Source: an uncultured Actinomycetota bacterium (lineage in GTDB: Bacteria; Actinomycetota; Actinomycetes; JAHEKZ01). From it: a stretch of 64,000 nucleotides of DNA. The stretch lies in assembly GCA_963718235.1 (NCBI GenBank), contig CAVQYR010000001.1:896001-960000 (forward strand), given 5' to 3'. The first letter of the stretch is position 1; the number at the start of each line of letters is the position of its first letter. Shown piece after piece: positions 1 through 64,000 of this stretch. Below the pieces are notes generated by a model. The model was not told the origin of the DNA, did not search any database, and was given only the letters and a program-made list of their open reading frames with translations. A program made the translations under genes and the position numbers.

Positions 1-148
1 TGTCGCCGAGCCGGTCGACGAACCACTCGGCGACCCGCTGCCACCACGGGGGCTGGGCCTGTGCGTACACCGGGTCGAGCAGCTCACGCTGGGCCAGCTC
101 ACGGGCCTGCTCGGCACCCAGGTCGAGGGGCGCACCGTCCAGTCGCAC
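1..148 (-). CDS. DUF4129-type membrane protein, N-terminus (runs off window)
   Basis: GTG at 148 reads VRLDGAPLDLGAEQARELAQRELLDPVYAQAQPPWWQRV, typical of the actinobacterial gene that follows the membrane protein near mtrA. Confidence 0.6.
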   Translation of the reverse strand, partial: MRLDGAPLDLGAEQARELAQRELLDPVYAQAQPPWWQRVAEWFVDRLGD

Positions 149-154
149 CGTGGG

Positions 155-1177
155 TCAGCCCGACGTGGAGGTGGCGCGGGCCAGCTCGAGGTCCAGCCCC
201 TCGCGCCGCATCCGACGGTCGATGTAGGTGAGGGCGATCGCCGCGGCGATGAACGGGTACCCGATCGTGCCCGCGATGACCGAGCCGATGCCCGACAGCG
301 CCTGGCCGACGACGAACGCGACCTCGTTGACCGAGCCCGACTGGTCGACCGGGGGCACGACGACCGACACGATGCTGAACGGGATCGACACGGCGGTCGT
401 GATCACGCCGTAGATGACCCAGACGAGAACCAGGATCCACAGCGTGCGCCAGAAGGCGCTGCCGACCAAGGACCAGGATCGGGAGATCGCCTGGGTCACG
501 CTGGTCCGCTCGAGCACCAGGACTGCGGCGGCGAGCGAGAAGAACACGGCCAGCACCAGCCCGGGCAGGACGCAGAACAACAGCCCCACGACGACGGCCA
601 GGGTGATCAGCAGCGCCAGGCCGATCAGTCTCCAGGCGAGGGGGCGTACCCGGTCCCACGCCTCACCGATCGACAGGTCGCGCCCGAGCACCGCCTGTCC
701 GACCACCGCGGTGAGCATGCCGGTGAGCAGCACCACGCCGACGAACTGCAGCAGCAGGGCCACCAGCGACCCGACCAGGGTCGGGACGAGGGCCGTCGCG
801 AGGTCGCCCCCGTCGACGGTCTGGGGGTCGAGGTTCTCCAGGGAGGACAGCGAGCCCAGGCTCAGCAGCGACAGCAGGAACCCGACCACGGCCAGGACGG
901 CCGAGACGGCGAAGGCCAGGCCGAGCATCGGCCGCCAGTACTGGCGGATCGTGGTGATCGAGCCGTCGAGGATCTCCAGGACCGACAGGGGTCGAAGCGG
1001 GACCACCCCCGGCTTGGGTGCGGGCGGCTGCTCGCCCCAGCCCGGTGGCGGCTGCCAGGCCGGCGCCCCGTAGGGCGGCGGCTGCGCGGTCGACCAGCCC
1101 GGGGGGGCCGGCGGCGGTGGCGGTGCGGCGGCCGGCTCACCCGGCGGGACGACGGGCTGGTCCGGCTGGTCGGTCAT
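155..1177 (-). CDS. Integral membrane protein with Pro-rich N-terminus (GDPD-membrane-domain-like)
   Basis: MTDQPDQ start; PGVVPLRPL..LDG, several TM helices, C-terminal YIDRRMRREGLDLEL motif. Confidence 0.8.
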   Translation of the reverse strand: MTDQPDQPVVPPGEPAAAPPPPPAPPGWSTAQPPPYGAPAWQPPPGWGEQPPAPKPGVVPLRPLSVLEILDGSITTIRQYWRPMLGLAFAVSAVLAVVGFLLSLLSLGSLSSLENLDPQTVDGGDLATALVPTLVGSLVALLLQFVGVVLLTGMLTAVVGQAVLGRDLSIGEAWDRVRPLAWRLIGLALLITLAVVVGLLFCVLPGLVLAVFFSLAAAVLVLERTSVTQAISRSWSLVGSAFWRTLWILVLVWVIYGVITTAVSIPFSIVSVVVPPVDQSGSVNEVAFVVGQALSGIGSVIAGTIGYPFIAAAIALTYIDRRMRREGLDLELARATSTSG

Positions 1178-1292
1178 CGAGTCCCTCCGCTGGTGGCCTG
1201 GCGTCGTCATCGTGCCACGCCCGGGGGCTGCGTCCGGCCGCCCGGGCGCAGCCCTGGCCCGCGGCGGGTCGTGAGGATGCGACCATGGGCAC

Positions 1293-1970
1293 ATGAGGGG
1301 TCGAGTTCTGGTCGTCGACGACGACACCGCGCTGGCCGAGATGCTCGGCATCGTGCTTCGGGGCGAGGGGTTCGAGCCGGTGCTGTGCGCCGACGGTGAG
1401 CGCGCACTGGGCCTGTTCCGGGAGTCGCGTCCCGATCTGGTGCTGCTCGACCTGATGCTGCCGGGCAAGGACGGCATCGAGGTGTGCCGCGAGATCCGGC
1501 TGGAGTCCGGGGTGCCCATCGTCATGCTCACCGCCAAGAGCGACACGGTCGACATCGTGCTCGGGCTGGAGTCCGGTGCCGACGACTACATCGTCAAGCC
1601 CTTCAAGCCCAAGGAGCTGGTCGCCCGGATCCGCACCCGGCTGCGCCGTACCGACGAGGCGCGCCCGGAGTCGCTGACGATCGGGGACCTCGACATCGAC
1701 GTCGCCGGTCACACCGTCAAGCGCGACGGTGCGCCGATCTCCCTGACCCCGCTGGAGTTCGACCTGTTGGTGGCCTTGGCGCGCAAACCGTGGCAGGTGT
1801 TCAGCCGCGAGGTGCTGCTCGAGCAGGTCTGGGGCTACCGGCACGCCGCGGACACCCGCCTCGTCAACGTGCACGTCCAGCGGCTGCGCTCCAAGATCGA
1901 GCGGGACCCGGAGAACCCGGAGATCGTCGTCACCGTCCGCGGCGTCGGCTACAAGGCCGGACCGGCCTGA
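1293..1970 (+). CDS. mtrA: Two-component response regulator MtrA
   Basis: OmpR-type receiver plus wHTH; GYRHAADTRLVNVHVQRLRSK; mtrAB-lpqB synteny. Confidence 0.97.
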   Translation: MRGRVLVVDDDTALAEMLGIVLRGEGFEPVLCADGERALGLFRESRPDLVLLDLMLPGKDGIEVCREIRLESGVPIVMLTAKSDTVDIVLGLESGADDYIVKPFKPKELVARIRTRLRRTDEARPESLTIGDLDIDVAGHTVKRDGAPISLTPLEFDLLVALARKPWQVFSREVLLEQVWGYRHAADTRLVNVHVQRLRSKIERDPENPEIVVTVRGVGYKAGPA

Positions 1971-1993
1971 CCGCGCGGTTGGGCCGGGCGACC

Positions 1994-3655
1994 ATGGATG
2001 CCTTCATCGACCCGTTTCGACGAGCCGCCCGCTCGGTGCGGCGACGCTGGCGCGGGTCGCTGCAGCTTCGTGTGGTGGCCACCACCCTGGCGCTGTCCCT
2101 CGTCGTCCTGGTGGTCCTGGGGCAGGTCCTGGTGGGTCGGATCACCGACGGCCTCCTCGAGGCCAAGTTGCAGACGTCGTTGGTCGAGGCGCGGTCCGGG
2201 CTGAACCAGGCGCAGGCCCTGGTCGAGGCGTCCGACCGCACCGACGCCGCGGGGGCGACCCGCCTGGTCGACCAGATCGTCGTCCAGCTGGCCAACGGCG
2301 GGGCCGGCATCCCGCGGCTGTACGACGTGCTGCTGCTGAGCTCCTCGGCCGTGGTCCCCCAGCGCGGGTCGAGCCTGGTCTCGGAGACCAGCGTGCCGGA
2401 CGACCTGCGCACCGCCGTCGAGGACGGCCAGCGGCAGGCCTGGGCCTACACCGAGCTGCGCTCGAGCGACGACCGCACGCCCGAGCCCGCCCTCGCCGTC
2501 GGGGCGCCGCTGCAGGTGCCGGGGCTGGGCAGCTACGAGCTGTACTACCTGTTCCCGCTGGCCTCGGAGCAGGCGACGCTGAGCCTGGTGCAGCGGGCCC
2601 TGGCGATCGCAGGGGTCGTCCTGGTGGCCCTGCTCGGCTGGATCGCCTGGTTCGTCACCCGACAGGTGGTCGACCCGGTCCGCTACGCGTCGACCGTCGC
2701 CCAGCGGCTGTCGGCTGGGGTGCTGTCGGAGCGGATGGCCGTGACCGGCGACGACGACCTGGCGGCTCTGGCGCGTTCGTTCAACCAGATGGCCGACAGC
2801 CTGCAGACCCAGATCGGCCAGCTCGAGGAGCTGTCCCGGGTGCAGCGGCGGTTCGTCTCCGACGTCTCGCACGAGCTGCGCACCCCGCTCACCACCGTGC
2901 GGATGGCCTCCGACGTCCTGTACGAGACCCGCGAGGACTTCGACCCGACGACCGCTCGGGCCGCCGAGCTGCTGCAGAACCAGCTCGACCGGTTCGAGTC
3001 CCTGCTCGTCGACCTGCTGGAGATCAGCCGGTTCGACGCCGGAGCGGCCGTCTTGGACCCGACCTCCGTGGACGTGCGCGACCTGGTGGCCCATGCGGTC
3101 GATGCCGCAATGCCCCTGGCCCAGCAGCGCGGCTGCACCCTGACCGTGGCCGCGCCACCTCAGCCCTGCCGGGCCGAGCTGGACACCCGCCGGATCGACC
3201 GGGTCGTGCGCAACCTGCTGGCCAACGCCATCGAGCACAGCGAGGGCCGCCCGGTGGTCGTGACGATCGGGGGCGACGAGGAGGCCGTGGCGATCGCCGT
3301 GCGCGACCACGGGGTCGGGCTGCGTCCCGGCGACTCTTCGCTGGTCTTCAACCGCTTCTGGCGGGCCGACCCGGCGCGGGCCCGGACCACCGGCGGGACC
3401 GGACTCGGCCTGGCGATCTCCCTGGAGGACGCGCGGCTGCACGGGGGCTGGCTGCAGGCCTGGGGGGAGCCGGGCGACGGGGCGAACTTCCGGCTGACCC
3501 TGCCGCGGCGCCCCGACATCGACCTGACTTCCTCGCCGCTGCCGCTGCAGCCGCCCGACGCCTCGACCCGGCGGCGCGCCCCGGTGTCGGTCGGTGGCCC
3601 GCCCACGTGGCGCCCCCGCCCGGACCAGTCGACCTCGGCCGAACGCCATGGGTAG
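1994..3655 (+). CDS. mtrB: Sensor histidine kinase MtrB
   Basis: TM, HAMP, FVSDVSHELRTPLTT H-box, FWRADPARARTTGGTGLGLAI; ATG at 1994. Confidence 0.95.
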   Translation: MDAFIDPFRRAARSVRRRWRGSLQLRVVATTLALSLVVLVVLGQVLVGRITDGLLEAKLQTSLVEARSGLNQAQALVEASDRTDAAGATRLVDQIVVQLANGGAGIPRLYDVLLLSSSAVVPQRGSSLVSETSVPDDLRTAVEDGQRQAWAYTELRSSDDRTPEPALAVGAPLQVPGLGSYELYYLFPLASEQATLSLVQRALAIAGVVLVALLGWIAWFVTRQVVDPVRYASTVAQRLSAGVLSERMAVTGDDDLAALARSFNQMADSLQTQIGQLEELSRVQRRFVSDVSHELRTPLTTVRMASDVLYETREDFDPTTARAAELLQNQLDRFESLLVDLLEISRFDAGAAVLDPTSVDVRDLVAHAVDAAMPLAQQRGCTLTVAAPPQPCRAELDTRRIDRVVRNLLANAIEHSEGRPVVVTIGGDEEAVAIAVRDHGVGLRPGDSSLVFNRFWRADPARARTTGGTGLGLAISLEDARLHGGWLQAWGEPGDGANFRLTLPRRPDIDLTSSPLPLQPPDASTRRRAPVSVGGPPTWRPRPDQSTSAERHG

Positions 3656-5390
3656 GTCCCGCGGGCCGGCCGGGATGCTCGCTCTGCTGCTCGCCGTGCT
3701 GGTCCCGCTGGTCGCGGTCGCGAGCGTCCTCGGCGGGTGCGCGAGCATCCCCTCCTCCGGTCCGGTCCGCCAGGGCGAGGAGGTCCAGGCCGCGGTCGAC
3801 GAGCCGTTCATCCGGGTCCTTCCACAGGCCCCGGCTCCCGGTCTCGCGCCGGTCGCCGTCGTCCGAGGGTTCCTGGCCGCCTCGGCGAGCTTCGAAGGTG
3901 ACCACGAGGTCGCGCGCCAGTTCCTCACGCCGGCCGCCTCGGACACGTGGGACGCCACGGCCGGGGTCCTGGTCTACGACGACGAGCGCGGTTTCTCGCT
4001 GCGGGCGACCGACCGCCGCCGGGTGGAGTTCCGCGCCGACGCGTTCGCCACCATCGACGCCGACGGCTCGCTGACGCCCCGGCAGAACACGACGACCACG
4101 ACCGACTTCGGCGTGGCCCGGGTCGACGGCGAGTGGCGGATCTCCGAGCTCCCCGACGGGCTGTTCCTCACCCGACTCGACGTCGCGCGCTCCTACCGGG
4201 CCCTGGACCTGTTCTTCGTCTCCGGACAGGGGTCGTTCCTGGTTCCTGACCCGGTCTACGTCCCGATCGTCCGCCCTGGCTCGGCGACGAGCCTGATGCG
4301 GGCGCTGCTGGGCGGCCCGACCCCCTGGCTCGCGCCCGCGGTGCGGACCGCGTTCCCGGTCGGCACGTCGCTGGTCGTCGACGCCGTCCCGGTCGAGAAC
4401 GGGATCGCCCAGGTGAACCTGTCCAGCGAGGTGCTCACGGCCACTGACGCGGAGCTGTCGGCACTGACCGCTCAGACGGTGTGGACGTTGAGCCAGCTGC
4501 CCGAGGTGACCGGGATCCGGATCACCGCGGACGGCAGCAACCTCAGCCTGCCGGGTGGGGCCTTCGTCCAGACCGAGGCCGACTGGAGCGGGTTCGACCC
4601 CAATGCCTCGCCCAGCACCGTCGCCGGACTGGCCGTGGCCGGCCAGCGGGTGGTCCAGATCAACGGTGACGCCCTCGTCGCGGTGCCCGGTCCGTTCGGT
4701 GACGGCACCTACGCCCTGCGTGGCCCCACCGCCAACTGGGTCGGGGACCAGCTGGCTGCGGTGACCGCCGACGGTCGGCAGCTGCTCGTCCAGGAACGGG
4801 CCGAGCCGCAGCGGGTGAGCCGGGTGTTCACCGGCGAGGACCTCGCCGCCCCCTCCTACGACGGCGACGGCCTGCTGTGGTTCGTGGACCGGACCGACCG
4901 GGGCAGTGTCGTGCGGGTCGTCGACGACACGGGCAAGGTGCGTCGGGTGGCCGCACCGGGTCTGGCCCGCCGCTTCGTGGTGGAGCTGCGGGTGTCGCGT
5001 GACGGAGCCAGGGCCGCGGTCGTCGTGCAACGACCGGGCGGCAGCGGTCAGCTGCTGCTGGCCCGGCTGGAGCGTTCCGGGTCCCGGGTCAGCCTGTCCG
5101 GTCTGCGCCCGCTGGAGCGCACGCTGACCGACGCGTCGTCGGTGGCGTGGCCGGCGTCGGACCGCCTCGTCGTGCTGGCCCGGCAGCGCGGGGCCGCGGT
5201 CCAGCCCTGGCTCGTGGGGCTGGACGGCCTGGTCGCCCCGACGGGTGGGTCGCTGCCCGGCCTGGTGTCGGTGGCGGCCGCGCCGCAGCGGCCGCTGCTG
5301 GTGGGGACCACCGACGGTCGCCTCTGGGAGGACACCGGCCTGAGCTGGCGCGAGGTGGCGCGGGGGTTCGACCCCAGCTACGCGGGCTGA
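3648..5390 (+). CDS. lpqB: Lipoprotein LpqB (GerMN plus beta-propeller)
   Basis: Lipobox LGGC followed by ASIPSSGPV; GerMN-like LLGGPTPWL; third gene of the mtr operon. Confidence 0.9.
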   Translation: MGRSRGPAGMLALLLAVLVPLVAVASVLGGCASIPSSGPVRQGEEVQAAVDEPFIRVLPQAPAPGLAPVAVVRGFLAASASFEGDHEVARQFLTPAASDTWDATAGVLVYDDERGFSLRATDRRRVEFRADAFATIDADGSLTPRQNTTTTTDFGVARVDGEWRISELPDGLFLTRLDVARSYRALDLFFVSGQGSFLVPDPVYVPIVRPGSATSLMRALLGGPTPWLAPAVRTAFPVGTSLVVDAVPVENGIAQVNLSSEVLTATDAELSALTAQTVWTLSQLPEVTGIRITADGSNLSLPGGAFVQTEADWSGFDPNASPSTVAGLAVAGQRVVQINGDALVAVPGPFGDGTYALRGPTANWVGDQLAAVTADGRQLLVQERAEPQRVSRVFTGEDLAAPSYDGDGLLWFVDRTDRGSVVRVVDDTGKVRRVAAPGLARRFVVELRVSRDGARAAVVVQRPGGSGQLLLARLERSGSRVSLSGLRPLERTLTDASSVAWPASDRLVVLARQRGAAVQPWLVGLDGLVAPTGGSLPGLVSVAAAPQRPLLVGTTDGRLWEDTGLSWREVARGFDPSYAG

Positions 5391-5394
5391 CCCG

Positions 5395-5449
5395 GTCGTC
5401 CCCAGGGCCGGTTGCCTCCGCCACGCCCACGCGGGTCGGCGGCCACGGT
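5395..5449 (+). promoter_or_regulatory. DnaA-box-like motif GTCGTCCCCAG (5395-5405) plus -10 CACGGT (5444-5449) of comF
   Basis: 9-mer core ends 39 nt before the -10; ATG 6 nt after the -10 (leaderless pattern); same geometry at tadA. Confidence 0.5.
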
Positions 5450-5455
5450 GCTGCG

Positions 5456-6190
5456 ATGGCGGCGACCAGCGGGTGGGTCGAGCGGGCCTGGGCCGGGTTC
5501 GCCGACCTCGTGCTCGGTCTGGAGTGTGCCGGGTGCGGTCGACCGGGATCCGGCTGGTGCGGCGCCTGTGACCGAGCGCTGCAGGGCCCGCTGGTGCCCG
5601 GTCCCTCGCGGTCGGTGGGGGTCCCCGTGGTGGCGTGCGCGCCGTACGACGGGGCGGTGCGGGCTGCGCTGATCGCGCACAAGGAGCAGGGCCGCCTCGC
5701 CCTGGTCCGCCCGCTGGGTGACGCGCTCGCCCGCGCGGTCCGGGGCCTCGACCTGCCGGGTCCGGTGCTGCTGGTGCCCGTCCCGTCGTCGCCCGCGGTC
5801 GTACGACGACGCGGGCACGACCATGCGCTCCGGCTCGCTCGTCGGGCCGGCCGGGTCCTGGGCGAGGGCGGGGTCCGCGTCCCCGTCGCGGCGTGGCTGC
5901 GCAGCCAGGGCTCGGTCCGCGACCAGGTCGGTCTCGACGTCGCCCAGCGCCGGGTCAACAAGGAGTCGACGACCCTGGTGCGTGGCGTCGTCGGGGGAGG
6001 AGGTCGGCTCCCGGTGGTCGTCGTCGACGACATCGTGACGACCGGTGCCAGCCTGGCAGCGTCCGTCGGTCGGCTGCGGGCCTTCGGTGTCGTCGTCGTG
6101 GGGGCCGCAACGGTGGCCGCCGTCGAGCGTCGCAGGACCGCCCACCACCCGAACCGCGGTGTCGAGCCGGCCGGTCCTCCGATAGCGTGA
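5456..6190 (+). CDS. comF: ComF family (double zinc ribbon plus phosphoribosyltransferase)
   Basis: CAGC..WCGAC, RRRGHDH, VVVVDDIVTTGASL; located between lpqB and hpf. Confidence 0.9.
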   Translation: MAATSGWVERAWAGFADLVLGLECAGCGRPGSGWCGACDRALQGPLVPGPSRSVGVPVVACAPYDGAVRAALIAHKEQGRLALVRPLGDALARAVRGLDLPGPVLLVPVPSSPAVVRRRGHDHALRLARRAGRVLGEGGVRVPVAAWLRSQGSVRDQVGLDVAQRRVNKESTTLVRGVVGGGGRLPVVVVDDIVTTGASLAASVGRLRAFGVVVVGAATVAAVERRRTAHHPNRGVEPAGPPIA

Positions 6191-6196
6191 GGACAT

Positions 6197-6471
6197 GGCA
6201 CCCGCCCGGGTCCGTGGTTGCGTCATCGATGTCTCTCGCACGCCTCGGCGTGCGCTGCGACGTCGTGACAAGCCGATGCCAGTCGCAGGCGAAACGGCCC
6301 ACGTAAGGCGACTTCTCGTCGTCCGATCACGGTGCGGCTTAGGAGTAAGTCCTGCCCTGCCGGTCGCCCAGATGGCGACCGACCCAGGAGAAGGGGAGTA
6401 GTGGCCACGAGGCTGCGAGACCCTCGGCAGGCGAATGTGGGGTCGAAGACCAGGTCGGCCGGGCGGGTGCC
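6197..6471 (+). ncRNA. raiA motif RNA
   Basis: Conserved blocks GTGGTTG, AAGCCGATGCCAGTCGCAGGCGAAAC, CCACGTAAG, GGTGCGGCTTAGGAGTAAGTCCTGCC, AGTAGTG, GCAGGCGAATGTGGGGTCGAAGACCAGGTC; 13-bp closing stem 6197-6209/6459-6471; comF-raiA context; -10 TAGCGT at 6183. Confidence 0.92.
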
Positions 6472-6508
6472 GCCCGCAGTGCCGCACGTCGAGTGGGGAG
6501 GACCATTC

Positions 6509-7150
6509 ATGGACATCGTCGTCAGAGGACGTCACACCGACGTCTCGGACCGGTTCCGTGAGCACGCCGCCAGCAAGCTGGCCAAGGTCGAGCGCTACGA
6601 CAGCAAGTGCCATCGGGTGGACGTCGAGGTGTCGGCCGAGAGCAACCCGCGACTCGCCGACCAGTCGGTGCGGGTCGAGATCACCTGTCATGGGAAAGGT
6701 CCGGTCATCCGCGGGGAGGCCTCGGCGGCCGAGAAGTACGTCGCCCTCGACCTGGCCTACGCCCGGCTCGAGGAGCGGCTGCGGCGGGCCGCCGACAAGC
6801 GCGCCGACCACGGACGCCGCCAGGCCCGCGCCTCCGAGCGGCAGGGGGCCGCGCCGGCGACCGGCCGGGGGGCGAACGGCGCGGTCGCGCCGAGCGAGGA
6901 GACGATGACGGCGGTGGTCACGGCGACCACCGTGGCGGGCATCGAGGTGCACGGCGACGGCCCGCTGGTCGTCCGCGAGAAGGTGCACGCCACCACCCCG
7001 ATGACGCTGGACCAGGCCCTGTACGAGATGGAGCTGCTCGGCCACGACTTCTTCCTCTTCGTGGACCAGGCGTCCGGCCGGCCGAGCGTGGTCTACCGCC
7101 GCAAGGGGTATGACTACGGAGTGATCCACCTCGACGTCGAGCCGGGTTGA
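6509..7150 (+). CDS. hpf: Ribosome hibernation factor HPF/RaiA (long form)
   Basis: MDIVVRGRH..., C-terminal MTLDQALYEMELLGHDFFLF...VVYRRKGYDYGVI; RBS GGAGG. Confidence 0.95.
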   Translation: MDIVVRGRHTDVSDRFREHAASKLAKVERYDSKCHRVDVEVSAESNPRLADQSVRVEITCHGKGPVIRGEASAAEKYVALDLAYARLEERLRRAADKRADHGRRQARASERQGAAPATGRGANGAVAPSEETMTAVVTATTVAGIEVHGDGPLVVREKVHATTPMTLDQALYEMELLGHDFFLFVDQASGRPSVVYRRKGYDYGVIHLDVEPG

Positions 7151-7218
7151 GCCGATCGGGTGGTGTGAACCCGTCCGAACCCTGACCCTTTCGGGCCGGG
7201 GCGTGGCACCATGATCAG

Positions 7219-7920
7219 GTGACCGAGGTCCCCGAGGACGCCAGCGTCCCGTTGAGCGAGCCGATCCGAGTGCTCGTCGTCGACGACCACGCCCTCTTCC
7301 GGCGCGGGCTGGAGATCGTGCTGGTCCAGGAGCCCGACATCGACGTCGTGGGCGAGGCGAGCGACGGCGAGGAAGCGGTGTCCGTGGCCGCGGACCTCCT
7401 GCCCGACATCGTGCTGATGGACATCCGGATGCCCAAGGGGTCCGGCATCGACGCCTGCACGGCGATCAAGGACCTCGTCCCGAGCGCGCGGATCGTCATG
7501 CTCACCATGAGCGACGAGGAGGCCGACCTCTACGAGGCGATCAAGGCCGGGGCGTCGGGGTACCTGCTCAAGGAGATCCCGATCGACGAGGTCGCTGCCG
7601 CGATCCGGGCGGTCCACACCGGCCAGTCGCTGATCAGTCCGGCGATGGCCGGCAAGCTGCTCACCGAGTTCGCCTCGATGATGCGCGAGCCGGTCGACCA
7701 GCCTCGGTCGTTGGCGGCCCCGCGGCTCACCGACCGTGAGCTGCAGGTGCTCAAGCTCGTGGCGCGCGGCATGAACAACCGCGACATCGCCAAGGAGCTG
7801 TTCATCTCCGAGAACACGGTGAAGAACCACATCCGCAACATCCTGGAGAAGCTGCAGCTGCACTCCCGGATGGAGGCCGTGGTCTACGCCGTCCGCGAGA
7901 AGCTGCTCGAGATCACCTGA
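7219..7920 (+). CDS. NarL/LuxR-family response regulator (orphan)
   Basis: VVDDH..MDIRMP receiver; LTDRELQVL..ISENTVKNHIRNILEKL HTH. Confidence 0.93.
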   Translation: MTEVPEDASVPLSEPIRVLVVDDHALFRRGLEIVLVQEPDIDVVGEASDGEEAVSVAADLLPDIVLMDIRMPKGSGIDACTAIKDLVPSARIVMLTMSDEEADLYEAIKAGASGYLLKEIPIDEVAAAIRAVHTGQSLISPAMAGKLLTEFASMMREPVDQPRSLAAPRLTDRELQVLKLVARGMNNRDIAKELFISENTVKNHIRNILEKLQLHSRMEAVVYAVREKLLEIT

Positions 7921-7923
7921 CGC

Positions 7924-9141
7924 GTGGCCCGCGAGCAGCTCAGCCTGGCCCAGGCCCGGCGGGTGGCCCTGGCCGCCCAGGGGTTCGGCGACGCCCGCTT
8001 CGCCGACCGCTCCAGGACCCCTGACCTTCGGACGCTCAAGCGCGTCGTCGCCCGCACCGGGCTCCTGCAGATCGACTCGGTCAACGTGCTGGTGCGGGCG
8101 CACTACCTGCCGGTGTTCAGCCGGGTCGGGCCCTACCCCCGTGAGCTGGTCGAGCGGGCGGCCTACCGCCGGCCACGGGCGCTGTTCGAGTACTGGGGTC
8201 ACGAGGCGAGCCTGCTGCCGGTAGCGGTGCAGCCGCTGTTCCGCTGGCGGATGGCCGAGGCGATGGACCATGCCTGGGGCGGCATGCGACGGGTCGCTCA
8301 GGAGCGCCCCGAGCTGCTGGGTGCGCTGGTGGCCGACGTGGCCGCCGAGGGGCCCCTGACGGCCTCCGAGCTGGCCGCCCGCCACGACAGGGACCGGCCC
8401 CGGCGCACCGGACCCTGGTGGGACTGGTCGGACGTGAAGCGGTCGCTGGAGTTCCTGTTCTGGTCCGGGCAGGTCACCACGGCCACCCGGAGGGGCTTCG
8501 AGCGGGCCTACGACCTGCCCGAGCGGGTGCTGCCGCGGGAGGTGCTCGACACCCCCACGCCGTCCCGGGAGGACGCCCAGCGCGAGCTGCTGCGGCGGTC
8601 GATCCGCTCGCTGGGAGTCGCGGCGGCCCGCGACCTGCGTGACTACTACCGGCTGCCCGCCGCCGATGCCAAGACGCGGATCGCCGAGCTCGTCGAGTCC
8701 GGCGAGCTCGCACCGGTCTCGGTCGAGGGTTGGCGGCAGCCCGGCTACCTCGACCCGTCGGCCCGGGTGCCCCGTCAGGTGTCGGCGAGCGCCCTGCTCG
8801 TTCCCTTCGACCCGCTGGTCTGGGAGCGCGACCGTACCGAGCGGCTGTTCGGCTTCCGCTACCGGATCGAGATCTACGTGCCGGCCTCCGCGCGGGTGCA
8901 CGGCTACTACGTGCTGCCCTTCCTGCTCGACGAGGCGCTGGTGGCCCGGGTCGACCTCAAGGCCGACCGGACGGCCGGGGTCCTGCGGGTGCAGGGCGCG
9001 TTCGCCGAGCCGGGCGCCCCGGCGGAGACCGCCGAGCGGCTGGGCCGCGAGCTCGCATCGATGGCCGAGTGGCTCGACCTGTCCGGCGTCGAGGTCATCC
9101 CCAACGGAGACCTCGCCCGCCCGCTCGCCGCTGCCGTCTGA
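7924..9141 (+). CDS. YcaQ/AlkZ-family (HTH_42) crosslink-repair DNA glycosylase
   Basis: LQIDSVNVL QxD motif, FEYWGHEA, PFDPLVWER..RLFGFRYRIEIYVP..GYYVLP. Confidence 0.9.
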   Translation: MAREQLSLAQARRVALAAQGFGDARFADRSRTPDLRTLKRVVARTGLLQIDSVNVLVRAHYLPVFSRVGPYPRELVERAAYRRPRALFEYWGHEASLLPVAVQPLFRWRMAEAMDHAWGGMRRVAQERPELLGALVADVAAEGPLTASELAARHDRDRPRRTGPWWDWSDVKRSLEFLFWSGQVTTATRRGFERAYDLPERVLPREVLDTPTPSREDAQRELLRRSIRSLGVAAARDLRDYYRLPAADAKTRIAELVESGELAPVSVEGWRQPGYLDPSARVPRQVSASALLVPFDPLVWERDRTERLFGFRYRIEIYVPASARVHGYYVLPFLLDEALVARVDLKADRTAGVLRVQGAFAEPGAPAETAERLGRELASMAEWLDLSGVEVIPNGDLARPLAAAV

Positions 9142-9170
9142 GGGCGCGCGGAGCGACCCGACCGGGCCGG

Positions 9171-10292
9171 TCAGTCGCTGGCCAGCCGCGCGTGCAGGTG
9201 CTCGTCGTGCAGCTGGCCGTCTCCGTAGCGGTAGGCCTGGCGCAGCGTGCCCTCCAGGGCGAACCCGGCCCGTTGGGCGACCCGGCACGACGCCGGGTTC
9301 TCCACGGCGTGCAGCAGGCGGATCCGCTGCAGGGGCAGCGTGGCGAACGCCCACTCGGTGACCGCCCGCACGCCCTCGGTGGCCAGTCCGCGGCCCCGCT
9401 CCTGCGGGAGGACGCCGTAGCCGATCTCGGCCGTGGCGTTCTGGGCGTCCAGGGAGTGCAGTCCGATCCCGCCCAGCAGCCGGCCGTCGTCGGGGTCGGC
9501 GATCGCCCACGCCGCGGCCCGACCGTCGGACCACCGGGTGCGCCGGCGCACGAGCTCGGCGGCGTCGGCGAGGTCGACGATGTCCTCCGGGTCCCAGGCC
9601 GACACGACCGGGTCGGTGGAGTAGGCGAGCACGGCCGGGGCGTCGGTCGGGCGGTAGGCCCGCAGGAGCAGTCGCTTCGTCCGCAGCTGGACCGGCTCAG
9701 CCGGCCAGCCGGGCAGCAGCCAGGACGCGCGGGGTGCTCCGGCCTTCGTCCGGGCCAGGTCGGCGGGCAGCAACGACCCGAGCCACCCGTCGACCCGGGT
9801 GCCCCGATGCACGAGCCCCAGGCGCAGGGTCCCCTCGACCACGAAGCCGACGGCCTCGGCCACCTGACGGCTCGCCACGTTGCCGACCTCGGCCTGCCAC
9901 ACGATCCGTGGCACGCCCTGGTCGAACAGCCAGCGGCACAGCGCTCGGGTCGCCCGGGTCGCCACTCCGCGGCCCCGGGCGCGGGGGGCGACCCAGTAGC
10001 CGATCTCGGTTCCGCTCTCCTCGTGGACGTCGACCACGCCGAACGAGCCCAGCAGCTGTCCGGTGGCGCCATCGACGCCGGCGAACGACGGCAGCCCGGC
10101 CGCCCACCGCTCGCTGCTGCTGCTCACGAACCCGTCGGCGTCACTCGTGGTGTAGGGCACCGGAACGCGGGTCCAGCGCTGGATCTGCGGGTCCTGGCAC
10201 GCCTCGAGCACGGCGCCGGCGTCCTCGGCCGCCCAGGGCCGGAGCATCAGGTCGCCGTCGTGCAGCGTCGTGGGGGTGGTCAGCTCGGGCAT
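9171..10292 (-). CDS. Tandem two-domain RimJ/RimL GNAT acetyltransferase
   Basis: Two EIGY..RGRG.AT / N.AS..VA...GF..EGTLR repeats; start MPELTT. Confidence 0.88.
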   Translation of the reverse strand: MPELTTPTTLHDGDLMLRPWAAEDAGAVLEACQDPQIQRWTRVPVPYTTSDADGFVSSSSERWAAGLPSFAGVDGATGQLLGSFGVVDVHEESGTEIGYWVAPRARGRGVATRATRALCRWLFDQGVPRIVWQAEVGNVASRQVAEAVGFVVEGTLRLGLVHRGTRVDGWLGSLLPADLARTKAGAPRASWLLPGWPAEPVQLRTKRLLLRAYRPTDAPAVLAYSTDPVVSAWDPEDIVDLADAAELVRRRTRWSDGRAAAWAIADPDDGRLLGGIGLHSLDAQNATAEIGYGVLPQERGRGLATEGVRAVTEWAFATLPLQRIRLLHAVENPASCRVAQRAGFALEGTLRQAYRYGDGQLHDEHLHARLASD

Positions 10293-10843
10293 CGGGCTCC
10301 GATCCAGGCGTCGATGGCCACCAGCTGGTCGGGGTGGTCGGGGTCGTGCCGCTGCAGCCGCTGGCGCAAGGTGGCCTCGAGGGCGAACCCGGCGCGTTCG
10401 GCCACGGCCCTGCTGGCGTCGTTGCCGACGACCGCCTGCCACTCGATCCGCTGCAGCCCCTGGACGCCGAACCCGAAGGCGCACACCAGCTCCACGGCGT
10501 CGGTCATGATGCCTCGGCCGCGAGCCTGCGGGGCCAGCCAGAACCCGACCTCGGCCACGCCGGCCAGGCGGGGGTGCAGGCCGATCGTGCCGAGGAAGCT
10601 GCCGGTCTCGCGGTCGGTGATCACCCAGACCAGGTCCTCCCCGGAGGCCCAGCCGGGCTCGACCAGCGAGGTGACGAACCAGCGAGCGTCGTCCAGGGTG
10701 TAGGGCGAGGGGATCGCGGCGATCCACCGCGGGATCTCCGGGTCCTGGCAGGCGGCAGTGATCGCGTCGACGTCGTCCAGGGTCGGCGGGCGCAGCAGCA
10801 GCCGCTCGTCGGAGAGCTCGGTGCGCGCTGGGGTCGCCGTCAT
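10280..10843 (-). CDS. RimJ/RimL GNAT acetyltransferase
   Basis: EVGFWLAPQARGRG, GNDASRAVAERAGF. Confidence 0.88.
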   Translation of the reverse strand: MTATPARTELSDERLLLRPPTLDDVDAITAACQDPEIPRWIAAIPSPYTLDDARWFVTSLVEPGWASGEDLVWVITDRETGSFLGTIGLHPRLAGVAEVGFWLAPQARGRGIMTDAVELVCAFGFGVQGLQRIEWQAVVGNDASRAVAERAGFALEATLRQRLQRHDPDHPDQLVAIDAWIGARCPS

Positions 10844-10982
10844 GCGACCTCATCCTGCCGGTGGACCGGTCCAGGTCACCAACTGATTACGATGTGGTCA
10901 CACGGCGTCCGACGCCGTCGCGGCCATGGGCCCGGGTCGAGTACCGGGAGTCCGCCGCCTGTGCACCCGACGGAGACGAAGC

Positions 10983-13778
<2,796 letters not shown>

Positions 13779-13788
13779 GCCCGCCGGG

Positions 13789-14382
13789 TCAGCCGAACAC
13801 GACGGCGGTGCACACCCAGCGGCCGCGGAGTCCTTCCAGCCGCAGGGCCACCGCGCGTGGGCGCTCGCTACCGGCCACCACCAGGGCCACCTCGGCGATC
13901 CCGTCGGCCGGCTCGCAGACGTGTACCGAGCGCACCGACTCCCGGCGCACGCCGGGGCCGACCCGGTGCTGCGCGAGCTCGGCGTAGACGGAGGCTGAGG
14001 TCCACCTCAGCAGCTGGGTCACCGGTCGGCTCCCGCTACGCACCTCCAGCAGGGCCTGCCCCAGCCGGGCGGCCCACATCCGCGGGTCGGTCAGCTGCGC
14101 CCGGGCGGTGTGGTCCGGCGGCTCGTCGTCGGTGTCGGTCGGCTCCCAGGCCCGCCGGGGCGCCGGGGCCAACGCGAGGTCGGGGGCGGCCGGCTCGGCG
14201 GGCAGCCCCCCGGGCAGCACGTAGGCCAGGGCGAGGGTGCCCTGGACGGCGGCAGCCACCGGCCGACCGCTGCGTCGAGGCGACTGGCCGGGCGGCTCCC
14301 AGGAGGGGGCGGGGACCACCCGTAGCCGACGGGCGGGGACGTCCGGGGGGCCGGCGGGAGGGACAGGTGAGGTCGGGGGCAT
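13789..14382 (-). CDS. Rv3235-family (DUF6459) protein
   Basis: LLEVRSGSRPVTQLLRWTS..VRSVHVCEPADGIAEV..RAVALRLEG..GRWVCT; convergent with secA; RBS GAGGAG. Confidence 0.85.
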   Translation of the reverse strand: MPPTSPVPPAGPPDVPARRLRVVPAPSWEPPGQSPRRSGRPVAAAVQGTLALAYVLPGGLPAEPAAPDLALAPAPRRAWEPTDTDDEPPDHTARAQLTDPRMWAARLGQALLEVRSGSRPVTQLLRWTSASVYAELAQHRVGPGVRRESVRSVHVCEPADGIAEVALVVAGSERPRAVALRLEGLRGRWVCTAVVFG

Positions 14383-14425
14383 CGGGACTCCTCGCGGTGA
14401 GTCGGTGGCCTCGATGGGTCATGTG

Positions 14426-14476
14426 CTTACGTTTGCCTCGGTTAACCTGAGTTAATCATGCGTTTGGTCGTGCTTG
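14426..14476. repeat. 10-bp-phased GTT(A/T) direct-repeat array, AT-rich
   Basis: GTTtgcctcg GTTaacctga GTTaatcatg cGTTtggtcgt GCTtg; GTT at 14431, 14441, 14451, 14462. Confidence 0.55.
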
Positions 14477-14479
14477 GGC

Positions 14480-14533
14480 ATTGTGCGCCGGACCGAGCGG
14501 GCGGGCAAGCGGTACGCCCGACCTGGGGACAAC
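14480..14533 (-). promoter_or_regulatory. DnaA-box-like GTTGTCCCCAG plus -35 TTGCCC / -10 CACAAT promoter of the Rv3235-family gene
   Basis: Box 14523-14533 (minus), -35 at 14503-14508, 17-nt spacer, -10 at 14480-14485. Confidence 0.55.
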
Positions 14534-14582
14534 CCTCGAACCGGGCCCGCCGGGCCCGACCGTTCGGTTAGCGTCCCCGGCC

Positions 14583-15167
14583 ATGGCCGAGTCCCGCGGA
14601 GAACGTCCGGACCCCCTGCGGGGGTGGGTCGACGACGACCTGGCCGACCGGCTCGCCGGGGTGGAGCGGGTCGACCTCGACCGCACCGCCGCCGACCTGG
14701 CGGTCGCGGAGTGGGCCGCCGTCGCCTGGGCCGACCGGGCCGGCCCAGCCGGCACGGGCCGGCCGTGCGTCGTCCGGGTCACGGTCGCGGGCGCAGACGA
14801 GCCACTGGTCGGCACCGTCGTCGACCGGGGCCAGGGGTGGTTGCTGCTGGCGTCACCGCACGGCGAGGTGGTCGTGTCGACCCGGGCCGTCCTGGGCGTC
14901 CAGGGGCTGCCGCGTCGGGCCGTCGAGGGGCACTCGGTGTCGTTGCGGTCACGCGGGATCGGTGTGGCCCTGCGGGCGCTGGCCGCGCGCGGGCTCCCGG
15001 TGACCGTGGCCCGGCTCGACGGCACCCGGCTGCAGGGGACGGTGCGCAACGTGGGGGGCGATGCCCTCGACCTGCTGGAGCACCCGACCGACCGGGCGCC
15101 GAGGGGCGCGGACCCGGTGACGACGCTGCCGTTCGCGGCGCTGGCGACGGTGCGGGCCGAGGGGTAG
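14583..15167 (+). CDS. Conserved actinobacterial hypothetical protein (two SH3/Sm-like beta modules)
   Basis: Two GTV..VG.(D/G)W/A-LL repeats; -10 TAGCGT at 14569; usual neighbour of the HTH-SAF-ATPase block. Confidence 0.75.
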   Translation: MAESRGERPDPLRGWVDDDLADRLAGVERVDLDRTAADLAVAEWAAVAWADRAGPAGTGRPCVVRVTVAGADEPLVGTVVDRGQGWLLLASPHGEVVVSTRAVLGVQGLPRRAVEGHSVSLRSRGIGVALRALAARGLPVTVARLDGTRLQGTVRNVGGDALDLLEHPTDRAPRGADPVTTLPFAALATVRAEG

Positions 15168-15175
15168 GTCGGGAG

Positions 15176-15409
15176 TCAGCCGAGGGGTGGGGCCTCCCGG
15201 GCGAACGGGTGCTCGGCCACGAACTGCGCGGTCTGCTCGTAGCTGGCGGCGATGAACCGGTCGAGCTCGGCCACCTCGACCCGCCACTGTCCACGGCCGC
15301 CGATCTTGATCGCGCGCAGGTCGCCGTTGCGGACCAACGCGTACGTCTGGGACGCCGAGATGCTCAGCACCTCCGCGACGTCGGCCAGGGTGAGGAACCG
15401 GCGCTCCAC
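15176..15409 (-). CDS. Excisionase/BldC-like HTH_17 DNA-binding protein
   Basis: FLTLADVAEVLSIS..YALVRNGDLRAIKIGGRGQWRV; RBS AAGGAGG. Confidence 0.9.
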   Translation of the reverse strand: MERRFLTLADVAEVLSISASQTYALVRNGDLRAIKIGGRGQWRVEVAELDRFIAASYEQTAQFVAEHPFAREAPPLG

Positions 15410-15481
15410 GGGCCCTCCTTCGACGGCTCAGGGTGATCGTGCCGCCTCGGACGGTACTCGTGCGTCGGCCGCCCGAAGGAC

Positions 15482-15492
15482 CTGTGGACGAA
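15482..15492 (-). promoter_or_regulatory. DnaA-box-like TTCGTCCACAG in the divergent HTH/SAF intergenic region
   Basis: Core 41 nt upstream of minus-strand CACGAT (15436-15441); plus-strand -10 CACCAT at 15520 for the SAF gene. Confidence 0.45.
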
Positions 15493-15531
15493 GAACGACC
15501 CCGGTGTCGCGGGGTCGGGCACCATCCCGGC

Positions 15532-16164
15532 ATGGCTGTCACCGGTGTGCCGAAGGCCGTGCGCCTGCCGACCCCCTCGCTGGTCGACGCCCGCACGCTC
15601 GTGGGGCTGCTGCTCGTGGTCGGGTCCGTGCTCGGGGTCGGGTGGGTCGTCGCCACCGCCGACGACGACGTTGCGGTCTGGGCGCTGCGGTCCGACCTCG
15701 CTGCGGGGGCCACCGTCGCAGCCGACGACGTCGCGCTCACCCGGGTCCGGCTGGGCAGTGAACCGCTCGCCTACCTGGGCGAGTCGGCCGACCCGGTGGG
15801 GCAGGTCGTGGTGCGCGACGTCGCCTCCGGTGAGCTCCTGGCCGCGTCCGCCGTACGCGCGGCCGACGCCGTGGACCGGCGGCTCGTCACCGTGCCCGTG
15901 GCGCGCTACCACCTCGCCGCCGACCTGCGGCGGGGGGAGCGGGTCGACGTCTACGTCGTCGAGCGCGGAGCCACCGGGGAACCGGTCGGCGAGCCACGGC
16001 TGGTGCTGGGCGAGGTCACCGTCGAGGCCGTCGACGACGGCGGCTCGCGGCTGGGTGGTTCGAGCCTGGAGACGGGGGTCGTCCTGTCGGTGTCCCCCGA
16101 CGACGTCACCTCGCTGGTGGGCGCGTCGGCCGGCGGGGCGCTCACCCTGGTCCGGGTCCCCTGA
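15532..16164 (+). CDS. SAF-domain protein, CpaB/RcpC-like pilus assembly component
   Basis: N-terminal TM, SAF-like DLAAGATVAADDV..RDVASGELL, RcpC-like LRRGERVDVY. Confidence 0.78.
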   Translation: MAVTGVPKAVRLPTPSLVDARTLVGLLLVVGSVLGVGWVVATADDDVAVWALRSDLAAGATVAADDVALTRVRLGSEPLAYLGESADPVGQVVVRDVASGELLAASAVRAADAVDRRLVTVPVARYHLAADLRRGERVDVYVVERGATGEPVGEPRLVLGEVTVEAVDDGGSRLGGSSLETGVVLSVSPDDVTSLVGASAGGALTLVRVP

Positions 16165-16166
16165 CC

Positions 16167-17456
16167 GTGGGCGCGCGGGTGCTGCTGGCCGTGTCCGACC
16201 GCCGACAGGAGGCCGACCTGATCGCGGCCCTGCGGGGATCGCCCGGTGGGGCGGAGCTCAGCCGGCGCTGCGTCGACCTCGCCGACGTGCTGGCCGCCGC
16301 CTCCACCGGCTGCGCAGACGTGGCGCTGCTGTCGGCGTCCCTGCGCCGGCTGGACCGGGACGCCGTGGCCATGTTGCGTCGCCAGGGGGTCGAGGTCGTG
16401 GTGGTGACCGCCGACCGGGGCGACGCCGACTCGGACGCGCCAGCCGACCCCTGGGCGGCCTGGGGGGTCCGGGCCGTGGTCGGTCCGGACCCGCAGGACG
16501 TGCTGCGCGCGGTACTTGCCGGGCCGGCGTCCAGCGGGCCGCGCACCGAGCCGCGCGGGACGACCGGGCACCTCGTCGCGGTGTGGGGCCCGACCGGGGC
16601 GCCGGGCCGCACCACGGTCGCGGTGACCGTGGCCGACGAGCTGGCCCGGCTCGGCCACGACACCCTGCTCGCCGACGCCGACACCTACGGCGCCAGCGTC
16701 GCCCAGGTGCTGGGTCTGCTCGACGACACGTCGGGCCTGGCGTCAGTGACCCGGCTGGCGGCCACCGGCCGGCTCGACCCGGCCGCGTGTGCGCGGGCGA
16801 CGGTCGCCCTGCCGTCCGGGGTGCACGTGCTGACCGGCGTGGCCCGCCCGGACCGGTGGGTCGAGCTGCGCGGTGACTCCTTGCAGGCCGTGTGGTCGTG
16901 GGCCGGTTCCACCTACGCGTTCGTCGTGCTCGACTGCGCGTTCGGGCTGGGCGGCGGCCTCGCCGGGTCCTGGCCGTCCGAGGTGGGCCCGCCCGACCGG
17001 GACGAGGCCACGCTCGCGTCCCTCGCCGTGGCCGACACCGTGCTCGCCGTCGGCTCGGCCGACCCGGTCGGCCTGGTCCGGCTGGCCCGGGACCTTCCCG
17101 CCGTGGTCGAGCGGGCCCCCGCAGCCCAGGTGCGGGTCGTGGTCACCCGGTGTCGCCGGGGCGCCGTCGGTGGCGACCCGCGGCGCGCGGTGCCGGCCGT
17201 CGTGGCGCCGGTCCTGGCCGACCTGGCGATGCGGCACGGCGGGCGGGTCTGCACTGACGTCCACCTCGTCCCTGACGGGCGCGCCGAGCTCGACAGCGCG
17301 CTCCTGTCCGGTCGGACGCTGGGCGAGTCGGCGCCGGGCTCGACCGCTCACCAGGCGCTGCTGGCGCTCGCCGAGAGCGTCGTCGACCAGTCGTCGGGTA
17401 CCCCGGCGTCGACGACGACGAGACGCTCGCGCCGTCGCTTGCGCCGCACGGGCTGA
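16167..17456 (+). CDS. CpaE/TadZ/MinD-like ATPase with N-terminal receiver-like domain
   Basis: Deviant Walker A VWGPTGAPGRTT, LADADTYG, VVLDCAF. Confidence 0.82.
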   Translation: MGARVLLAVSDRRQEADLIAALRGSPGGAELSRRCVDLADVLAAASTGCADVALLSASLRRLDRDAVAMLRRQGVEVVVVTADRGDADSDAPADPWAAWGVRAVVGPDPQDVLRAVLAGPASSGPRTEPRGTTGHLVAVWGPTGAPGRTTVAVTVADELARLGHDTLLADADTYGASVAQVLGLLDDTSGLASVTRLAATGRLDPAACARATVALPSGVHVLTGVARPDRWVELRGDSLQAVWSWAGSTYAFVVLDCAFGLGGGLAGSWPSEVGPPDRDEATLASLAVADTVLAVGSADPVGLVRLARDLPAVVERAPAAQVRVVVTRCRRGAVGGDPRRAVPAVVAPVLADLAMRHGGRVCTDVHLVPDGRAELDSALLSGRTLGESAPGSTAHQALLALAESVVDQSSGTPASTTTRRSRRRLRRTG

Positions 17457-17475
17457 GGCCACCGTCTCGGCGACC

Positions 17476-19152
17476 TCAGGGTGAGGAGGTCGCCACGTCG
17501 ACGCCCGAGCCGGCCGGCCCGGGAGCCCCGCCCCGGGAGGCTGGTTCGCGGGGCAGCGCCAACGTGGCGAGCAGTCCGAGCAGCACCCAGCCGGCCGCGA
17601 CCCACGCGACGTGCCGGAGGGCGTCGACGAACGCCTCGTCGGCGACCGCACGCACCTGCGTCGTCAGCTGGAGCGACGGCGGCACCAGGGTTTCGGGGAG
17701 CGCGAGCAGGGTCGGCTCGCTCTTCAGGGCGGCCGCGATCTGGGTCGCGGGTGCCTCCGCCACACCTGCCGCGGTGAGCCCGTCGTGGATGCCGCGGCCC
17801 AGGGAGATGACCAGGACAGCGCCGAGCAGGGCGGTGCCCAGGGCGGCCCCGATCTGGCGCGAGGTGCTCTGCACCGCCGACCCCTGACCGGACTCGGAGA
17901 CCGGGATGTCGGCCATGACGACGCCGGTGAGCTGCGCCGTGGCGAACCCGACGCCGATGCCGTAGACGAACAGCCACGGCGCGAAGGTCCAGCCGGTGCT
18001 CGTCGTGGACACCACGGCACCGATCCCCACGATCCCGACAACCTCCAGCGCCATGCCCAGCCGGACCACGGTGCGCCCGCCGTACCGGTTTGCGATCTGG
18101 GCCGCTCCAGGGCTGGCAACGAACGTCCCGACGGCCAGCGAGAGCAGCACGACGCCGGTGTCGAAGGCTGAGTAACCGATGACGCTCTGCAGGAACAGGG
18201 GGAGGGCGAACAGCAGGCCGAACTCGCCCAGGCTCACGATCAGGGCGGCGATGTTGCCGTAGCGGAACGACCGGATGTCGAACAAGGTGAAGTCGAGCAG
18301 CACGATCTCGTCGGCTCGGGCCCGTCGGTGCTCGACGACGAGGAACAGGCCCAGGCAGACGACGAACAGCCCGACGGCCACGGCGCTCGGGGCCACTGCG
18401 GTGAGCGGCCACTCGACCCCGGCCGCGCTGAACGTCGCGGTGGGAGTCCACCAGCCGTAGCGCTGGCCCTCGATCAGGGCGAAGACCAAAGAGGCGAGCC
18501 CGACGATGGACAGCCCGGCGCCGACCAGGTCCAGGCCCCGCCGCGCGTTCGGGTCGTTGGTCTCCGGGACGTAGCGGACCAGGCCGTAGACGATGACCAG
18601 GCCGATCGGCACGTTGATCAGGAAGGCCCACTGCCACCCGAACGTGGTCGTGAGCCAACCGCCGAGCAGCGGACCCAGCGCCGCGGTGCCCCCGATCGTG
18701 GAGCCCCAGATGGCGAACGCGACGGCCCGGTCCTTGCCCTGGAACATGGCGTTGACCGACGACAGCGACGCCGGAAGGATCATCGCGCCGCCGATGCCCT
18801 GCAGGACGCGTCCGAGGATGAGCACCGGTACCGAGTCGAGCCAGTGGCTGGAGGCAGCCACCAGGCTGGCCAGCATGAACACCACGACGCCCAGCACGAA
18901 CAGGCGTCGACGTCCGACGATGTCGCCGACCCGCCCCGTCGTCAGCAGCAACGACGCGAAGACCAGCGAGTAGATCGAGGTCACCCACTCCGCGTCGGGG
19001 ATGGTGAGCCCGATGTCGAGCTGGATTGACGGGATCGCGACGTTCACGATCGTCGCGTCGACGATGATCATGGCCACGCCCAGCGCGATGAAGGGCATCG
19101 CCACCCATCGGCGTCGGGCGGGTGACCGGTCGTTCGTCGGTTCGCTCGTCAC
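17476..19152 (-). CDS. MFS DHA2 (EmrB/QacA) efflux transporter
   Basis: IVDATIVNVAIP, GRVGDIVGRRR, WQWAFLINVPIG; about 14 TM. Confidence 0.92.
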   Translation of the reverse strand: MTSEPTNDRSPARRRWVAMPFIALGVAMIIVDATIVNVAIPSIQLDIGLTIPDAEWVTSIYSLVFASLLLTTGRVGDIVGRRRLFVLGVVVFMLASLVAASSHWLDSVPVLILGRVLQGIGGAMILPASLSSVNAMFQGKDRAVAFAIWGSTIGGTAALGPLLGGWLTTTFGWQWAFLINVPIGLVIVYGLVRYVPETNDPNARRGLDLVGAGLSIVGLASLVFALIEGQRYGWWTPTATFSAAGVEWPLTAVAPSAVAVGLFVVCLGLFLVVEHRRARADEIVLLDFTLFDIRSFRYGNIAALIVSLGEFGLLFALPLFLQSVIGYSAFDTGVVLLSLAVGTFVASPGAAQIANRYGGRTVVRLGMALEVVGIVGIGAVVSTTSTGWTFAPWLFVYGIGVGFATAQLTGVVMADIPVSESGQGSAVQSTSRQIGAALGTALLGAVLVISLGRGIHDGLTAAGVAEAPATQIAAALKSEPTLLALPETLVPPSLQLTTQVRAVADEAFVDALRHVAWVAAGWVLLGLLATLALPREPASRGGAPGPAGSGVDVATSSP

Positions 19153-19208
19153 GCCACGACCCTAAAGGCGCCGCCGAGGGGTGGCTCGCCGGCTCCTAGG
19201 ATCGCGGG

Positions 19209-19859
19209 ATGCCACGGCCCGAAGCGCTGATCGTCGACTGGTACGGCGTCCTCACGGTGGGGATCGACGACGCCATGTCGGCCTGGTGCGAGTCCGACGG
19301 CATCGACTACCCGGCGTTCCGGACCGCGATGGCCGAGTGGTTCGGCGAGGAGGGGTACCTCGAAGCCACGTACAACCCGGTGCACGGGCTCGAGCGTGGT
19401 GAGCTCGAGGTGCCCGACTTCGAGGCGCAGCTGGTGCAGCGGCTACGCCGCCCGGACGGCTCGGCGCTTCCGCCCGAGGGCCTGTTGGCGCGGATGTTCG
19501 CCCGGTTCGAGCACAAGCAGGACATGGCCGGGCTCGTGCTGCGCGCCCGGCGCGCAGGGATTGCCACGGCCCTGCTGTCCAACTCCTGGGGAGACCACTA
19601 CCTGCGCCACGGGTGGGACGACATGTTCGACGTCGTGGTCATCTCCGGCGAGGTGGGCATGCGCAAGCCGGAGCCGCGCATCTTCGAGTACGCGCTGTCC
19701 CAGCTCGACGTCACCGCGTCGCAGTGCGTCTTCGTCGACGACACCCCGGGCAACATCCGCGCCGCCGTGGCGTTGGGACTCGTCGGCGTCCACCATGCCG
19801 GCTACGAGGAGACTGCAGCCGAGCTGGAGGCGCTCTTCGGTGTTCCGCTCGCCCGGTGA
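19209..19859 (+). CDS. HAD-superfamily hydrolase
   Basis: DWYGVLT, LLSNSW, GMRKPEPRIF, FVDD. Confidence 0.9.
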   Translation: MPRPEALIVDWYGVLTVGIDDAMSAWCESDGIDYPAFRTAMAEWFGEEGYLEATYNPVHGLERGELEVPDFEAQLVQRLRRPDGSALPPEGLLARMFARFEHKQDMAGLVLRARRAGIATALLSNSWGDHYLRHGWDDMFDVVVISGEVGMRKPEPRIFEYALSQLDVTASQCVFVDDTPGNIRAAVALGLVGVHHAGYEETAAELEALFGVPLAR

Positions 19860-19892
19860 GCGGTCCGTGCGGTCGCCGACCCGCGTGAGACG

Positions 19893-21303
19893 ATGACCGG
19901 CGTGGTCGACCGGCTGAGCGCTCTTGATGCTTCCTACCTGTACATGGAGGAAGCGACGACGCCGATGCACACCGGAGCCGTGGCGGTCTTCCAGACGCCG
20001 CCGCCCAGCCCTGATACGGCCTTCGACTACGACCGCCTCGTGCACCTCGTTCAGGAGCGCATCCCGCTGGTGCCCCGCTACCGGCAGAAGGTGCGCTGGG
20101 TGCCCGGCAACCTGGCCGGTCCGGTCTGGGTCGACGACGAGGCGTTCGACGTCACGTACCACGTGCGCCGCTCGGCGCTGCCACGACCGGGCAGCGACCA
20201 CCAGCTGCACGAGCTGGTCGCGCGGCTGCTCAGCCGCCCGCTCGACCGAAACCGCCCGCTGTGGGAGGTGTACCTCGTCGAGGGGCTGTCCGACCACCGG
20301 TTCGCCCTGATCACCAAGACCCACCAGGCCCTCGTCGACGGGATCGTCGCCCTCGACCTCGGGCAGGTCCTGCTGGACCGTGGCCCCGACCCGGAGGTCT
20401 CGCCCAGGTTCGATGACGACTGGCTCCCGCTGGTGGAGCCCTCCTCGCTGGACCTCCTGGCCGGCGCGGTCACCGAGATCGTGAAACGTCCGACGGCGGT
20501 CGTCGACCTCGTCCGCCACGGGGTCAGCGACGTGCGCCGGACCGTCGACCGGGTGGGCTCGGCGGCCGGCAGCGCGCTCAGCATGGCGCGGCACGTTGCG
20601 CGGACAGCACCGACCTCGCCGTTGAACACCGAGATCGGTGAGGCTCGTCGGTTCGCCACCGCGAGGGCCGACCTCGCCCGGTTCAAGGCCGTGCGTGCGC
20701 AGCACGGTGGCACGGTCAACGATGTCGTGCTCGCCGTGATCGCCGGGGCGCTTCGCGCCTGGCTGCAGATGCGTGGAGAACCGGTCAACGCCCGGACGAC
20801 GGTCCGCGCCATGGTCCCGGTGAGCGTCGTGGTCGGCGGCGAGGGCGATTCATCCGTCGAGGCCTACTTCGTCGATCTGCCGGTGGGCGAGAACTCGCCG
20901 GCCGTCCGGCTCCACCAGGCGTCGTACGCGATGCGGGCGCACCAGGAGACGGGGACGGCGGTCGGGGCGCAGTCCCTCGCCGGGGTCGCCGGGTTCGGCC
21001 CGCCCACGCTGCACGCCCTCGGGTGCACGTGCGGCGTCCGGGCTGTCGCGCCGGGTGTTCAACCTCGTGGTGACCAACGTGCCCGGCCCGCAGGTGCCCC
21101 TGTACCTCTCGGGGGCGCGGATGCTCGAGGCGTACCCGGTGGTGCCGTTGGCGAAGGGGCAGGCGCTGACCATCGGTGTGACCAGCTACGACGGCACGGT
21201 GTTCTTCGGTCTGTACGGCGACCGCGACGCGATGTCCGACCTCGACGTGCTGGGCGAGTCGCTGCTCGACGCGCTCGACGAGCTCGACGACGGCGGGCAC
21301 TGA
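19893..21303 (+). pseudogene. WS/DGAT (wax ester/TAG synthase) with one +1 frameshift (probably a sequencing error)
   Basis: HQALVDG catalytic-like motif, TVNDVVLA; an extra G in GGG 21021-21023 breaks LHALGARAASGLSRRVFNLVVTNVPGPQ. Confidence 0.8.
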
Positions 21304-21764
21304 TGCGCGTCTACGTCCCCTTCACCGTGGACCGGCTGGCATCGGTCGTGGAGTCCTCGGCGGTCGGTCCGGCGCCGTTCGCCGCCGCCGCGGTCACCGC
21401 CTCCCGCCGCCTTGAGCAGCAAGGCGCCGATGTCGAGCAGCTGGAGCACGACGCCACGACCGACGCGGCGCGCCGCTCCCTGGAGCTGCTCGCCCAGGAC
21501 CCCGCCTCGGCCTACCGAAGGCTCGTGATCGCCGCCGACGTCGAGGATCGTCACGTCGGACCCCATGAGCGGCCAGGCTGGGTCACGGTCACCGGTCCGG
21601 TGCCGCTCGGGCGGGTGGCCGCATTCCTGGTCGACGGCGAGGACGCCGTCCCCGACGTGTCGACCGCAGCCTTGACCCGGGCCTACGACGCCCTCGACGA
21701 CGTCCCCCTGCAGTGGTTCGCCGTGGGTGAGCTCTCGGCCCTCGTCGACGACGTCGGCTCGTGA
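21303..21764 (+). CDS. DUF6912-like conserved actinobacterial protein
   Basis: TGATG overlap; MRVYVPFT..RRSLELLA..RRLVIAADV..LQWFAVGEL. Confidence 0.78.
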   Translation: MRVYVPFTVDRLASVVESSAVGPAPFAAAAVTASRRLEQQGADVEQLEHDATTDAARRSLELLAQDPASAYRRLVIAADVEDRHVGPHERPGWVTVTGPVPLGRVAAFLVDGEDAVPDVSTAALTRAYDALDDVPLQWFAVGELSALVDDVGS

Positions 21765-21804
21765 CACGATGGCGGCAGTGAGCCAGCCCTTCCGGAGGTC
21801 AGCA

Positions 21805-23430
21805 GTGGACGCCGTCACGCAGGTACCCGCACCGGTCAACGAACCAGTCCTCACCTACGGGCCGGGCACGCCCGAGCGCGGCGAGGTCGAGCAGGCGCTG
21901 AAGACCCTCCAGGCGCAGCCGCGGGACCTGCCCATGGTGGTCGGTGGCGAGCACCGCATGGGCAGCGGCGTCCCCACCGTGGTCGTGCAGCCGCACGCCC
22001 ATGCAGAAGTCCTGGGCACGATGAACAAGGCCACCCCCGAGGACGCCGAGCTGGCCGTCGCTGCCGCGGCCGCGGCCGCCCCCGGCTGGCGCGACCTGTC
22101 CTTCGACGACCGGGCCGCGGTGATCCTCAAGGCGGCTGACCTGCTGGCCGGCCCGTGGCGGGCCCGGCTCAACGCGGCCACGATGCTCGGCCAGTCCAAG
22201 ACCGTGCAGCAGGCCGAGATCGACGCCGCGTGCGAGCTGGTCGACTTCTGGCGCTACAACGTGCACTTCGCCCGGCAGATCCAGGAGCAGCAGCCGTCGT
22301 CGTCCCGGGGCGTCTGGAACCGGCTCGACCACCGGCCGCTCGAGGGCTTCGTCTACGCCGTGACGCCGTTCAACTTCACCGCGATCGCGGGCAACCTCCC
22401 GACCGCACCTGCGCTCATGGGCAACACCGTCGTCTGGAAGCCCGCCCACACCCAGCAGCTGGCAGCCAGCCTGCTCATGGAGCTGCTGGAGGAGGCCGGC
22501 TTGCCGCCTGGAGTGATCAACATGGTCACCGGCGACGGCAAGGCGGTGTCCGGCGTCACCCTGGCCAGCCCGGACCTGGCCGGCATCCACTTCACGGGCT
22601 CGACCCCGGTCTTCCAGATGTTCTGGCAGCAGGTCGGTGCCAACATCCACAGCTACCGCTCCTACCCACGGATCGTGGGGGAGACCGGGGGCAAGGACTT
22701 CATCGTGGCCCACCCGTCGGCCGACGTCGACGTGCTGCGCACGGCGATGACCCGTGGTGCGTTCGAGTACCAGGGCCAGAAGTGCTCGGCGGCCTCCCGC
22801 GCCTACGTCCCGCGCAGCCTCTGGTCGCGGCTGCGCGACGACCTGGTCTCGGAGGTCGACGGTCTCTCGATGGGCGACGTGCGTGACCTGTCGAACTTCA
22901 TGGGTGCGGTGATCGACGACGCCTCCTTCGCCAAGCTCGCCGACGTTCAGAGACAGGCTGCTTCGGACCCCACCATCGAGGTGCTGGCCGGAGGGACCGC
23001 CGACGACTCGGTGGGCTACTTCGTGCGGCCGACCTTGCTGGTGGGCAGCGACCCCACGAACGAGATCTTCCGCGACGAGTACTTCGGGCCGATCCTCGCC
23101 GTGCACGTGTACGACGACGGCGACTACGACACGATGCTCGACCAGATGGAGGGCATCGCCCCCTACGCCCTGACCGGGTCGATCATCGCGCAGGACCGAA
23201 GGGCTGTCGCCGAGGCCTCGCAGCGGCTGCGGTTCGCGGCCGGCAACTTCTACGTCAACGACAAGCCGACCGGTGCGGTGGTGGGCCAGCAGCCGTTCGG
23301 TGGCGGCCGGGCCAGCGGCACCAACGACAAGGCCGGGGGTCCGCAGAACCTCCTGCGCTGGGTCAGCCCACGCTCCATCAAGGAGACGTTCGTGCCGCCG
23401 ACCGACTACCGCTACCCGCACATGGGCTGA
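21805..23430 (+). CDS. pruA: L-glutamate gamma-semialdehyde (P5C) dehydrogenase
   Basis: PFNFTAIAGNL, GETGGKDF, FEYQGQKCSA, NDKPTGAVVGQQPFGG; RBS GGAGG. Confidence 0.95.
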   Translation: MDAVTQVPAPVNEPVLTYGPGTPERGEVEQALKTLQAQPRDLPMVVGGEHRMGSGVPTVVVQPHAHAEVLGTMNKATPEDAELAVAAAAAAAPGWRDLSFDDRAAVILKAADLLAGPWRARLNAATMLGQSKTVQQAEIDAACELVDFWRYNVHFARQIQEQQPSSSRGVWNRLDHRPLEGFVYAVTPFNFTAIAGNLPTAPALMGNTVVWKPAHTQQLAASLLMELLEEAGLPPGVINMVTGDGKAVSGVTLASPDLAGIHFTGSTPVFQMFWQQVGANIHSYRSYPRIVGETGGKDFIVAHPSADVDVLRTAMTRGAFEYQGQKCSAASRAYVPRSLWSRLRDDLVSEVDGLSMGDVRDLSNFMGAVIDDASFAKLADVQRQAASDPTIEVLAGGTADDSVGYFVRPTLLVGSDPTNEIFRDEYFGPILAVHVYDDGDYDTMLDQMEGIAPYALTGSIIAQDRRAVAEASQRLRFAAGNFYVNDKPTGAVVGQQPFGGGRASGTNDKAGGPQNLLRWVSPRSIKETFVPPTDYRYPHMG

Positions 23431-23437
23431 GCCCTTC

Positions 23438-24760
23438 ATGGCCGTCGTTCCCCCGACCCGCTATGCCACGTCGGCCGACGGCACCGCGGTGGCCTACCAG
23501 ACGCTGGGCGAGACCGGGCCCGACGTCGTCTTCCTGCGCGCCTGGAACACCAACCTCGAGTACGAGTGGGAGGACCCGGTCCTCGCCCATGCGCTGCGAC
23601 GCATCGGGCAGTTCGGTCGGCTCGTCATCCTCGACCGCAGGGGCATGGGGTTGTCCGACCGTCCGGCCGACGAACCGACCCTGGAAGCCCATGCCGACGA
23701 CATCCTGACGGTGCTCGACGACCTGGCCTGTGACGATGCCTGGCTGGTCGGTACGGCCGCGGCCTGCGGGATCGTGTCGGCCTTCGCGGCCATGCACCCG
23801 AGCCGGGCGCGTGGGGTCGTCCTGTTCCACCCCGACCCGGGCGGCGACGGGTCACCCGACGACGAGCTCGGCGTCGAGGCCTGGGTGGCCGGCTGGGGGA
23901 CGGAGGCCCACGCCGCCGAGCTGGCCTCGCTAGCCGCACCGAGCCGGGCGGACGACCCCGCCTTCGTGCACTGGCTGGCCACGATGGAGCGGCTCAGCGC
24001 CAGCCCCGCGGTGGCCCGGCGGCTGCTCGCCTCCGCCACGGTCGAGCTGGCCGACGTGCTGTGCGCCGTCCGAGTCCCGACCCTCGTTCTTGCGCGTGCG
24101 GGTCTCCCCGAGGACGAGCTGGCCGCGGCCCGCGCGGTCGCCGACCTGGTGCCTGATGCGCAGCTGGTGCTCGTGCCCGGAACGGACCACATGATCATCT
24201 CCGGGCCGGTTGACGCCGCCCTCGATGAGATCGAGCGGTTCGTCACGGGCTCGGTGCGCACCGCCCCGGACCTCGACCGGGTGCTCACGACAGTGCTGTT
24301 CACCGACCTCGTGTCATCGACCGAGCAGCTGACGAGCCTCGGGGACCGGCACTGGGGCGGGATGGTCGACCGGCACCACGGTGTGGTCCGCGACCTGCTC
24401 GAGCAGTACCACGGTGTCGAGCAGGACACTGCCGGTGATGGCTTCTTCGCCACGTTCGACGGTCCCGCCCGAGCGGTGCGCTGTGCCCGCGAGATCGTGA
24501 CCGCCGTGGGAGGGCTTGGGCTCTCCGTGCGCGCGGGCGTGCACACCGGGGAGTGCGAGTCAGTCGACGGCAAGGCGTCGGGTGTGGCTGTCGTCGTGGC
24601 GGCTCGGGTGATGGCGTCGGCCGGAGCCGGTGAGGTGCGCACGACATCCACCGTGCACGACCTGGTGGCGGGGTCGAGCCTCACGTTCGAGGACCTCGGT
24701 GACTTCGCGCTCAAGGGGCTCTCCGGTCCAAGACGGCTGTTTCGGCTGGTCGGCGCGTGA
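23438..24760 (+). CDS. Alpha/beta hydrolase-class III adenylate/guanylate cyclase fusion (LipJ-like)
   Basis: DRRGMGLSD; TVLFTDLVSST, TAGDGFFATFDGP, RAGVHTGE, LKGL. Confidence 0.88.
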   Translation: MAVVPPTRYATSADGTAVAYQTLGETGPDVVFLRAWNTNLEYEWEDPVLAHALRRIGQFGRLVILDRRGMGLSDRPADEPTLEAHADDILTVLDDLACDDAWLVGTAAACGIVSAFAAMHPSRARGVVLFHPDPGGDGSPDDELGVEAWVAGWGTEAHAAELASLAAPSRADDPAFVHWLATMERLSASPAVARRLLASATVELADVLCAVRVPTLVLARAGLPEDELAAARAVADLVPDAQLVLVPGTDHMIISGPVDAALDEIERFVTGSVRTAPDLDRVLTTVLFTDLVSSTEQLTSLGDRHWGGMVDRHHGVVRDLLEQYHGVEQDTAGDGFFATFDGPARAVRCAREIVTAVGGLGLSVRAGVHTGECESVDGKASGVAVVVAARVMASAGAGEVRTTSTVHDLVAGSSLTFEDLGDFALKGLSGPRRLFRLVGA

Positions 24761-24832
24761 CCGGCCGGTCGCCGTAGTCTGCTGAGCCAAAGCGCCCCAG
24801 GAGGGCCGGATGTCTCAGCAGGAGGCCCGAGA

Positions 24833-25246
24833 ATGGAACTGTCAGCAGCCCTCGCGTTCGCGACCGGCTACCAGAAGGGGACCCTGGTGACGATCCGACG
24901 GGACGGCCGGCCCCAGGTCTCCAACGTCCTCTACGTCCTGGACGGCGACTCGGTCTCGATGTCGGTGACCGCCGACCGGGCCAAGACCCGCAACCTGCAG
25001 CGCGACCCCCGGGCCTGCCTGCACGTCACCGACGAGACCTTCTGGAAGTACGTCGTCCTCGACGGCACGGTGACGCTGAGCCCCCCGGCGACCGACCCGG
25101 GCGACCCCACGGTCGAGGCCCTGATCGCCTACTACCGGCGCTCGAACGGCGAGCACCCCGACTGGGACGACTACCGGGCGGCGATGGTGGCAGAGCGCAG
25201 GCTGGTCGCCACGCTCGAGGTGACCTCCGCCTACGGCCAGGTCTAG
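24833..25246 (+). CDS. PPOX-class F420-dependent oxidoreductase
   Basis: LVTIRRDGRPQVS, AKTRNLQRDPR, EHPDWDDYRAAMVAERR. Confidence 0.9.
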   Translation: MELSAALAFATGYQKGTLVTIRRDGRPQVSNVLYVLDGDSVSMSVTADRAKTRNLQRDPRACLHVTDETFWKYVVLDGTVTLSPPATDPGDPTVEALIAYYRRSNGEHPDWDDYRAAMVAERRLVATLEVTSAYGQV

Positions 25247-25251
25247 GAAGC

Positions 25252-25279
25252 GGTGCCGCCCCTCCCGACGGGAGGCACC
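25252..25279 (+). terminator. GC-rich hairpin after the PPOX gene
   Basis: GGTG..CCTCCC-GAC-GGGAGGCACC inverted repeat. Confidence 0.35.
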
Positions 25280-25389
25280 CGAGCGGCGTAATCGGGGGAC
25301 CGGACGGTGGGGTCCGCCCCCGTGGTCGGCCCGCCAACCGGTAGCCTCATACTCCGGCCAAGCAGGGCATGGACGGGAGCGCAGGTTCG

Positions 25390-28300
25390 ATGCTGAGCAA
25401 GCTGGACGACGCCAAGATCGACCTGATCGAACGCGCTGTGGAGCGGGCCGACGGCCCCGGGCGCGACGAGCTGGCCGCCTACCTCGACGCCTTCTACCGG
25501 CACATCGCCCCCGAGGACCTCATCGGGCGCGAGCCGGCCGACATCCTGGGGGCCCCGGTCTCGGTCCGCCGGCTGGCGGCCGACCGACCGGTGGGCACGG
25601 CCAAGGTCCATGCGTTCACCCCAACCGTCGACGAGCACAGCTGGTCCAGCGGCCACACGGTGGTCGAGGTCGTCACCGACGACATGCCGTTCCTCGTCGA
25701 CTCGGTCACCTCCTCGCTGTCGCAGCTCGGCCTGTCGATGCACCTGCTGGTCCACCCGCAGTTCGCCGTCCGCCGGTCGCTGTCCGGTGAGCTGCAGGAG
25801 CTGCTGACCAGTCCCGACGCCCGCTACGAGCCAGGCGTCACGCCCGAGTCGTGGATGCATGTCGAGGTCGACCGGGTGAGCGACCCGGCGGTCCTCCAGC
25901 GGATCGAGTCGTCGCTGCACTCGGTGCTCACCGACGTCCGTGAGTCCGTCGAGGACTGGGCGAAGATGCGTGAGGCGGCGCTGCGCACCGCTGACGAGCT
26001 CGCCTCCGCACCTCCGGTCGGTATCGCCGAGTCCGAGGTGGCCGACGCCTGGGACCTGCTGCGCTGGCTGGTCGACGACCACTTCACGTTCCTGGGCTAC
26101 CGCGAGTACACCCTCGAGCGCCGCGACGACGAGGACGTCCTGGCCACCGTGCCGGGCAGCGGACTGGGCCTGCTCCGCGGTGACCGCACCGAGTCGGCGT
26201 CCTTCAGCAAGCTGCCCGTCGAGGTTCGGGCCCGAGCCCGTGAGCCGCGGGTCCTCGTGCTCACCAAGGCCAACAGCCGCTCCACGGTCCACCGACCGGC
26301 CTACCTGGACTACGTGGGCATCAAGACCTTCGACGACCAGGGCCACGTGGTCGGTGAACGCCGGTTCCTCGGCCTGTTCACGGCGAACTCCTACAGCGAG
26401 AGCGTCATGCGGATCCCGGTGCTGCGCCGCAAGGTCAAGGCGGTCGTGGAGGCGTCGGGCTTCGAGCCGATGAGCCACAGCGGCAAGGACCTCCTGCAGA
26501 TCCTCGAGACCTACCCGCGCGACGAGCTGTTCCAGATGAGCGCCGAGGAGCTGCTGCCCGTCGTCACCTCCGTGATGCACCTGCAGGAGCGGCGTCAGGT
26601 CAGGCTCTTCCTTCGCCCCGACGTGTACGGCCGGTTCGTGTCGGCGATGGTCTACCTGCCCCGAGACCGCTACACCACGCAGGTGCGCAAGGAGATGGAG
26701 CGCATCCTGTCCGAGGTCTACCACGCGGAGAGCGTCGACTACACGGCGAGAGTCTCGGAGTCGGTGCTGGCGCGGCTCCACTTCGTCGTGCGAACGCCTG
26801 CCGGCGAGCCGCTGCCCGAGCTCGACTTCGAGGCGCTGGAGCAGCGGCTCGCGCAGTCGACCCGTACCTGGGACGACGACCTGGCCGACGCGACGCTGGA
26901 GGCGCTGGGCGAAGAGGCCGCGGTGCCGCTGCTGCGCACGTTCGGCGGAGCCTTCCCCGAGGCGTACAAGGAGGACTTCGACGCCCGCACTGCGGTGGCC
27001 GACCTGAAGCGTGTCGTGGCGCTGGCGCCCGGCGGCGACATGGCGATGAACCTCTACCAGCCGACCGACGCCCAGCCCGGCGAGCGTCGGTTCAAGATCT
27101 ACCGCTCGGGGTCGGACATCTCGCTGTCGGAGGTGCTCCCGGTCCTGCAGCGGATGGGGGTCGAGGTCACCGACGAGCGGCCGTACGAGATCGAGCCCTC
27201 CGGCCAGGCCCCGGTGTGGCTGTACGACTTCGGCCTGGTCCACCACGGCAGCGGCGACATCGACGTGCCGAACGAACAGCTGCGGCTGCTCTTCCAGGAC
27301 GCCTTCGCCGCGGCGTGGCAGGGACGGGCGGAGGCCGACGGCTTCAACGCGCTGGTCCTTCGGGCCGGGCTCACCTGGCGCGAGGCCATGGTGCTGCGGG
27401 CCTACGCGAAGTACCTGCGCCAGACCGGCTCGACGTTCAGCCAGGAGTACATCGAGCAGGCGCTGTCGGCCAACCTGTCGATCACCCGGACCCTCGTCGA
27501 GCTGTTCGAGGCCCGGCTCGACCCGGCCTTCGCCGGCGACCGCGAGGCCGTCGCGACCGAGCTCACCGCGCGGGTCGTGACCGCGCTGGACGCCGTCCGC
27601 AGCCTTGACCAGGACCGGATCGTCCGGTCGCTGCTGGCCGCCATCAACGCCACGCTGCGCACGAACTACTACCAGCGTGACTCCGACGGGCGGCCCAAGG
27701 GCTACGTGTCGTTCAAGCTGAACCCACTGGCGATCCCCGACCTGCCCGCGCCGCGGCCGCGCTTCGAGATCTGGGTCTACTCGCCGCGGGTCGAGGGGGT
27801 GCACCTGCGCTTCGGCGCGGTGGCCCGAGGCGGGTTGCGCTGGTCGGACCGACGCGAGGACTTCCGAACCGAGGTGCTCGGCCTGGTGAAGGCGCAGGCG
27901 GTGAAGAACGCGGTGATCGTGCCCGGAGGTGCGAAGGGGGGCTTCGTCCCCAAGCACCTCCCTGACCCGACTGTGGCCGGTCGGGAGGCGTGGCTGGCCG
28001 AGGGCGTCGCCTCGTACCAGACCTTCATCTGCGCGCTGCTCGACATCACCGACAACCTCGTCGACGGCGCGGTGATCCCGCCCAAGGACGTCGTGCGCCA
28101 TGACGGGGACGACCCCTACCTGGTCGTGGCCGCCGACAAGGGCACGGCCACCTTCTCCGACATCGCCAACGGGATCGCCCAGTCGTACGGCTACTGGCTG
28201 GGCGACGCCTTCGCGTCGGGTGGTTCGGTCGGGTACGACCACAAGGCGATGGGCATCACCGCGCGCGGCGCCTGGGAGTCGGTCAAGCGTCACTTCCGCG

Positions 28301-30249
28301 AGATGGGGGTCGACACCCAGAGCCAGGAGTTCACCGTCGTCGGCATCGGGGACATGTCCGGTGACGTGTTCGGCAACGGCATGCTCCTGTCCGAGCACAT
28401 CCGCCTGGTCGCCGCGTTCGACCATCGGCACATCTTCCTCGACCCGGGCGCCGAGGCGGCCGCGTCGTTCAAGGAGCGCCGGCGCCTGTTCGACCTGCCG
28501 CGCTCCAGCTGGGACGACTACGACCGCAGCCTGATCTCCGAGGGCGGCGGGGTCTTCCCGCGCACGCTGAAGTCGGTGCCGATCGCCCCGCAGGTCGCCG
28601 AGTCCCTGGGGCTGTCCGAAGATGTGACGGCGCTGACCCCGACCCAGCTGATGCACGCCGTCCTGACCGCCCCGGTCGACCTGTTCTGGAACGGGGGGAT
28701 CGGCACCTACGTCAAGGCCGACAGCGAGTCCAACGGCGACGTCGGCGACAAGGCCAACGACGCCATCCGGATCAACGGCGGCGAGCTGCGGGTCAAGGTC
28801 GTGGGCGAGGGCGGCAACCTGGGGTTCACCCAGCTCGGACGGGTCGAGGCAGCCCAGGCGGGCGTGCGGATCAACACCGACGCCATCGACAACAGCGCGG
28901 GCGTCGACACCTCAGACCACGAGGTGAACATCAAGATCCTGCTCGATGCGGTCGTGCGCTCGGGCGACCTCACCGCCAAGCAGCGCAACGAGCTGCTCGC
29001 CGAGATGACCGACGACATCGCGGCGCACGTGCTGCGCGACAACTACGAGCAGAACGTGCTCCTGGGCAACGCGAGGGTGCAGGCGCACTCGATGCTCTCG
29101 GTGCACAAGCGGTTCATCCGCCAGATGGAGGAGCACGGCGAGCTCGACCGTGAGCTGGAGTTCCTGCCCTCGGACGCCGAGATCGACCATCGTGACGCCC
29201 TCGGCGGCGGGCTCACGTCGCCGGAGTTCTCGGTGCTCCTCGCGTACGCCAAGATGACCCTGGCCGACGACCTGCTCGAGTCGAGCCTCCCCGACGAGCC
29301 GTACTTCGCCCGGCAGCTGACCTCGTACTTCCCGCCTGCACTGGTGCAGCGGTACGCCGACCGGCTCGACCAGCACCCCCTTCGCCGCCAGATCATCACC
29401 ACCGTGTTCGTCAACGAGATGATCAACCGCGGGGGGATCACCTTCACCTTCCGCGCGGGTGAGGAGGCGGGTGCGACTCCGGTCGAGATCGCCCGCGCCT
29501 ACGCGGTGGCCCGGGACGTGTTCGGGCTCGACGCGTTCTGGCGCCGGGTCGAGCAGCTGGACAACGTCGTCCCGACGGCCGCCCAGTCCGCGGTCTACCT
29601 CGAGACCCGACGGTTGCTCGACCGCGCCACGCGGTGGGTCATGCAGAACCGGCGGTCCCTGGTCGACGTCGAGGCCGAGATCGACCACCTCGCCGCGATC
29701 CGGGAGCTGGCGCCGCTGATCCCGCAGATGCTGCGCGGTGCAGAACGTGAGCGGCTGGACCGCCGAGCGGCCGACTACGTCGAACGTGGGATCCCGCCGG
29801 AGCTGGCGGAGGAGACGGCGGCACACCTGGATGCCTTCTCGCTGCTGGACGTCGTCGAGCTGGCCAACTCCACGGGGCAGCCGGCGGAGGAGATCGGCTA
29901 CATCTACTTCGCGCTGTCCGACCGCTTCGAGGTCGACCGGATGCTCAACCGGATCACGGCGCTGCCCCGCGACGAGCGCTGGCACGCCCTGGCCCGGATG
30001 GCGCTGCGCTACGACCTCTACAGCGCACTGGCCGGACTGACCGCCAACGTGCTCGCGGTGACCCCTCCGGGCGGGACCCCCGAGGAGCGGATCGAGGCCT
30101 GGGAGGCCGCCAACGGCGAAGGCCTGCAGCGGGCCCGCAACACCCTGCACGAGATCGGCTCGGGCGACACGTTCGACCTGGCGACGCTGTCGGTCGCCCT
30201 TCGGGTCATCCGCACACTCGTCTCGACGGGGTCCCAGATCCGCAACTGA
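25390..30249 (+). CDS. gdhB: Large NAD-specific glutamate dehydrogenase
   Basis: About 1620 aa; RGGLRWSDRREDFRTE, VVAADKGTATFSD, GIGDMSGDVFGNG. Confidence 0.96.
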   Translation: MLSKLDDAKIDLIERAVERADGPGRDELAAYLDAFYRHIAPEDLIGREPADILGAPVSVRRLAADRPVGTAKVHAFTPTVDEHSWSSGHTVVEVVTDDMPFLVDSVTSSLSQLGLSMHLLVHPQFAVRRSLSGELQELLTSPDARYEPGVTPESWMHVEVDRVSDPAVLQRIESSLHSVLTDVRESVEDWAKMREAALRTADELASAPPVGIAESEVADAWDLLRWLVDDHFTFLGYREYTLERRDDEDVLATVPGSGLGLLRGDRTESASFSKLPVEVRARAREPRVLVLTKANSRSTVHRPAYLDYVGIKTFDDQGHVVGERRFLGLFTANSYSESVMRIPVLRRKVKAVVEASGFEPMSHSGKDLLQILETYPRDELFQMSAEELLPVVTSVMHLQERRQVRLFLRPDVYGRFVSAMVYLPRDRYTTQVRKEMERILSEVYHAESVDYTARVSESVLARLHFVVRTPAGEPLPELDFEALEQRLAQSTRTWDDDLADATLEALGEEAAVPLLRTFGGAFPEAYKEDFDARTAVADLKRVVALAPGGDMAMNLYQPTDAQPGERRFKIYRSGSDISLSEVLPVLQRMGVEVTDERPYEIEPSGQAPVWLYDFGLVHHGSGDIDVPNEQLRLLFQDAFAAAWQGRAEADGFNALVLRAGLTWREAMVLRAYAKYLRQTGSTFSQEYIEQALSANLSITRTLVELFEARLDPAFAGDREAVATELTARVVTALDAVRSLDQDRIVRSLLAAINATLRTNYYQRDSDGRPKGYVSFKLNPLAIPDLPAPRPRFEIWVYSPRVEGVHLRFGAVARGGLRWSDRREDFRTEVLGLVKAQAVKNAVIVPGGAKGGFVPKHLPDPTVAGREAWLAEGVASYQTFICALLDITDNLVDGAVIPPKDVVRHDGDDPYLVVAADKGTATFSDIANGIAQSYGYWLGDAFASGGSVGYDHKAMGITARGAWESVKRHFREMGVDTQSQEFTVVGIGDMSGDVFGNGMLLSEHIRLVAAFDHRHIFLDPGAEAAASFKERRRLFDLPRSSWDDYDRSLISEGGGVFPRTLKSVPIAPQVAESLGLSEDVTALTPTQLMHAVLTAPVDLFWNGGIGTYVKADSESNGDVGDKANDAIRINGGELRVKVVGEGGNLGFTQLGRVEAAQAGVRINTDAIDNSAGVDTSDHEVNIKILLDAVVRSGDLTAKQRNELLAEMTDDIAAHVLRDNYEQNVLLGNARVQAHSMLSVHKRFIRQMEEHGELDRELEFLPSDAEIDHRDALGGGLTSPEFSVLLAYAKMTLADDLLESSLPDEPYFARQLTSYFPPALVQRYADRLDQHPLRRQIITTVFVNEMINRGGITFTFRAGEEAGATPVEIARAYAVARDVFGLDAFWRRVEQLDNVVPTAAQSAVYLETRRLLDRATRWVMQNRRSLVDVEAEIDHLAAIRELAPLIPQMLRGAERERLDRRAADYVERGIPPELAEETAAHLDAFSLLDVVELANSTGQPAEEIGYIYFALSDRFEVDRMLNRITALPRDERWHALARMALRYDLYSALAGLTANVLAVTPPGGTPEERIEAWEAANGEGLQRARNTLHEIGSGDTFDLATLSVALRVIRTLVSTGSQIRN

Positions 30250-30287
30250 CCGGGGCTCCACGGGCCGGGATGGGCCAGGATGGGCCC

Positions 30288-31487
30288 ATGGCCTTCGACG
30301 TGGCGCGGATCCGCGCGCTCTACCCAGCCCTGCAGTCCGGCACCGTGTACCTCGACGGAGCCGCCGGCACCCAGTCCCCGACCTCGGTCATCGAGGCGAT
30401 CGCGGACGCCTACCGCCGGGGAACCAGCAACGCCGGTGGCTTCTTCGACGCGAGCCTGCGGGCCGACTACGACACGGCGGCCGCTCGGGAGGCGGTCGCC
30501 GACCTGGTGAACGGCGGGGCCGATGGGGTCGTCCTCGGGCCGAACATGACGACCTTGACCTACCGGATGGCCCAGGCGCTCGCGGAGACGTGGCGGGTGG
30601 GGGAGAGCATCGTGGTGTCCCGGCTCGACCACGACGCCAACGTGCGACCGTGGGTGCAGTGGGCGCACCGGGCCGGGGTCGAGGTGCGCTGGGCCGCGGT
30701 GGACCTGGCCACGGGAGAGCTCCCGACGCAGCAGTACCGCGACCTCGTCGACGGCGGCACCCGACTGGTCGCGGTGACCGCGGCCAGCAACGTCCTCGGC
30801 ACGCGTCCCGACGTCCGGGCGATCACCGACCTGGCTCACGCATCCGGTGCACTGGCCTACGTCGACGGGGTGCACGCCACGGCGCACGGTGTGGTCGACG
30901 TCGTCAAGCTCGGTGCCGACTTCTACGCCACCAGCGCCTACAAGTGGGACGGGCCGCATGTCGGGTGCGTGGTGGCCGCGCCCGAGCTGCTCGAGACGCT
31001 GCGCCCGTTCAAGCTGGCGTCGTCGGCCAACGACGTGCCCGACCGGTACGAGTGGGGGACACCGTCGTTCCACAACTACGCAGGGGTGGCGGCAGCGGTC
31101 GACCACCTCGCGGGACTGGACGACGCCGCGTCCGGCTCGCGTCGTGAGCGACTGGTCACCTCGCTTCGGGCCGCGGAGCAGCATGAGCACGCCCTGTTCA
31201 AGAGGATGCTGGCTACGCTCGAGTCCGATCCGCGCGTGACCCTGTACGGCAAGGCGGCCCACCGCACCGCGACGGTCTACTTCCGGGTCGAGGGGTTCAG
31301 CCCCGACGACGTGGCCCGGGCGCTGGCCGCACAGGACATCAACGTGTGGAGCGGGCACAACTACGCCTGGGAGGTCACTGCGGCGCTGGGGATCCGCGAC
31401 ACCGGGTCGGCGGTGCGTGCGAGCCTGGCCCACTACACCGACGACGACGACGTGGACCGCTTCCTGGCCGCCGTGCAGGCGCTGTGA
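30288..31487 (+). CDS. Cysteine-desulfurase-like PLP protein (class V aminotransferase)
   Basis: YLDGAAGTQ, LDHDANVRPW, VDGVH, SAYKW. Confidence 0.88.
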   Translation: MAFDVARIRALYPALQSGTVYLDGAAGTQSPTSVIEAIADAYRRGTSNAGGFFDASLRADYDTAAAREAVADLVNGGADGVVLGPNMTTLTYRMAQALAETWRVGESIVVSRLDHDANVRPWVQWAHRAGVEVRWAAVDLATGELPTQQYRDLVDGGTRLVAVTAASNVLGTRPDVRAITDLAHASGALAYVDGVHATAHGVVDVVKLGADFYATSAYKWDGPHVGCVVAAPELLETLRPFKLASSANDVPDRYEWGTPSFHNYAGVAAAVDHLAGLDDAASGSRRERLVTSLRAAEQHEHALFKRMLATLESDPRVTLYGKAAHRTATVYFRVEGFSPDDVARALAAQDINVWSGHNYAWEVTAALGIRDTGSAVRASLAHYTDDDDVDRFLAAVQAL

Positions 31488-31514
31488 TGGCCGCTGCGGC
31501 GCCGGCTGGTCGAG

Positions 31515-32159
31515 CTACTGGCGACTTACCGTCGTGAGCCCGGCGTCGGCGCGCAGGGCGGTGAGCAGGCGGTCGTGCCGTCCGTGCTGCAAGTCGCCGA
31601 TCGGGTCGTCGGTGTAGCGGGCGAGCACGTCCAGCGGCAGGCTGAACGCGGCGCGCATGGCGAGCAGCCGCTGCCGCTCAGGGTCGCCGTCGTCGAACAG
31701 CATCCGCTCGCCGAGCTCGGCGGTGCGCACCTGCCGGACCCGCTTCGGCAGGTAGGAGACCAGCAGCACCGCGGCCGGGAGCAGGAAGACCAGCCAGCCT
31801 GCGAGGAGCGCCACCCGGTGGATCGCCTGCTCACCCTGCTCCCCCAGTGAGACGACGTTCCCCCCGGTGGCGTCACTGGCACTGGTCAGCGCATCACTCA
31901 GTGCGCCACCGATGACCGGGACGCCGTCGACTGCGTCGGCCACCGAGGAGAACCCGCCCTGGACCGACTGGCCGGCGTCTTGGACCCCCAGGGCCAGCGA
32001 CGTCACCGCGTCGACCCGCTCGTAGACCCGCCAGCCGAGCCAGCCGAACAGCAGCAGCATGGCCAGGGTCAGCAGGTCAGCCACCAGCGCGGCCCGACGT
32101 CGGCTGGGAGAGCCCGGGTACAGGCGCGCGTAGATCGAACTGGCCGAATTCACGGTCAT
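31515..32159 (-). CDS. Conserved membrane protein
   Basis: Two TM helices flanking a VPVIGGALSDAL segment; RBS GGAG. Confidence 0.7.
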   Translation of the reverse strand: MTVNSASSIYARLYPGSPSRRRAALVADLLTLAMLLLFGWLGWRVYERVDAVTSLALGVQDAGQSVQGGFSSVADAVDGVPVIGGALSDALTSASDATGGNVVSLGEQGEQAIHRVALLAGWLVFLLPAAVLLVSYLPKRVRQVRTAELGERMLFDDGDPERQRLLAMRAAFSLPLDVLARYTDDPIGDLQHGRHDRLLTALRADAGLTTVSRQ

Positions 32160-32187
32160 CACCACTCCCTGGGCGTCACACTGAGTC

Positions 32188-33081
32188 ATGCCGAGACATC
32201 AGACTGCAGCCTTGCAGGTACTGCGCCGAGCAGACGTACCGTTGCAGGAGACCTCGGGGCTGTGTCTGCGTCGTGAGGCCGACGGATCGACCACGCTGCT
32301 CGCGATCGGTGACCGCGAGGCCACGATCGCGTGGTGCCGACTCCCGCACGACGTCGACGGTGAGCTGACCTGGGCGACCGCGGACCTCACCGGGGCCGAC
32401 GGGACCGCCCTGCCGGCGCACGATCCGCAGCTGGAGGCGATTGCGTCCGACGGTGTCGGTCGGGTGCTGCTGCTCCAGGAGACCCCACCGCGGTGCGAGC
32501 TGATCGACCCACCGAGCGTCGCAGTCATCGCCCGGATCGCACTGAGCGTCGAGGGAGAGAGCGCTGTCGCCCGCTCGTGGCGCGACCCGGCCGGGTCGCA
32601 CGGCGAGGGGTGCATCCTGCTGCGGGACGGTCATCTCCTGGTCGCCAAGGAGAAGGACCCCTCGGCGATCGTTGAGTTCGGACCGGCCGGCGCCGAGGCG
32701 ATCGGGGTCGGCGCCGGGACCGTGCTGCCGCCAGGACAGACGTGGGAGGTGGGCACCGGTGACCTCACCTACGTCGCCCTCGCCACCTGGCTGCCCGATG
32801 ACGGGCTGGCCAAGGCCTGCGGCGACCTGTCTGACCTGCAGGTCGGCCCGGACGGGCACCTCTACGTGCTCAGCGACCAGTCGGCGTCGATCGCCCGGCT
32901 CGACGAGCTGCCCGCCACGGGCGGCGTGGCCCGGGCGTCGTCGGTGTGGAGCCTGGACGGCGTCGACGGAAAGCCGGAGGGTCTGGCCTTCCTGCCCAGC
33001 GGCTTCGCGGTGGTCGCACTGGACACGCGCAAGGCCAAGCACAACCTGCTGCTGATGGGGCCGGCGATCGCCGCGACCTGA
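32188..33081 (+). CDS. Hypothetical beta-propeller protein (SdiA-regulated/YjiK-like)
   Basis: Blade-like motifs ETSGL, QLEAI, HGEG, DLSDL, KPEGLAF; start uncertain. Confidence 0.6.
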   Translation: MPRHQTAALQVLRRADVPLQETSGLCLRREADGSTTLLAIGDREATIAWCRLPHDVDGELTWATADLTGADGTALPAHDPQLEAIASDGVGRVLLLQETPPRCELIDPPSVAVIARIALSVEGESAVARSWRDPAGSHGEGCILLRDGHLLVAKEKDPSAIVEFGPAGAEAIGVGAGTVLPPGQTWEVGTGDLTYVALATWLPDDGLAKACGDLSDLQVGPDGHLYVLSDQSASIARLDELPATGGVARASSVWSLDGVDGKPEGLAFLPSGFAVVALDTRKAKHNLLLMGPAIAAT

Positions 33082-33103
33082 CCGGTGGTCCCAGCCCGTC
33101 GGG

Positions 33104-34954
<1,851 letters not shown>

Positions 34955-35001
34955 GGCCGCGCTCTGGTGCCCTGGGCCCGACGCTTGGCTCACGGGCGGG
35001 C

Positions 35002-36417
35002 TCACCTCGGCAGCCACGGGTCGTGCCAGCGGCCGAACCCGGTGACGAGCCGATCGGCCTCGGCGGGCCCCCAGCTCCCCGGGGCGTAGGGAAGCACGGG
35101 TGGTGGGTCGTCGAGCAGTGGCTGCATGATCCGCCAGGCCTCCTCGACCCCGTCCTGGCGGGTGAAACGCACGGTCTGACCCTCGAGTGCGGCCAGCAGG
35201 AGCACCTCGTAGGGCGTCGCTCCCTCACCGCCCTCGTCGCCGAACTCCATGTCCAAGAAGATGGTCTCCGGCCCGGGCGCATCCGCGCGGCGGGCGTCGA
35301 CCAGCCACTGCACACCGATCCGCGGGTCCATCCGGATCACGAGCTGGTTCGGCTCGGGGCGGCGGTCGCCGACGAGGCCGAACCCGAGCTTGGGCGGGCG
35401 CTTGAACACCATGCGAACCTCGGTCTGGGTGAGCGGGAGGTGCTTGCCGGTCCGGATGAAGAACGGCACGCCCGACCAGCGCCAGTTGTCGACGTCGAGC
35501 CGCAGTGCGGCGTACGTCTCGGTGGTCGAGCCCGCTGCGACGCCCGGGGTGTCGAGGTAGCCGGCGTACTGCCCCCGCACGTAGGACCTGGGGTCGCCGT
35601 CCTCGATCGCTCGGAAGACCGCGACCGAGGAGTCCTTCAGCGTGTTGGGGTCGCCACCGGAAGGCGCCTCCATGGCCACGGCTGCCACCACCTGCATGAG
35701 GTGGTTGACGACCACGTCGCGCAGCGCCCCCACTGGGTCGTAGAAGTGCCCCCGGTCCTCGACCCCGAAACTCTCGGCCATGGTGATCTGCACCGACTCC
35801 ACGAAGTTCCGGTTCCACACCGGCTCGAGCATCGTGTTGGCGAACCGGAGGAACAGCAGCTCCTCCAGGCCCATCTTTCCTAGGAAGTGGTCGATCCGCA
35901 GCAGCTGCGACTCGTCGATGTGGCGGTGCATGGCCCGCGCAAGCTCGCCGGCCGACCCGCGGTCGTGGCCGAAGGGCTTCTCCACGACGACCCGGGCATT
36001 GGGCGTCATGCCGGCACGGCTGATGCCCCGGACGACGGTCTCGAAGAGCGAGGGGGGTATCTCCAGGTAGAAGACGGGGAGCGATCTTCCCCTGATCTGC
36101 TCGGCCACCTTGTCGTAGGTGGTGTCGTCGGCGAAGTCACCGGACACGTAGGACAGCCGGGCAGCCAGCCGTGCGAACACCGTCTCGTCGAGCTCCTCGC
36201 CGGTGCCGACGATGCAGTCACGGGCGTGGGCACGAAGCTGGTCGACGGTCCAGTCGTTCACGGCGACACCCACGATGGGAGTGCGGAGCAGCCCCCGTTG
36301 CTCCAGGCGGTAGAGCGACCGGAAGGTCATCACCCGGGCCAGGTCCCCGGTGATGCCGAAGATGACCAGGACGTCGGCTGGTGGGGCAACGGAGGTGGGT
36401 GTCGCCTGCGGATTCAC
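35002..36417 (-). CDS. zwf: Glucose-6-phosphate 1-dehydrogenase
   Basis: [33 protein letters not shown]. Confidence 0.95.
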
Positions 36418-36638
36418 TCGGCCGTCCCTTCGGTTCGGGTGAGGTCCTCAGCCTAGTTGCGGGCTCGTGGAGTGCTTGCCGCGCTGAGCGCGGCGTCACG
36501 ACCATCAGGCGTGCTCGGTCGGGTCACGGCGCGATGCTACGGGTGCGCCGCCGGACCCCCTCTGCCAGAGTGGGCTGGTCAGGCAGGTGCGGGTGCTTCT
36601 CACCGGCCGAGTCGTCAGCCAAGTGCTCAGGAGGAACA

Positions 36639-36833
36639 GTGGTTCTGGGAATCGGTGGATTTAGCGGGGGCAAGGCCGGCGGTCCGGCGTACGAGATCGA
36701 GGTGAACGAGGGCTCGGTGAACATGCACCGCTTCACCAAGGTCGCGAACGAGCGGGCGGCCAACGGATACCGGATGGCGCACGTGTACAGCCAGGACCGC
36801 AACACGATCGTGGTCTGGGAGCGCGTCGGCTGA
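36639..36833 (+). CDS. Small 64-aa protein (DUF4177-like)
   Basis: RBS GGAGG then GTG; ..NERAANGYRMAHV..IVVWER. Confidence 0.65.
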   Translation: MVLGIGGFSGGKAGGPAYEIEVNEGSVNMHRFTKVANERAANGYRMAHVYSQDRNTIVVWERVG

Positions 36834-36897
36834 CCGCGCTGCCGCCGGTCGGCGGGAGAGCGTCGGGCGGCCTTGCCGTCTGGGCTAGCGTGCGGCC

Positions 36898-37854
36898 ATG
36901 AGCGCTCCTCCTGAGTCGTACTTCGACACCTCGGGTTGGGACCCACGTGACGTCGTCTCGGGCGGCTCGCGGATGGTGCCGGTCAGCACGCCGAGCGGTG
37001 ACTTCCGGGTGTGGACCAAGCGGGTCGGCACCAACCCCGACCTCAAGGTGCTGCTGCTGCACGGGGGCCCGGGGGCGACAGACGAGCTGTACGAGTGCTT
37101 CGACACCTGGTTCCCCGGCGCCGGCATCGAGTACTACTACTACGACCAGCTCGGCTCGTTCCGCAGCGACCAGCCCGACGACCCGTCGCTGTGGGACCTG
37201 GCCCGGTTCGTCGACGAGGTCGAGCAGGTCCGCCGAGCGCTCGGGCTGGACGCGGGCAACTTCGTGCTGCTCGGCCAGTCGTGGGGTGGGATCCTCGCCA
37301 TGGAGTACGCCGTCCACCACCAGGAGCACCTCAAGGGCCTGGTCATCTCGAACATGATGTCGAGCGCGCCGCTGTACAACGCCTATGCCCACGAAGTCCT
37401 CATGCCCGCCATGGACCAGTTCGTCCTCGCGCAGATCAAGCAGTTCGAGGCCGAGGGGACCACCGACGACCCCCGCTACGAGCAGCTGCTCATGGAGCAC
37501 CACTACGCCTTGCACGTCTGTCGGCTCCCGCTCGGGGAGTGGCCCGACCCGGTCCAGCGCTCTCTGGGCCACCTCAACCCGGCGATCTACGTACCGATGC
37601 AGGGGCCGAGCGAGCTCGGTCTCAGCGGCACCCTCGAGGACTGGGACCGCTCCGGAGACCTCGGGGACATCGACGTCCCGACCCTCGTCATCGGTGCCAC
37701 TCACGACACCATGGACCCCGAACACCTGCGTTGGATGGCTGACCAGCTGCCCCAGGGCACCTACCTGCACTGCCCCGAGGGAAGCCACCTGGCGCAGTTC
37801 GACGACCCGCAGCACTACTTTCCCGGGCTGATCCGTTTCCTCCAGTGTCTGTGA
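36898..37854 (+). CDS. Proline iminopeptidase-family hydrolase
   Basis: LHGGPG, YDQLG, GQSWGG, GSHLA. Confidence 0.92.
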   Translation: MSAPPESYFDTSGWDPRDVVSGGSRMVPVSTPSGDFRVWTKRVGTNPDLKVLLLHGGPGATDELYECFDTWFPGAGIEYYYYDQLGSFRSDQPDDPSLWDLARFVDEVEQVRRALGLDAGNFVLLGQSWGGILAMEYAVHHQEHLKGLVISNMMSSAPLYNAYAHEVLMPAMDQFVLAQIKQFEAEGTTDDPRYEQLLMEHHYALHVCRLPLGEWPDPVQRSLGHLNPAIYVPMQGPSELGLSGTLEDWDRSGDLGDIDVPTLVIGATHDTMDPEHLRWMADQLPQGTYLHCPEGSHLAQFDDPQHYFPGLIRFLQCL

Positions 37855-37965
37855 GTCACCGACCTCGGCCGCGGGTCATCCGGCCCGACCTGGTCCTCGC
37901 CGGGGCGAGGGCTGCTCGACCGAACGTGGGCTCGGGCGCCAGGCGGTGCTGCGTAGGGTGTCGCC

Positions 37966-38505
37966 ATGGAGACAGCGTGGTTGTTCGACACACTTGCGGT
38001 GACCCTCGCGCGGATCGACTTCCTCGACCCTGAACTGGACGCGGCGCCGGACACCAGGGAGCGCGGCGTGCGTCTAGAGATCCGTCCGATCGAGTCTGAG
38101 TGCGTCGGCAGCGTCTACGCTTCGCCCACCGTCACGCTTCAACCGGCCGTCTGCCGCATCGACCTGTTGGAGTCTGCCCCTGGCGCCGTTGACCGGATGC
38201 ATTGGCACCCCACCATGCACGGTGGTGAGCCGGGCGATCGTACGTTCGACCCTGACATCCCGGTCGACCCGCTGGCGTGGCTCGACCGCCGCCTTGCGCA
38301 GGTCACGAAGCTCCTGGAGCACGGTGGCGTCGAAGACACTGGGCTCTATGAACGGTCCGCGGGCGAGATCTCGGATCATCGTGCCGAAATCGTTGCAGCG
38401 GCGGCTGCCGGCCTTGAGTGGGCCCGGCGCCCATGGCCTGATGTGGAGCATGACGAACGCGGCATGGCTACGCTCACGGAATGGCCGATGACACGTACAC
38501 AGTGA
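37966..38505 (+). CDS. Conserved hypothetical protein
   Basis: ERGVRLE..RIDLLES..DRMHWHP..DPLAWL; -10 TAGGGT at 37954. Confidence 0.7.
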   Translation: METAWLFDTLAVTLARIDFLDPELDAAPDTRERGVRLEIRPIESECVGSVYASPTVTLQPAVCRIDLLESAPGAVDRMHWHPTMHGGEPGDRTFDPDIPVDPLAWLDRRLAQVTKLLEHGGVEDTGLYERSAGEISDHRAEIVAAAAAGLEWARRPWPDVEHDERGMATLTEWPMTRTQ

Positions 38506-38957
38506 AGCGATCCATCACGATCGACGCTCCTGCGGCTCAGGTCTTCCCCCTCGTTGCCGACTTCAGGCGCTGGACGGAGTGGTCACCCTGGGAAGGCCTC
38601 GACCCCGACATGCAGCGGACCTACAGCGGGTCGGCGTCGGGGCCTGGGTCGTCCTACAGCTGGTCGGGCAACCGGAAAGCCGGGCAGGGTCAGATGACGA
38701 TTCTCGAGGCAGTGGAACCGTCAACGATCACCGTGGACCTCCGCTTCGACAGGCCGTTCAAGGCACGCAACGACATGTCCTTCCACATTCAGGAGCATGA
38801 GCGTGGTTCGACCGTTCGCTGGGCAATCACCGGCAAGAAGACGTTCGCCACGAGAGCCATGAGTCTCTTCAAGTCGATGGACGCGTTGGTCGGGCCCGAC
38901 TTCGAGAGAGGGCTGGCCAAGCTCAAGTCACTGGTCGAGGGACCTCCAGGGGCCTAG
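38481..38957 (+). CDS. SRPBCC/polyketide cyclase family protein
   Basis: RSITIDAP..WSPWEGLDP..YSWSGN..GPDFERGLAKLK. Confidence 0.9.
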   Translation: MADDTYTVKRSITIDAPAAQVFPLVADFRRWTEWSPWEGLDPDMQRTYSGSASGPGSSYSWSGNRKAGQGQMTILEAVEPSTITVDLRFDRPFKARNDMSFHIQEHERGSTVRWAITGKKTFATRAMSLFKSMDALVGPDFERGLAKLKSLVEGPPGA

Positions 38958-39047
38958 CGGTCACGGGCCGACACCCCGGGCTGCCCGCCCACAGTGGGTG
39001 ACGAACTGGGTGCGGGTCGTGAGTCGACGTGCGGCGGCCGGGTGAGG

Positions 39048-39102
39048 GTTGTCCACAGTTGGGCCGAACCCGTTGCCGCTCCCCGTCGTTGGCCCCTAAC
39101 CT
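39048..39102 (+). promoter_or_regulatory. Perfect actinobacterial DnaA-box TTGTCCACA plus -35 TTGCCG / -10 TAACCT upstream of tadA
   Basis: Box 39049-39057, -35 at 39073-39078, -10 at 39097-39102. Confidence 0.6.
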
Positions 39103-39138
39103 CCCCGTCACGCCGCGCCGGACCGACGTGGCGAGGGG

Positions 39139-40371
39139 GTGACCGTGGACGCCGTCGCGTTGGTCGAGAGCGAGGTGCGAGAGCTCGTTCGTCAGCGCGG
39201 GTTGGATCCGTTGGTCGACCCGCGCGGCGTGCGTGGTCTGGTACGGGAGGTGCTGGCCGACTACGAGCAACGCACGCTCGGCGGTTCTCTGACTCCTCTT
39301 CTCGACCCCGTGGGTACCGAGCAGCTCGTTCTCGACTCGGTGGCGGGGTTCGGGCCGCTGCAGCGGTTCCTCGACGACCCGGAGATCGAGGAGATCTGGA
39401 TCAACGACCCGGGCCGCGTTTTCGTGGCCCGGCGCGGGCGCAGCGAGCTGACCTCGACGATTCTGGACGCCGGTCAGGTTCGAGACTTGGTCGAGCGCAT
39501 GCTCAGGACGTCGAACCGTCGGGTCGACCTGTCCACCCCGTTCGTCGACGCGTGCCTTCCGGACGGGTCACGTCTGCACGTGGTGATCCCCGACGTCACC
39601 CGTGAGCACTGGGCAGTCAACGTCCGCAAGTTCGTCGTCCGCGCGGCCCACCTCGACGAGCTGGTCGACCTGGGAACCCTCACCTCCGCGTCGGCAGCCT
39701 TCCTGGAGGCAGCGGTCGTCGCCGGGTTGAACGTGATCGTCGCCGGTGGCACGCAGGCGGGCAAGACGACTTTGCTCAACTGTCTGGCAGCAGCGATCCC
39801 GGCGAGCGAAAGGGTCGTGACGGTCGAGGAGGTATTCGAGCTCCAAGTTCCACTTCCCGACGTCGTCGGTCTGCAGACCCGCCAGCCGAGTCTCGAAGGC
39901 ACGGGGGAGATCCAGCTCCGTCGACTGGTGAAGGAAGCCCTTCGCATGCGGCCGAGCCGAATCATTGTCGGAGAGGTCCGCCAGGCGGAGTGCCTCGATC
40001 TGCTCATCGCGCTCAACAGCGGCCTGCCCGGCATGTGCAGCCTGCACGCCAACAGCGCACGTGAGGCAGTGACGAAGCTGTGCACCCTTCCGCTCCTGGC
40101 CGGCGACAACGTGGGGTCCGGATTCGTCGTCCCCACCGTGGCCGGGTGCGTCGACCTCGTCGTGCACCTGTCCAGCGACGTCGATGGCTCCCGACGCGTG
40201 CGCGAGATAGCCGCCCTGCCGGGCCGGGTGGAGGGTGGCGTCGTGGAGATGGAGGACATCTTCGTGATGCGCAACGGCCTCCTGGCGCGAGGAACTGGGT
40301 TCCCGCCTCATCTCGACCGGTTCGAGCGTCGTGGTCTCGACGTCGCCGGGCTCCTGGCGACGGCCTCATGA
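39139..40371 (+). CDS. tadA: Tad/Flp pilus assembly ATPase CpaF/TadA
   Basis: GGTQAGKTT, EEVFEL, LRMRPSRIIVGEVR. Confidence 0.93.
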   Translation: MTVDAVALVESEVRELVRQRGLDPLVDPRGVRGLVREVLADYEQRTLGGSLTPLLDPVGTEQLVLDSVAGFGPLQRFLDDPEIEEIWINDPGRVFVARRGRSELTSTILDAGQVRDLVERMLRTSNRRVDLSTPFVDACLPDGSRLHVVIPDVTREHWAVNVRKFVVRAAHLDELVDLGTLTSASAAFLEAAVVAGLNVIVAGGTQAGKTTLLNCLAAAIPASERVVTVEEVFELQVPLPDVVGLQTRQPSLEGTGEIQLRRLVKEALRMRPSRIIVGEVRQAECLDLLIALNSGLPGMCSLHANSAREAVTKLCTLPLLAGDNVGSGFVVPTVAGCVDLVVHLSSDVDGSRRVREIAALPGRVEGGVVEMEDIFVMRNGLLARGTGFPPHLDRFERRGLDVAGLLATAS

Positions 40372-41231
40372 CATCTGCGGAGTGGGGGTTGGTGCTCGGC
40401 CTCACGTTGGGGCTGGGACTGCTGATCCTCCTACGCGGGCGGGGCGAACGTGGTGCGAGAACGTCGTCGAGCAGGCGTCGACTCCGTTCCCTGCTGGCTG
40501 AAGCGGGCCTGCAGGGCGTCACTCCGACGAGACTTCTCATGGCGAGCACCGCTCTTGCGGCCGCCACCTTCTTCTTCGTCCTGGGCGTGTCGCAGTCGTG
40601 GACCGTCAGCCTGGCGTTCGGGGCGTTGGCTTCGTACGGCCCGCTGGCCCTGGTACGGCACCGCATGCGACAGCGTCGCGCTGAGCTTGGAACGCTCTGG
40701 CCCGATGTCATCGACAACATCGCCTCGGCGGTGCGCGCGGGTCTCTCGCTACCCGAGGCGCTCGGCCAGGTGGGGGAGCGCGGGCCGGAGGCGTTGCGTC
40801 CCGCCTTCCGGGCGTTCGCCGACGAGTACCGCGTGAGTGGCACGTTCGGTACCGCCCTTGACGGGCTGAAGGACCGACTGGCTGACCCCGTGGGCGACCG
40901 GGTCGTGGAAGCCCTGCGTCTGGCCCGTGACGTGGGCGGACACGACCTCGGTCGACTGCTGCGCACGCTGGCGGTGTTCCTCCGGGACGACCTGCGGACC
41001 CGGGGCGAGATCGTCAGTCGGCAGAGCTGGACGGTCAACGCCGCACGTCTGGCGGTTGCCGCCCCCTGGGTGCTGCTCGCGCTCCTGTCGCTGCGGCCTC
41101 AGGCCGTCGAGGCGTACGACTCCGCAGCGGGCATGGTTCTCCTGGTAGCCGGCGGCGCGGTCTCCGTGGTCGCGTACCGGCTGATGCTGCGCCTGGCACG
41201 CCTCCCCCTCGAAGCGAGGGTCCTCCAATGA
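40368..41231 (+). CDS. tadB: TadB (T2SS F family)
   Basis: ATGA overlap; WPDVIDNIASAVRAGLSL; TM helices. Confidence 0.88.
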   Translation: MTSAEWGLVLGLTLGLGLLILLRGRGERGARTSSSRRRLRSLLAEAGLQGVTPTRLLMASTALAAATFFFVLGVSQSWTVSLAFGALASYGPLALVRHRMRQRRAELGTLWPDVIDNIASAVRAGLSLPEALGQVGERGPEALRPAFRAFADEYRVSGTFGTALDGLKDRLADPVGDRVVEALRLARDVGGHDLGRLLRTLAVFLRDDLRTRGEIVSRQSWTVNAARLAVAAPWVLLALLSLRPQAVEAYDSAAGMVLLVAGGAVSVVAYRLMLRLARLPLEARVLQ

Positions 41232-42166
41232 GTGGGGCGGGCGTGCTCGTGCTGGGTTCGGCACTGGGCCTCGGCCTGGCACTGGTCGGATTCTCCTTCC
41301 CGGTGTTCCGACGGCCCGTCCTGAGCGACCGCGTCCATCCGTACCTGGGGGGTGGCCCGACGCCGTCGCGCCTGCTGGTCGACGACTCGGTCTCCACGCC
41401 GTTCCCCACGCTGGAGCGGCTTCTGCGCCCGAGCCTCCGTCGGGCCGCTCGCTCGCTCGACCGCTGGGCAGGCGCCGGGGGCTCTGTGGGACACCGGCTC
41501 GACCGGCTCGGCTCACCGATGTCGGTCGACCAGTTCCGGGTGCAGCAGCTCGGGTGGGGGGTAGCTGCAGCCATGGCCGGATCCGCACTCCTCGCGCTGC
41601 GCGGCGCCAGGACCGGACCGCCGGGTGCAGCCACCATCGTCTTGGTCCTGGTCCTGTCTTTCACGGCCGGGGTCCTGGCCCGCGATCGACGCCTGACGAC
41701 AGACGTGAGGCGTCGGGAGTCGCGCATGCGAACGGAGTTCCCGACGCTTGCTGAGCTGCTGGCCCTGTCGGTGTCGGCGGGTGAGGGTGCCGCCGCTGCG
41801 CTCGAGCGGGTGAGCCGGGTGGCACACGGTGACCTGGCCGCAGAGCTGCGGCGGGCCCTGGACGACGTCCGACTCGGGGTCGGTCTCGTCGACGCGCTGC
41901 AGGCGGTGGCCACGCGCGTCGAGCTCCCGGAGCTACGCCGCTTCGTCGACGGAGTCGTGGTCGCCGTCGATCGAGGGACTCCTCTGGCAGCGGTCCTCCA
42001 GGCTCAGGCAGCCGATGCGCGCGAGGCCGAGCGCAGGGCACTGATCGAACTGGGTGGCCGCAAGGACATCGCGATGATGGTCCCGGTCGTCTTCCTGGTC
42101 CTGCCCCTGTCGGTGGTGTTCGCACTGTTCCCCGGCTTCTACTCCATCTCGCTGTCGTCTCCCTGA
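41228..42166 (+). CDS. tadC: TadC (T2SS F family)
   Basis: EFPTLAELLALSVSAGE, RGTPLA, MMVPVVFL. Confidence 0.88.
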   Translation: MSGAGVLVLGSALGLGLALVGFSFPVFRRPVLSDRVHPYLGGGPTPSRLLVDDSVSTPFPTLERLLRPSLRRAARSLDRWAGAGGSVGHRLDRLGSPMSVDQFRVQQLGWGVAAAMAGSALLALRGARTGPPGAATIVLVLVLSFTAGVLARDRRLTTDVRRRESRMRTEFPTLAELLALSVSAGEGAAAALERVSRVAHGDLAAELRRALDDVRLGVGLVDALQAVATRVELPELRRFVDGVVVAVDRGTPLAAVLQAQAADAREAERRALIELGGRKDIAMMVPVVFLVLPLSVVFALFPGFYSISLSSP

Positions 42167-42201
42167 CGGCAGCCCTGCACACCTGCGACGAAGGAGACGA
42201 C

Positions 42202-42387
42202 ATGACGAGAATCGCCGCGCACCTCGCGGTTCGCCTGCAACAGCTTCGGGACGACGATCGTGGCGACGTCCCCGGCTGGGTCTTCATCACGATCATGACC
42301 GCAGGACTCGTGACCACGCTGTGGCTGGTGGCCGAGGACCAGCTGCGGGAGATCTTCTCCTCCGCGCTGTCGAGGGTCTCCCGCTGA
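42202..42387 (+). CDS. Flp-type major pilin candidate
   Basis: 61 aa; RBS AAGGAG; DDRG|DVPGWV plus hydrophobic helix. Confidence 0.8.
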   Translation: MTRIAAHLAVRLQQLRDDDRGDVPGWVFITIMTAGLVTTLWLVAEDQLREIFSSALSRVSR

Positions 42388-42764
42388 TGGACCACGACGA
42401 CCGCGGTTCTGCGGTCGTCGAGTTCGTGCTGGTGTCGGTGCTGGTCGTCTTCGTCGTGCTGGCCCTGGTCCAGGTCGCCTTCGCCCTGTACGTCCGCAAC
42501 ACCCTCGTGGCCGCGGCCGCCGAAGGCGCGCGGTTCGGTGCGTCGGCGGGCCGAACCCCGGACGACGCCGCGCTGCACACCCAGCGACTGATCGAGATGA
42601 CCCTTCCGCCCGGCTACTCAGACGACGTGTCGGCGGGGGTCGAGCTGGTTGCCGGGGTGCCGTCCGTGGTGGTCGAGGTTCGCGCGGCCGTGCCGCTGGT
42701 GGCGTGGTTCGGCCCGGCCGAGGGCATCACGGCTCGCGGGCACGCCATGAGCGAGACGCCGTGA
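42387..42764 (+). CDS. TadE-like pseudopilin
   Basis: DRG|SAVVEF, AAAEGAR. Confidence 0.87.
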   Translation: MDHDDRGSAVVEFVLVSVLVVFVVLALVQVAFALYVRNTLVAAAAEGARFGASAGRTPDDAALHTQRLIEMTLPPGYSDDVSAGVELVAGVPSVVVEVRAAVPLVAWFGPAEGITARGHAMSETP

Positions 42765-43216
42765 CGCCCGCCCGTGTGCGCGAGGCACGCGGTGCTGAAG
42801 GTGCCGCGATGGTCGAGTTCGTGTCCCTGGTCGTGGTTCTGGTGGTGCCGTTGACCTACTTGCTCCTCACCGTCTTCGAGGTCCAGCGTGCGTCTTTCGC
42901 CGCCACGTCCGCCGCGCGTGAGGCGGCCCGGCTGTTCGTGACCGCCCCCTCCTCCGCCGAGGCCGAGGTCCGTGCGCGTCAGGCTGCAGCCATTGCGCTG
43001 GCCGACCATGGCATGTCCGCAGGTCCGGACGACGTGGTCGTGTCGTGCTCCGCCGATCCCTGCCTCACCCCTGGGGCCCTCGTCCGGGTGCAGTTCCGGA
43101 CCAGCCTCCCGCTGCCGCTGGTCCCAGGCTTCGTCAGCGACCTGGTCCCGGTTGCCGTGGGTGTCCAGGCCGAGCACACCCAGGTCGTCGACCGCTACGC
43201 ACCCCTGCGGCCATGA
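42761..43216 (+). CDS. TadE/F-like pseudopilin
   Basis: EG|AAMVEF, AAREAAR. Confidence 0.85.
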   Translation: MTPARVREARGAEGAAMVEFVSLVVVLVVPLTYLLLTVFEVQRASFAATSAAREAARLFVTAPSSAEAEVRARQAAAIALADHGMSAGPDDVVVSCSADPCLTPGALVRVQFRTSLPLPLVPGFVSDLVPVAVGVQAEHTQVVDRYAPLRP

Positions 43217-43653
43217 GCGCTCGGCGTGACGAGGGCACGGTGATGCTGCTCGTCCTGGGGTTGGTCGTGGTGGCAGGACTCCTCATCGTGGTCGTGGTCG
43301 ACGTCAGCGCCTTGTTCGTGGCGCGACGTGACCTGCTCGCCGCGGCAGACGGGGCGGCGCTGGCGGGGGCCCAGGCGGTCGACGAGGCAGCGGTTTACCG
43401 CGACGGAGTGCGTGGCTCGCTCCCGCTCGACCCGGCGCGGGTCGAGACCGTCGTCGACGAGTACCTGCGTGACGCCGGCGCTCCGACGGGGGTCGACGAC
43501 CTGCACGTCTCGGTGACGACCGACGGCACGACGGTCCGGGTGCAGCTCAGCGGACTCGTGCACCTTCCGATCGTCAACGCGGTCACTCCGGGTGCAGCAG
43601 GAGGGGTCGACGTCGCGGCGTCGGCCAGCGCGCGGTCCGCCGTCCTGCCGTGA
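43213..43653 (+). CDS. TadG-related pilus protein
   Basis: DEG|TVMLL, LLAAADGAALAGAQ. Confidence 0.85.
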   Translation: MSARRDEGTVMLLVLGLVVVAGLLIVVVVDVSALFVARRDLLAAADGAALAGAQAVDEAAVYRDGVRGSLPLDPARVETVVDEYLRDAGAPTGVDDLHVSVTTDGTTVRVQLSGLVHLPIVNAVTPGAAGGVDVAASASARSAVLP

Positions 43654-43726
43654 GAGTGGGCACGTATGAGTTCCGTCAAGACGGCCCGGCGCACCACCCA
43701 CGCGGTGGTTCGATCGGGACGTGACG

Positions 43727-44481
43727 ATGACGTGGACGAAGGCGCGACACCGGCCCGCGCTGCGGATCGCGGCGGCGGCGCGCTCCGCTCGCCGCCTGCT
43801 CGGTCCTCGCTGTCTTCCGGGACAGCGTCACCCAGGCGACCGCCGCACTCGTGCTGGTCGTCGTCGTCGTGGCGGTCGCCGCTACCGGTGACCGGGTAGC
43901 GGGCATCGTTGCCGCAGTGTCGAGCGGGGTGTGGTTCGACTTCTTCCTGACCCAGCCGTACGGCACGTTCGCCATCACCGACTCCAACGACGTCGAGGTG
44001 GTGATCCTGCTCGTGCTCGTGGGGTCAGCGGTTGCCGAGCTTGCGCTGTGGGGGCTGCGGCAGCAGTCCAGGGCCAGTCGCCGGAGTGGCTACCTCGACG
44101 GTGTGCTCCGAGCCGCAGCGATCGCGACGGAGCGGCAGACTTCGCCGCGAGGCCCTCATCGGCCTCGTCACGGACGAGATCGTCGATGTCCTGGGCATCG
44201 ATGCCGGCCGGTTCGTCCCTGACATCACCGTGCCCGCACACGCCGCGGTCCTCGAACAGTCAGGACTCGTTAGCCGGCATGGTCGGGTGGTCGACGTCGA
44301 GCGGGACGGCCTGCCCACGGACGGCGAGATCGCGCTGGTGGTCAGCCACGGCGGAGCGGCGGTCGGCCGGTTCATGCTGACCGCGTCGACGCGGGTTGCC
44401 CGGCCTTCGACCGAGCAACGCAAGGTCGCCGTGCTTCTGGCCGACCAGGTCGCCACAGCCCACGCGACACACGAAGGCTGA
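43727..44481 (+). pseudogene. DUF4118 (KdpD-TM-like) membrane protein with two +1 frameshifts
   Basis: WFDFFLTQPYGTFAI motif; frames shift at about 43781 and 44148. Confidence 0.7.
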
Positions 44482-44507
44482 GACCGGACCGCCGGCGAGG
44501 TGTCGCC

Positions 44508-44572
44508 CGCGTCAACCGGAGCTCAGGCTCGAGCAGTCCTCGGTGGTCGGGGTGTTCCACGGTTGCTGGGCC
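44508..44572. repeat. 65-bp direct repeat, copy 1 (orphan 3' end of the lipase gene)
   Basis: 62/65 identical to 46313-46377; 48-bp perfect core 44521-44568. Confidence 0.92.
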
Positions 44573-44589
44573 GTGACCTCAGCCCGATA

Positions 44590-44644
44590 GGTGGTCGTCA
44601 CCCCAGGCCGATGGCGCCCGTCGATCTCGGCCTGGACGACCACC
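44590..44644. other. 18-bp-stem hairpin with a 4-nt bulge
   Basis: GGTGGTCGT(cacc)CCAGGCCGA ... TCGGCCTGG-ACGACCACC. Confidence 0.6.
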
Positions 44645-44680
44645 CGCGCAGAGTCACGGGGACTCCACTAGCATCCGCGG

Positions 44681-46174
44681 ATGGTCGAACGCCCGCAGGT
44701 CGTCGTCGTGGGAGCAGGTCTCGCCGGACTTCGGTGCGCTGAGCGGTTGGCCCGATCCGGATCGGTCCACGTCGTGCTGCTCGAGGCGCAGGAGCGCGTC
44801 GGTGGGCGATGCTGGTCGTCGCACGGGTGGGCCGACGGTCAGGTGGGCGAGCATGGCGGGGAGCTGATCGAGCCGGGCCAGGCACGTGTTCTGGCACTCG
44901 CAAACGAGCTCGACCTCACCCTGGAGTCACGGCCAGCGGGTCGCCGCGACGTCCGGCTGGTACGGCACGGGGTGGGTAGCGACATGGTGGCCCTGCCCGG
45001 TTTCGTTGAGCTGCTGGGCGCCCTCGAAGAAGACCTGACCCGCATCGGGCCGGTCGACTACCGGGCGCCGAGCAGTGCCCTCGTCGCCCTTGACGAGATG
45101 ACCGTCGCGGACTGGATCGAGGCCCAGGTCGACGGTGGTCGCCGCTCCGAGCTCGGCCAGGTGCTCGAGATGTCCACCTGCCTGGGGCTGGGACGCAGTG
45201 CGTCGGAGCTGTCGGCGGTCTCGCTCATCCACCTCTGGCTCGGCCTCCCTGATGTGGACGACACCGGCGACGCCTTCCGTTTCGGGCAGAACGTGGACGA
45301 CGACGAGGAGGACGAGGACCCGAGCTTCAACGACGCTGTGGTCTCGACCGTCGTCGACTCCTTCCACGTTGCAGGCGGCAACGACCTGATGGCCCGAGCA
45401 CTCGCCGACCGGCTGCCCGACGGTTGCCTGCAGCTCGCGAGCCCGGTCGCCTCGGTCAGCAGGCGAGCCGACGGTCGCCTGGTCGTCGAGGTCGCCGGCG
45501 ACTCGCAGCCGCTGGTCGCCGACCGCGTCGTGCTCGCCGCCCCGCTGGGGGCGCTGGGCAACATCGACCTCTCCGGTGCGGACCTGTCCCAGCGTCGTCA
45601 CGACGCGTTCGCACAGCTGCTGATGGGGCAGCACTCGAAGGTCCTCGCGCAGCTGGACGAACGGCCGGAGATGATCGCCGGATGGCCACGCGTCGGGCTG
45701 TTCGACGGACCGGTCGGTGTCGGCTGGGCGACGTCGGAGGGGCAGCCGGGTCAAGCCGGTCTGTTCACGCTGTTCGCCCAGCACGTCGTCTCGCCCCCCG
45801 CAGGCGGACACGGCGACGCAGACTCCGAGACCCGGTCGTGGCTCGGCTCCCTGCTGACCGCGATGACCCCCGGCGCTGCCGACCACCTGGGGTCCAGGGT
45901 CTGGGCCGACAGCTGGGTCCACGACCCGTGGACGGGCGGGTCGTACGCAGCGTTCGGGCCGGGCCACTACGCCCGCTACGCCGGCTTCATGGGCCAGCCG
46001 GAGGGCAACATCCACTTCGCCGGGGAGCACACGGTCCTTTCGACCATGGGCTACCTCGACGGTGCTGTCGGCAGCGGCGAGCGCGCAGCGCGGGAGGTTC
46101 TCGCCTCGCTGAGTCACCGACCAGTCACCGACCCTGAGGACCGCCGGGCGCATCGCACACACGGTGCGCGTTGA
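44681..46174 (+). CDS. Flavin monoamine oxidase family protein
   Basis: GAGLAG, RVGGR, EHGGELI, WVHDPWTGGSY, FAGEHT..GYLDGAVGSG. Confidence 0.9.
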   Translation: MVERPQVVVVGAGLAGLRCAERLARSGSVHVVLLEAQERVGGRCWSSHGWADGQVGEHGGELIEPGQARVLALANELDLTLESRPAGRRDVRLVRHGVGSDMVALPGFVELLGALEEDLTRIGPVDYRAPSSALVALDEMTVADWIEAQVDGGRRSELGQVLEMSTCLGLGRSASELSAVSLIHLWLGLPDVDDTGDAFRFGQNVDDDEEDEDPSFNDAVVSTVVDSFHVAGGNDLMARALADRLPDGCLQLASPVASVSRRADGRLVVEVAGDSQPLVADRVVLAAPLGALGNIDLSGADLSQRRHDAFAQLLMGQHSKVLAQLDERPEMIAGWPRVGLFDGPVGVGWATSEGQPGQAGLFTLFAQHVVSPPAGGHGDADSETRSWLGSLLTAMTPGAADHLGSRVWADSWVHDPWTGGSYAAFGPGHYARYAGFMGQPEGNIHFAGEHTVLSTMGYLDGAVGSGERAAREVLASLSHRPVTDPEDRRAHRTHGAR

Positions 46175-46312
46175 CGGGGTGTGTTAAGACCCTGAGGATC
46201 CCGGTACCGGGCACATGACCGCGCGAAGCACGGCGGAGTTACCACCCGCGGACAGTCGGATCAGGGTGCGATCAGCGGAGTCTTCGAGGCCAAGCGGTGT
46301 GAGGTCGGCGGA

Positions 46313-46377
46313 CGCGTCAACCCGCGCTCAGGCTCGAGCAGTCCTCGGTGGTCGGGGTGTTCCACGGTTGCTGCGCC
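46313..46377. repeat. 65-bp direct repeat, copy 2 (current 3' end of the lipase gene)
   Basis: Matches 44508-44572. Confidence 0.92.
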
Positions 46378-47120
46378 ACTGCGCGCACGACGATCGCGAC
46401 GGACAACCGCTGCGTGACCAGCTGGCCGTGGGCGACCTCGACGTCCGAGCAGACTTCCTGCAGCAGCACGTTGGAGGCACCGTCCATCGCGGTGGTCCCG
46501 TCGGGACGGACGACCTCGTCGGTCGACGACCGGACGGTGATCCAGGCCGGGCCGTCGGGGGTCGGGTCGGGGCTGTTGAGCCGCTCGAGGAGCTCGCTGC
46601 CGGGCACCATCTGCTGACAGGCCGTCGGGCACGCACCGAGGGTCGCTCCGAGGGCCGCGGTCTCCGTCCCCGCGTTCGGCGTCCCGACGGTGACGACCCG
46701 CCGTGCGATTGCTGCGCCACCGAGGTCGCGGGCCCAGGCCCGGGCGACGAGCCCACCCATGGAGAACCCGACCACGTCGACCGGTGCACCTGTGGCCGAG
46801 GCTCGGCCCACGGCGTCGGCGAGCACGGGGGCCATCGCGACGATGTCTCCGGTCCCGTCTCCGGGCAGGGTCACGGTGCTGACCGGGTGTCCTGCGGCGG
46901 ACAGCGCCGCGGCCAGCGAGCGGACACTCGACGGCGAGCCGCCGTACCCGGGCACGAGCACCACTGCCGACAGGGGCTGCTCGGCGGGCTCCTGTGCGGT
47001 CACCGCCGCGGCCGGGTCCGCCTCAGTGCCCAAGAGCGACCGTTGCGCGACCAGCAGCCCGGCGGCAGCGACCAAGGCTGCTGCGGTGACCAGGGTGAAG
47101 CGGGAGCGGACCAGGCTCAC
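46317..47120 (-). CDS. Secreted lipase/esterase (class 2-like alpha/beta hydrolase)
   Basis: N-terminal signal/TM, VLVPGYGG, GFSMGG, GTPNAG, DEVV. Confidence 0.85.
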   Translation of the reverse strand: MSLVRSRFTLVTAAALVAAAGLLVAQRSLLGTEADPAAAVTAQEPAEQPLSAVVLVPGYGGSPSSVRSLAAALSAAGHPVSTVTLPGDGTGDIVAMAPVLADAVGRASATGAPVDVVGFSMGGLVARAWARDLGGAAIARRVVTVGTPNAGTETAALGATLGACPTACQQMVPGSELLERLNSPDPTPDGPAWITVRSSTDEVVRPDGTTAMDGASNVLLQEVCSDVEVAHGQLVTQRLSVAIVVRAVAQQPWNTPTTEDCSSLSAG

Positions 47121-47127
47121 GACGGAG

Positions 47128-47832
47128 TCACCCCTGGCTGACGGCGAGCGCCGACTCGATGGCGTCGAGGCCCTGGTCGCCGGCGACGGCGAAGAAGAAC
47201 ACCCGGGCATCGACCCGTCGGACGCCCTCGGTCCACAGCGGTGTGGCGCCGAGGTGCTCGTCGCGCTCAGCGATGAACGTGTCCGGGCTGTCCCTCAGCA
47301 CGGTGACGGTGGCGCGCGAGCTGCGGGACTCCTGGCACGTACGCATGACCTGGGCGCGACGCTGGAAGAACGAGACAGCGACCTCCGGGGACGAGAACTC
47401 GAGCACGAGACCCACCGCCGGAGTCCCGTCGTCTCGACCATACGTGACCTCGAGTGCGGCCTCCGGGGTCGGGAGGACCAGCGGTCGGCAGCCGAGCGGG
47501 GTGATGGCGGCAACCACCTCGTCGACGTCGCGCGCCATGGCCGGTGTCCCGTTGCCCTGGTAGCCGTCTTCGGTGCTCCCGTTGTCCACGCGGTACTCCC
47601 ACCGAGGCCCCAGGGACCTGGGCTTGGGGAGGGATGCCTGGCTCAGGCTGCCGCTGCGGTCGGAGGGAACCGTCGGGTCCGGTCGGGCGGACACGGCGTC
47701 GAACGGTGCGGTCGTCGTCGACGCTGTGTTCGACGGGGAGCATCCCGCCAGGAGCACGGTGAGGAGCAGGAGCCCGACGCACGACAACGCCGGTCCGACC
47801 CTGCGGCCCGGTCCGGTGGGGTCACCCACCAT
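47128..47832 (-). CDS. Lipoprotein of unknown function
   Basis: Lipobox LLAGC, Ser/Thr linker, two further Cys. Confidence 0.72.
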   Translation of the reverse strand: MVGDPTGPGRRVGPALSCVGLLLLTVLLAGCSPSNTASTTTAPFDAVSARPDPTVPSDRSGSLSQASLPKPRSLGPRWEYRVDNGSTEDGYQGNGTPAMARDVDEVVAAITPLGCRPLVLPTPEAALEVTYGRDDGTPAVGLVLEFSSPEVAVSFFQRRAQVMRTCQESRSSRATVTVLRDSPDTFIAERDEHLGATPLWTEGVRRVDARVFFFAVAGDQGLDAIESALAVSQG

Positions 47833-49213
47833 TGCGCGACCAGTGCTGGTAGTCGGGGTTGCTCCACCGAGCTCCCCACAACCAGCCTCGATCGAACAGC
47901 GCCGAGGCGATCACGGAGCCCGCCGTGATCACTCCAGGGTCGCGCCGGTGCTCGCTGCGGTTGTGGTAATAGCGCCGGGCGGCAGCTGCCGGGTAGACGC
48001 GCGAGTTCGTGACGTACGGGTTCTCGAACGGGTTGATGTCGATGGCGTCGCCCCAGGAGTGCTGCGACATCCGGTAGGGGTTCCCGGTGACGTGCCGGCA
48101 GTTGAACGCCGATGTGGCTCCCGCTGCCATCGCGCGTTCGTCGACGCCTCGATAGGCATCCGCCGGCACCAGCTTCTTGATCGCGAAGTCCCCGCGCAGC
48201 GCTGCTCGGAAGACGTGGATGTAGTCGGCCACCACCCAGGACGAGCCGATCAGGGTCCCCCGCTGCACGCGTCCCTGGTAGTCCCAGTAGTTCAGGTCGA
48301 TCGCTCGCAGCCGCTCGGGGCCGACCGGACAGCCGGGCCGCCAGGTGTAGGGCACTGCACGACGGGTGACACCGCGCACCGTCGGGTCCAGCCGCACCAC
48401 GACGTGCACGCGCTCCACGTCGCTGGTCGCGATCCCCCCGTCGGGCCAGGCGGCCTCGGCACGCCAGCGGACGACGCCCGGAGCGCGAGGGATCCACTCG
48501 CTGGTGAACGACCCGTCACGGCGCACGGTGACCGTCCCGGCGCGGGTCCAGTCTGCGTCGGTTCGCCGGAACAGCCGCACCGTGGGTCGACCCTCGTCGG
48601 TCGGGGTGACCACTCCGCTCAGAGACTGGGTCGCGAGGGCGTGCGCGACGGGTCGAGCCCGCAGTCGCACGACCTGCGTGCGTCCGACCGCGACCGTGAT
48701 CGTGGCCGAGGCCTCGCCGCCTCGGCCGTCGACCACGGTGTATGTGAGGGTGTCGACGCCGACCTGCGTCCCGTTAGGGGTGTAGCGCACGACATCGCCC
48801 TCGACGAGAGCCTGACCGAGCACGCCGGGAGTCACCGCGACCACGTGAAGCGGGTCACCCTCGGTGTCGCTGTCGTTGTCGAGGACAGCGATCACGACGC
48901 TCGACCCCCAGCGCACCGCCGTGAGGTCGTCGACGACCAGAGGGTCGGTGTTGGTGGATGGACCGGTGGCCCCGCTGCCGGGCGGCGTCGGGTCGGCGGC
49001 GGTGCTCGGCGAGGTCGCGGCCGCCGGGTCGGACACGGTGTCGGGCGCGGGGTCAGACGTGCTCCCGGAGGGGGAGGGGCTGGACGTGGGGGCCGGCGTG
49101 GTGGCATCGACGGGCGCGACCGGGTCGTCGGCGGATGCGGCCATGGCGGGGACCAGGGCCGCAGCGAGCGCGAGCCCTGCGAGCGTGGTGACGAACGCGG
49201 TATGTCGGTGCAC
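47822..49213 (-). CDS. Secreted M15-family D,D-carboxypeptidase-like protein with Ig-like domains
   Basis: Signal peptide; VLDNDSDTEGDPL..YTP..YTVVDG Ig repeat; SQHSWGDAIDINP and DYQH zinc motifs. Confidence 0.85.
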   Translation of the reverse strand: MHRHTAFVTTLAGLALAAALVPAMAASADDPVAPVDATTPAPTSSPSPSGSTSDPAPDTVSDPAAATSPSTAADPTPPGSGATGPSTNTDPLVVDDLTAVRWGSSVVIAVLDNDSDTEGDPLHVVAVTPGVLGQALVEGDVVRYTPNGTQVGVDTLTYTVVDGRGGEASATITVAVGRTQVVRLRARPVAHALATQSLSGVVTPTDEGRPTVRLFRRTDADWTRAGTVTVRRDGSFTSEWIPRAPGVVRWRAEAAWPDGGIATSDVERVHVVVRLDPTVRGVTRRAVPYTWRPGCPVGPERLRAIDLNYWDYQGRVQRGTLIGSSWVVADYIHVFRAALRGDFAIKKLVPADAYRGVDERAMAAGATSAFNCRHVTGNPYRMSQHSWGDAIDINPFENPYVTNSRVYPAAAARRYYHNRSEHRRDPGVITAGSVIASALFDRGWLWGARWSNPDYQHWSRNGG

Positions 49214-49345
49214 GGATGTCCTCGGGTGGCAGTCGGTCCCCCTAGGCGGCATCGGCACGAGTCCCCAAGGAGTTGACCCCGTGCCGGTCCCGGGCTTGGC
49301 GTCGGGCCACCGGACGCGTGCTCGGGTCGCGTACCCTCGTGACAC

Positions 49346-50455
49346 GTGGCCACCCTCGAACCCGCCGACGCGATCAAAGAGCTCGACGCGACCTTGACCA
49401 GCGTCGAGGCCGTGCTCGACCTCGACGGACTGCGCGCAGAGGCGGGTGGGCTGGAGCAGCGGGCGGCCGCCCCGGACCTGTGGGACGACGTCGAGGCGGC
49501 GCAGCGGATCACCAGCCGGCTGTCCTTCGTGCAGGGAGAGATCCGCCGGGCCGAGACCCTTCGCCAGCGGGTCGACGACCTCGCGGTGCTGCTCGAGCTG
49601 GCCGACGCGGAGGCCGACGCCGAGGTGGCCGGCGAGGTCGATGCGGAGATCGTCGATCTGCAGAAGCAGATCGGCGACCTCGAGGTCCGCACACTTCTGT
49701 CCGGTGAGTACGACGCCCGTGAGGCGCTGATGACCATTCGCGCCGAAGCAGGCGGAGTCGACGCAGCCGACTTCGCGGACATGCTCATGCGCATGTACAC
49801 GCGGTGGGCGGAGCGCCACGGCTACAAGGTCGAGGTCTTCGACATCTCCTACGCCGAGGAGGCCGGGATCAAGTCGGCCACCTTCCGGATCGACGCTCCC
49901 TACGCCTACGGAACCCTCAGCGTGGAGCAGGGCACTCACCGGCTGGTGCGGATCTCACCGTTCGACAACCAGGGGCGTCGTCAGACGTCGTTCGCCGGGG
50001 TCGAGGTCCTCCCGGTCGTCGAGCAGACCGACCACATCGAGATCCCCGAGAACGAGATCCGGATCGACGTGTTCCGCTCGAGCGGGCCGGGCGGCCAGAG
50101 CGTCAACACCACCGACTCCGCCGTACGGATCACCCACCTGCCGACTGGCATCGTGGTCAGCTGCCAGAACGAGAAGAGCCAGATCCAGAACCGGGCCGCC
50201 GCGCTGCGTGTCCTCCAGTCGCGCCTGCTGGCTCGTCGCCAGGAGGAGGAGCAGGCCAAGATGAACGCGCTGAAGGGCGACACCAGCGGCTCCTGGGGCA
50301 ACCAGATGCGCTCCTACGTGCTGCACCCCTACCAGATGGTCAAGGACCTGCGGACCGAGCACGAGGTGGGCAACCCGGCCGCGGTGCTGGACGGTGACAT
50401 CGACGACTTCATCGAGGCCGGGATCCGGTGGCGGATGCGCCGCGACCGGTCGTGA
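49346..50455 (+). CDS. prfB: Peptide chain release factor 2
   Basis: [14 protein letters not shown]; single continuous frame. Confidence 0.97.
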
Positions 50456-50680
50456 CCCATACGTGGCGATCCGGTCACTGAGTGTCACCAAGGCCCGTCG
50501 CACCCGGGTGAGCAGGTCCGTTCGAGTCCCACACTGCGTGACCGTTCTTCGCTAGGGTGACCGCAGAGCCGGGGAGGCTTGGATCCGTGACCTGTTACAC
50601 GGTCACCTGCGGGCGCGCAGCCCGGCGGTCACGGGGAGCCAGCGGTGAGACCGACCCCACTCGTGAGGAAGGGATCGGTC

Positions 50681-51622
50681 ATGGGGGTTTCCCGACCCGC
50701 TCGGGCTGCTCGCTGGGCGGGCGTGGCACTCGTCGCACTCGCACCGCTGCCGCTGCTCGCGGTCGCAGCCTCGGCCGACACCACGTCTCTCACGGCGCGC
50801 TCGACGAGTGGTTCCGGCGGGAGTCTCAGCATCCACGACGAGAGCACGCCGGCCGGCACTCCCGGCGACGACCTGGTCACTTGCGTCTTCAGCGTCGAGG
50901 GCTTCTCCTTCGCCACCGGCCAGACCGGCTTCGTGCTGCTCGAACCGCTGGGCGGCGACGGCCAGGGCAGCGGCGGCGGGGACAGCCCGGTCGGCCCGCT
51001 CGCGTGGGGACCGGCCGACGGCAGCGGGTTCGCGGCCACCGACTACATCAACAGCGGCAGTGGGTTCCGTGCCGTCAACGGCGCGTACCAGGCGGTGCTC
51101 TACCGCAAGATGCTGCCCACCGGTGAGCTGACCGACGTGGTGGCGACCTCCAGCGTCTTCACCGTCGACTGCGGCGGCGACAACACGGCCTCGCCCAAGC
51201 CGACCAAGTCGAGTGGCTCGCCACGCCCAACCACCACGTCGGCCTCGGTCACCCCGACCACGACCTCCGGGTCGGTCACCCCGACCACGACCTCCGGGTC
51301 GGTCACCCCGACCACGACCTCCGGGTCGGTCACCCCGACGACGACCTCCGGGTCGGTCACCCCGACGTCGACGTCGCCGTCGTTCACCGAGGGCTCGAGC
51401 AGCGCCCCGGGCACCACGTCGGCGCCTGGGCCGACCAAGACGAGCAAGCAGCCCACGGTGCTCCCGACCCGGTCCAGCCAGCCGGCCGTGCTGCCCCAGA
51501 CCGGTGCGGGGTTCCCGACCGCCCCGGCTCTGGCCGCCTCACTGCTGCTGATCGTCGTGGGTGGGGTGCTCATCCTCGGCCCGGGACGTGCCGTACCGGC
51601 CAGTAGGCACCGGCGCCACTGA
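50681..51622 (+). CDS. LPXTG cell-wall-anchored protein with Thr/Ser stalk
   Basis: Signal peptide ASA|D, LPQTG plus TM plus RHRRH tail. Confidence 0.8.
   Translation: MGVSRPARAARWAGVALVALAPLPLLAVAASADTTSLTARSTSGSGGSLSIHDESTPAGTPGDDLVTCVFSVEGFSFATGQTGFVLLEPLGGDGQGSGGGDSPVGPLAWGPADGSGFAATDYINSGSGFRAVNGAYQAVLYRKMLPTGELTDVVATSSVFTVDCGGDNTASPKPTKSSGSPRPTTTSASVTPTTTSGSVTPTTTSGSVTPTTTSGSVTPTTTSGSVTPTSTSPSFTEGSSSAPGTTSAPGPTKTSKQPTVLPTRSSQPAVLPQTGAGFPTAPALAASLLLIVVGGVLILGPGRAVPASRHRRH
51245..51367 (+). repeat. 27-bp tandem repeat (about 4.5 copies) encoding SVTPTTTSG
   Basis: TCGGTCACCCCGACCACGACCTCCGGG units at 51245, 51272, 51299, 51326 plus a partial copy. Confidence 0.95.
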
Positions 51623-51786
51623 CCCCTGACCGGCTGCGCCGACCGTGACCCACGGACGGCGCGCCGGGCTGTGCCTGGCCGAACCCACGTCCGGGGCCCC
51701 GTAGACTCCCCTCATCCGGCCGTCCTCGGCCCGCCCGCGGGCCTGCTTCCCCCAGCCCCCGACCCGGCCGGTGTGAGACGACTGCC

Positions 51787-52476
51787 GTGATCAGGTTCGA
51801 CGACGTCACCAAGGTGTACGCCAGCCAGGCCCGCCCCGCCCTCGACGGTGTGACCGCCGAGATCGAGAAGGGCGAGTTCGTGTTCCTCGTGGGCGCGTCC
51901 GGCTCCGGCAAGTCGACCTTCCTGAGGCTCGTGCTGCGCGAGGAACGGGCGACCGACGGCGTCGTGTACGTCGCGGGCAAGGACGTGTCCCGGCTCTCCA
52001 ACTGGAAGGTGCCGCAGCTGCGCCGCCAGATCGGCACCGTGTTCCAGGACTTCCGGCTGTTGCCGAACAAGACCGTGCACGGCAACGTCGCCTTCGCCCT
52101 GGAAGTGACGGGCCGTCCGCAGCACGCCATCTCCAAGGTGGTGCCGGAGGTGCTGGAGCTCGTCGGTCTCGCCGGTAAGGAGGGGCGGTACCCCGGTGAG
52201 CTGTCCGGGGGTGAGCAGCAGCGGGTGGCCATCGCGCGCGCGTTCGCCAACCGGCCCTCGATCCTGATCGCTGACGAGCCCACCGGGAACCTCGACCCCA
52301 ACACGTCGGTGGGGATCATGAAGCTGCTCGACCGGATCAACCGCACGGGCACCACGGTGGTGATGGCCACCCACGACGCCGAAATCGTCGACCAGATGCG
52401 CAAGCGGGTCATCGAGCTCGAGAAGGGCCTGTTGATCCGCGACCAGGCACGAGGGGTCTACGGGTTCGCCCGCTGA
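51787..52476 (+). CDS. ftsE: Cell division ATP-binding protein FtsE
   Basis: [31 protein letters not shown]. Confidence 0.96.
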
Positions 52477-52512
52477 CCTCTCGACCCGAACTGCCCTCAA
52501 CCGAGAAGAGCC

Positions 52513-53418
52513 ATGCGTCCACAACTGATCCTGAGCGAAGCCGCGACCGGGTTGCGCCGCAACATCACCATGACCGTTGCGGCGGTGCTCGTCATCGCCA
52601 TCGCCCTGGCTCTGTTCGGCGTGGCGCTTCTGATCAGGCAGCAGATCAACGTGATGAAGGGCTTCTGGTACGACAAGGTCGAGGTGTCGATCTTCCTGTG
52701 CGGCGAGACCTCCGACGCACCGAGCTGTGCTGACGGCGCGGTCACCGACGCGCAGCGTCTGCAGATCCAGGCCGACCTGCAGGCGACCCCCCAGGTCGAG
52801 AAGGTCTTCTACGAGTCCAAGGAACGCGCGTTCGAGCTCTTCAAGGAGCAGTTCAGCGACTCGGCGATCGTCGACAACGTGACCGCGGAGTCGCTTCCGG
52901 AGTCGTTCCGGGTGAAGCTGCGCAACCCTGAGACCGACTACGTCATCGTCGCCAGTCAGTTCGACGGGCGCCCTGGCATCGAGCGCGTCGTCGACCAGCG
53001 GGAGTACTTCAGCCAGCTGTTCAGCGTGCTCAACACCTTCCGGTTCGCCTCGCTGCTGATCGCCGGGTTCGCCCTGGCCGCGATGGTGCTCCTGATCGTC
53101 GTCGTGATCCGGGTCGCCGCCTTCAGCCGCCGTCGGGAGACCGGGATCATGCGGCTGGTCGGTGCGTCCAACTTCTCCATCCAGCTACCGTTCCTGCTCG
53201 AGGGGGCGTTCGCCGGGCTGGTGGGCGCTGCCCTGGCCGTCACGCTGCTCGCAGTCGGCAAGGTCTTCCTGGTCGGCAACCTGTCGGACAAGATCCAGTT
53301 CACCCCGTTCATCAACTGGAGCGACTTCGGGATCACCTTCGCCGTGCTCTTCGCTCTCGGGGTGGGGCTGTCCGGTCTGATCTCCTACCTCGCCCTGCTG
53401 AAGTACCTTCGAGTGTGA
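52513..53418 (+). CDS. ftsX: Cell division permease FtsX
   Basis: GLRRNITMT, SRRRETGIMRLVGAS..QLPFLLEG. Confidence 0.95.
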   Translation: MRPQLILSEAATGLRRNITMTVAAVLVIAIALALFGVALLIRQQINVMKGFWYDKVEVSIFLCGETSDAPSCADGAVTDAQRLQIQADLQATPQVEKVFYESKERAFELFKEQFSDSAIVDNVTAESLPESFRVKLRNPETDYVIVASQFDGRPGIERVVDQREYFSQLFSVLNTFRFASLLIAGFALAAMVLLIVVVIRVAAFSRRRETGIMRLVGASNFSIQLPFLLEGAFAGLVGAALAVTLLAVGKVFLVGNLSDKIQFTPFINWSDFGITFAVLFALGVGLSGLISYLALLKYLRV

Positions 53419-53443
53419 GCCGAGCCTGAGGAGAGGAGGAGCC

Positions 53444-54697
53444 ATGGTCACCCGTTCGCGCACCACGCTCGCGCTGATGCTTGCCGCCGCCGCGCTGGTC
53501 GGCGGGTTCCTGGCGCCTGCCTCGGCTGACGACCTGTCCGACAAGAAGGACCAGGTCGACGCCCAGGTCGACGCTGCGCAGGAAGACCTCGAGGCGTCGT
53601 CGGCCCGGCTGAAGCGGGCGGCTGCGGCCCTCGACGAGGTCTCGGCCCAGCTGCCGGCGGCTCGGGCCGGCTACTCCGTCGCCGTCGCGAGGGCTCAGTC
53701 CGCCCGTGACCGCCTGCAGCTGATCCGGGCGAAGCTGCGGGGTCTTCAGGCCCAGCAGCGCGTGCTGGTGGGCCAGGTCCAGGACGCCGAGGACTCCATC
53801 GCCGTCACGGAGACCGTCATGGGCGAGATCGTGCGGCAGCAGTACCAGAGCGGCGGCATGGTCGAGCTCGCGGTCGTGCTCGAGGCGCAGTCGCCCAGCG
53901 ACTTCGTCCAACGACTGCTGGCCACCCAGCAGGTGCTCGACAGCCAAAGCGACCTGGTTGACCAGCTCACGGCCGACAAGGCGATCCTGGCTGCCAAGGA
54001 GCAGCAGCTGCAGGTGACCGAGGAAGGCATCCGCGACGTCGAGGCCGAGGCGTTCGCGGAGTTCAGCAACCTGCGCGCACTGGCCGACAAGGCCAAGGCC
54101 GCCAAGGACCGGATCGAGGCGCTGGCGGCCCAGCGGGCGTCGGCACTGGCCGTGGCCCGCGACGAGCGGTCCGCCGAACGGGCGCGGTACGAGCAGCTGG
54201 TCGCTGCCCAGGAGGCGCTGCAGCAGCAGATCGCCGACGCCGTGTCGTCGGGCGGCTCGTCCGGCATCCCCAGCGGTGAGCTGCTCTGGCCGGCACCGGG
54301 TCCGATGGTCCAAGGGGTCGGCTGGAGAGTGCACCCGGTGTACGGGTACCGCAGCTGTCACACCGGGATCGACATCTCGGCCGGCACCGGCACCCCGATC
54401 AAGGCGGCGGCGTCCGGGGTGGTCGTGTGGACGAACCCAGCCGACGGTGGCCCCTACGGGAACAACACCTTGATCGACCACGGCGGGGGCCTGTCGACCT
54501 TCTACGCCCACCAGAACGCGTTCGCGGTGAGTGCTGGTGAGCGGGTGGGTGCGGGCGAGGTGATCGGCTACGTCGGCAGCACCGGGTACGCGACCGGTCC
54601 GCACCTGCACTTCGAGGTGCACGTCGGCGGGATCCCCTACGACCCGATGGGCTGGTTCGGCGGGAGCAAGACCCCGCAGTCTCAGTTCTGCCCCTAA
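53444..54697 (+). CDS. M23 peptidase with coiled coil (EnvC-like)
   Basis: HTGIDI, YAHQ, GPHLHFEV; follows ftsEX. Confidence 0.92.
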   Translation: MVTRSRTTLALMLAAAALVGGFLAPASADDLSDKKDQVDAQVDAAQEDLEASSARLKRAAAALDEVSAQLPAARAGYSVAVARAQSARDRLQLIRAKLRGLQAQQRVLVGQVQDAEDSIAVTETVMGEIVRQQYQSGGMVELAVVLEAQSPSDFVQRLLATQQVLDSQSDLVDQLTADKAILAAKEQQLQVTEEGIRDVEAEAFAEFSNLRALADKAKAAKDRIEALAAQRASALAVARDERSAERARYEQLVAAQEALQQQIADAVSSGGSSGIPSGELLWPAPGPMVQGVGWRVHPVYGYRSCHTGIDISAGTGTPIKAAASGVVVWTNPADGGPYGNNTLIDHGGGLSTFYAHQNAFAVSAGERVGAGEVIGYVGSTGYATGPHLHFEVHVGGIPYDPMGWFGGSKTPQSQFCP

Positions 54698-54792
54698 CCC
54701 TCTACTTCAGGTCCACCCCGGTTCGGGGGCTACGGCTGCTCGTCCCCCGCATCCGTGACTGCCCTCCTCGGCCCGGCCGTAGACTGCGCTCC

Positions 54793-55971
54793 ATGTCCCC
54801 GCTCTCCCGGCGCCTGTGGCGCGGCGCCGCTCTGGCCGCCGCTGTCGCCGCGGCGTTCGGGGTCGGCGTGCTCACCGGCGTGGTGGGCAGTGCCGCCCCG
54901 CAGCGCGGGGTGCTCGACGAGGCGGCGGACCGGATCGCGGCGTCCGCAGCGCGGCCGGTCGACCGCGACCAGCTGGAGCGGGCCGCGGTCGAGGGGATGC
55001 TGGCGACCCTGGGCGACCGGTGGTCGGCCTACTACGCGCCCAGTGAGTTCTCCTCCTTCGAAGACGCACTGGCCGGGCGCTACTCAGGGGTGGGGCTGTG
55101 GCTTCGGCCCGAACCGCGCCGAGGGCACCGGGCCGAGGTGCTGGGCATCGCCAGTGTGCAGCCGGGCTCGCCCGCGGAGGAGGCGGGGCTCACACCCGGC
55201 GACCTGCTCGTCTCGGTCGACGGAGAGCCCACCCTCGGTCACTCGGTCAGCGACGTCGTCTCGTCGCTCAGAGGTCGCGACGGCACCGACGTCCGGCTGA
55301 CCATCGAGCGGGACGGCGTGACCCAGGTGGTCACCTTGAAGCGGGTGGTGCTGACCACCGACGACGTGGTCGTCGACCGCCTCGAGGGCGGGATCACCAC
55401 GGTGACGATCCGCACCTTCACCCGCGGTGTGGGCCGCGAGGTCCGCGAGGCGCTGTCCGGCGACGCGAGCACCTACGCCGGCGGAATCGTGCTCGACCTG
55501 CGCGGTAACCCTGGGGGGCTGCTCGACGAGGCGGTCGAGGTGGCGTCGGTCTTCCTCGACGGCGGTGACGTCGTCTCCTACGAACGGCGTGGGGCTCCCG
55601 ACCGCAGGCTGACCGCACTTCCGGGAGGCAACACCACCACGCCCCTGGTCGTGCTGGTCGACGGGTCGTCGGCCAGCGCGGCCGAGGTGGTCGCCTCCGC
55701 CATGCAGGACCGCAACCGGGCCGTCGTCGTGGGCGAGCGCACGTTCGGCAAGGGCTCGGTCCAAGAGCCCAGCCGGCTGTCCGACGGGTCGGCCATCGAG
55801 CTCACCGTGGGGCGCTACATCACCCCCGCCGGCCGGATCATCGACGGTCACGGGGTCCAGCCCGATGTGAGCGTCGACCCGGCGGCCGGACCCGACGCAG
55901 CGGAGGCGCGGGCGCTCGAGGTGCTGCGTGGTCTGATGGCGGCCCTCGAGCCCGTCGGTTCGCAGGGCTGA
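54793..55971 (+). CDS. S41 C-terminal processing peptidase (PDZ)
   Basis: DLRGNPGG, SASAAE, TFGKGSVQ. Confidence 0.93.
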   Translation: MSPLSRRLWRGAALAAAVAAAFGVGVLTGVVGSAAPQRGVLDEAADRIAASAARPVDRDQLERAAVEGMLATLGDRWSAYYAPSEFSSFEDALAGRYSGVGLWLRPEPRRGHRAEVLGIASVQPGSPAEEAGLTPGDLLVSVDGEPTLGHSVSDVVSSLRGRDGTDVRLTIERDGVTQVVTLKRVVLTTDDVVVDRLEGGITTVTIRTFTRGVGREVREALSGDASTYAGGIVLDLRGNPGGLLDEAVEVASVFLDGGDVVSYERRGAPDRRLTALPGGNTTTPLVVLVDGSSASAAEVVASAMQDRNRAVVVGERTFGKGSVQEPSRLSDGSAIELTVGRYITPAGRIIDGHGVQPDVSVDPAAGPDAAEARALEVLRGLMAALEPVGSQG

Positions 55972-55974
55972 GCC

Positions 55975-56448
55975 GTGGCACGGGAGACCGGCCGCACGCT
56001 CGTGGCCCAGAACAAGAAGGCGCGTCACGACTACCACATCGACGACGTGTACGAGGCCGGGCTGGTTCTGGTCGGCACGGAGGTCAAGTCGCTGCGCGCC
56101 GGTCGGGCCTCGCTGGTCGACGGCTACGCCGTGGTCAAGGACGGCGAGGTCTGGCTGCACAACGTGCACATCCCCGAGTACACCGAGGGCACGTGGAACA
56201 ACCACGAGCCCCGTCGACCGCGCAAGCTGCTGCTTCGCCGCGACGAGATCAAGCGGCTGATCGGCAAGACCCAGGAGCAGGGGTTCACCCTCGTCCCCCT
56301 GTCCCTGTACTTCAAGGACGGCTACGCCAAGGTCGAGATCGCCCTGGCGCGGGGCAAGCGCAACTACGACAAGCGACAGGCCCTGGCCGAGAAGCAGGCC
56401 AAGCGCGACGCGCAACGGGTGCTGGCCCGGCGCGGGCGCGACGACTGA
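55975..56448 (+). CDS. smpB: SsrA-binding protein SmpB
   Basis: [32 protein letters not shown]. Confidence 0.98.
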
Positions 56449-56560
56449 CTGACCTCGCCGCCTTGGCACCCGGTTCGCTGATCACGCCGAAGACCGTCTT
56501 CATCAACCACCGGCCCTGGCCCTACGTTGGTGCTGTGACCCTCGACACCGAGGAGGACTG

Positions 56561-57994
56561 GTGACCGAGCAGACTCCCCAGCTGACCGCTGAGCAGATCA
56601 ACGAGATGCTCGCGCGGTTCTACCCGTACCGCGACCGGTTCGTGGCTCACCGGAAGGTCCCGACCCAGGCCCTGCCGCGGGCCGAGGTCCTCGACCTGGT
56701 GCGCACGCTGGCCCACGAGGAGGACTCGCTGGGCGACTCGGGCAAGGTCTCCGGCAGCCTCTACCTCGGCGACCACGACCAGTACCACTTCCTGACCCAG
56801 GTGTACGAGGCCTTCGCCCACGCCAACGTCCTGCAGCGCGACATGTACCCGTCCTCGACCAAGTTCGAGGGCGAGATCGTGGCCATGGCGGCGGCGATGC
56901 TGCACGGCGACGCCATCGGTGTGATCACCTCGGGCGGTACCGAGAGCCTGATGAACCCGATGCTGGTCTACCGCGAGCGTGGTCGGGTCGAGCAGGGCAT
57001 CACCGCCCCGGAGGTGATCATCCCCGCGTCGGCCCACGTCGCCTTGGACAAGGCCGCCCACTACTTCGGGATCACCCTGCTCAAGGCGCCGCTCACAGAC
57101 GAGTTCGTCGTCGACGTCGACTGGGTGCGCGACCACATCACGCCGTCGACCGTCGCGCTGGTCGGCTCGGCCGGCTCCTACCCGTACGGTCTGGTCGACC
57201 CGATCGACCAGCTGTCCGAGCTCGCGCTCGAGCACGATCTGGGCCTCCACGTCGACGGCTGCCTCGGGGGTTTCCTGCTCCCGTGGGGCGAGCAGCTCGG
57301 CTACCCGATCCCACCGTTCGACTTCCGGGTCGAAGGCGTGACGAGCATCTCCGCCGACACGCACAAGTTCGGCTACGCGCTGAAGGGAACGTCGGTCCTG
57401 CTCTACCGCACGAGCGAGCTGCGTCACTACCAGTACTTCGCCGCATCCGACTGGCCAGGCGGGCTGTACATCTCGCCGGGGATGTCGGGCAGCCGGTCCG
57501 GTGGTCTCATCGCGGCCACCTGGGCCGCCCTGGTCACCACCGGGGAGCAGGGCTACCTGGAGGCAGCATCGCGGATCTTCGCTACGGCGGGCCGCATCCG
57601 TCAGGCGGTCGAAGCCACCGACGGGCTGCGCGTGTTCGGTGACCCGACGTTCCTCGTCGGCTTCGGGTCGGCCGACCCCGACGTCGACATCTACCTGGTC
57701 AACGACCACCTGGCCTCGTGCGGCTGGCGGCTCAACCCCAACCAGCTGCCGGCCGGGCTGCACTTCTGCGTGACCCTTCCGAACACCCGCGAGGGGCTCA
57801 CCGACGAGTTCGCCGCCGACCTCGCCGCTGGCGTCGCCTACGCCCGGGCGAACGTGGGACAGCCGGCCCGCAGCGGCGCCTTGTACGGGATGGCCGGGAC
57901 GCCGTCGGGTGCCGAGCTGCTGCCGTTCCTGCTGGAAGGTGCGCTCGATGCCATGTACGCGGTCCCCGACCCGACGGGAGGGCCACTGGCGTGA
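56561..57994 (+). CDS. Sphingosine-1-phosphate-lyase-like PLP enzyme (group II decarboxylase fold)
   Basis: TSGGTES, HVDGCLGG, SISADTHKFGY..KGTS, GSRSGG; RBS GAGGAGG. Confidence 0.85.
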   Translation: MTEQTPQLTAEQINEMLARFYPYRDRFVAHRKVPTQALPRAEVLDLVRTLAHEEDSLGDSGKVSGSLYLGDHDQYHFLTQVYEAFAHANVLQRDMYPSSTKFEGEIVAMAAAMLHGDAIGVITSGGTESLMNPMLVYRERGRVEQGITAPEVIIPASAHVALDKAAHYFGITLLKAPLTDEFVVDVDWVRDHITPSTVALVGSAGSYPYGLVDPIDQLSELALEHDLGLHVDGCLGGFLLPWGEQLGYPIPPFDFRVEGVTSISADTHKFGYALKGTSVLLYRTSELRHYQYFAASDWPGGLYISPGMSGSRSGGLIAATWAALVTTGEQGYLEAASRIFATAGRIRQAVEATDGLRVFGDPTFLVGFGSADPDVDIYLVNDHLASCGWRLNPNQLPAGLHFCVTLPNTREGLTDEFAADLAAGVAYARANVGQPARSGALYGMAGTPSGAELLPFLLEGALDAMYAVPDPTGGPLA

Positions 57995-59544
57995 CCGGCT
58001 GGGTGCTGGCCCTGGACCTCGGCACGACCGGGCTGAAGGTGGGTGCGGTGGCCGAGTCGGGGGAGATCTTGGCGACCCACGAGGTCACGCTCACGACGAG
58101 CTTCCTGCCCGACGGTGGAGTGGAGCAGGACACCGGTCAGTGGTGGCGAGGAGTCGCTGACGGCGTCGCTGAGCTCCGTCGGGCCGGGCTGGAGCTCGAC
58201 GGCGTCGTCGCGGTCGGCATCACCGGTCAGTACGGGTCGACCGTGCCGGTCGACGCGGACGGCGTCAGCGTCGGCCCCTGCCTGGTATGGGCCGACGAGC
58301 GCGGCGCCGCGCACAGCCGGGCCGCCTTCGGTGGTCCGGTGGCGGGATACAAGGCCACCGCCATCGCCCCCTGGCTGCGTTACACCGGCGGCCTTCCCTC
58401 GCCCAACGGGGCCGACCCCAGTGGGCACGCCCTCTACCTGCGCCGCGACGATCGCGAGACCTACGGCCGGGCGCGGTGGCTGCTCGAACCGGTCGACTAC
58501 CTCGGTCTGCGCTTCACCGGGATCGTCTCGGCCACGCCGGCCTCGATGGTGGCCACGTGGCTCACCGACAACCGGCCCGGCGCCCGTCCCCGCTATGTCC
58601 CCACGTTGCTCAGGCTCGCCGACCGCGACCTCAGCAAGCTGCCACCGCTGCGCCGGTCAGGCTCGGTGCTTGGGGGTGTCAGCCGCGAGGTCGCCGTCGA
58701 GCTGGGGCTGCCCGAGGGGGTGCCGGTGGCGTGCGGTGTTCCGGACCTTCAGGCGGCGCACGCCGGTTCGGGCGCTGTCGCGCACGGCCAGGCTCACTAC
58801 GCCATCAGCACGACTGCGTGGGTGTCGTGTGCCGTGCCGTTCAAGAAGACCGACGTCCTGCACCAGATCGCGTCGGTGCCGGGGCTGCGCGACGGTGAGT
58901 ACCTGCTGATCAACAACCAGGAGACGGCAGGTGCCAGCCTGCAGTGGTTGCGTGATGGGGTCTTGGGTGCCGGTCCCGGGCTGCCCCCCGACTGGCACCC
59001 GTCGTACGACGACCTGGTGGCGCTCGCCGCCCAGGCCGAGCCCGGCAGTGGCGGGCTCCTGTTCACCCCGTGGCTGAACGGCGAGCGTTCCCCGGTCGAC
59101 GACCGACGTCTGCGCGCCGCGTTCCTCAACGTCTCGCTCGACACCGACCGTGCCGACTTCGTGCGCGCAGTGCTGGAGGGGGTCGCCTACGACCTGCGGT
59201 GGCTCGTGGAGTGTGCCGACGGCTTCGTCGGGCACACGCTCGACCCGCTACGGGTCCTCGGAGGTGGGGCACGGTCGGACCTGTGGTGCCAGATCGACGC
59301 CGACGTCCTCGGCCGCACCGTCGAGCGGGTGAGCCGGCCTGACGTCGCCCAGCTACGAGGGGTCGCGTTCGTCGCCCTGGTGGCCACCGGCCGGCTCTCC
59401 TGGGACGACGTCCCGTCACGAGTGCCGGTCGACCGGACCTTCACCCCCGACCCCACCAACCGGAAGATCTACGACGCCGGGTACGAGGCGTTCCGCCGCG
59501 CCTACAAGGACCTCAAAGGTTGGTACCACCGCGTGCGCGGGTGA
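57991..59544 (+). CDS. FGGY-family (xylulokinase-like) carbohydrate kinase
   Basis: LDLGTTGLK, WADER, PWLNGERSP, RAVLEGVA, GGGARS; GTGA overlap. Confidence 0.9.
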   Translation: MTGWVLALDLGTTGLKVGAVAESGEILATHEVTLTTSFLPDGGVEQDTGQWWRGVADGVAELRRAGLELDGVVAVGITGQYGSTVPVDADGVSVGPCLVWADERGAAHSRAAFGGPVAGYKATAIAPWLRYTGGLPSPNGADPSGHALYLRRDDRETYGRARWLLEPVDYLGLRFTGIVSATPASMVATWLTDNRPGARPRYVPTLLRLADRDLSKLPPLRRSGSVLGGVSREVAVELGLPEGVPVACGVPDLQAAHAGSGAVAHGQAHYAISTTAWVSCAVPFKKTDVLHQIASVPGLRDGEYLLINNQETAGASLQWLRDGVLGAGPGLPPDWHPSYDDLVALAAQAEPGSGGLLFTPWLNGERSPVDDRRLRAAFLNVSLDTDRADFVRAVLEGVAYDLRWLVECADGFVGHTLDPLRVLGGGARSDLWCQIDADVLGRTVERVSRPDVAQLRGVAFVALVATGRLSWDDVPSRVPVDRTFTPDPTNRKIYDAGYEAFRRAYKDLKGWYHRVRG

Positions 59545-61415
59545 ACCGCCGTCCGGTGCAACGGCCGACTAGCGTGTGGCCTGTGCGAAGAGCAGGCAGA
59601 GCATGGGCATCGGTCGCGTTGTCGGTGACCGCTCTGGCGTCTGCTGTGGTGCTCGGTTCCCCCGCGCCGGCGTCCGCGGCCGCGGGAGACGGGTACACCG
59701 AGTCCTACGACGTGACCTTGGTCGTCGACCCTGACGGCACCTTGCAGGTCACCGAGCGGATCGACTTCGTCTTCACCGACTCCAGCCACGGGATCGAGCG
59801 CTACGTCCCCGACCGGTATGCCGTGGACGACACGTACGACCGGGTCATGACGATCGAGAACGTCCAGGTGACCAGTCCGAGCGGGGCGCCGACCGACACC
59901 CTGGTCGAGCAGCAGGGCGACGTACTGTACATCCGGGTCGGGGATCCGGACCGGCTCATCTCTGGCGCGCAGAGCTATCTGGTCTCGTACTCCGTGCAGG
60001 GCGCGCTCAACGCGTTCGACGACCACGACGAGCTGTACTGGGACGCCATCGGCGACGGATGGGACTCCTCGATCAACCTTGCCAGCGTGCGGGTCGAGGC
60101 TCCGGCCATCACCGACGGTCTGTGTTTCGCCGGGTCGTTCGGCAGCACCAACGTGTGCGAGCAGTCGACGGTCCGTGACCGGGTCGCGCTCTTCGCCCAG
60201 AGCTCGATGCCGCCCTACACGGCCCTGACCGTCGCGATCTCGATGCCGAAGGGCGCGGTCACTGTTCCGCCGCCGGTGCTCGAGGAGCGATGGTCGTTGC
60301 AGCGCGCGTTCACCGCCGACATCCCGCACCTCTCGATCGCTGGGCTGCTGCTGCTCTTCGGGATCGGTGGGGTCGGGTTCGTGGCCTACCGACGCGGACG
60401 TGACCGTCGCTTCATGGGACAGGTCCCGGGGCTGACACCGGCACCGGGCGAGGCGGCTGTGGAGGAACGACTTCCTTGGGGCGAGAGCGGCGAGGGACCG
60501 GTGGAGTGGCAGCCGCCGGAGGGGTTGCGTCCCGGGCTGATGGGGACGCTGATCGACGAGCAGGCCAACGTGCTCGACGTGACCGCGACCATCGTCGATC
60601 TGGCCGTGCGCGGCTACCTGCGGATCGACGAGCTGCCCCGCGAGGGCTGGTTCGCCGGCCGCGACTGGCAGCTGGTCCAGCTCAAGGCGCAGGACCAGAC
60701 GCTCCAGGAGTACGAGCGGACGTTGTTCACGGCACTGTTCGAGACGGGCAACGTGGTCAGGCTCAGCGATCTCAAGAAGACCTTCGCCGCCGACCTGGCG
60801 AAGGTTCAGGAGAAGCTGTACGACGAGATGGTCTACCGGCGCTGGTACAACCGACGTCCGGACCGCACTCGGTCGTCCTGGGTGCTCATTGGGCTGGCGG
60901 TCTTCGCCACTGCGGTGGGCCTGACCTACCTGCTGGTTCGCTTCACCACGTGGGGGCTGATCGGCGCAGCCCTCGTGGTCAGTGCGGGCACGCTGTTCTT
61001 CGCGAGCCGGTTCATGCCGGCCCGAACGGGGGCGGGCAGTGCCGCCATGGCGCAGGCGTTGGGCTTCAAGCGCTACCTCGAGACCGCTGAGGCGAACCAG
61101 CTGAAGTTCGAGGAGCCGGAGAAGATCTTCAGCCGCTACCTGCCGTACGCGATCGTCTTCGGCGTCACCGACCACTGGGCGAAGGTGTTCCAGCAGCTTG
61201 CGGCGGCCGGTGCCGTGACCACCGGAGCGACCGGCCTCTACTGGTACACCGGGCCGGCCGGCTGGAACTTCGGTGACTTCGGTTCGTCGATCTCGTCGTT
61301 CGCCACCACAACGTCGGGCTCGCTGTCCGCGGTCGCCGCGTCCGGGGGAAGTGGCTTCGGCGGAGGCGGGTTCAGCGGCGGTGGTGGTGGCGGTGGCGGC
61401 GGCGGGGGCTGGTAG
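59541..61415 (+). CDS. DUF2207 membrane protein
   Basis: ELYWDAIG, ATIVDLAVRGY, YLPYAIVFG, Gly-rich GGGGGGGW tail; start uncertain. Confidence 0.88.
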   Translation: MNRRPVQRPTSVWPVRRAGRAWASVALSVTALASAVVLGSPAPASAAAGDGYTESYDVTLVVDPDGTLQVTERIDFVFTDSSHGIERYVPDRYAVDDTYDRVMTIENVQVTSPSGAPTDTLVEQQGDVLYIRVGDPDRLISGAQSYLVSYSVQGALNAFDDHDELYWDAIGDGWDSSINLASVRVEAPAITDGLCFAGSFGSTNVCEQSTVRDRVALFAQSSMPPYTALTVAISMPKGAVTVPPPVLEERWSLQRAFTADIPHLSIAGLLLLFGIGGVGFVAYRRGRDRRFMGQVPGLTPAPGEAAVEERLPWGESGEGPVEWQPPEGLRPGLMGTLIDEQANVLDVTATIVDLAVRGYLRIDELPREGWFAGRDWQLVQLKAQDQTLQEYERTLFTALFETGNVVRLSDLKKTFAADLAKVQEKLYDEMVYRRWYNRRPDRTRSSWVLIGLAVFATAVGLTYLLVRFTTWGLIGAALVVSAGTLFFASRFMPARTGAGSAAMAQALGFKRYLETAEANQLKFEEPEKIFSRYLPYAIVFGVTDHWAKVFQQLAAAGAVTTGATGLYWYTGPAGWNFGDFGSSISSFATTTSGSLSAVAASGGSGFGGGGFSGGGGGGGGGGGW

Positions 61416-61420
61416 CGGCC

Positions 61421-62707
61421 GTGCACCCCGCTGACCTGCTCCTGCTGGTTCTCGCCGGGGTGATCCTCGCCTGGGTGCTGGTGTCGGCCCGGCTCGGTCA
61501 GCTCAGCATCACTGCCCCCATGGCCTTCGTGGCCGCCGGCCTGCTGATAGCCGTTCTGCCGGGGCGGCCGGTCCCGGTCAGCCCCACGTCGGAGTCGGCC
61601 CGGCTGCTCGCCGAGTACGCCCTGGTCTTCGTCCTGTTCTGCGACGCGTCGCGGGTGAGCCTGACCTGGCTGCGGGACAAGGCTCAGGTAGCCGGTCGGC
61701 TCCTTGTGCTCGGGCTTCCGCTCACGATCGCCGTCGGCGTGGGTGCGGCCTGGCTGCTGTTCCCGTCCGACGACGTGTGGATCGCGGCGATCATCGGCGC
61801 GGCCCTGGCCCCCACGGACGCCGCTCTCGGCTCGTCGGTCATGACCGACCGACGGGTTCCCGGGTTCGTGCGCCGAGTGCTCAACGTCGAGTCGGGCCTG
61901 AACGACGGGATCGTCACGCCCGTCGTCCTGTTCTTCATCGCTGCGGCGTTGGCCACCGTCGACGAGACCGATGTGGCCACGGCGCTGGCATCAGCCGGAG
62001 CCGAGCTCGTCGGCGGGGTCGTTCTCGGGGTCGCGGTCGGCTGGGTGGGCGCCACCCTGATCGCCGCCTCACGGCGACACGGGTGGATGGATCCGGCCGT
62101 CGCCGACCTGGCCGCCTTCCCGCTGCCGGTGATCGCCTACGCGGGGGCGGTGGAGCTCGGTGTGAACGGGTTCGTGGCCGCTTTCGTCACGGGGCTGGCC
62201 TTCGGCAACACCGTGCGCAGGACCGAGGATGAGCCACTGACCTTCGCCGAGGACGGCGGCTCGGTGCTGTCCCTGATCGTCTGGTTCGTCTTCGGTGCCG
62301 CCGCCGTGCCCACCCTGCTCGACTCGCTCACCTGGCAGGTGGTGCTGTACGCGGTCCTGAGCCTGACCGTCATCCGGATGGGACCGGTGCTGCTCGTCCT
62401 GGTCGGGTCCGAGGTGGCGCGCAAGGACCGCTGGGTGATTGCCTGGCTGGGTCCGCGCGGCCTTGCGTCGGTGGTGTTCGCCCTGCTCGCTCTGGACGCC
62501 CTCGGCGGCCGGGACTCGCCTGGGGGCCTGGTGACCCAGGTCGTGGGGGTCACGGTGCTGCTCAGCGTGGTGCTGCACGGGATCACCGCGGTCCCGATCG
62601 CGCGCTCGTACGCACACGCCGCGCCGGACGCGACACCGGAGATGCCCGTGCGTCGCGCGGTTCCCGTTCCGCGCCGTCACCGCGGGGCAGCGGGGGAGCG
62701 AGGCTAG
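61421..62707 (+). CDS. CPA1 cation:proton antiporter
   Basis: LAPTDAAL, NVESGLNDG, GPRGLAS. Confidence 0.92.
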   Translation: MHPADLLLLVLAGVILAWVLVSARLGQLSITAPMAFVAAGLLIAVLPGRPVPVSPTSESARLLAEYALVFVLFCDASRVSLTWLRDKAQVAGRLLVLGLPLTIAVGVGAAWLLFPSDDVWIAAIIGAALAPTDAALGSSVMTDRRVPGFVRRVLNVESGLNDGIVTPVVLFFIAAALATVDETDVATALASAGAELVGGVVLGVAVGWVGATLIAASRRHGWMDPAVADLAAFPLPVIAYAGAVELGVNGFVAAFVTGLAFGNTVRRTEDEPLTFAEDGGSVLSLIVWFVFGAAAVPTLLDSLTWQVVLYAVLSLTVIRMGPVLLVLVGSEVARKDRWVIAWLGPRGLASVVFALLALDALGGRDSPGGLVTQVVGVTVLLSVVLHGITAVPIARSYAHAAPDATPEMPVRRAVPVPRRHRGAAGERG

Positions 62708-63584
62708 TGCCTGTGGGCGCTGCTGCTGGACGGCAACGCCGCCAGCGCACCGTCGAGCGAGGTCCTTGCCTGCTGCACGGCGGCCGCGGCCTGACGCTGC
62801 GTGTCGCCGTCGGCACCGGCGACGGCGAGGTCGACGACCCGCTGCAGCGACTGGCGCAGTGAGGCCACGGCCGTGCGCGCCTGGGTGACCAGGCGTGGCC
62901 CGTTCGGTGTCCGGGGCCTGCGGCTCGAGCTGGAAGAGCTGTTTGTCGACGTCGTTGATCCTTGCCGACCCCTCCTGCCAGGACTGCTGCAGCTGCTCGG
63001 CCGAGCTCAGGGCCAGGAACGAAGGCACGTAGGTGTCGCTGAGCCACCGGGCCGAGCCGCCGGCCTTGGCGAGCTCGTCGTCCCAGCGCTTGGTGCGGCT
63101 GCGGCTGCGACCGAGCATCACCAGGCTGAAGACGAGCACGCCCACCAGGAGCGCGACCAGGACCCAGACCCACGGACTCGTCGTCGAGCCGGAAGTGGGC
63201 TGCGGTCGCCGGGGTCGACGTGGGTGTGGGCGTCTCTGGGGTGTTCGTGACCGTTGCGGTGGCAGTGGCGGTCTGGGTGGCGGTCGCAGTGGCCGTTGCC
63301 GTCGCCGTCTCGGTCGCCGTCTCGGTCCGGGTCAGGGTCGGGGTCGGCTCGGCCGTGGGGGTGTCCGAGGCGTCCTTGGACAGCGACTGGGAGGGCTTGG
63401 CGGTCGCCGAGCCGAGCGCGTCAGTTGCCTGGCTCGCGACCGAGCTGGCTGCATCGCTGGCCTGGCTGGCGACCGAGGACAGGGCGCCGCCCACGTCACT
63501 CGTGCTCGGCAGCTGGCCGTCGGAGCAGGCGGTGAGGGTCAGCGCCAGAGCGCTGAGCGCCGTGGCCAGGGCAAGTCGTCGCAT
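62704..63584 (-). pseudogene. Thr/Ala-rich lipoprotein with TM and C-terminal helical domain, two +1 frameshifts
   Basis: Lipobox LTAC; frames shift at about 63198 and 62893; the restored frame ends at TAG 62704-62706. Confidence 0.65.
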
Positions 63585-63698
63585 GCGTCCGAGCCTAAGG
63601 GACGGGAGCGCGGAGCCGGGAATGGGTCGCCTCCGCGGGGACGTTGGACAGGTGCGGTCGGGGTGTTCTATCGCGTACCCTGGTCAGACAACTGCACA

Positions 63699-64000
63699 GG
63701 GGGTGAACGGTTTCGACTTTGGACGTCGTATTCAGGGGAAGCGGGTCGAGGATGCCGAGAACGATCTCGTTAACCATGTCTCGGAAACCAACAAGTGCCA
63801 ATACATCGCGCACTGACTTCGCCCTCGCTGCCTAAGCGAGCCTCGAAGTCCGTCAGACCGGGGATGCTTCCGCCCCGGACCCTGGCGTCGTCTAGGAAGC
63901 TCACCCAAGGTCCCGGTCACGGGGTCCGCGGGAACATCAAACAGTGACTGAGCCCGTCGGCAGCTTGCCTGCGTGACTGCCGGGGCTGAGAAAAGCACAG
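63699..64000 (+). ncRNA. ssrA: tmRNA (5' part, truncated by the window); tag ANTSRTDFALAA at 63797-63835
   Basis: GGGGGTGAACGGTTTCGAC 5' end; tag ends FALAA-TAA; smpB 7 kb upstream. Confidence 0.96.

Follow-up and report, generated by a model that had tools for sequence, protein, structure and literature searches.

The window, a stretch of 64,000 nucleotides from an uncultured Actinomycetota bacterium, contains four copies of the word KTYGTCCMCAG, positioned upstream of a ComF-like gene, an Rv3235-like gene, an HTH_17 regulator gene and a tad operon. The sites, the promoter elements proposed beside them and the genes are given below. Ranks are among the 1882 TCC[AC]CA cores of the genome.

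5395..5405, + strand: DnaA-box-type word GTCGTCCCCAG, rank 17; 5 nt past the lpqB stop codon, upstream of the ComF-like gene
5444..5449, + strand: proposed -10 CACGGT, 39 nt past the core, followed by 6 nt and the ATG at 5456; non-canonical first base
5456..6190, + strand: ComF-like phosphoribosyltransferase-fold gene (TIGR00201 comF, E 1.6e-10, 182/190 profile positions)
13789..14382, - strand: Rv3235-like gene, DUF6459 (PF20060, E 9.4e-30)
14385..14478, - strand: six 10-bp units in head-to-tail order, separating the proposed -10 from the DUF6459 ATG
14480..14508, - strand: proposed -35 TTGCC (14508-14504) and -10 CACAAT (14485-14480), core to -10 38 nt
14523..14533, - strand: DnaA-box-type word GTTGTCCCCAG, rank 3, before the Rv3235-like (DUF6459) gene
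15176..15409, - strand: 77-aa HTH_17 (excisionase-family, BldC-like) DNA-binding protein (PF12728, E 7.7e-13; TIGR01764)
15441-15436, - strand: proposed -10 CACGAT of the HTH_17 gene, 41 nt past the core
15482..15492, - strand: DnaA-box-type word TTCGTCCACAG, rank 37, in the divergent HTH_17 / SAF-CpaE region, directed at the HTH_17 gene
15532..16164, + strand: SAF/RcpC-CpaB gene, counterpart of Mlut_14650
16167..17456, + strand: CpaE/TadZ-like ParA-type ATPase gene, counterpart of Mlut_14640
39048..39058, + strand: consensus DnaA box GTTGTCCACAG, rank 1, before tadA
39073..39102, + strand: tadA promoter with -35 TTGCCG (39073-39078) and -10 TAACCT (39097-39102), core to -10 39 nt
39145..43653, + strand: tad operon with tadA, tadB, tadC, a small possible pilin gene and TadE/TadG-like genes (Pfam T2SSE, T2SSF twice, TadE, Tad)

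A 61-aa open reading frame of the tad operon (42202-42387) had no family match. The name comF for the gene at 5456-6190 is tentative; its match to TIGR00201 reaches 41 bits with a cut-off of 233, and that to Pfam Pribosyltran is also below the cut-off.

A pattern scan found exactly these four matches, at the positions and on the strands given in the original prediction. The core to -10 spacings listed above, and a TTGCC beginning 15 nt past the core at tadA (39073) and at the Rv3235-like gene (14508-14504), were likewise read off the sequence as predicted. In shuffled controls the word occurred 0.45 times on average and four matches were reached in 0 of 100, figures that are circular because the word was written from those same four sites. 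For a non-circular profile, 157 boxes were taken from dnaA-dnaN spacers in 27 relatives, with the genome studied here excluded. By this origin-box profile, the four sites have the genome ranks listed above and are the top four of the 46 cores in the window. According to rough gene calls made for this analysis, 19 of 35 genome-wide KTYGTCCMCAG matches and all six GTTGTCCMCAG matches lie outside genes, as do all four sites of the window, in a genome of which only about 12% is non-genic. The four-site observation is real and reaches well beyond the window.

The extended word g-T-T/C-G/A-T-C-C-A/C-C-A-G is best explained as the DnaA box of this clade. The same word emerges from the 157 origin boxes, with a 5' G in 83 and a 3' G in 98 of them. 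Table 1 of PMC4285127 assigns TTGTCCACA to M. tuberculosis and S. coelicolor, and TTATCCACA to E. coli and B. subtilis, as their high-affinity DnaA boxes. The tadA boxes of relatives have G, A or T at the third position, within these two forms. The flank preferences of 70 promoter boxes, picked solely by core and distance to TAnnnT, correlate with those of the origin boxes with r = 0.88, compared with r = 0.24 for genic cores, which makes DnaA the likeliest reader. Both the origin-derived ranks and the flank correlation agree with the earlier assignment of the word to the DnaA-box type.

Conservation was counted as a TCC[AC]CA core on the strand of the gene within about 300 nt upstream. Because the relatives are kin (13 of 30 in one genus), the counts overstate independent support: the box is kept before orthologs of tadA in 18/22 relatives, of the DUF6459 gene in 21/26, of the HTH_17 gene in 20/23 and of the comF-like gene, at the lpqB-comF junction, in 20/23, and it precedes comEA-comEC-holA in 26/28, yraN-comM-dprA in 28/30 and dnaB in 27/29. 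Boxes before comEA and dprA genes had been put forward as a test of the original prediction, and they are present both here and in the relatives. The count for the DUF6459 gene upholds the inclusion of the Rv3235-like gene in the box-bearing set. Among named loci, the box precedes tadA in 42 of 79, and in none of those titled Frankia, Parafrankia or Pseudofrankia.

Upstream of yraN, seven further genomes of the same class have five forward and two reverse-only cores (5-7 of 7), whereas the core was found in 6 of 33 control genomes from other classes of the phylum. This class-confined wiring, with DnaA being universal, would suit a different factor found in the class Actinomycetes, for instance a response regulator or a protein associated with the polymerase, as the reader of the promoter word. 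The 3' G, which is commoner at promoter boxes (81%) than at origin boxes (62%), would also suit such a factor. We consider its existence improbable. There is no candidate gene whose occurrence matches that of the box, and a second protein is not needed because the origin-derived profile alone ranks the promoter sites best in the genome.

The distance from box to promoter is fixed at tadA and comEA. A TAnnnT hexamer lies 38-40 nt from the box in 17/22 relatives at tadA and in 22/28 at comEA, with none on the control strand in either case. Among named tadA loci, the distance is 38-41 nt (mostly 38-40) in 34 of 79, with three on the control strand. The tadA alignment has the order box, about 15 nt, TTGAG/TTGCC, 17-18 nt, TAnnnT. 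The comEA cases with this spacing span nine families, as read by eye, and named cultured examples with the arrangement box, 39 nt, TAnnnT, 6 nt, ATG are Phycicoccus elongatus Lp2 and Frankia sp. QA3. A second box at comEA and yraN is usually positioned about 25 nt farther upstream. In the genome studied here, TAnnnT occurs 37-41 nt past TCCMCAG at 8 of 117 non-genic sites, at one in the control direction and at 0 of 535 genic sites.

The hexamers are inferred to be real -10 elements. The predicted -10 at about 38-41 nt is a canonical TAnnnT at tadA and comEA, but not elsewhere: at 37-41 nt past the box, TAnnnT was found in 0/29 relatives at yraN, 0/23 at the HTH_17 gene, 1/26 at the DUF6459 gene and 0/23 at comF, so that the -10 proposed at 5444-5449, which if true would make the comF-like mRNA leaderless, is weak. 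Read by eye, several yraN loci have CAnnnT about 39 nt past the box, and the box of the DUF6459 gene is followed in genus g4, after about 37-38 nt, by a T-rich hexamer such as TTGGCT. In most relatives the likely -10 of the HTH_17 gene is about 70 nt past the box.

Chance or base composition might be suspected as the origin of the element, since the pattern was written from four sites and GC-rich words are common at 70% GC. The probability of this is negligible, given that the box is conserved at the promoters of orthologs across many families, and given the fixed geometry, the strand bias and the control sets. The control classes, the control strand and the origin-profile ranks rule it out.

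The same box also precedes dnaB, gyrB, nrdR and dnaA and is present at oriC. The boxes at dnaB and nrdR form same-direction arrays with a spacing of 11-12 bp, and arrays of three to six same-direction boxes with this spacing are also located at about 517.2 kb of C1, about 463.6 kb of C2 and 802.7-802.95 kb of C2. The box regulon is not confined to DNA uptake. The original prediction had described an operator-like element common to four promoters. That part stands, as the element is conserved in relatives, but a regulon dedicated to DNA uptake does not, as dnaB, gyrB, nrdR, dnaA and oriC share the box; the interpretation as a whole is partly supported. The arrays, which occur at sites with no evident promoter function as well as before dnaB, are compatible with DnaA binding the boxes for titration or recharging, as in datA- or DARS-like sinks, with no control of the adjoining promoters. 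However, titration needs no fixed distance or orientation to a -10, and both are conserved in many families at tadA and comEA; single boxes would also be poor sinks. We regard pure titration as very improbable.

The HTH_17/SAF/CpaE block (15176-17456) is the ortholog of the Mlut_14660/Mlut_14650/Mlut_14640 locus of M. luteus, in which mutations alter comEA/EC promoter activity and transformation (PMC8467076, in excerpt). The proposed tie of the block to competence is supported. In several other families (L264, L268, L269, L270) the HTH_17 / SAF region contains two inverted boxes.

It is possible that the BldC-like HTH_17 protein itself reads the box, as a repressor of its own gene as well as of com and tad genes, and that the similarity to DnaA boxes is a coincidence or a deliberate competition with DnaA. 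Nearly all comEA/EC-derepressed mutants of M. luteus had a SNP in the 550-bp Mlut_14660/Mlut_14650 region, and the Mlut_14660 (HTH_17) gene could not be deleted (PMC8467076, in excerpt). Among these SNPs were three missense changes of the HTH_17 protein, so that the genetics of this species speaks for that protein rather than DnaA as a controller of comEA/EC. The upstream box of the HTH_17 gene in relatives is as expected of an autoregulated factor. Streptomyces BldC, a small HTH_17/MerR-like protein of the same family as that encoded at 15176-15409, binds upstream promoter regions as head-to-tail multimers; at whiI it protects the promoter between -50 and -80 and exerts repression from this span (PMC5859096, in excerpt), which the two boxes at comEA, near -57 and -82, match. 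In contrast, BldC has the consensus AATTxxxx(C), in 9-bp repeats that directly adjoin each other and have an AT-rich minor groove (PMC5859096, in excerpt), whereas the box is rich in GC and mostly occurs alone or with a neighbour about 25 nt away. The AT-rich 9-bp direct repeats of BldC sites are resembled more by the 10-bp repeats at 14385-14478 than by the box. Relatives show cleaner G[CT]AAAC-N4 repeats before the DUF6459 gene, and no second such repeat triple was found anywhere in the genome; we speculate that the repeats may be a site for a head-to-tail binder, such as the adjoining HTH_17 protein. As regards the box, its flank profile equals that of origin boxes, and the word also occurs at replication genes and oriC, which argues against the HTH_17 protein as its reader. 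Binding of Mlut_14660 to the comEA/EC promoter is still to be verified, according to the M. luteus paper (PMC8467076, in excerpt). Genomes G020 (100% complete) and G030 (97%) retain boxes at comEA and yraN, yet neither the SAF gene nor the SAF-linked HTH_17 ortholog was found in them, an argument that is weak because other HTH_17 family members are present in both. Reading of the box by the HTH_17 protein is considered unlikely.

The presence of the box at replication genes and its retention in G020 and G030 favour DnaA as the reader. We estimate a probability of about 0.6 that DnaA reads the boxes of the uptake promoters and acts there as a transcription factor. It would serve two groups of genes through promoter-upstream boxes. 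The uptake group would comprise the tad operon, comEA-comEC-holA, the comF-like gene, yraN-comM-dprA and an SSB paralog, accompanied by the Rv3235-like gene and the HTH_17 regulator gene, and the replication group dnaB, gyrB, nrdR and dnaA. Tad pili are reportedly used for DNA uptake in M. luteus. With boxes 38-40 nt before the -10 at tadA and comEA, and hence centred near -57, DnaA would contact RNA polymerase, most simply as an activator. This role is inferred from the box position only, and activation is slightly favoured over repression. Most actinobacterial promoters lack a -35, and the missing -35 of comEA is therefore no argument for activation. Expression of the uptake machine would track the amount of active DnaA, and thus the replication state.

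Known DnaA-box promoters include that of dnaA itself and those of replication and nucleotide genes, with same-direction arrays at about one helical turn, and the same is seen here at dnaA, dnaB, gyrB and nrdR. Unlike in known DnaA regulons, the conserved targets here include the whole DNA-uptake set (tad, comEA-comEC, comF-like, yraN-comM-dprA), and one box position is fixed across families. No DnaA regulon with targets of this kind or an equally strict geometry is known to us, and a literature search turned up neither one nor a paper describing this wiring of the box to uptake genes. Competence regulons with a shared element are those of the CRP-S/Sxy sites (Haemophilus, Vibrio), the ComK box and the sigma-X cin-box. 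There, as here, one element serves pilus genes, comEA/comEC, comF, dprA/comM and ssb; here, however, the element is the box of the replication initiator, is also present at replication genes and comes without an identified dedicated competence factor. Regulons of this kind are outlined in the introduction of the M. luteus study, the excerpted text of which names no operator sequence and contains no mention of DnaA (PMC8467076). In pneumococcus, replication stress, including an over-supply of DnaA, induces competence, but there the signal comes from arrested forks and acts on comCDE, and the excerpted text proposes no DnaA boxes at uptake-gene promoters (PMC8394987). The arrangement described here suggests a regulatory coupling of DNA uptake to the replication machinery in a group without a known competence regulator.

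The window contains four copies of the 11-mer KTYGTCCMCAG, a word of the DnaA-box type with the core TCC[AC]CA. The order and names of the surrounding genes, based on Pfam and NCBIfam, are as follows.

3675-5390, lpqB
5395-5405, plus strand, box before the ComF-like gene
5456-6190, ComF-like gene, tentatively named because of weak family scores
hpf, followed by a LuxR-type response regulator gene and secA (10983-13778)
13789-14382, minus strand, DUF6459/Rv3235-like gene
14523-14533, minus strand, box before the DUF6459 gene
14583-15167, plus strand, ORF of 194 amino acids between the DUF6459 and HTH_17 genes, divergent from the former; no Pfam or NCBIfam match
15176-15409, minus strand, HTH_17 gene encoding a small BldC-like protein of 77 amino acids
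15482-15492, minus strand, box before the HTH_17 gene
15532-17456, SAF/CpaB and CpaE-like genes, divergent from the HTH_17 gene
39048-39058, plus strand, box before tadA
39145-43653, tadA-tadB-tadC and TadE/TadG-like genes, about 22 kb beyond the SAF/CpaE-like genes

A pattern search returns exactly the four sites named in the original prediction. The distances it gave between the core and a (C/T)AnnnT hexamer (39, 38, 41, and 39 nt in the order listed) can each be read off the sequence, as can the TTGCC positioned 15 nt from the core at tadA and at the Rv3235-like gene. The four sites are single boxes, with no arrays among them. The box before the DUF6459 gene is 51 nt from the start of the divergent 194-amino-acid ORF.

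The shuffle expectation of 0.45 for the 11-mer pattern is circular because the pattern was derived from the same four sites. Therefore, an independent profile was built from the dnaA-dnaN spacers of 27 relatives, which together supplied 157 TCC[AC]CA boxes; the genome under study was excluded. The consensus of this origin profile, G-T-T/C-G/A-TCC-A/C-CA-G-G/C, is the word of the original prediction. The window sites rank 1, 3, 17, and 37 among the 1882 cores of the genome and first to fourth among the 46 cores of the window. None of the seven top-scoring sites of the genome is genic, and the origin itself contains one of the seven. The high-affinity DnaA boxes listed in Table 1 of PMC4285127 are TTGTCCACA for actinobacteria and TTATCCACA in general. 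In a 9-mer comparison, all four window sites are within two mismatches of TTGTCCACA: the tadA site is identical to it, the Rv3235-like site TTGTCCCCA and the HTH_17 site TCGTCCACA each have one mismatch, and the comF site TCGTCCCCA has two.

The genome has a size of 3.17 Mb, a GC content of 70%, and two contigs (C1 and C2), and its closest named records are metagenome-assembled actinomycetes. Every non-genic label used here rests on the gene calls of a rough codon-usage caller, which returned 2927 genes and about 88% coding sequence. Genome-wide, the 11-mer pattern has 35 matches (19 non-genic, 15 genic, and one at a gene edge), and all six matches to GTTGTCCMCAG are non-genic. The 3' G of the word is associated with a non-genic location: T[CT][GAT]TCC[AC]CAG occurs at 23 non-genic, 37 genic, and two edge positions, compared with 22, 104, and one when the 3' base is different. 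By itself, the 7-mer TCCACAG has an ordinary intergenic fraction, as 45 of 150 permutations are equally high, and the signal is therefore in the flanks, position, and conservation rather than in the core. De novo 8-mer enrichment in non-genic DNA is dominated by words of uncalled genes and is not counted as support; CGTCCACA alone reached the upper part of the list (36 observed, 14 expected). A TAnnnT hexamer follows 8 of the 117 non-genic TCCMCAG sites at a distance of 37-41 nt, against one in the control direction and none of 535 genic sites.

Orthologous loci were taken from 30 relatives of 13 families, of which 18 genomes belong to the family of the window and 13 to one genus; the relatives are kin, and the counts are not independent. 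One unpublished relative (G024) contributes a single row to each count, and no claim depends on it alone. A box was considered conserved when the core is on the strand of the gene and at most about 300 nt upstream. Boxes precede the orthologous genes in most of the usable loci: tadA in 18 of 22, DUF6459 in 21 of 26, HTH_17 in 20 of 23, and the comF-like gene in 20 of 23. The alignment of the tadA loci resolves into the box, about 15 nt, TTGAG or TTGCC, 17-18 nt, and TAnnnT, and the last hexamer is 38-40 nt beyond the box in 17 of 22 relatives. Position 3 of the tadA box is G, A, or T, so that the word stays between the TTGTCCACA and TTATCCACA forms. Among 79 usable tadA loci of named public records, the core is present in 42 and is 38-41 nt before TAnnnT in 34; none of the loci titled Frankia, Parafrankia, or Pseudofrankia has a tadA box.

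The boxes at the lpqB-comF junction of relatives are weaker because the word is reduced there to its 3' part, TCC[AC]CAG. A canonical TAnnnT at the expected offset is absent from the relatives' comF, yraN, DUF6459, and HTH_17 loci. Upstream of the HTH_17 gene, most relatives have the likely -10 hexamer CAGACT about 70 nt past the box and 6 nt before the start codon. The divergent HTH_17/SAF region of four loci from other families (L264, L268, L269, and L270) contains two inverted boxes about 30 nt apart, one for each gene; that of the genome under study contains just the one box facing the HTH_17 gene.

The original prediction proposed to look for the word before comEA/comEC and dprA as well, and it is present there both in the genome under study and in relatives. 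In this genome, GTTCTCCCCAG is positioned 39 nt before TAGCGT, and a GTG start codon follows 7 nt further, so the comEA mRNA would be leaderless; comEC is downstream of comEA and is probably followed by holA. Transcripts of comEA (C1 1230286-1230302 and the comEA loci of most relatives), and probably of the comF-like gene (5444-5458 of the window), would be leaderless. The core precedes comEA in 26 of 28 relatives' loci and is 38-40 nt before TAnnnT in 22 of 28, with none on the control strand. The start codon is usually 6-7 nt past the hexamer, and a second box is usually about 25 nt upstream of the first. When read by eye, this box-to-TAnnnT arrangement is found in nine families. Two cultured and named strains, Phycicoccus elongatus Lp2 and Frankia sp. 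QA3, have the box, 39 nt, TAnnnT, 6 nt, and ATG at comEA; no clear geometry of box and -10 hexamer was found at comEA of Cellulomonas sp. URHD0024 and Nakamurella leprariae. The box is at a conserved position relative to the predicted core promoter at tadA and comEA. There is only a very small chance that the boxes are bound by a protein but play no part in promoter function.

Two boxes precede yraN in the genome under study, followed by a ComM-like Mg-chelatase gene and dprA. Forward boxes are present in 28 of 30 relatives' yraN loci, with typical positions of about -76 and -102 relative to the start codon; in several loci read by eye, CAnnnT lies about 39 nt past the box. Beyond these relatives, seven genomes of the same class were examined, and each has yraN boxes (five forward, two reverse-only). 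As a control, yraN upstream regions from other classes of the phylum contain a forward core within 260 nt in 6 of 33 genomes, which is near the chance level of about 11% estimated from site density.

The proposal of a competence regulon stands in part. The uptake genes share the word, but it also precedes dnaB, gyrB, nrdR, murT, dtd, and two DUF222-HNH genes, among others; the element is not specific to uptake genes. The uptake targets in the genome under study are tadA, comEA-comEC-holA, the comF-like gene, yraN-comM-dprA, and the gene of an SSB paralog; those examined in relatives are tadA, comEA, comF, and yraN.

Other non-genic boxes of the genome pointing to a downstream gene, followed by three arrays
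dnaB: several boxes
gyrB: box 37 nt before TAGGAT
nrdR: array of five boxes with 11-12 bp spacing, C1 ~2206.4 kb
SSB paralog, 127 amino acids: box upstream
murT, dtd, and hutH: box upstream
Wzz-type kinase gene: box upstream
dnaA promoter and origin: boxes
Two DUF222-HNH endonuclease genes, C2 153055-153125 and C2 696326-696400: box 38-39 nt before TAGTGT or TAGAGT
C1 517210-517276: array of 4-5 boxes with 11-12 bp spacing, no obvious promoter adjoining
C2 463568-463646: array of 4-5 boxes with 11-12 bp spacing, no obvious promoter adjoining
C2 802670-802960: array of 4-5 boxes with 11-12 bp spacing, before rpsB

The hexamers at the DUF222-HNH genes overlap a TCGAAC-N4-GTTCGA palindrome of the actinobacterial LexA type. 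Three of the seven top-scoring boxes of the genome have no explained target: C2 32886, flanked by genes for a CLC channel and a DUF6941 protein; C1 24822, flanked by a Wzz-type kinase gene and a PqqD-like gene; and C2 904408, near the end of contig 2, where the surrounding sequence looks AT-richer. Upstream of dnaB (C1 ~220.8 kb; relatives' loci L307-L335), forward boxes occur within 260 nt in 27 of 29 loci, usually four to six in the same direction, with pairs 11-12 bp apart. The dnaB cluster could serve in repression or hold a reserve of DnaA, and the arrays at C1 517210-517276 and C2 463568-463646 could be datA- or DARS-like.

The promoter boxes are probably read by DnaA, to which we assign a probability of about 0.6. 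The consensus is the established actinobacterial DnaA box, and the origin-derived profile puts promoter sites at the top of the genome. Furthermore, the four window sites and the promoter boxes share the extended sequence preference of the origin boxes, as seen in both profile ranks and flank correlation: the flank preference of 70 promoter boxes, chosen regardless of their flanks, correlates with that of origin boxes with r = 0.88, whereas the value for genic cores is 0.24. The two strongest origin boxes of Escherichia coli have the same flanking G on both sides. The non-uptake targets, which are typical replication genes, also argue for DnaA. The boxes at dnaB, nrdR, C1 517.2 kb, and C2 463.6 kb form same-direction arrays spaced about one helical turn apart, and such arrays are a known substrate of DnaA oligomers. 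It is unlikely that some factor other than DnaA or the HTH_17 protein reads the word. The motifs of LexA, PafBC/RecA-NDp, CRP/GlxR, WhiA, and MraZ, as commonly known, do not fit the word. The motifs of MtrA (GTCACAGCG) and AdpA (TGGCSNGWWY), as given in PMC4285127, do not fit it either.

It is doubtful that the HTH_17 protein reads the word, although mutations de-repressing comEA/EC in Micrococcus luteus fall in the orthologous gene block. In an EMS screen, nearly all de-repressed mutants were altered in a 550-bp region of Mlut_14660 (HTH_17) and Mlut_14650 (SAF/CpaB), and the HTH_17 protein itself is hit by three missense mutations (PMC8467076); this region corresponds to window positions 15176-17456. 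According to the same report, a deletion of the HTH_17 gene was not obtained, deletion of the SAF gene reduced transformation 10^4-fold, and binding of the HTH_17 protein to the comEA/EC promoter is, in the available text, deferred to future work. BldC, a relative of the HTH_17 protein, represses whiI from positions -50 to -80 (PMC5859096). However, the BldC operator described there consists of contiguous 9-bp head-to-tail repeats, each combining an AT-rich tract with a C-G pair 4 bp further downstream, and the box, which has no AT tract and is either alone or about 25 nt from the next one, does not resemble it. Four relatives (G020, G030, G009, and G004, with completeness of 100%, 97%, 91%, and 97%) have boxes at comEA and yraN, although neither the SAF gene nor an HTH_17 ortholog linked to it was found in them. 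This evidence is weak because all four hold other members of the HTH_17 family and because the region may be unassembled in G004 and G009.

If DnaA is the reader, its mode of action may be considered from the geometry at tadA and comEA. The orientation there is fixed, and the constant distance of 38-40 nt would put the first box at about -57 and the second at about -82. Upstream positions of this kind usually serve contact with RNA polymerase, and for this reason DnaA may act at uptake promoters as an activator rather than a repressor. The lean is only slight (about 55:45) because actinobacterial promoters commonly lack a -35 element. M. luteus expresses comEA/EC under nutrient limitation (PMC12849477), which could also be explained if abundant DnaA represses these genes while growth is fast. 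In a plausible circuit, DnaA would govern the uptake genes together with the HTH_17 gene, whose product would provide a second layer of control. It is quite unlikely, if conceivable, that the HTH_17 protein is a DnaA-box-binding antagonist competing with DnaA at uptake promoters, at the promoter of the HTH_17 gene, and perhaps at the arrays of dnaB and the origin, so that a single two-protein switch would set replication initiation and natural competence in Actinomycetes.

The leader of the DUF6459 gene (14385-14478, minus strand), from the proposed -10 hexamer to the ATG, contains six head-to-tail 10-bp units. Clean G[CT]AAAC-N4 repeats in three to four copies precede the DUF6459 gene in the relatives' loci L039-L051 and L058, and no other triple of this type was found in the genome. 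The units have more in common with a BldC-type site than the box has. Speculatively, a head-to-tail binder, for example the neighbouring HTH_17 protein, could use them as an array of operators; alternatively, they could be an element of the 5'UTR.

The role of DnaA as a transcription factor is textbook knowledge. What appears to be new is a predicted DnaA-box operator at a fixed upstream position, common to the Tad pilus, ComEA/ComEC, ComF-like, and YraN-ComM-DprA genes of Actinomycetes. A literature search found no paper tying DnaA boxes to com or tad promoters, and a search with the bare 9-mer returned matches to primers only. DnaA is not mentioned in the available text of the M. luteus papers PMC8467076 and PMC12849477, and the text of PMC8467076 and PMC6667448 contains no M. 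luteus promoter sequence. In Rhodoluna lacicola, joint induction of the tad genes, comEC, and dprA is seen in darkness (PMC8591293), which shows that genes of this kind can act as one unit in an actinobacterium.

The finding addresses the induction of natural competence in high-GC Gram-positive bacteria; for M. luteus, the upstream signals and regulatory cascade were described in January 2026 as those that 'remain to be identified' (PMC12849477). It provides a conserved cis-element with fixed promoter geometry at pilus, channel, and DNA-processing genes, and names DnaA and the HTH_17 protein as two candidate readers. If DnaA is the reader, the uncharacterised Rv3235/DUF6459 family would gain a regulatory context, and DNA uptake in a large bacterial class would be tied to replication state by the initiator itself, in parallel to the pneumococcal link between replication stress and competence, but by a different route.
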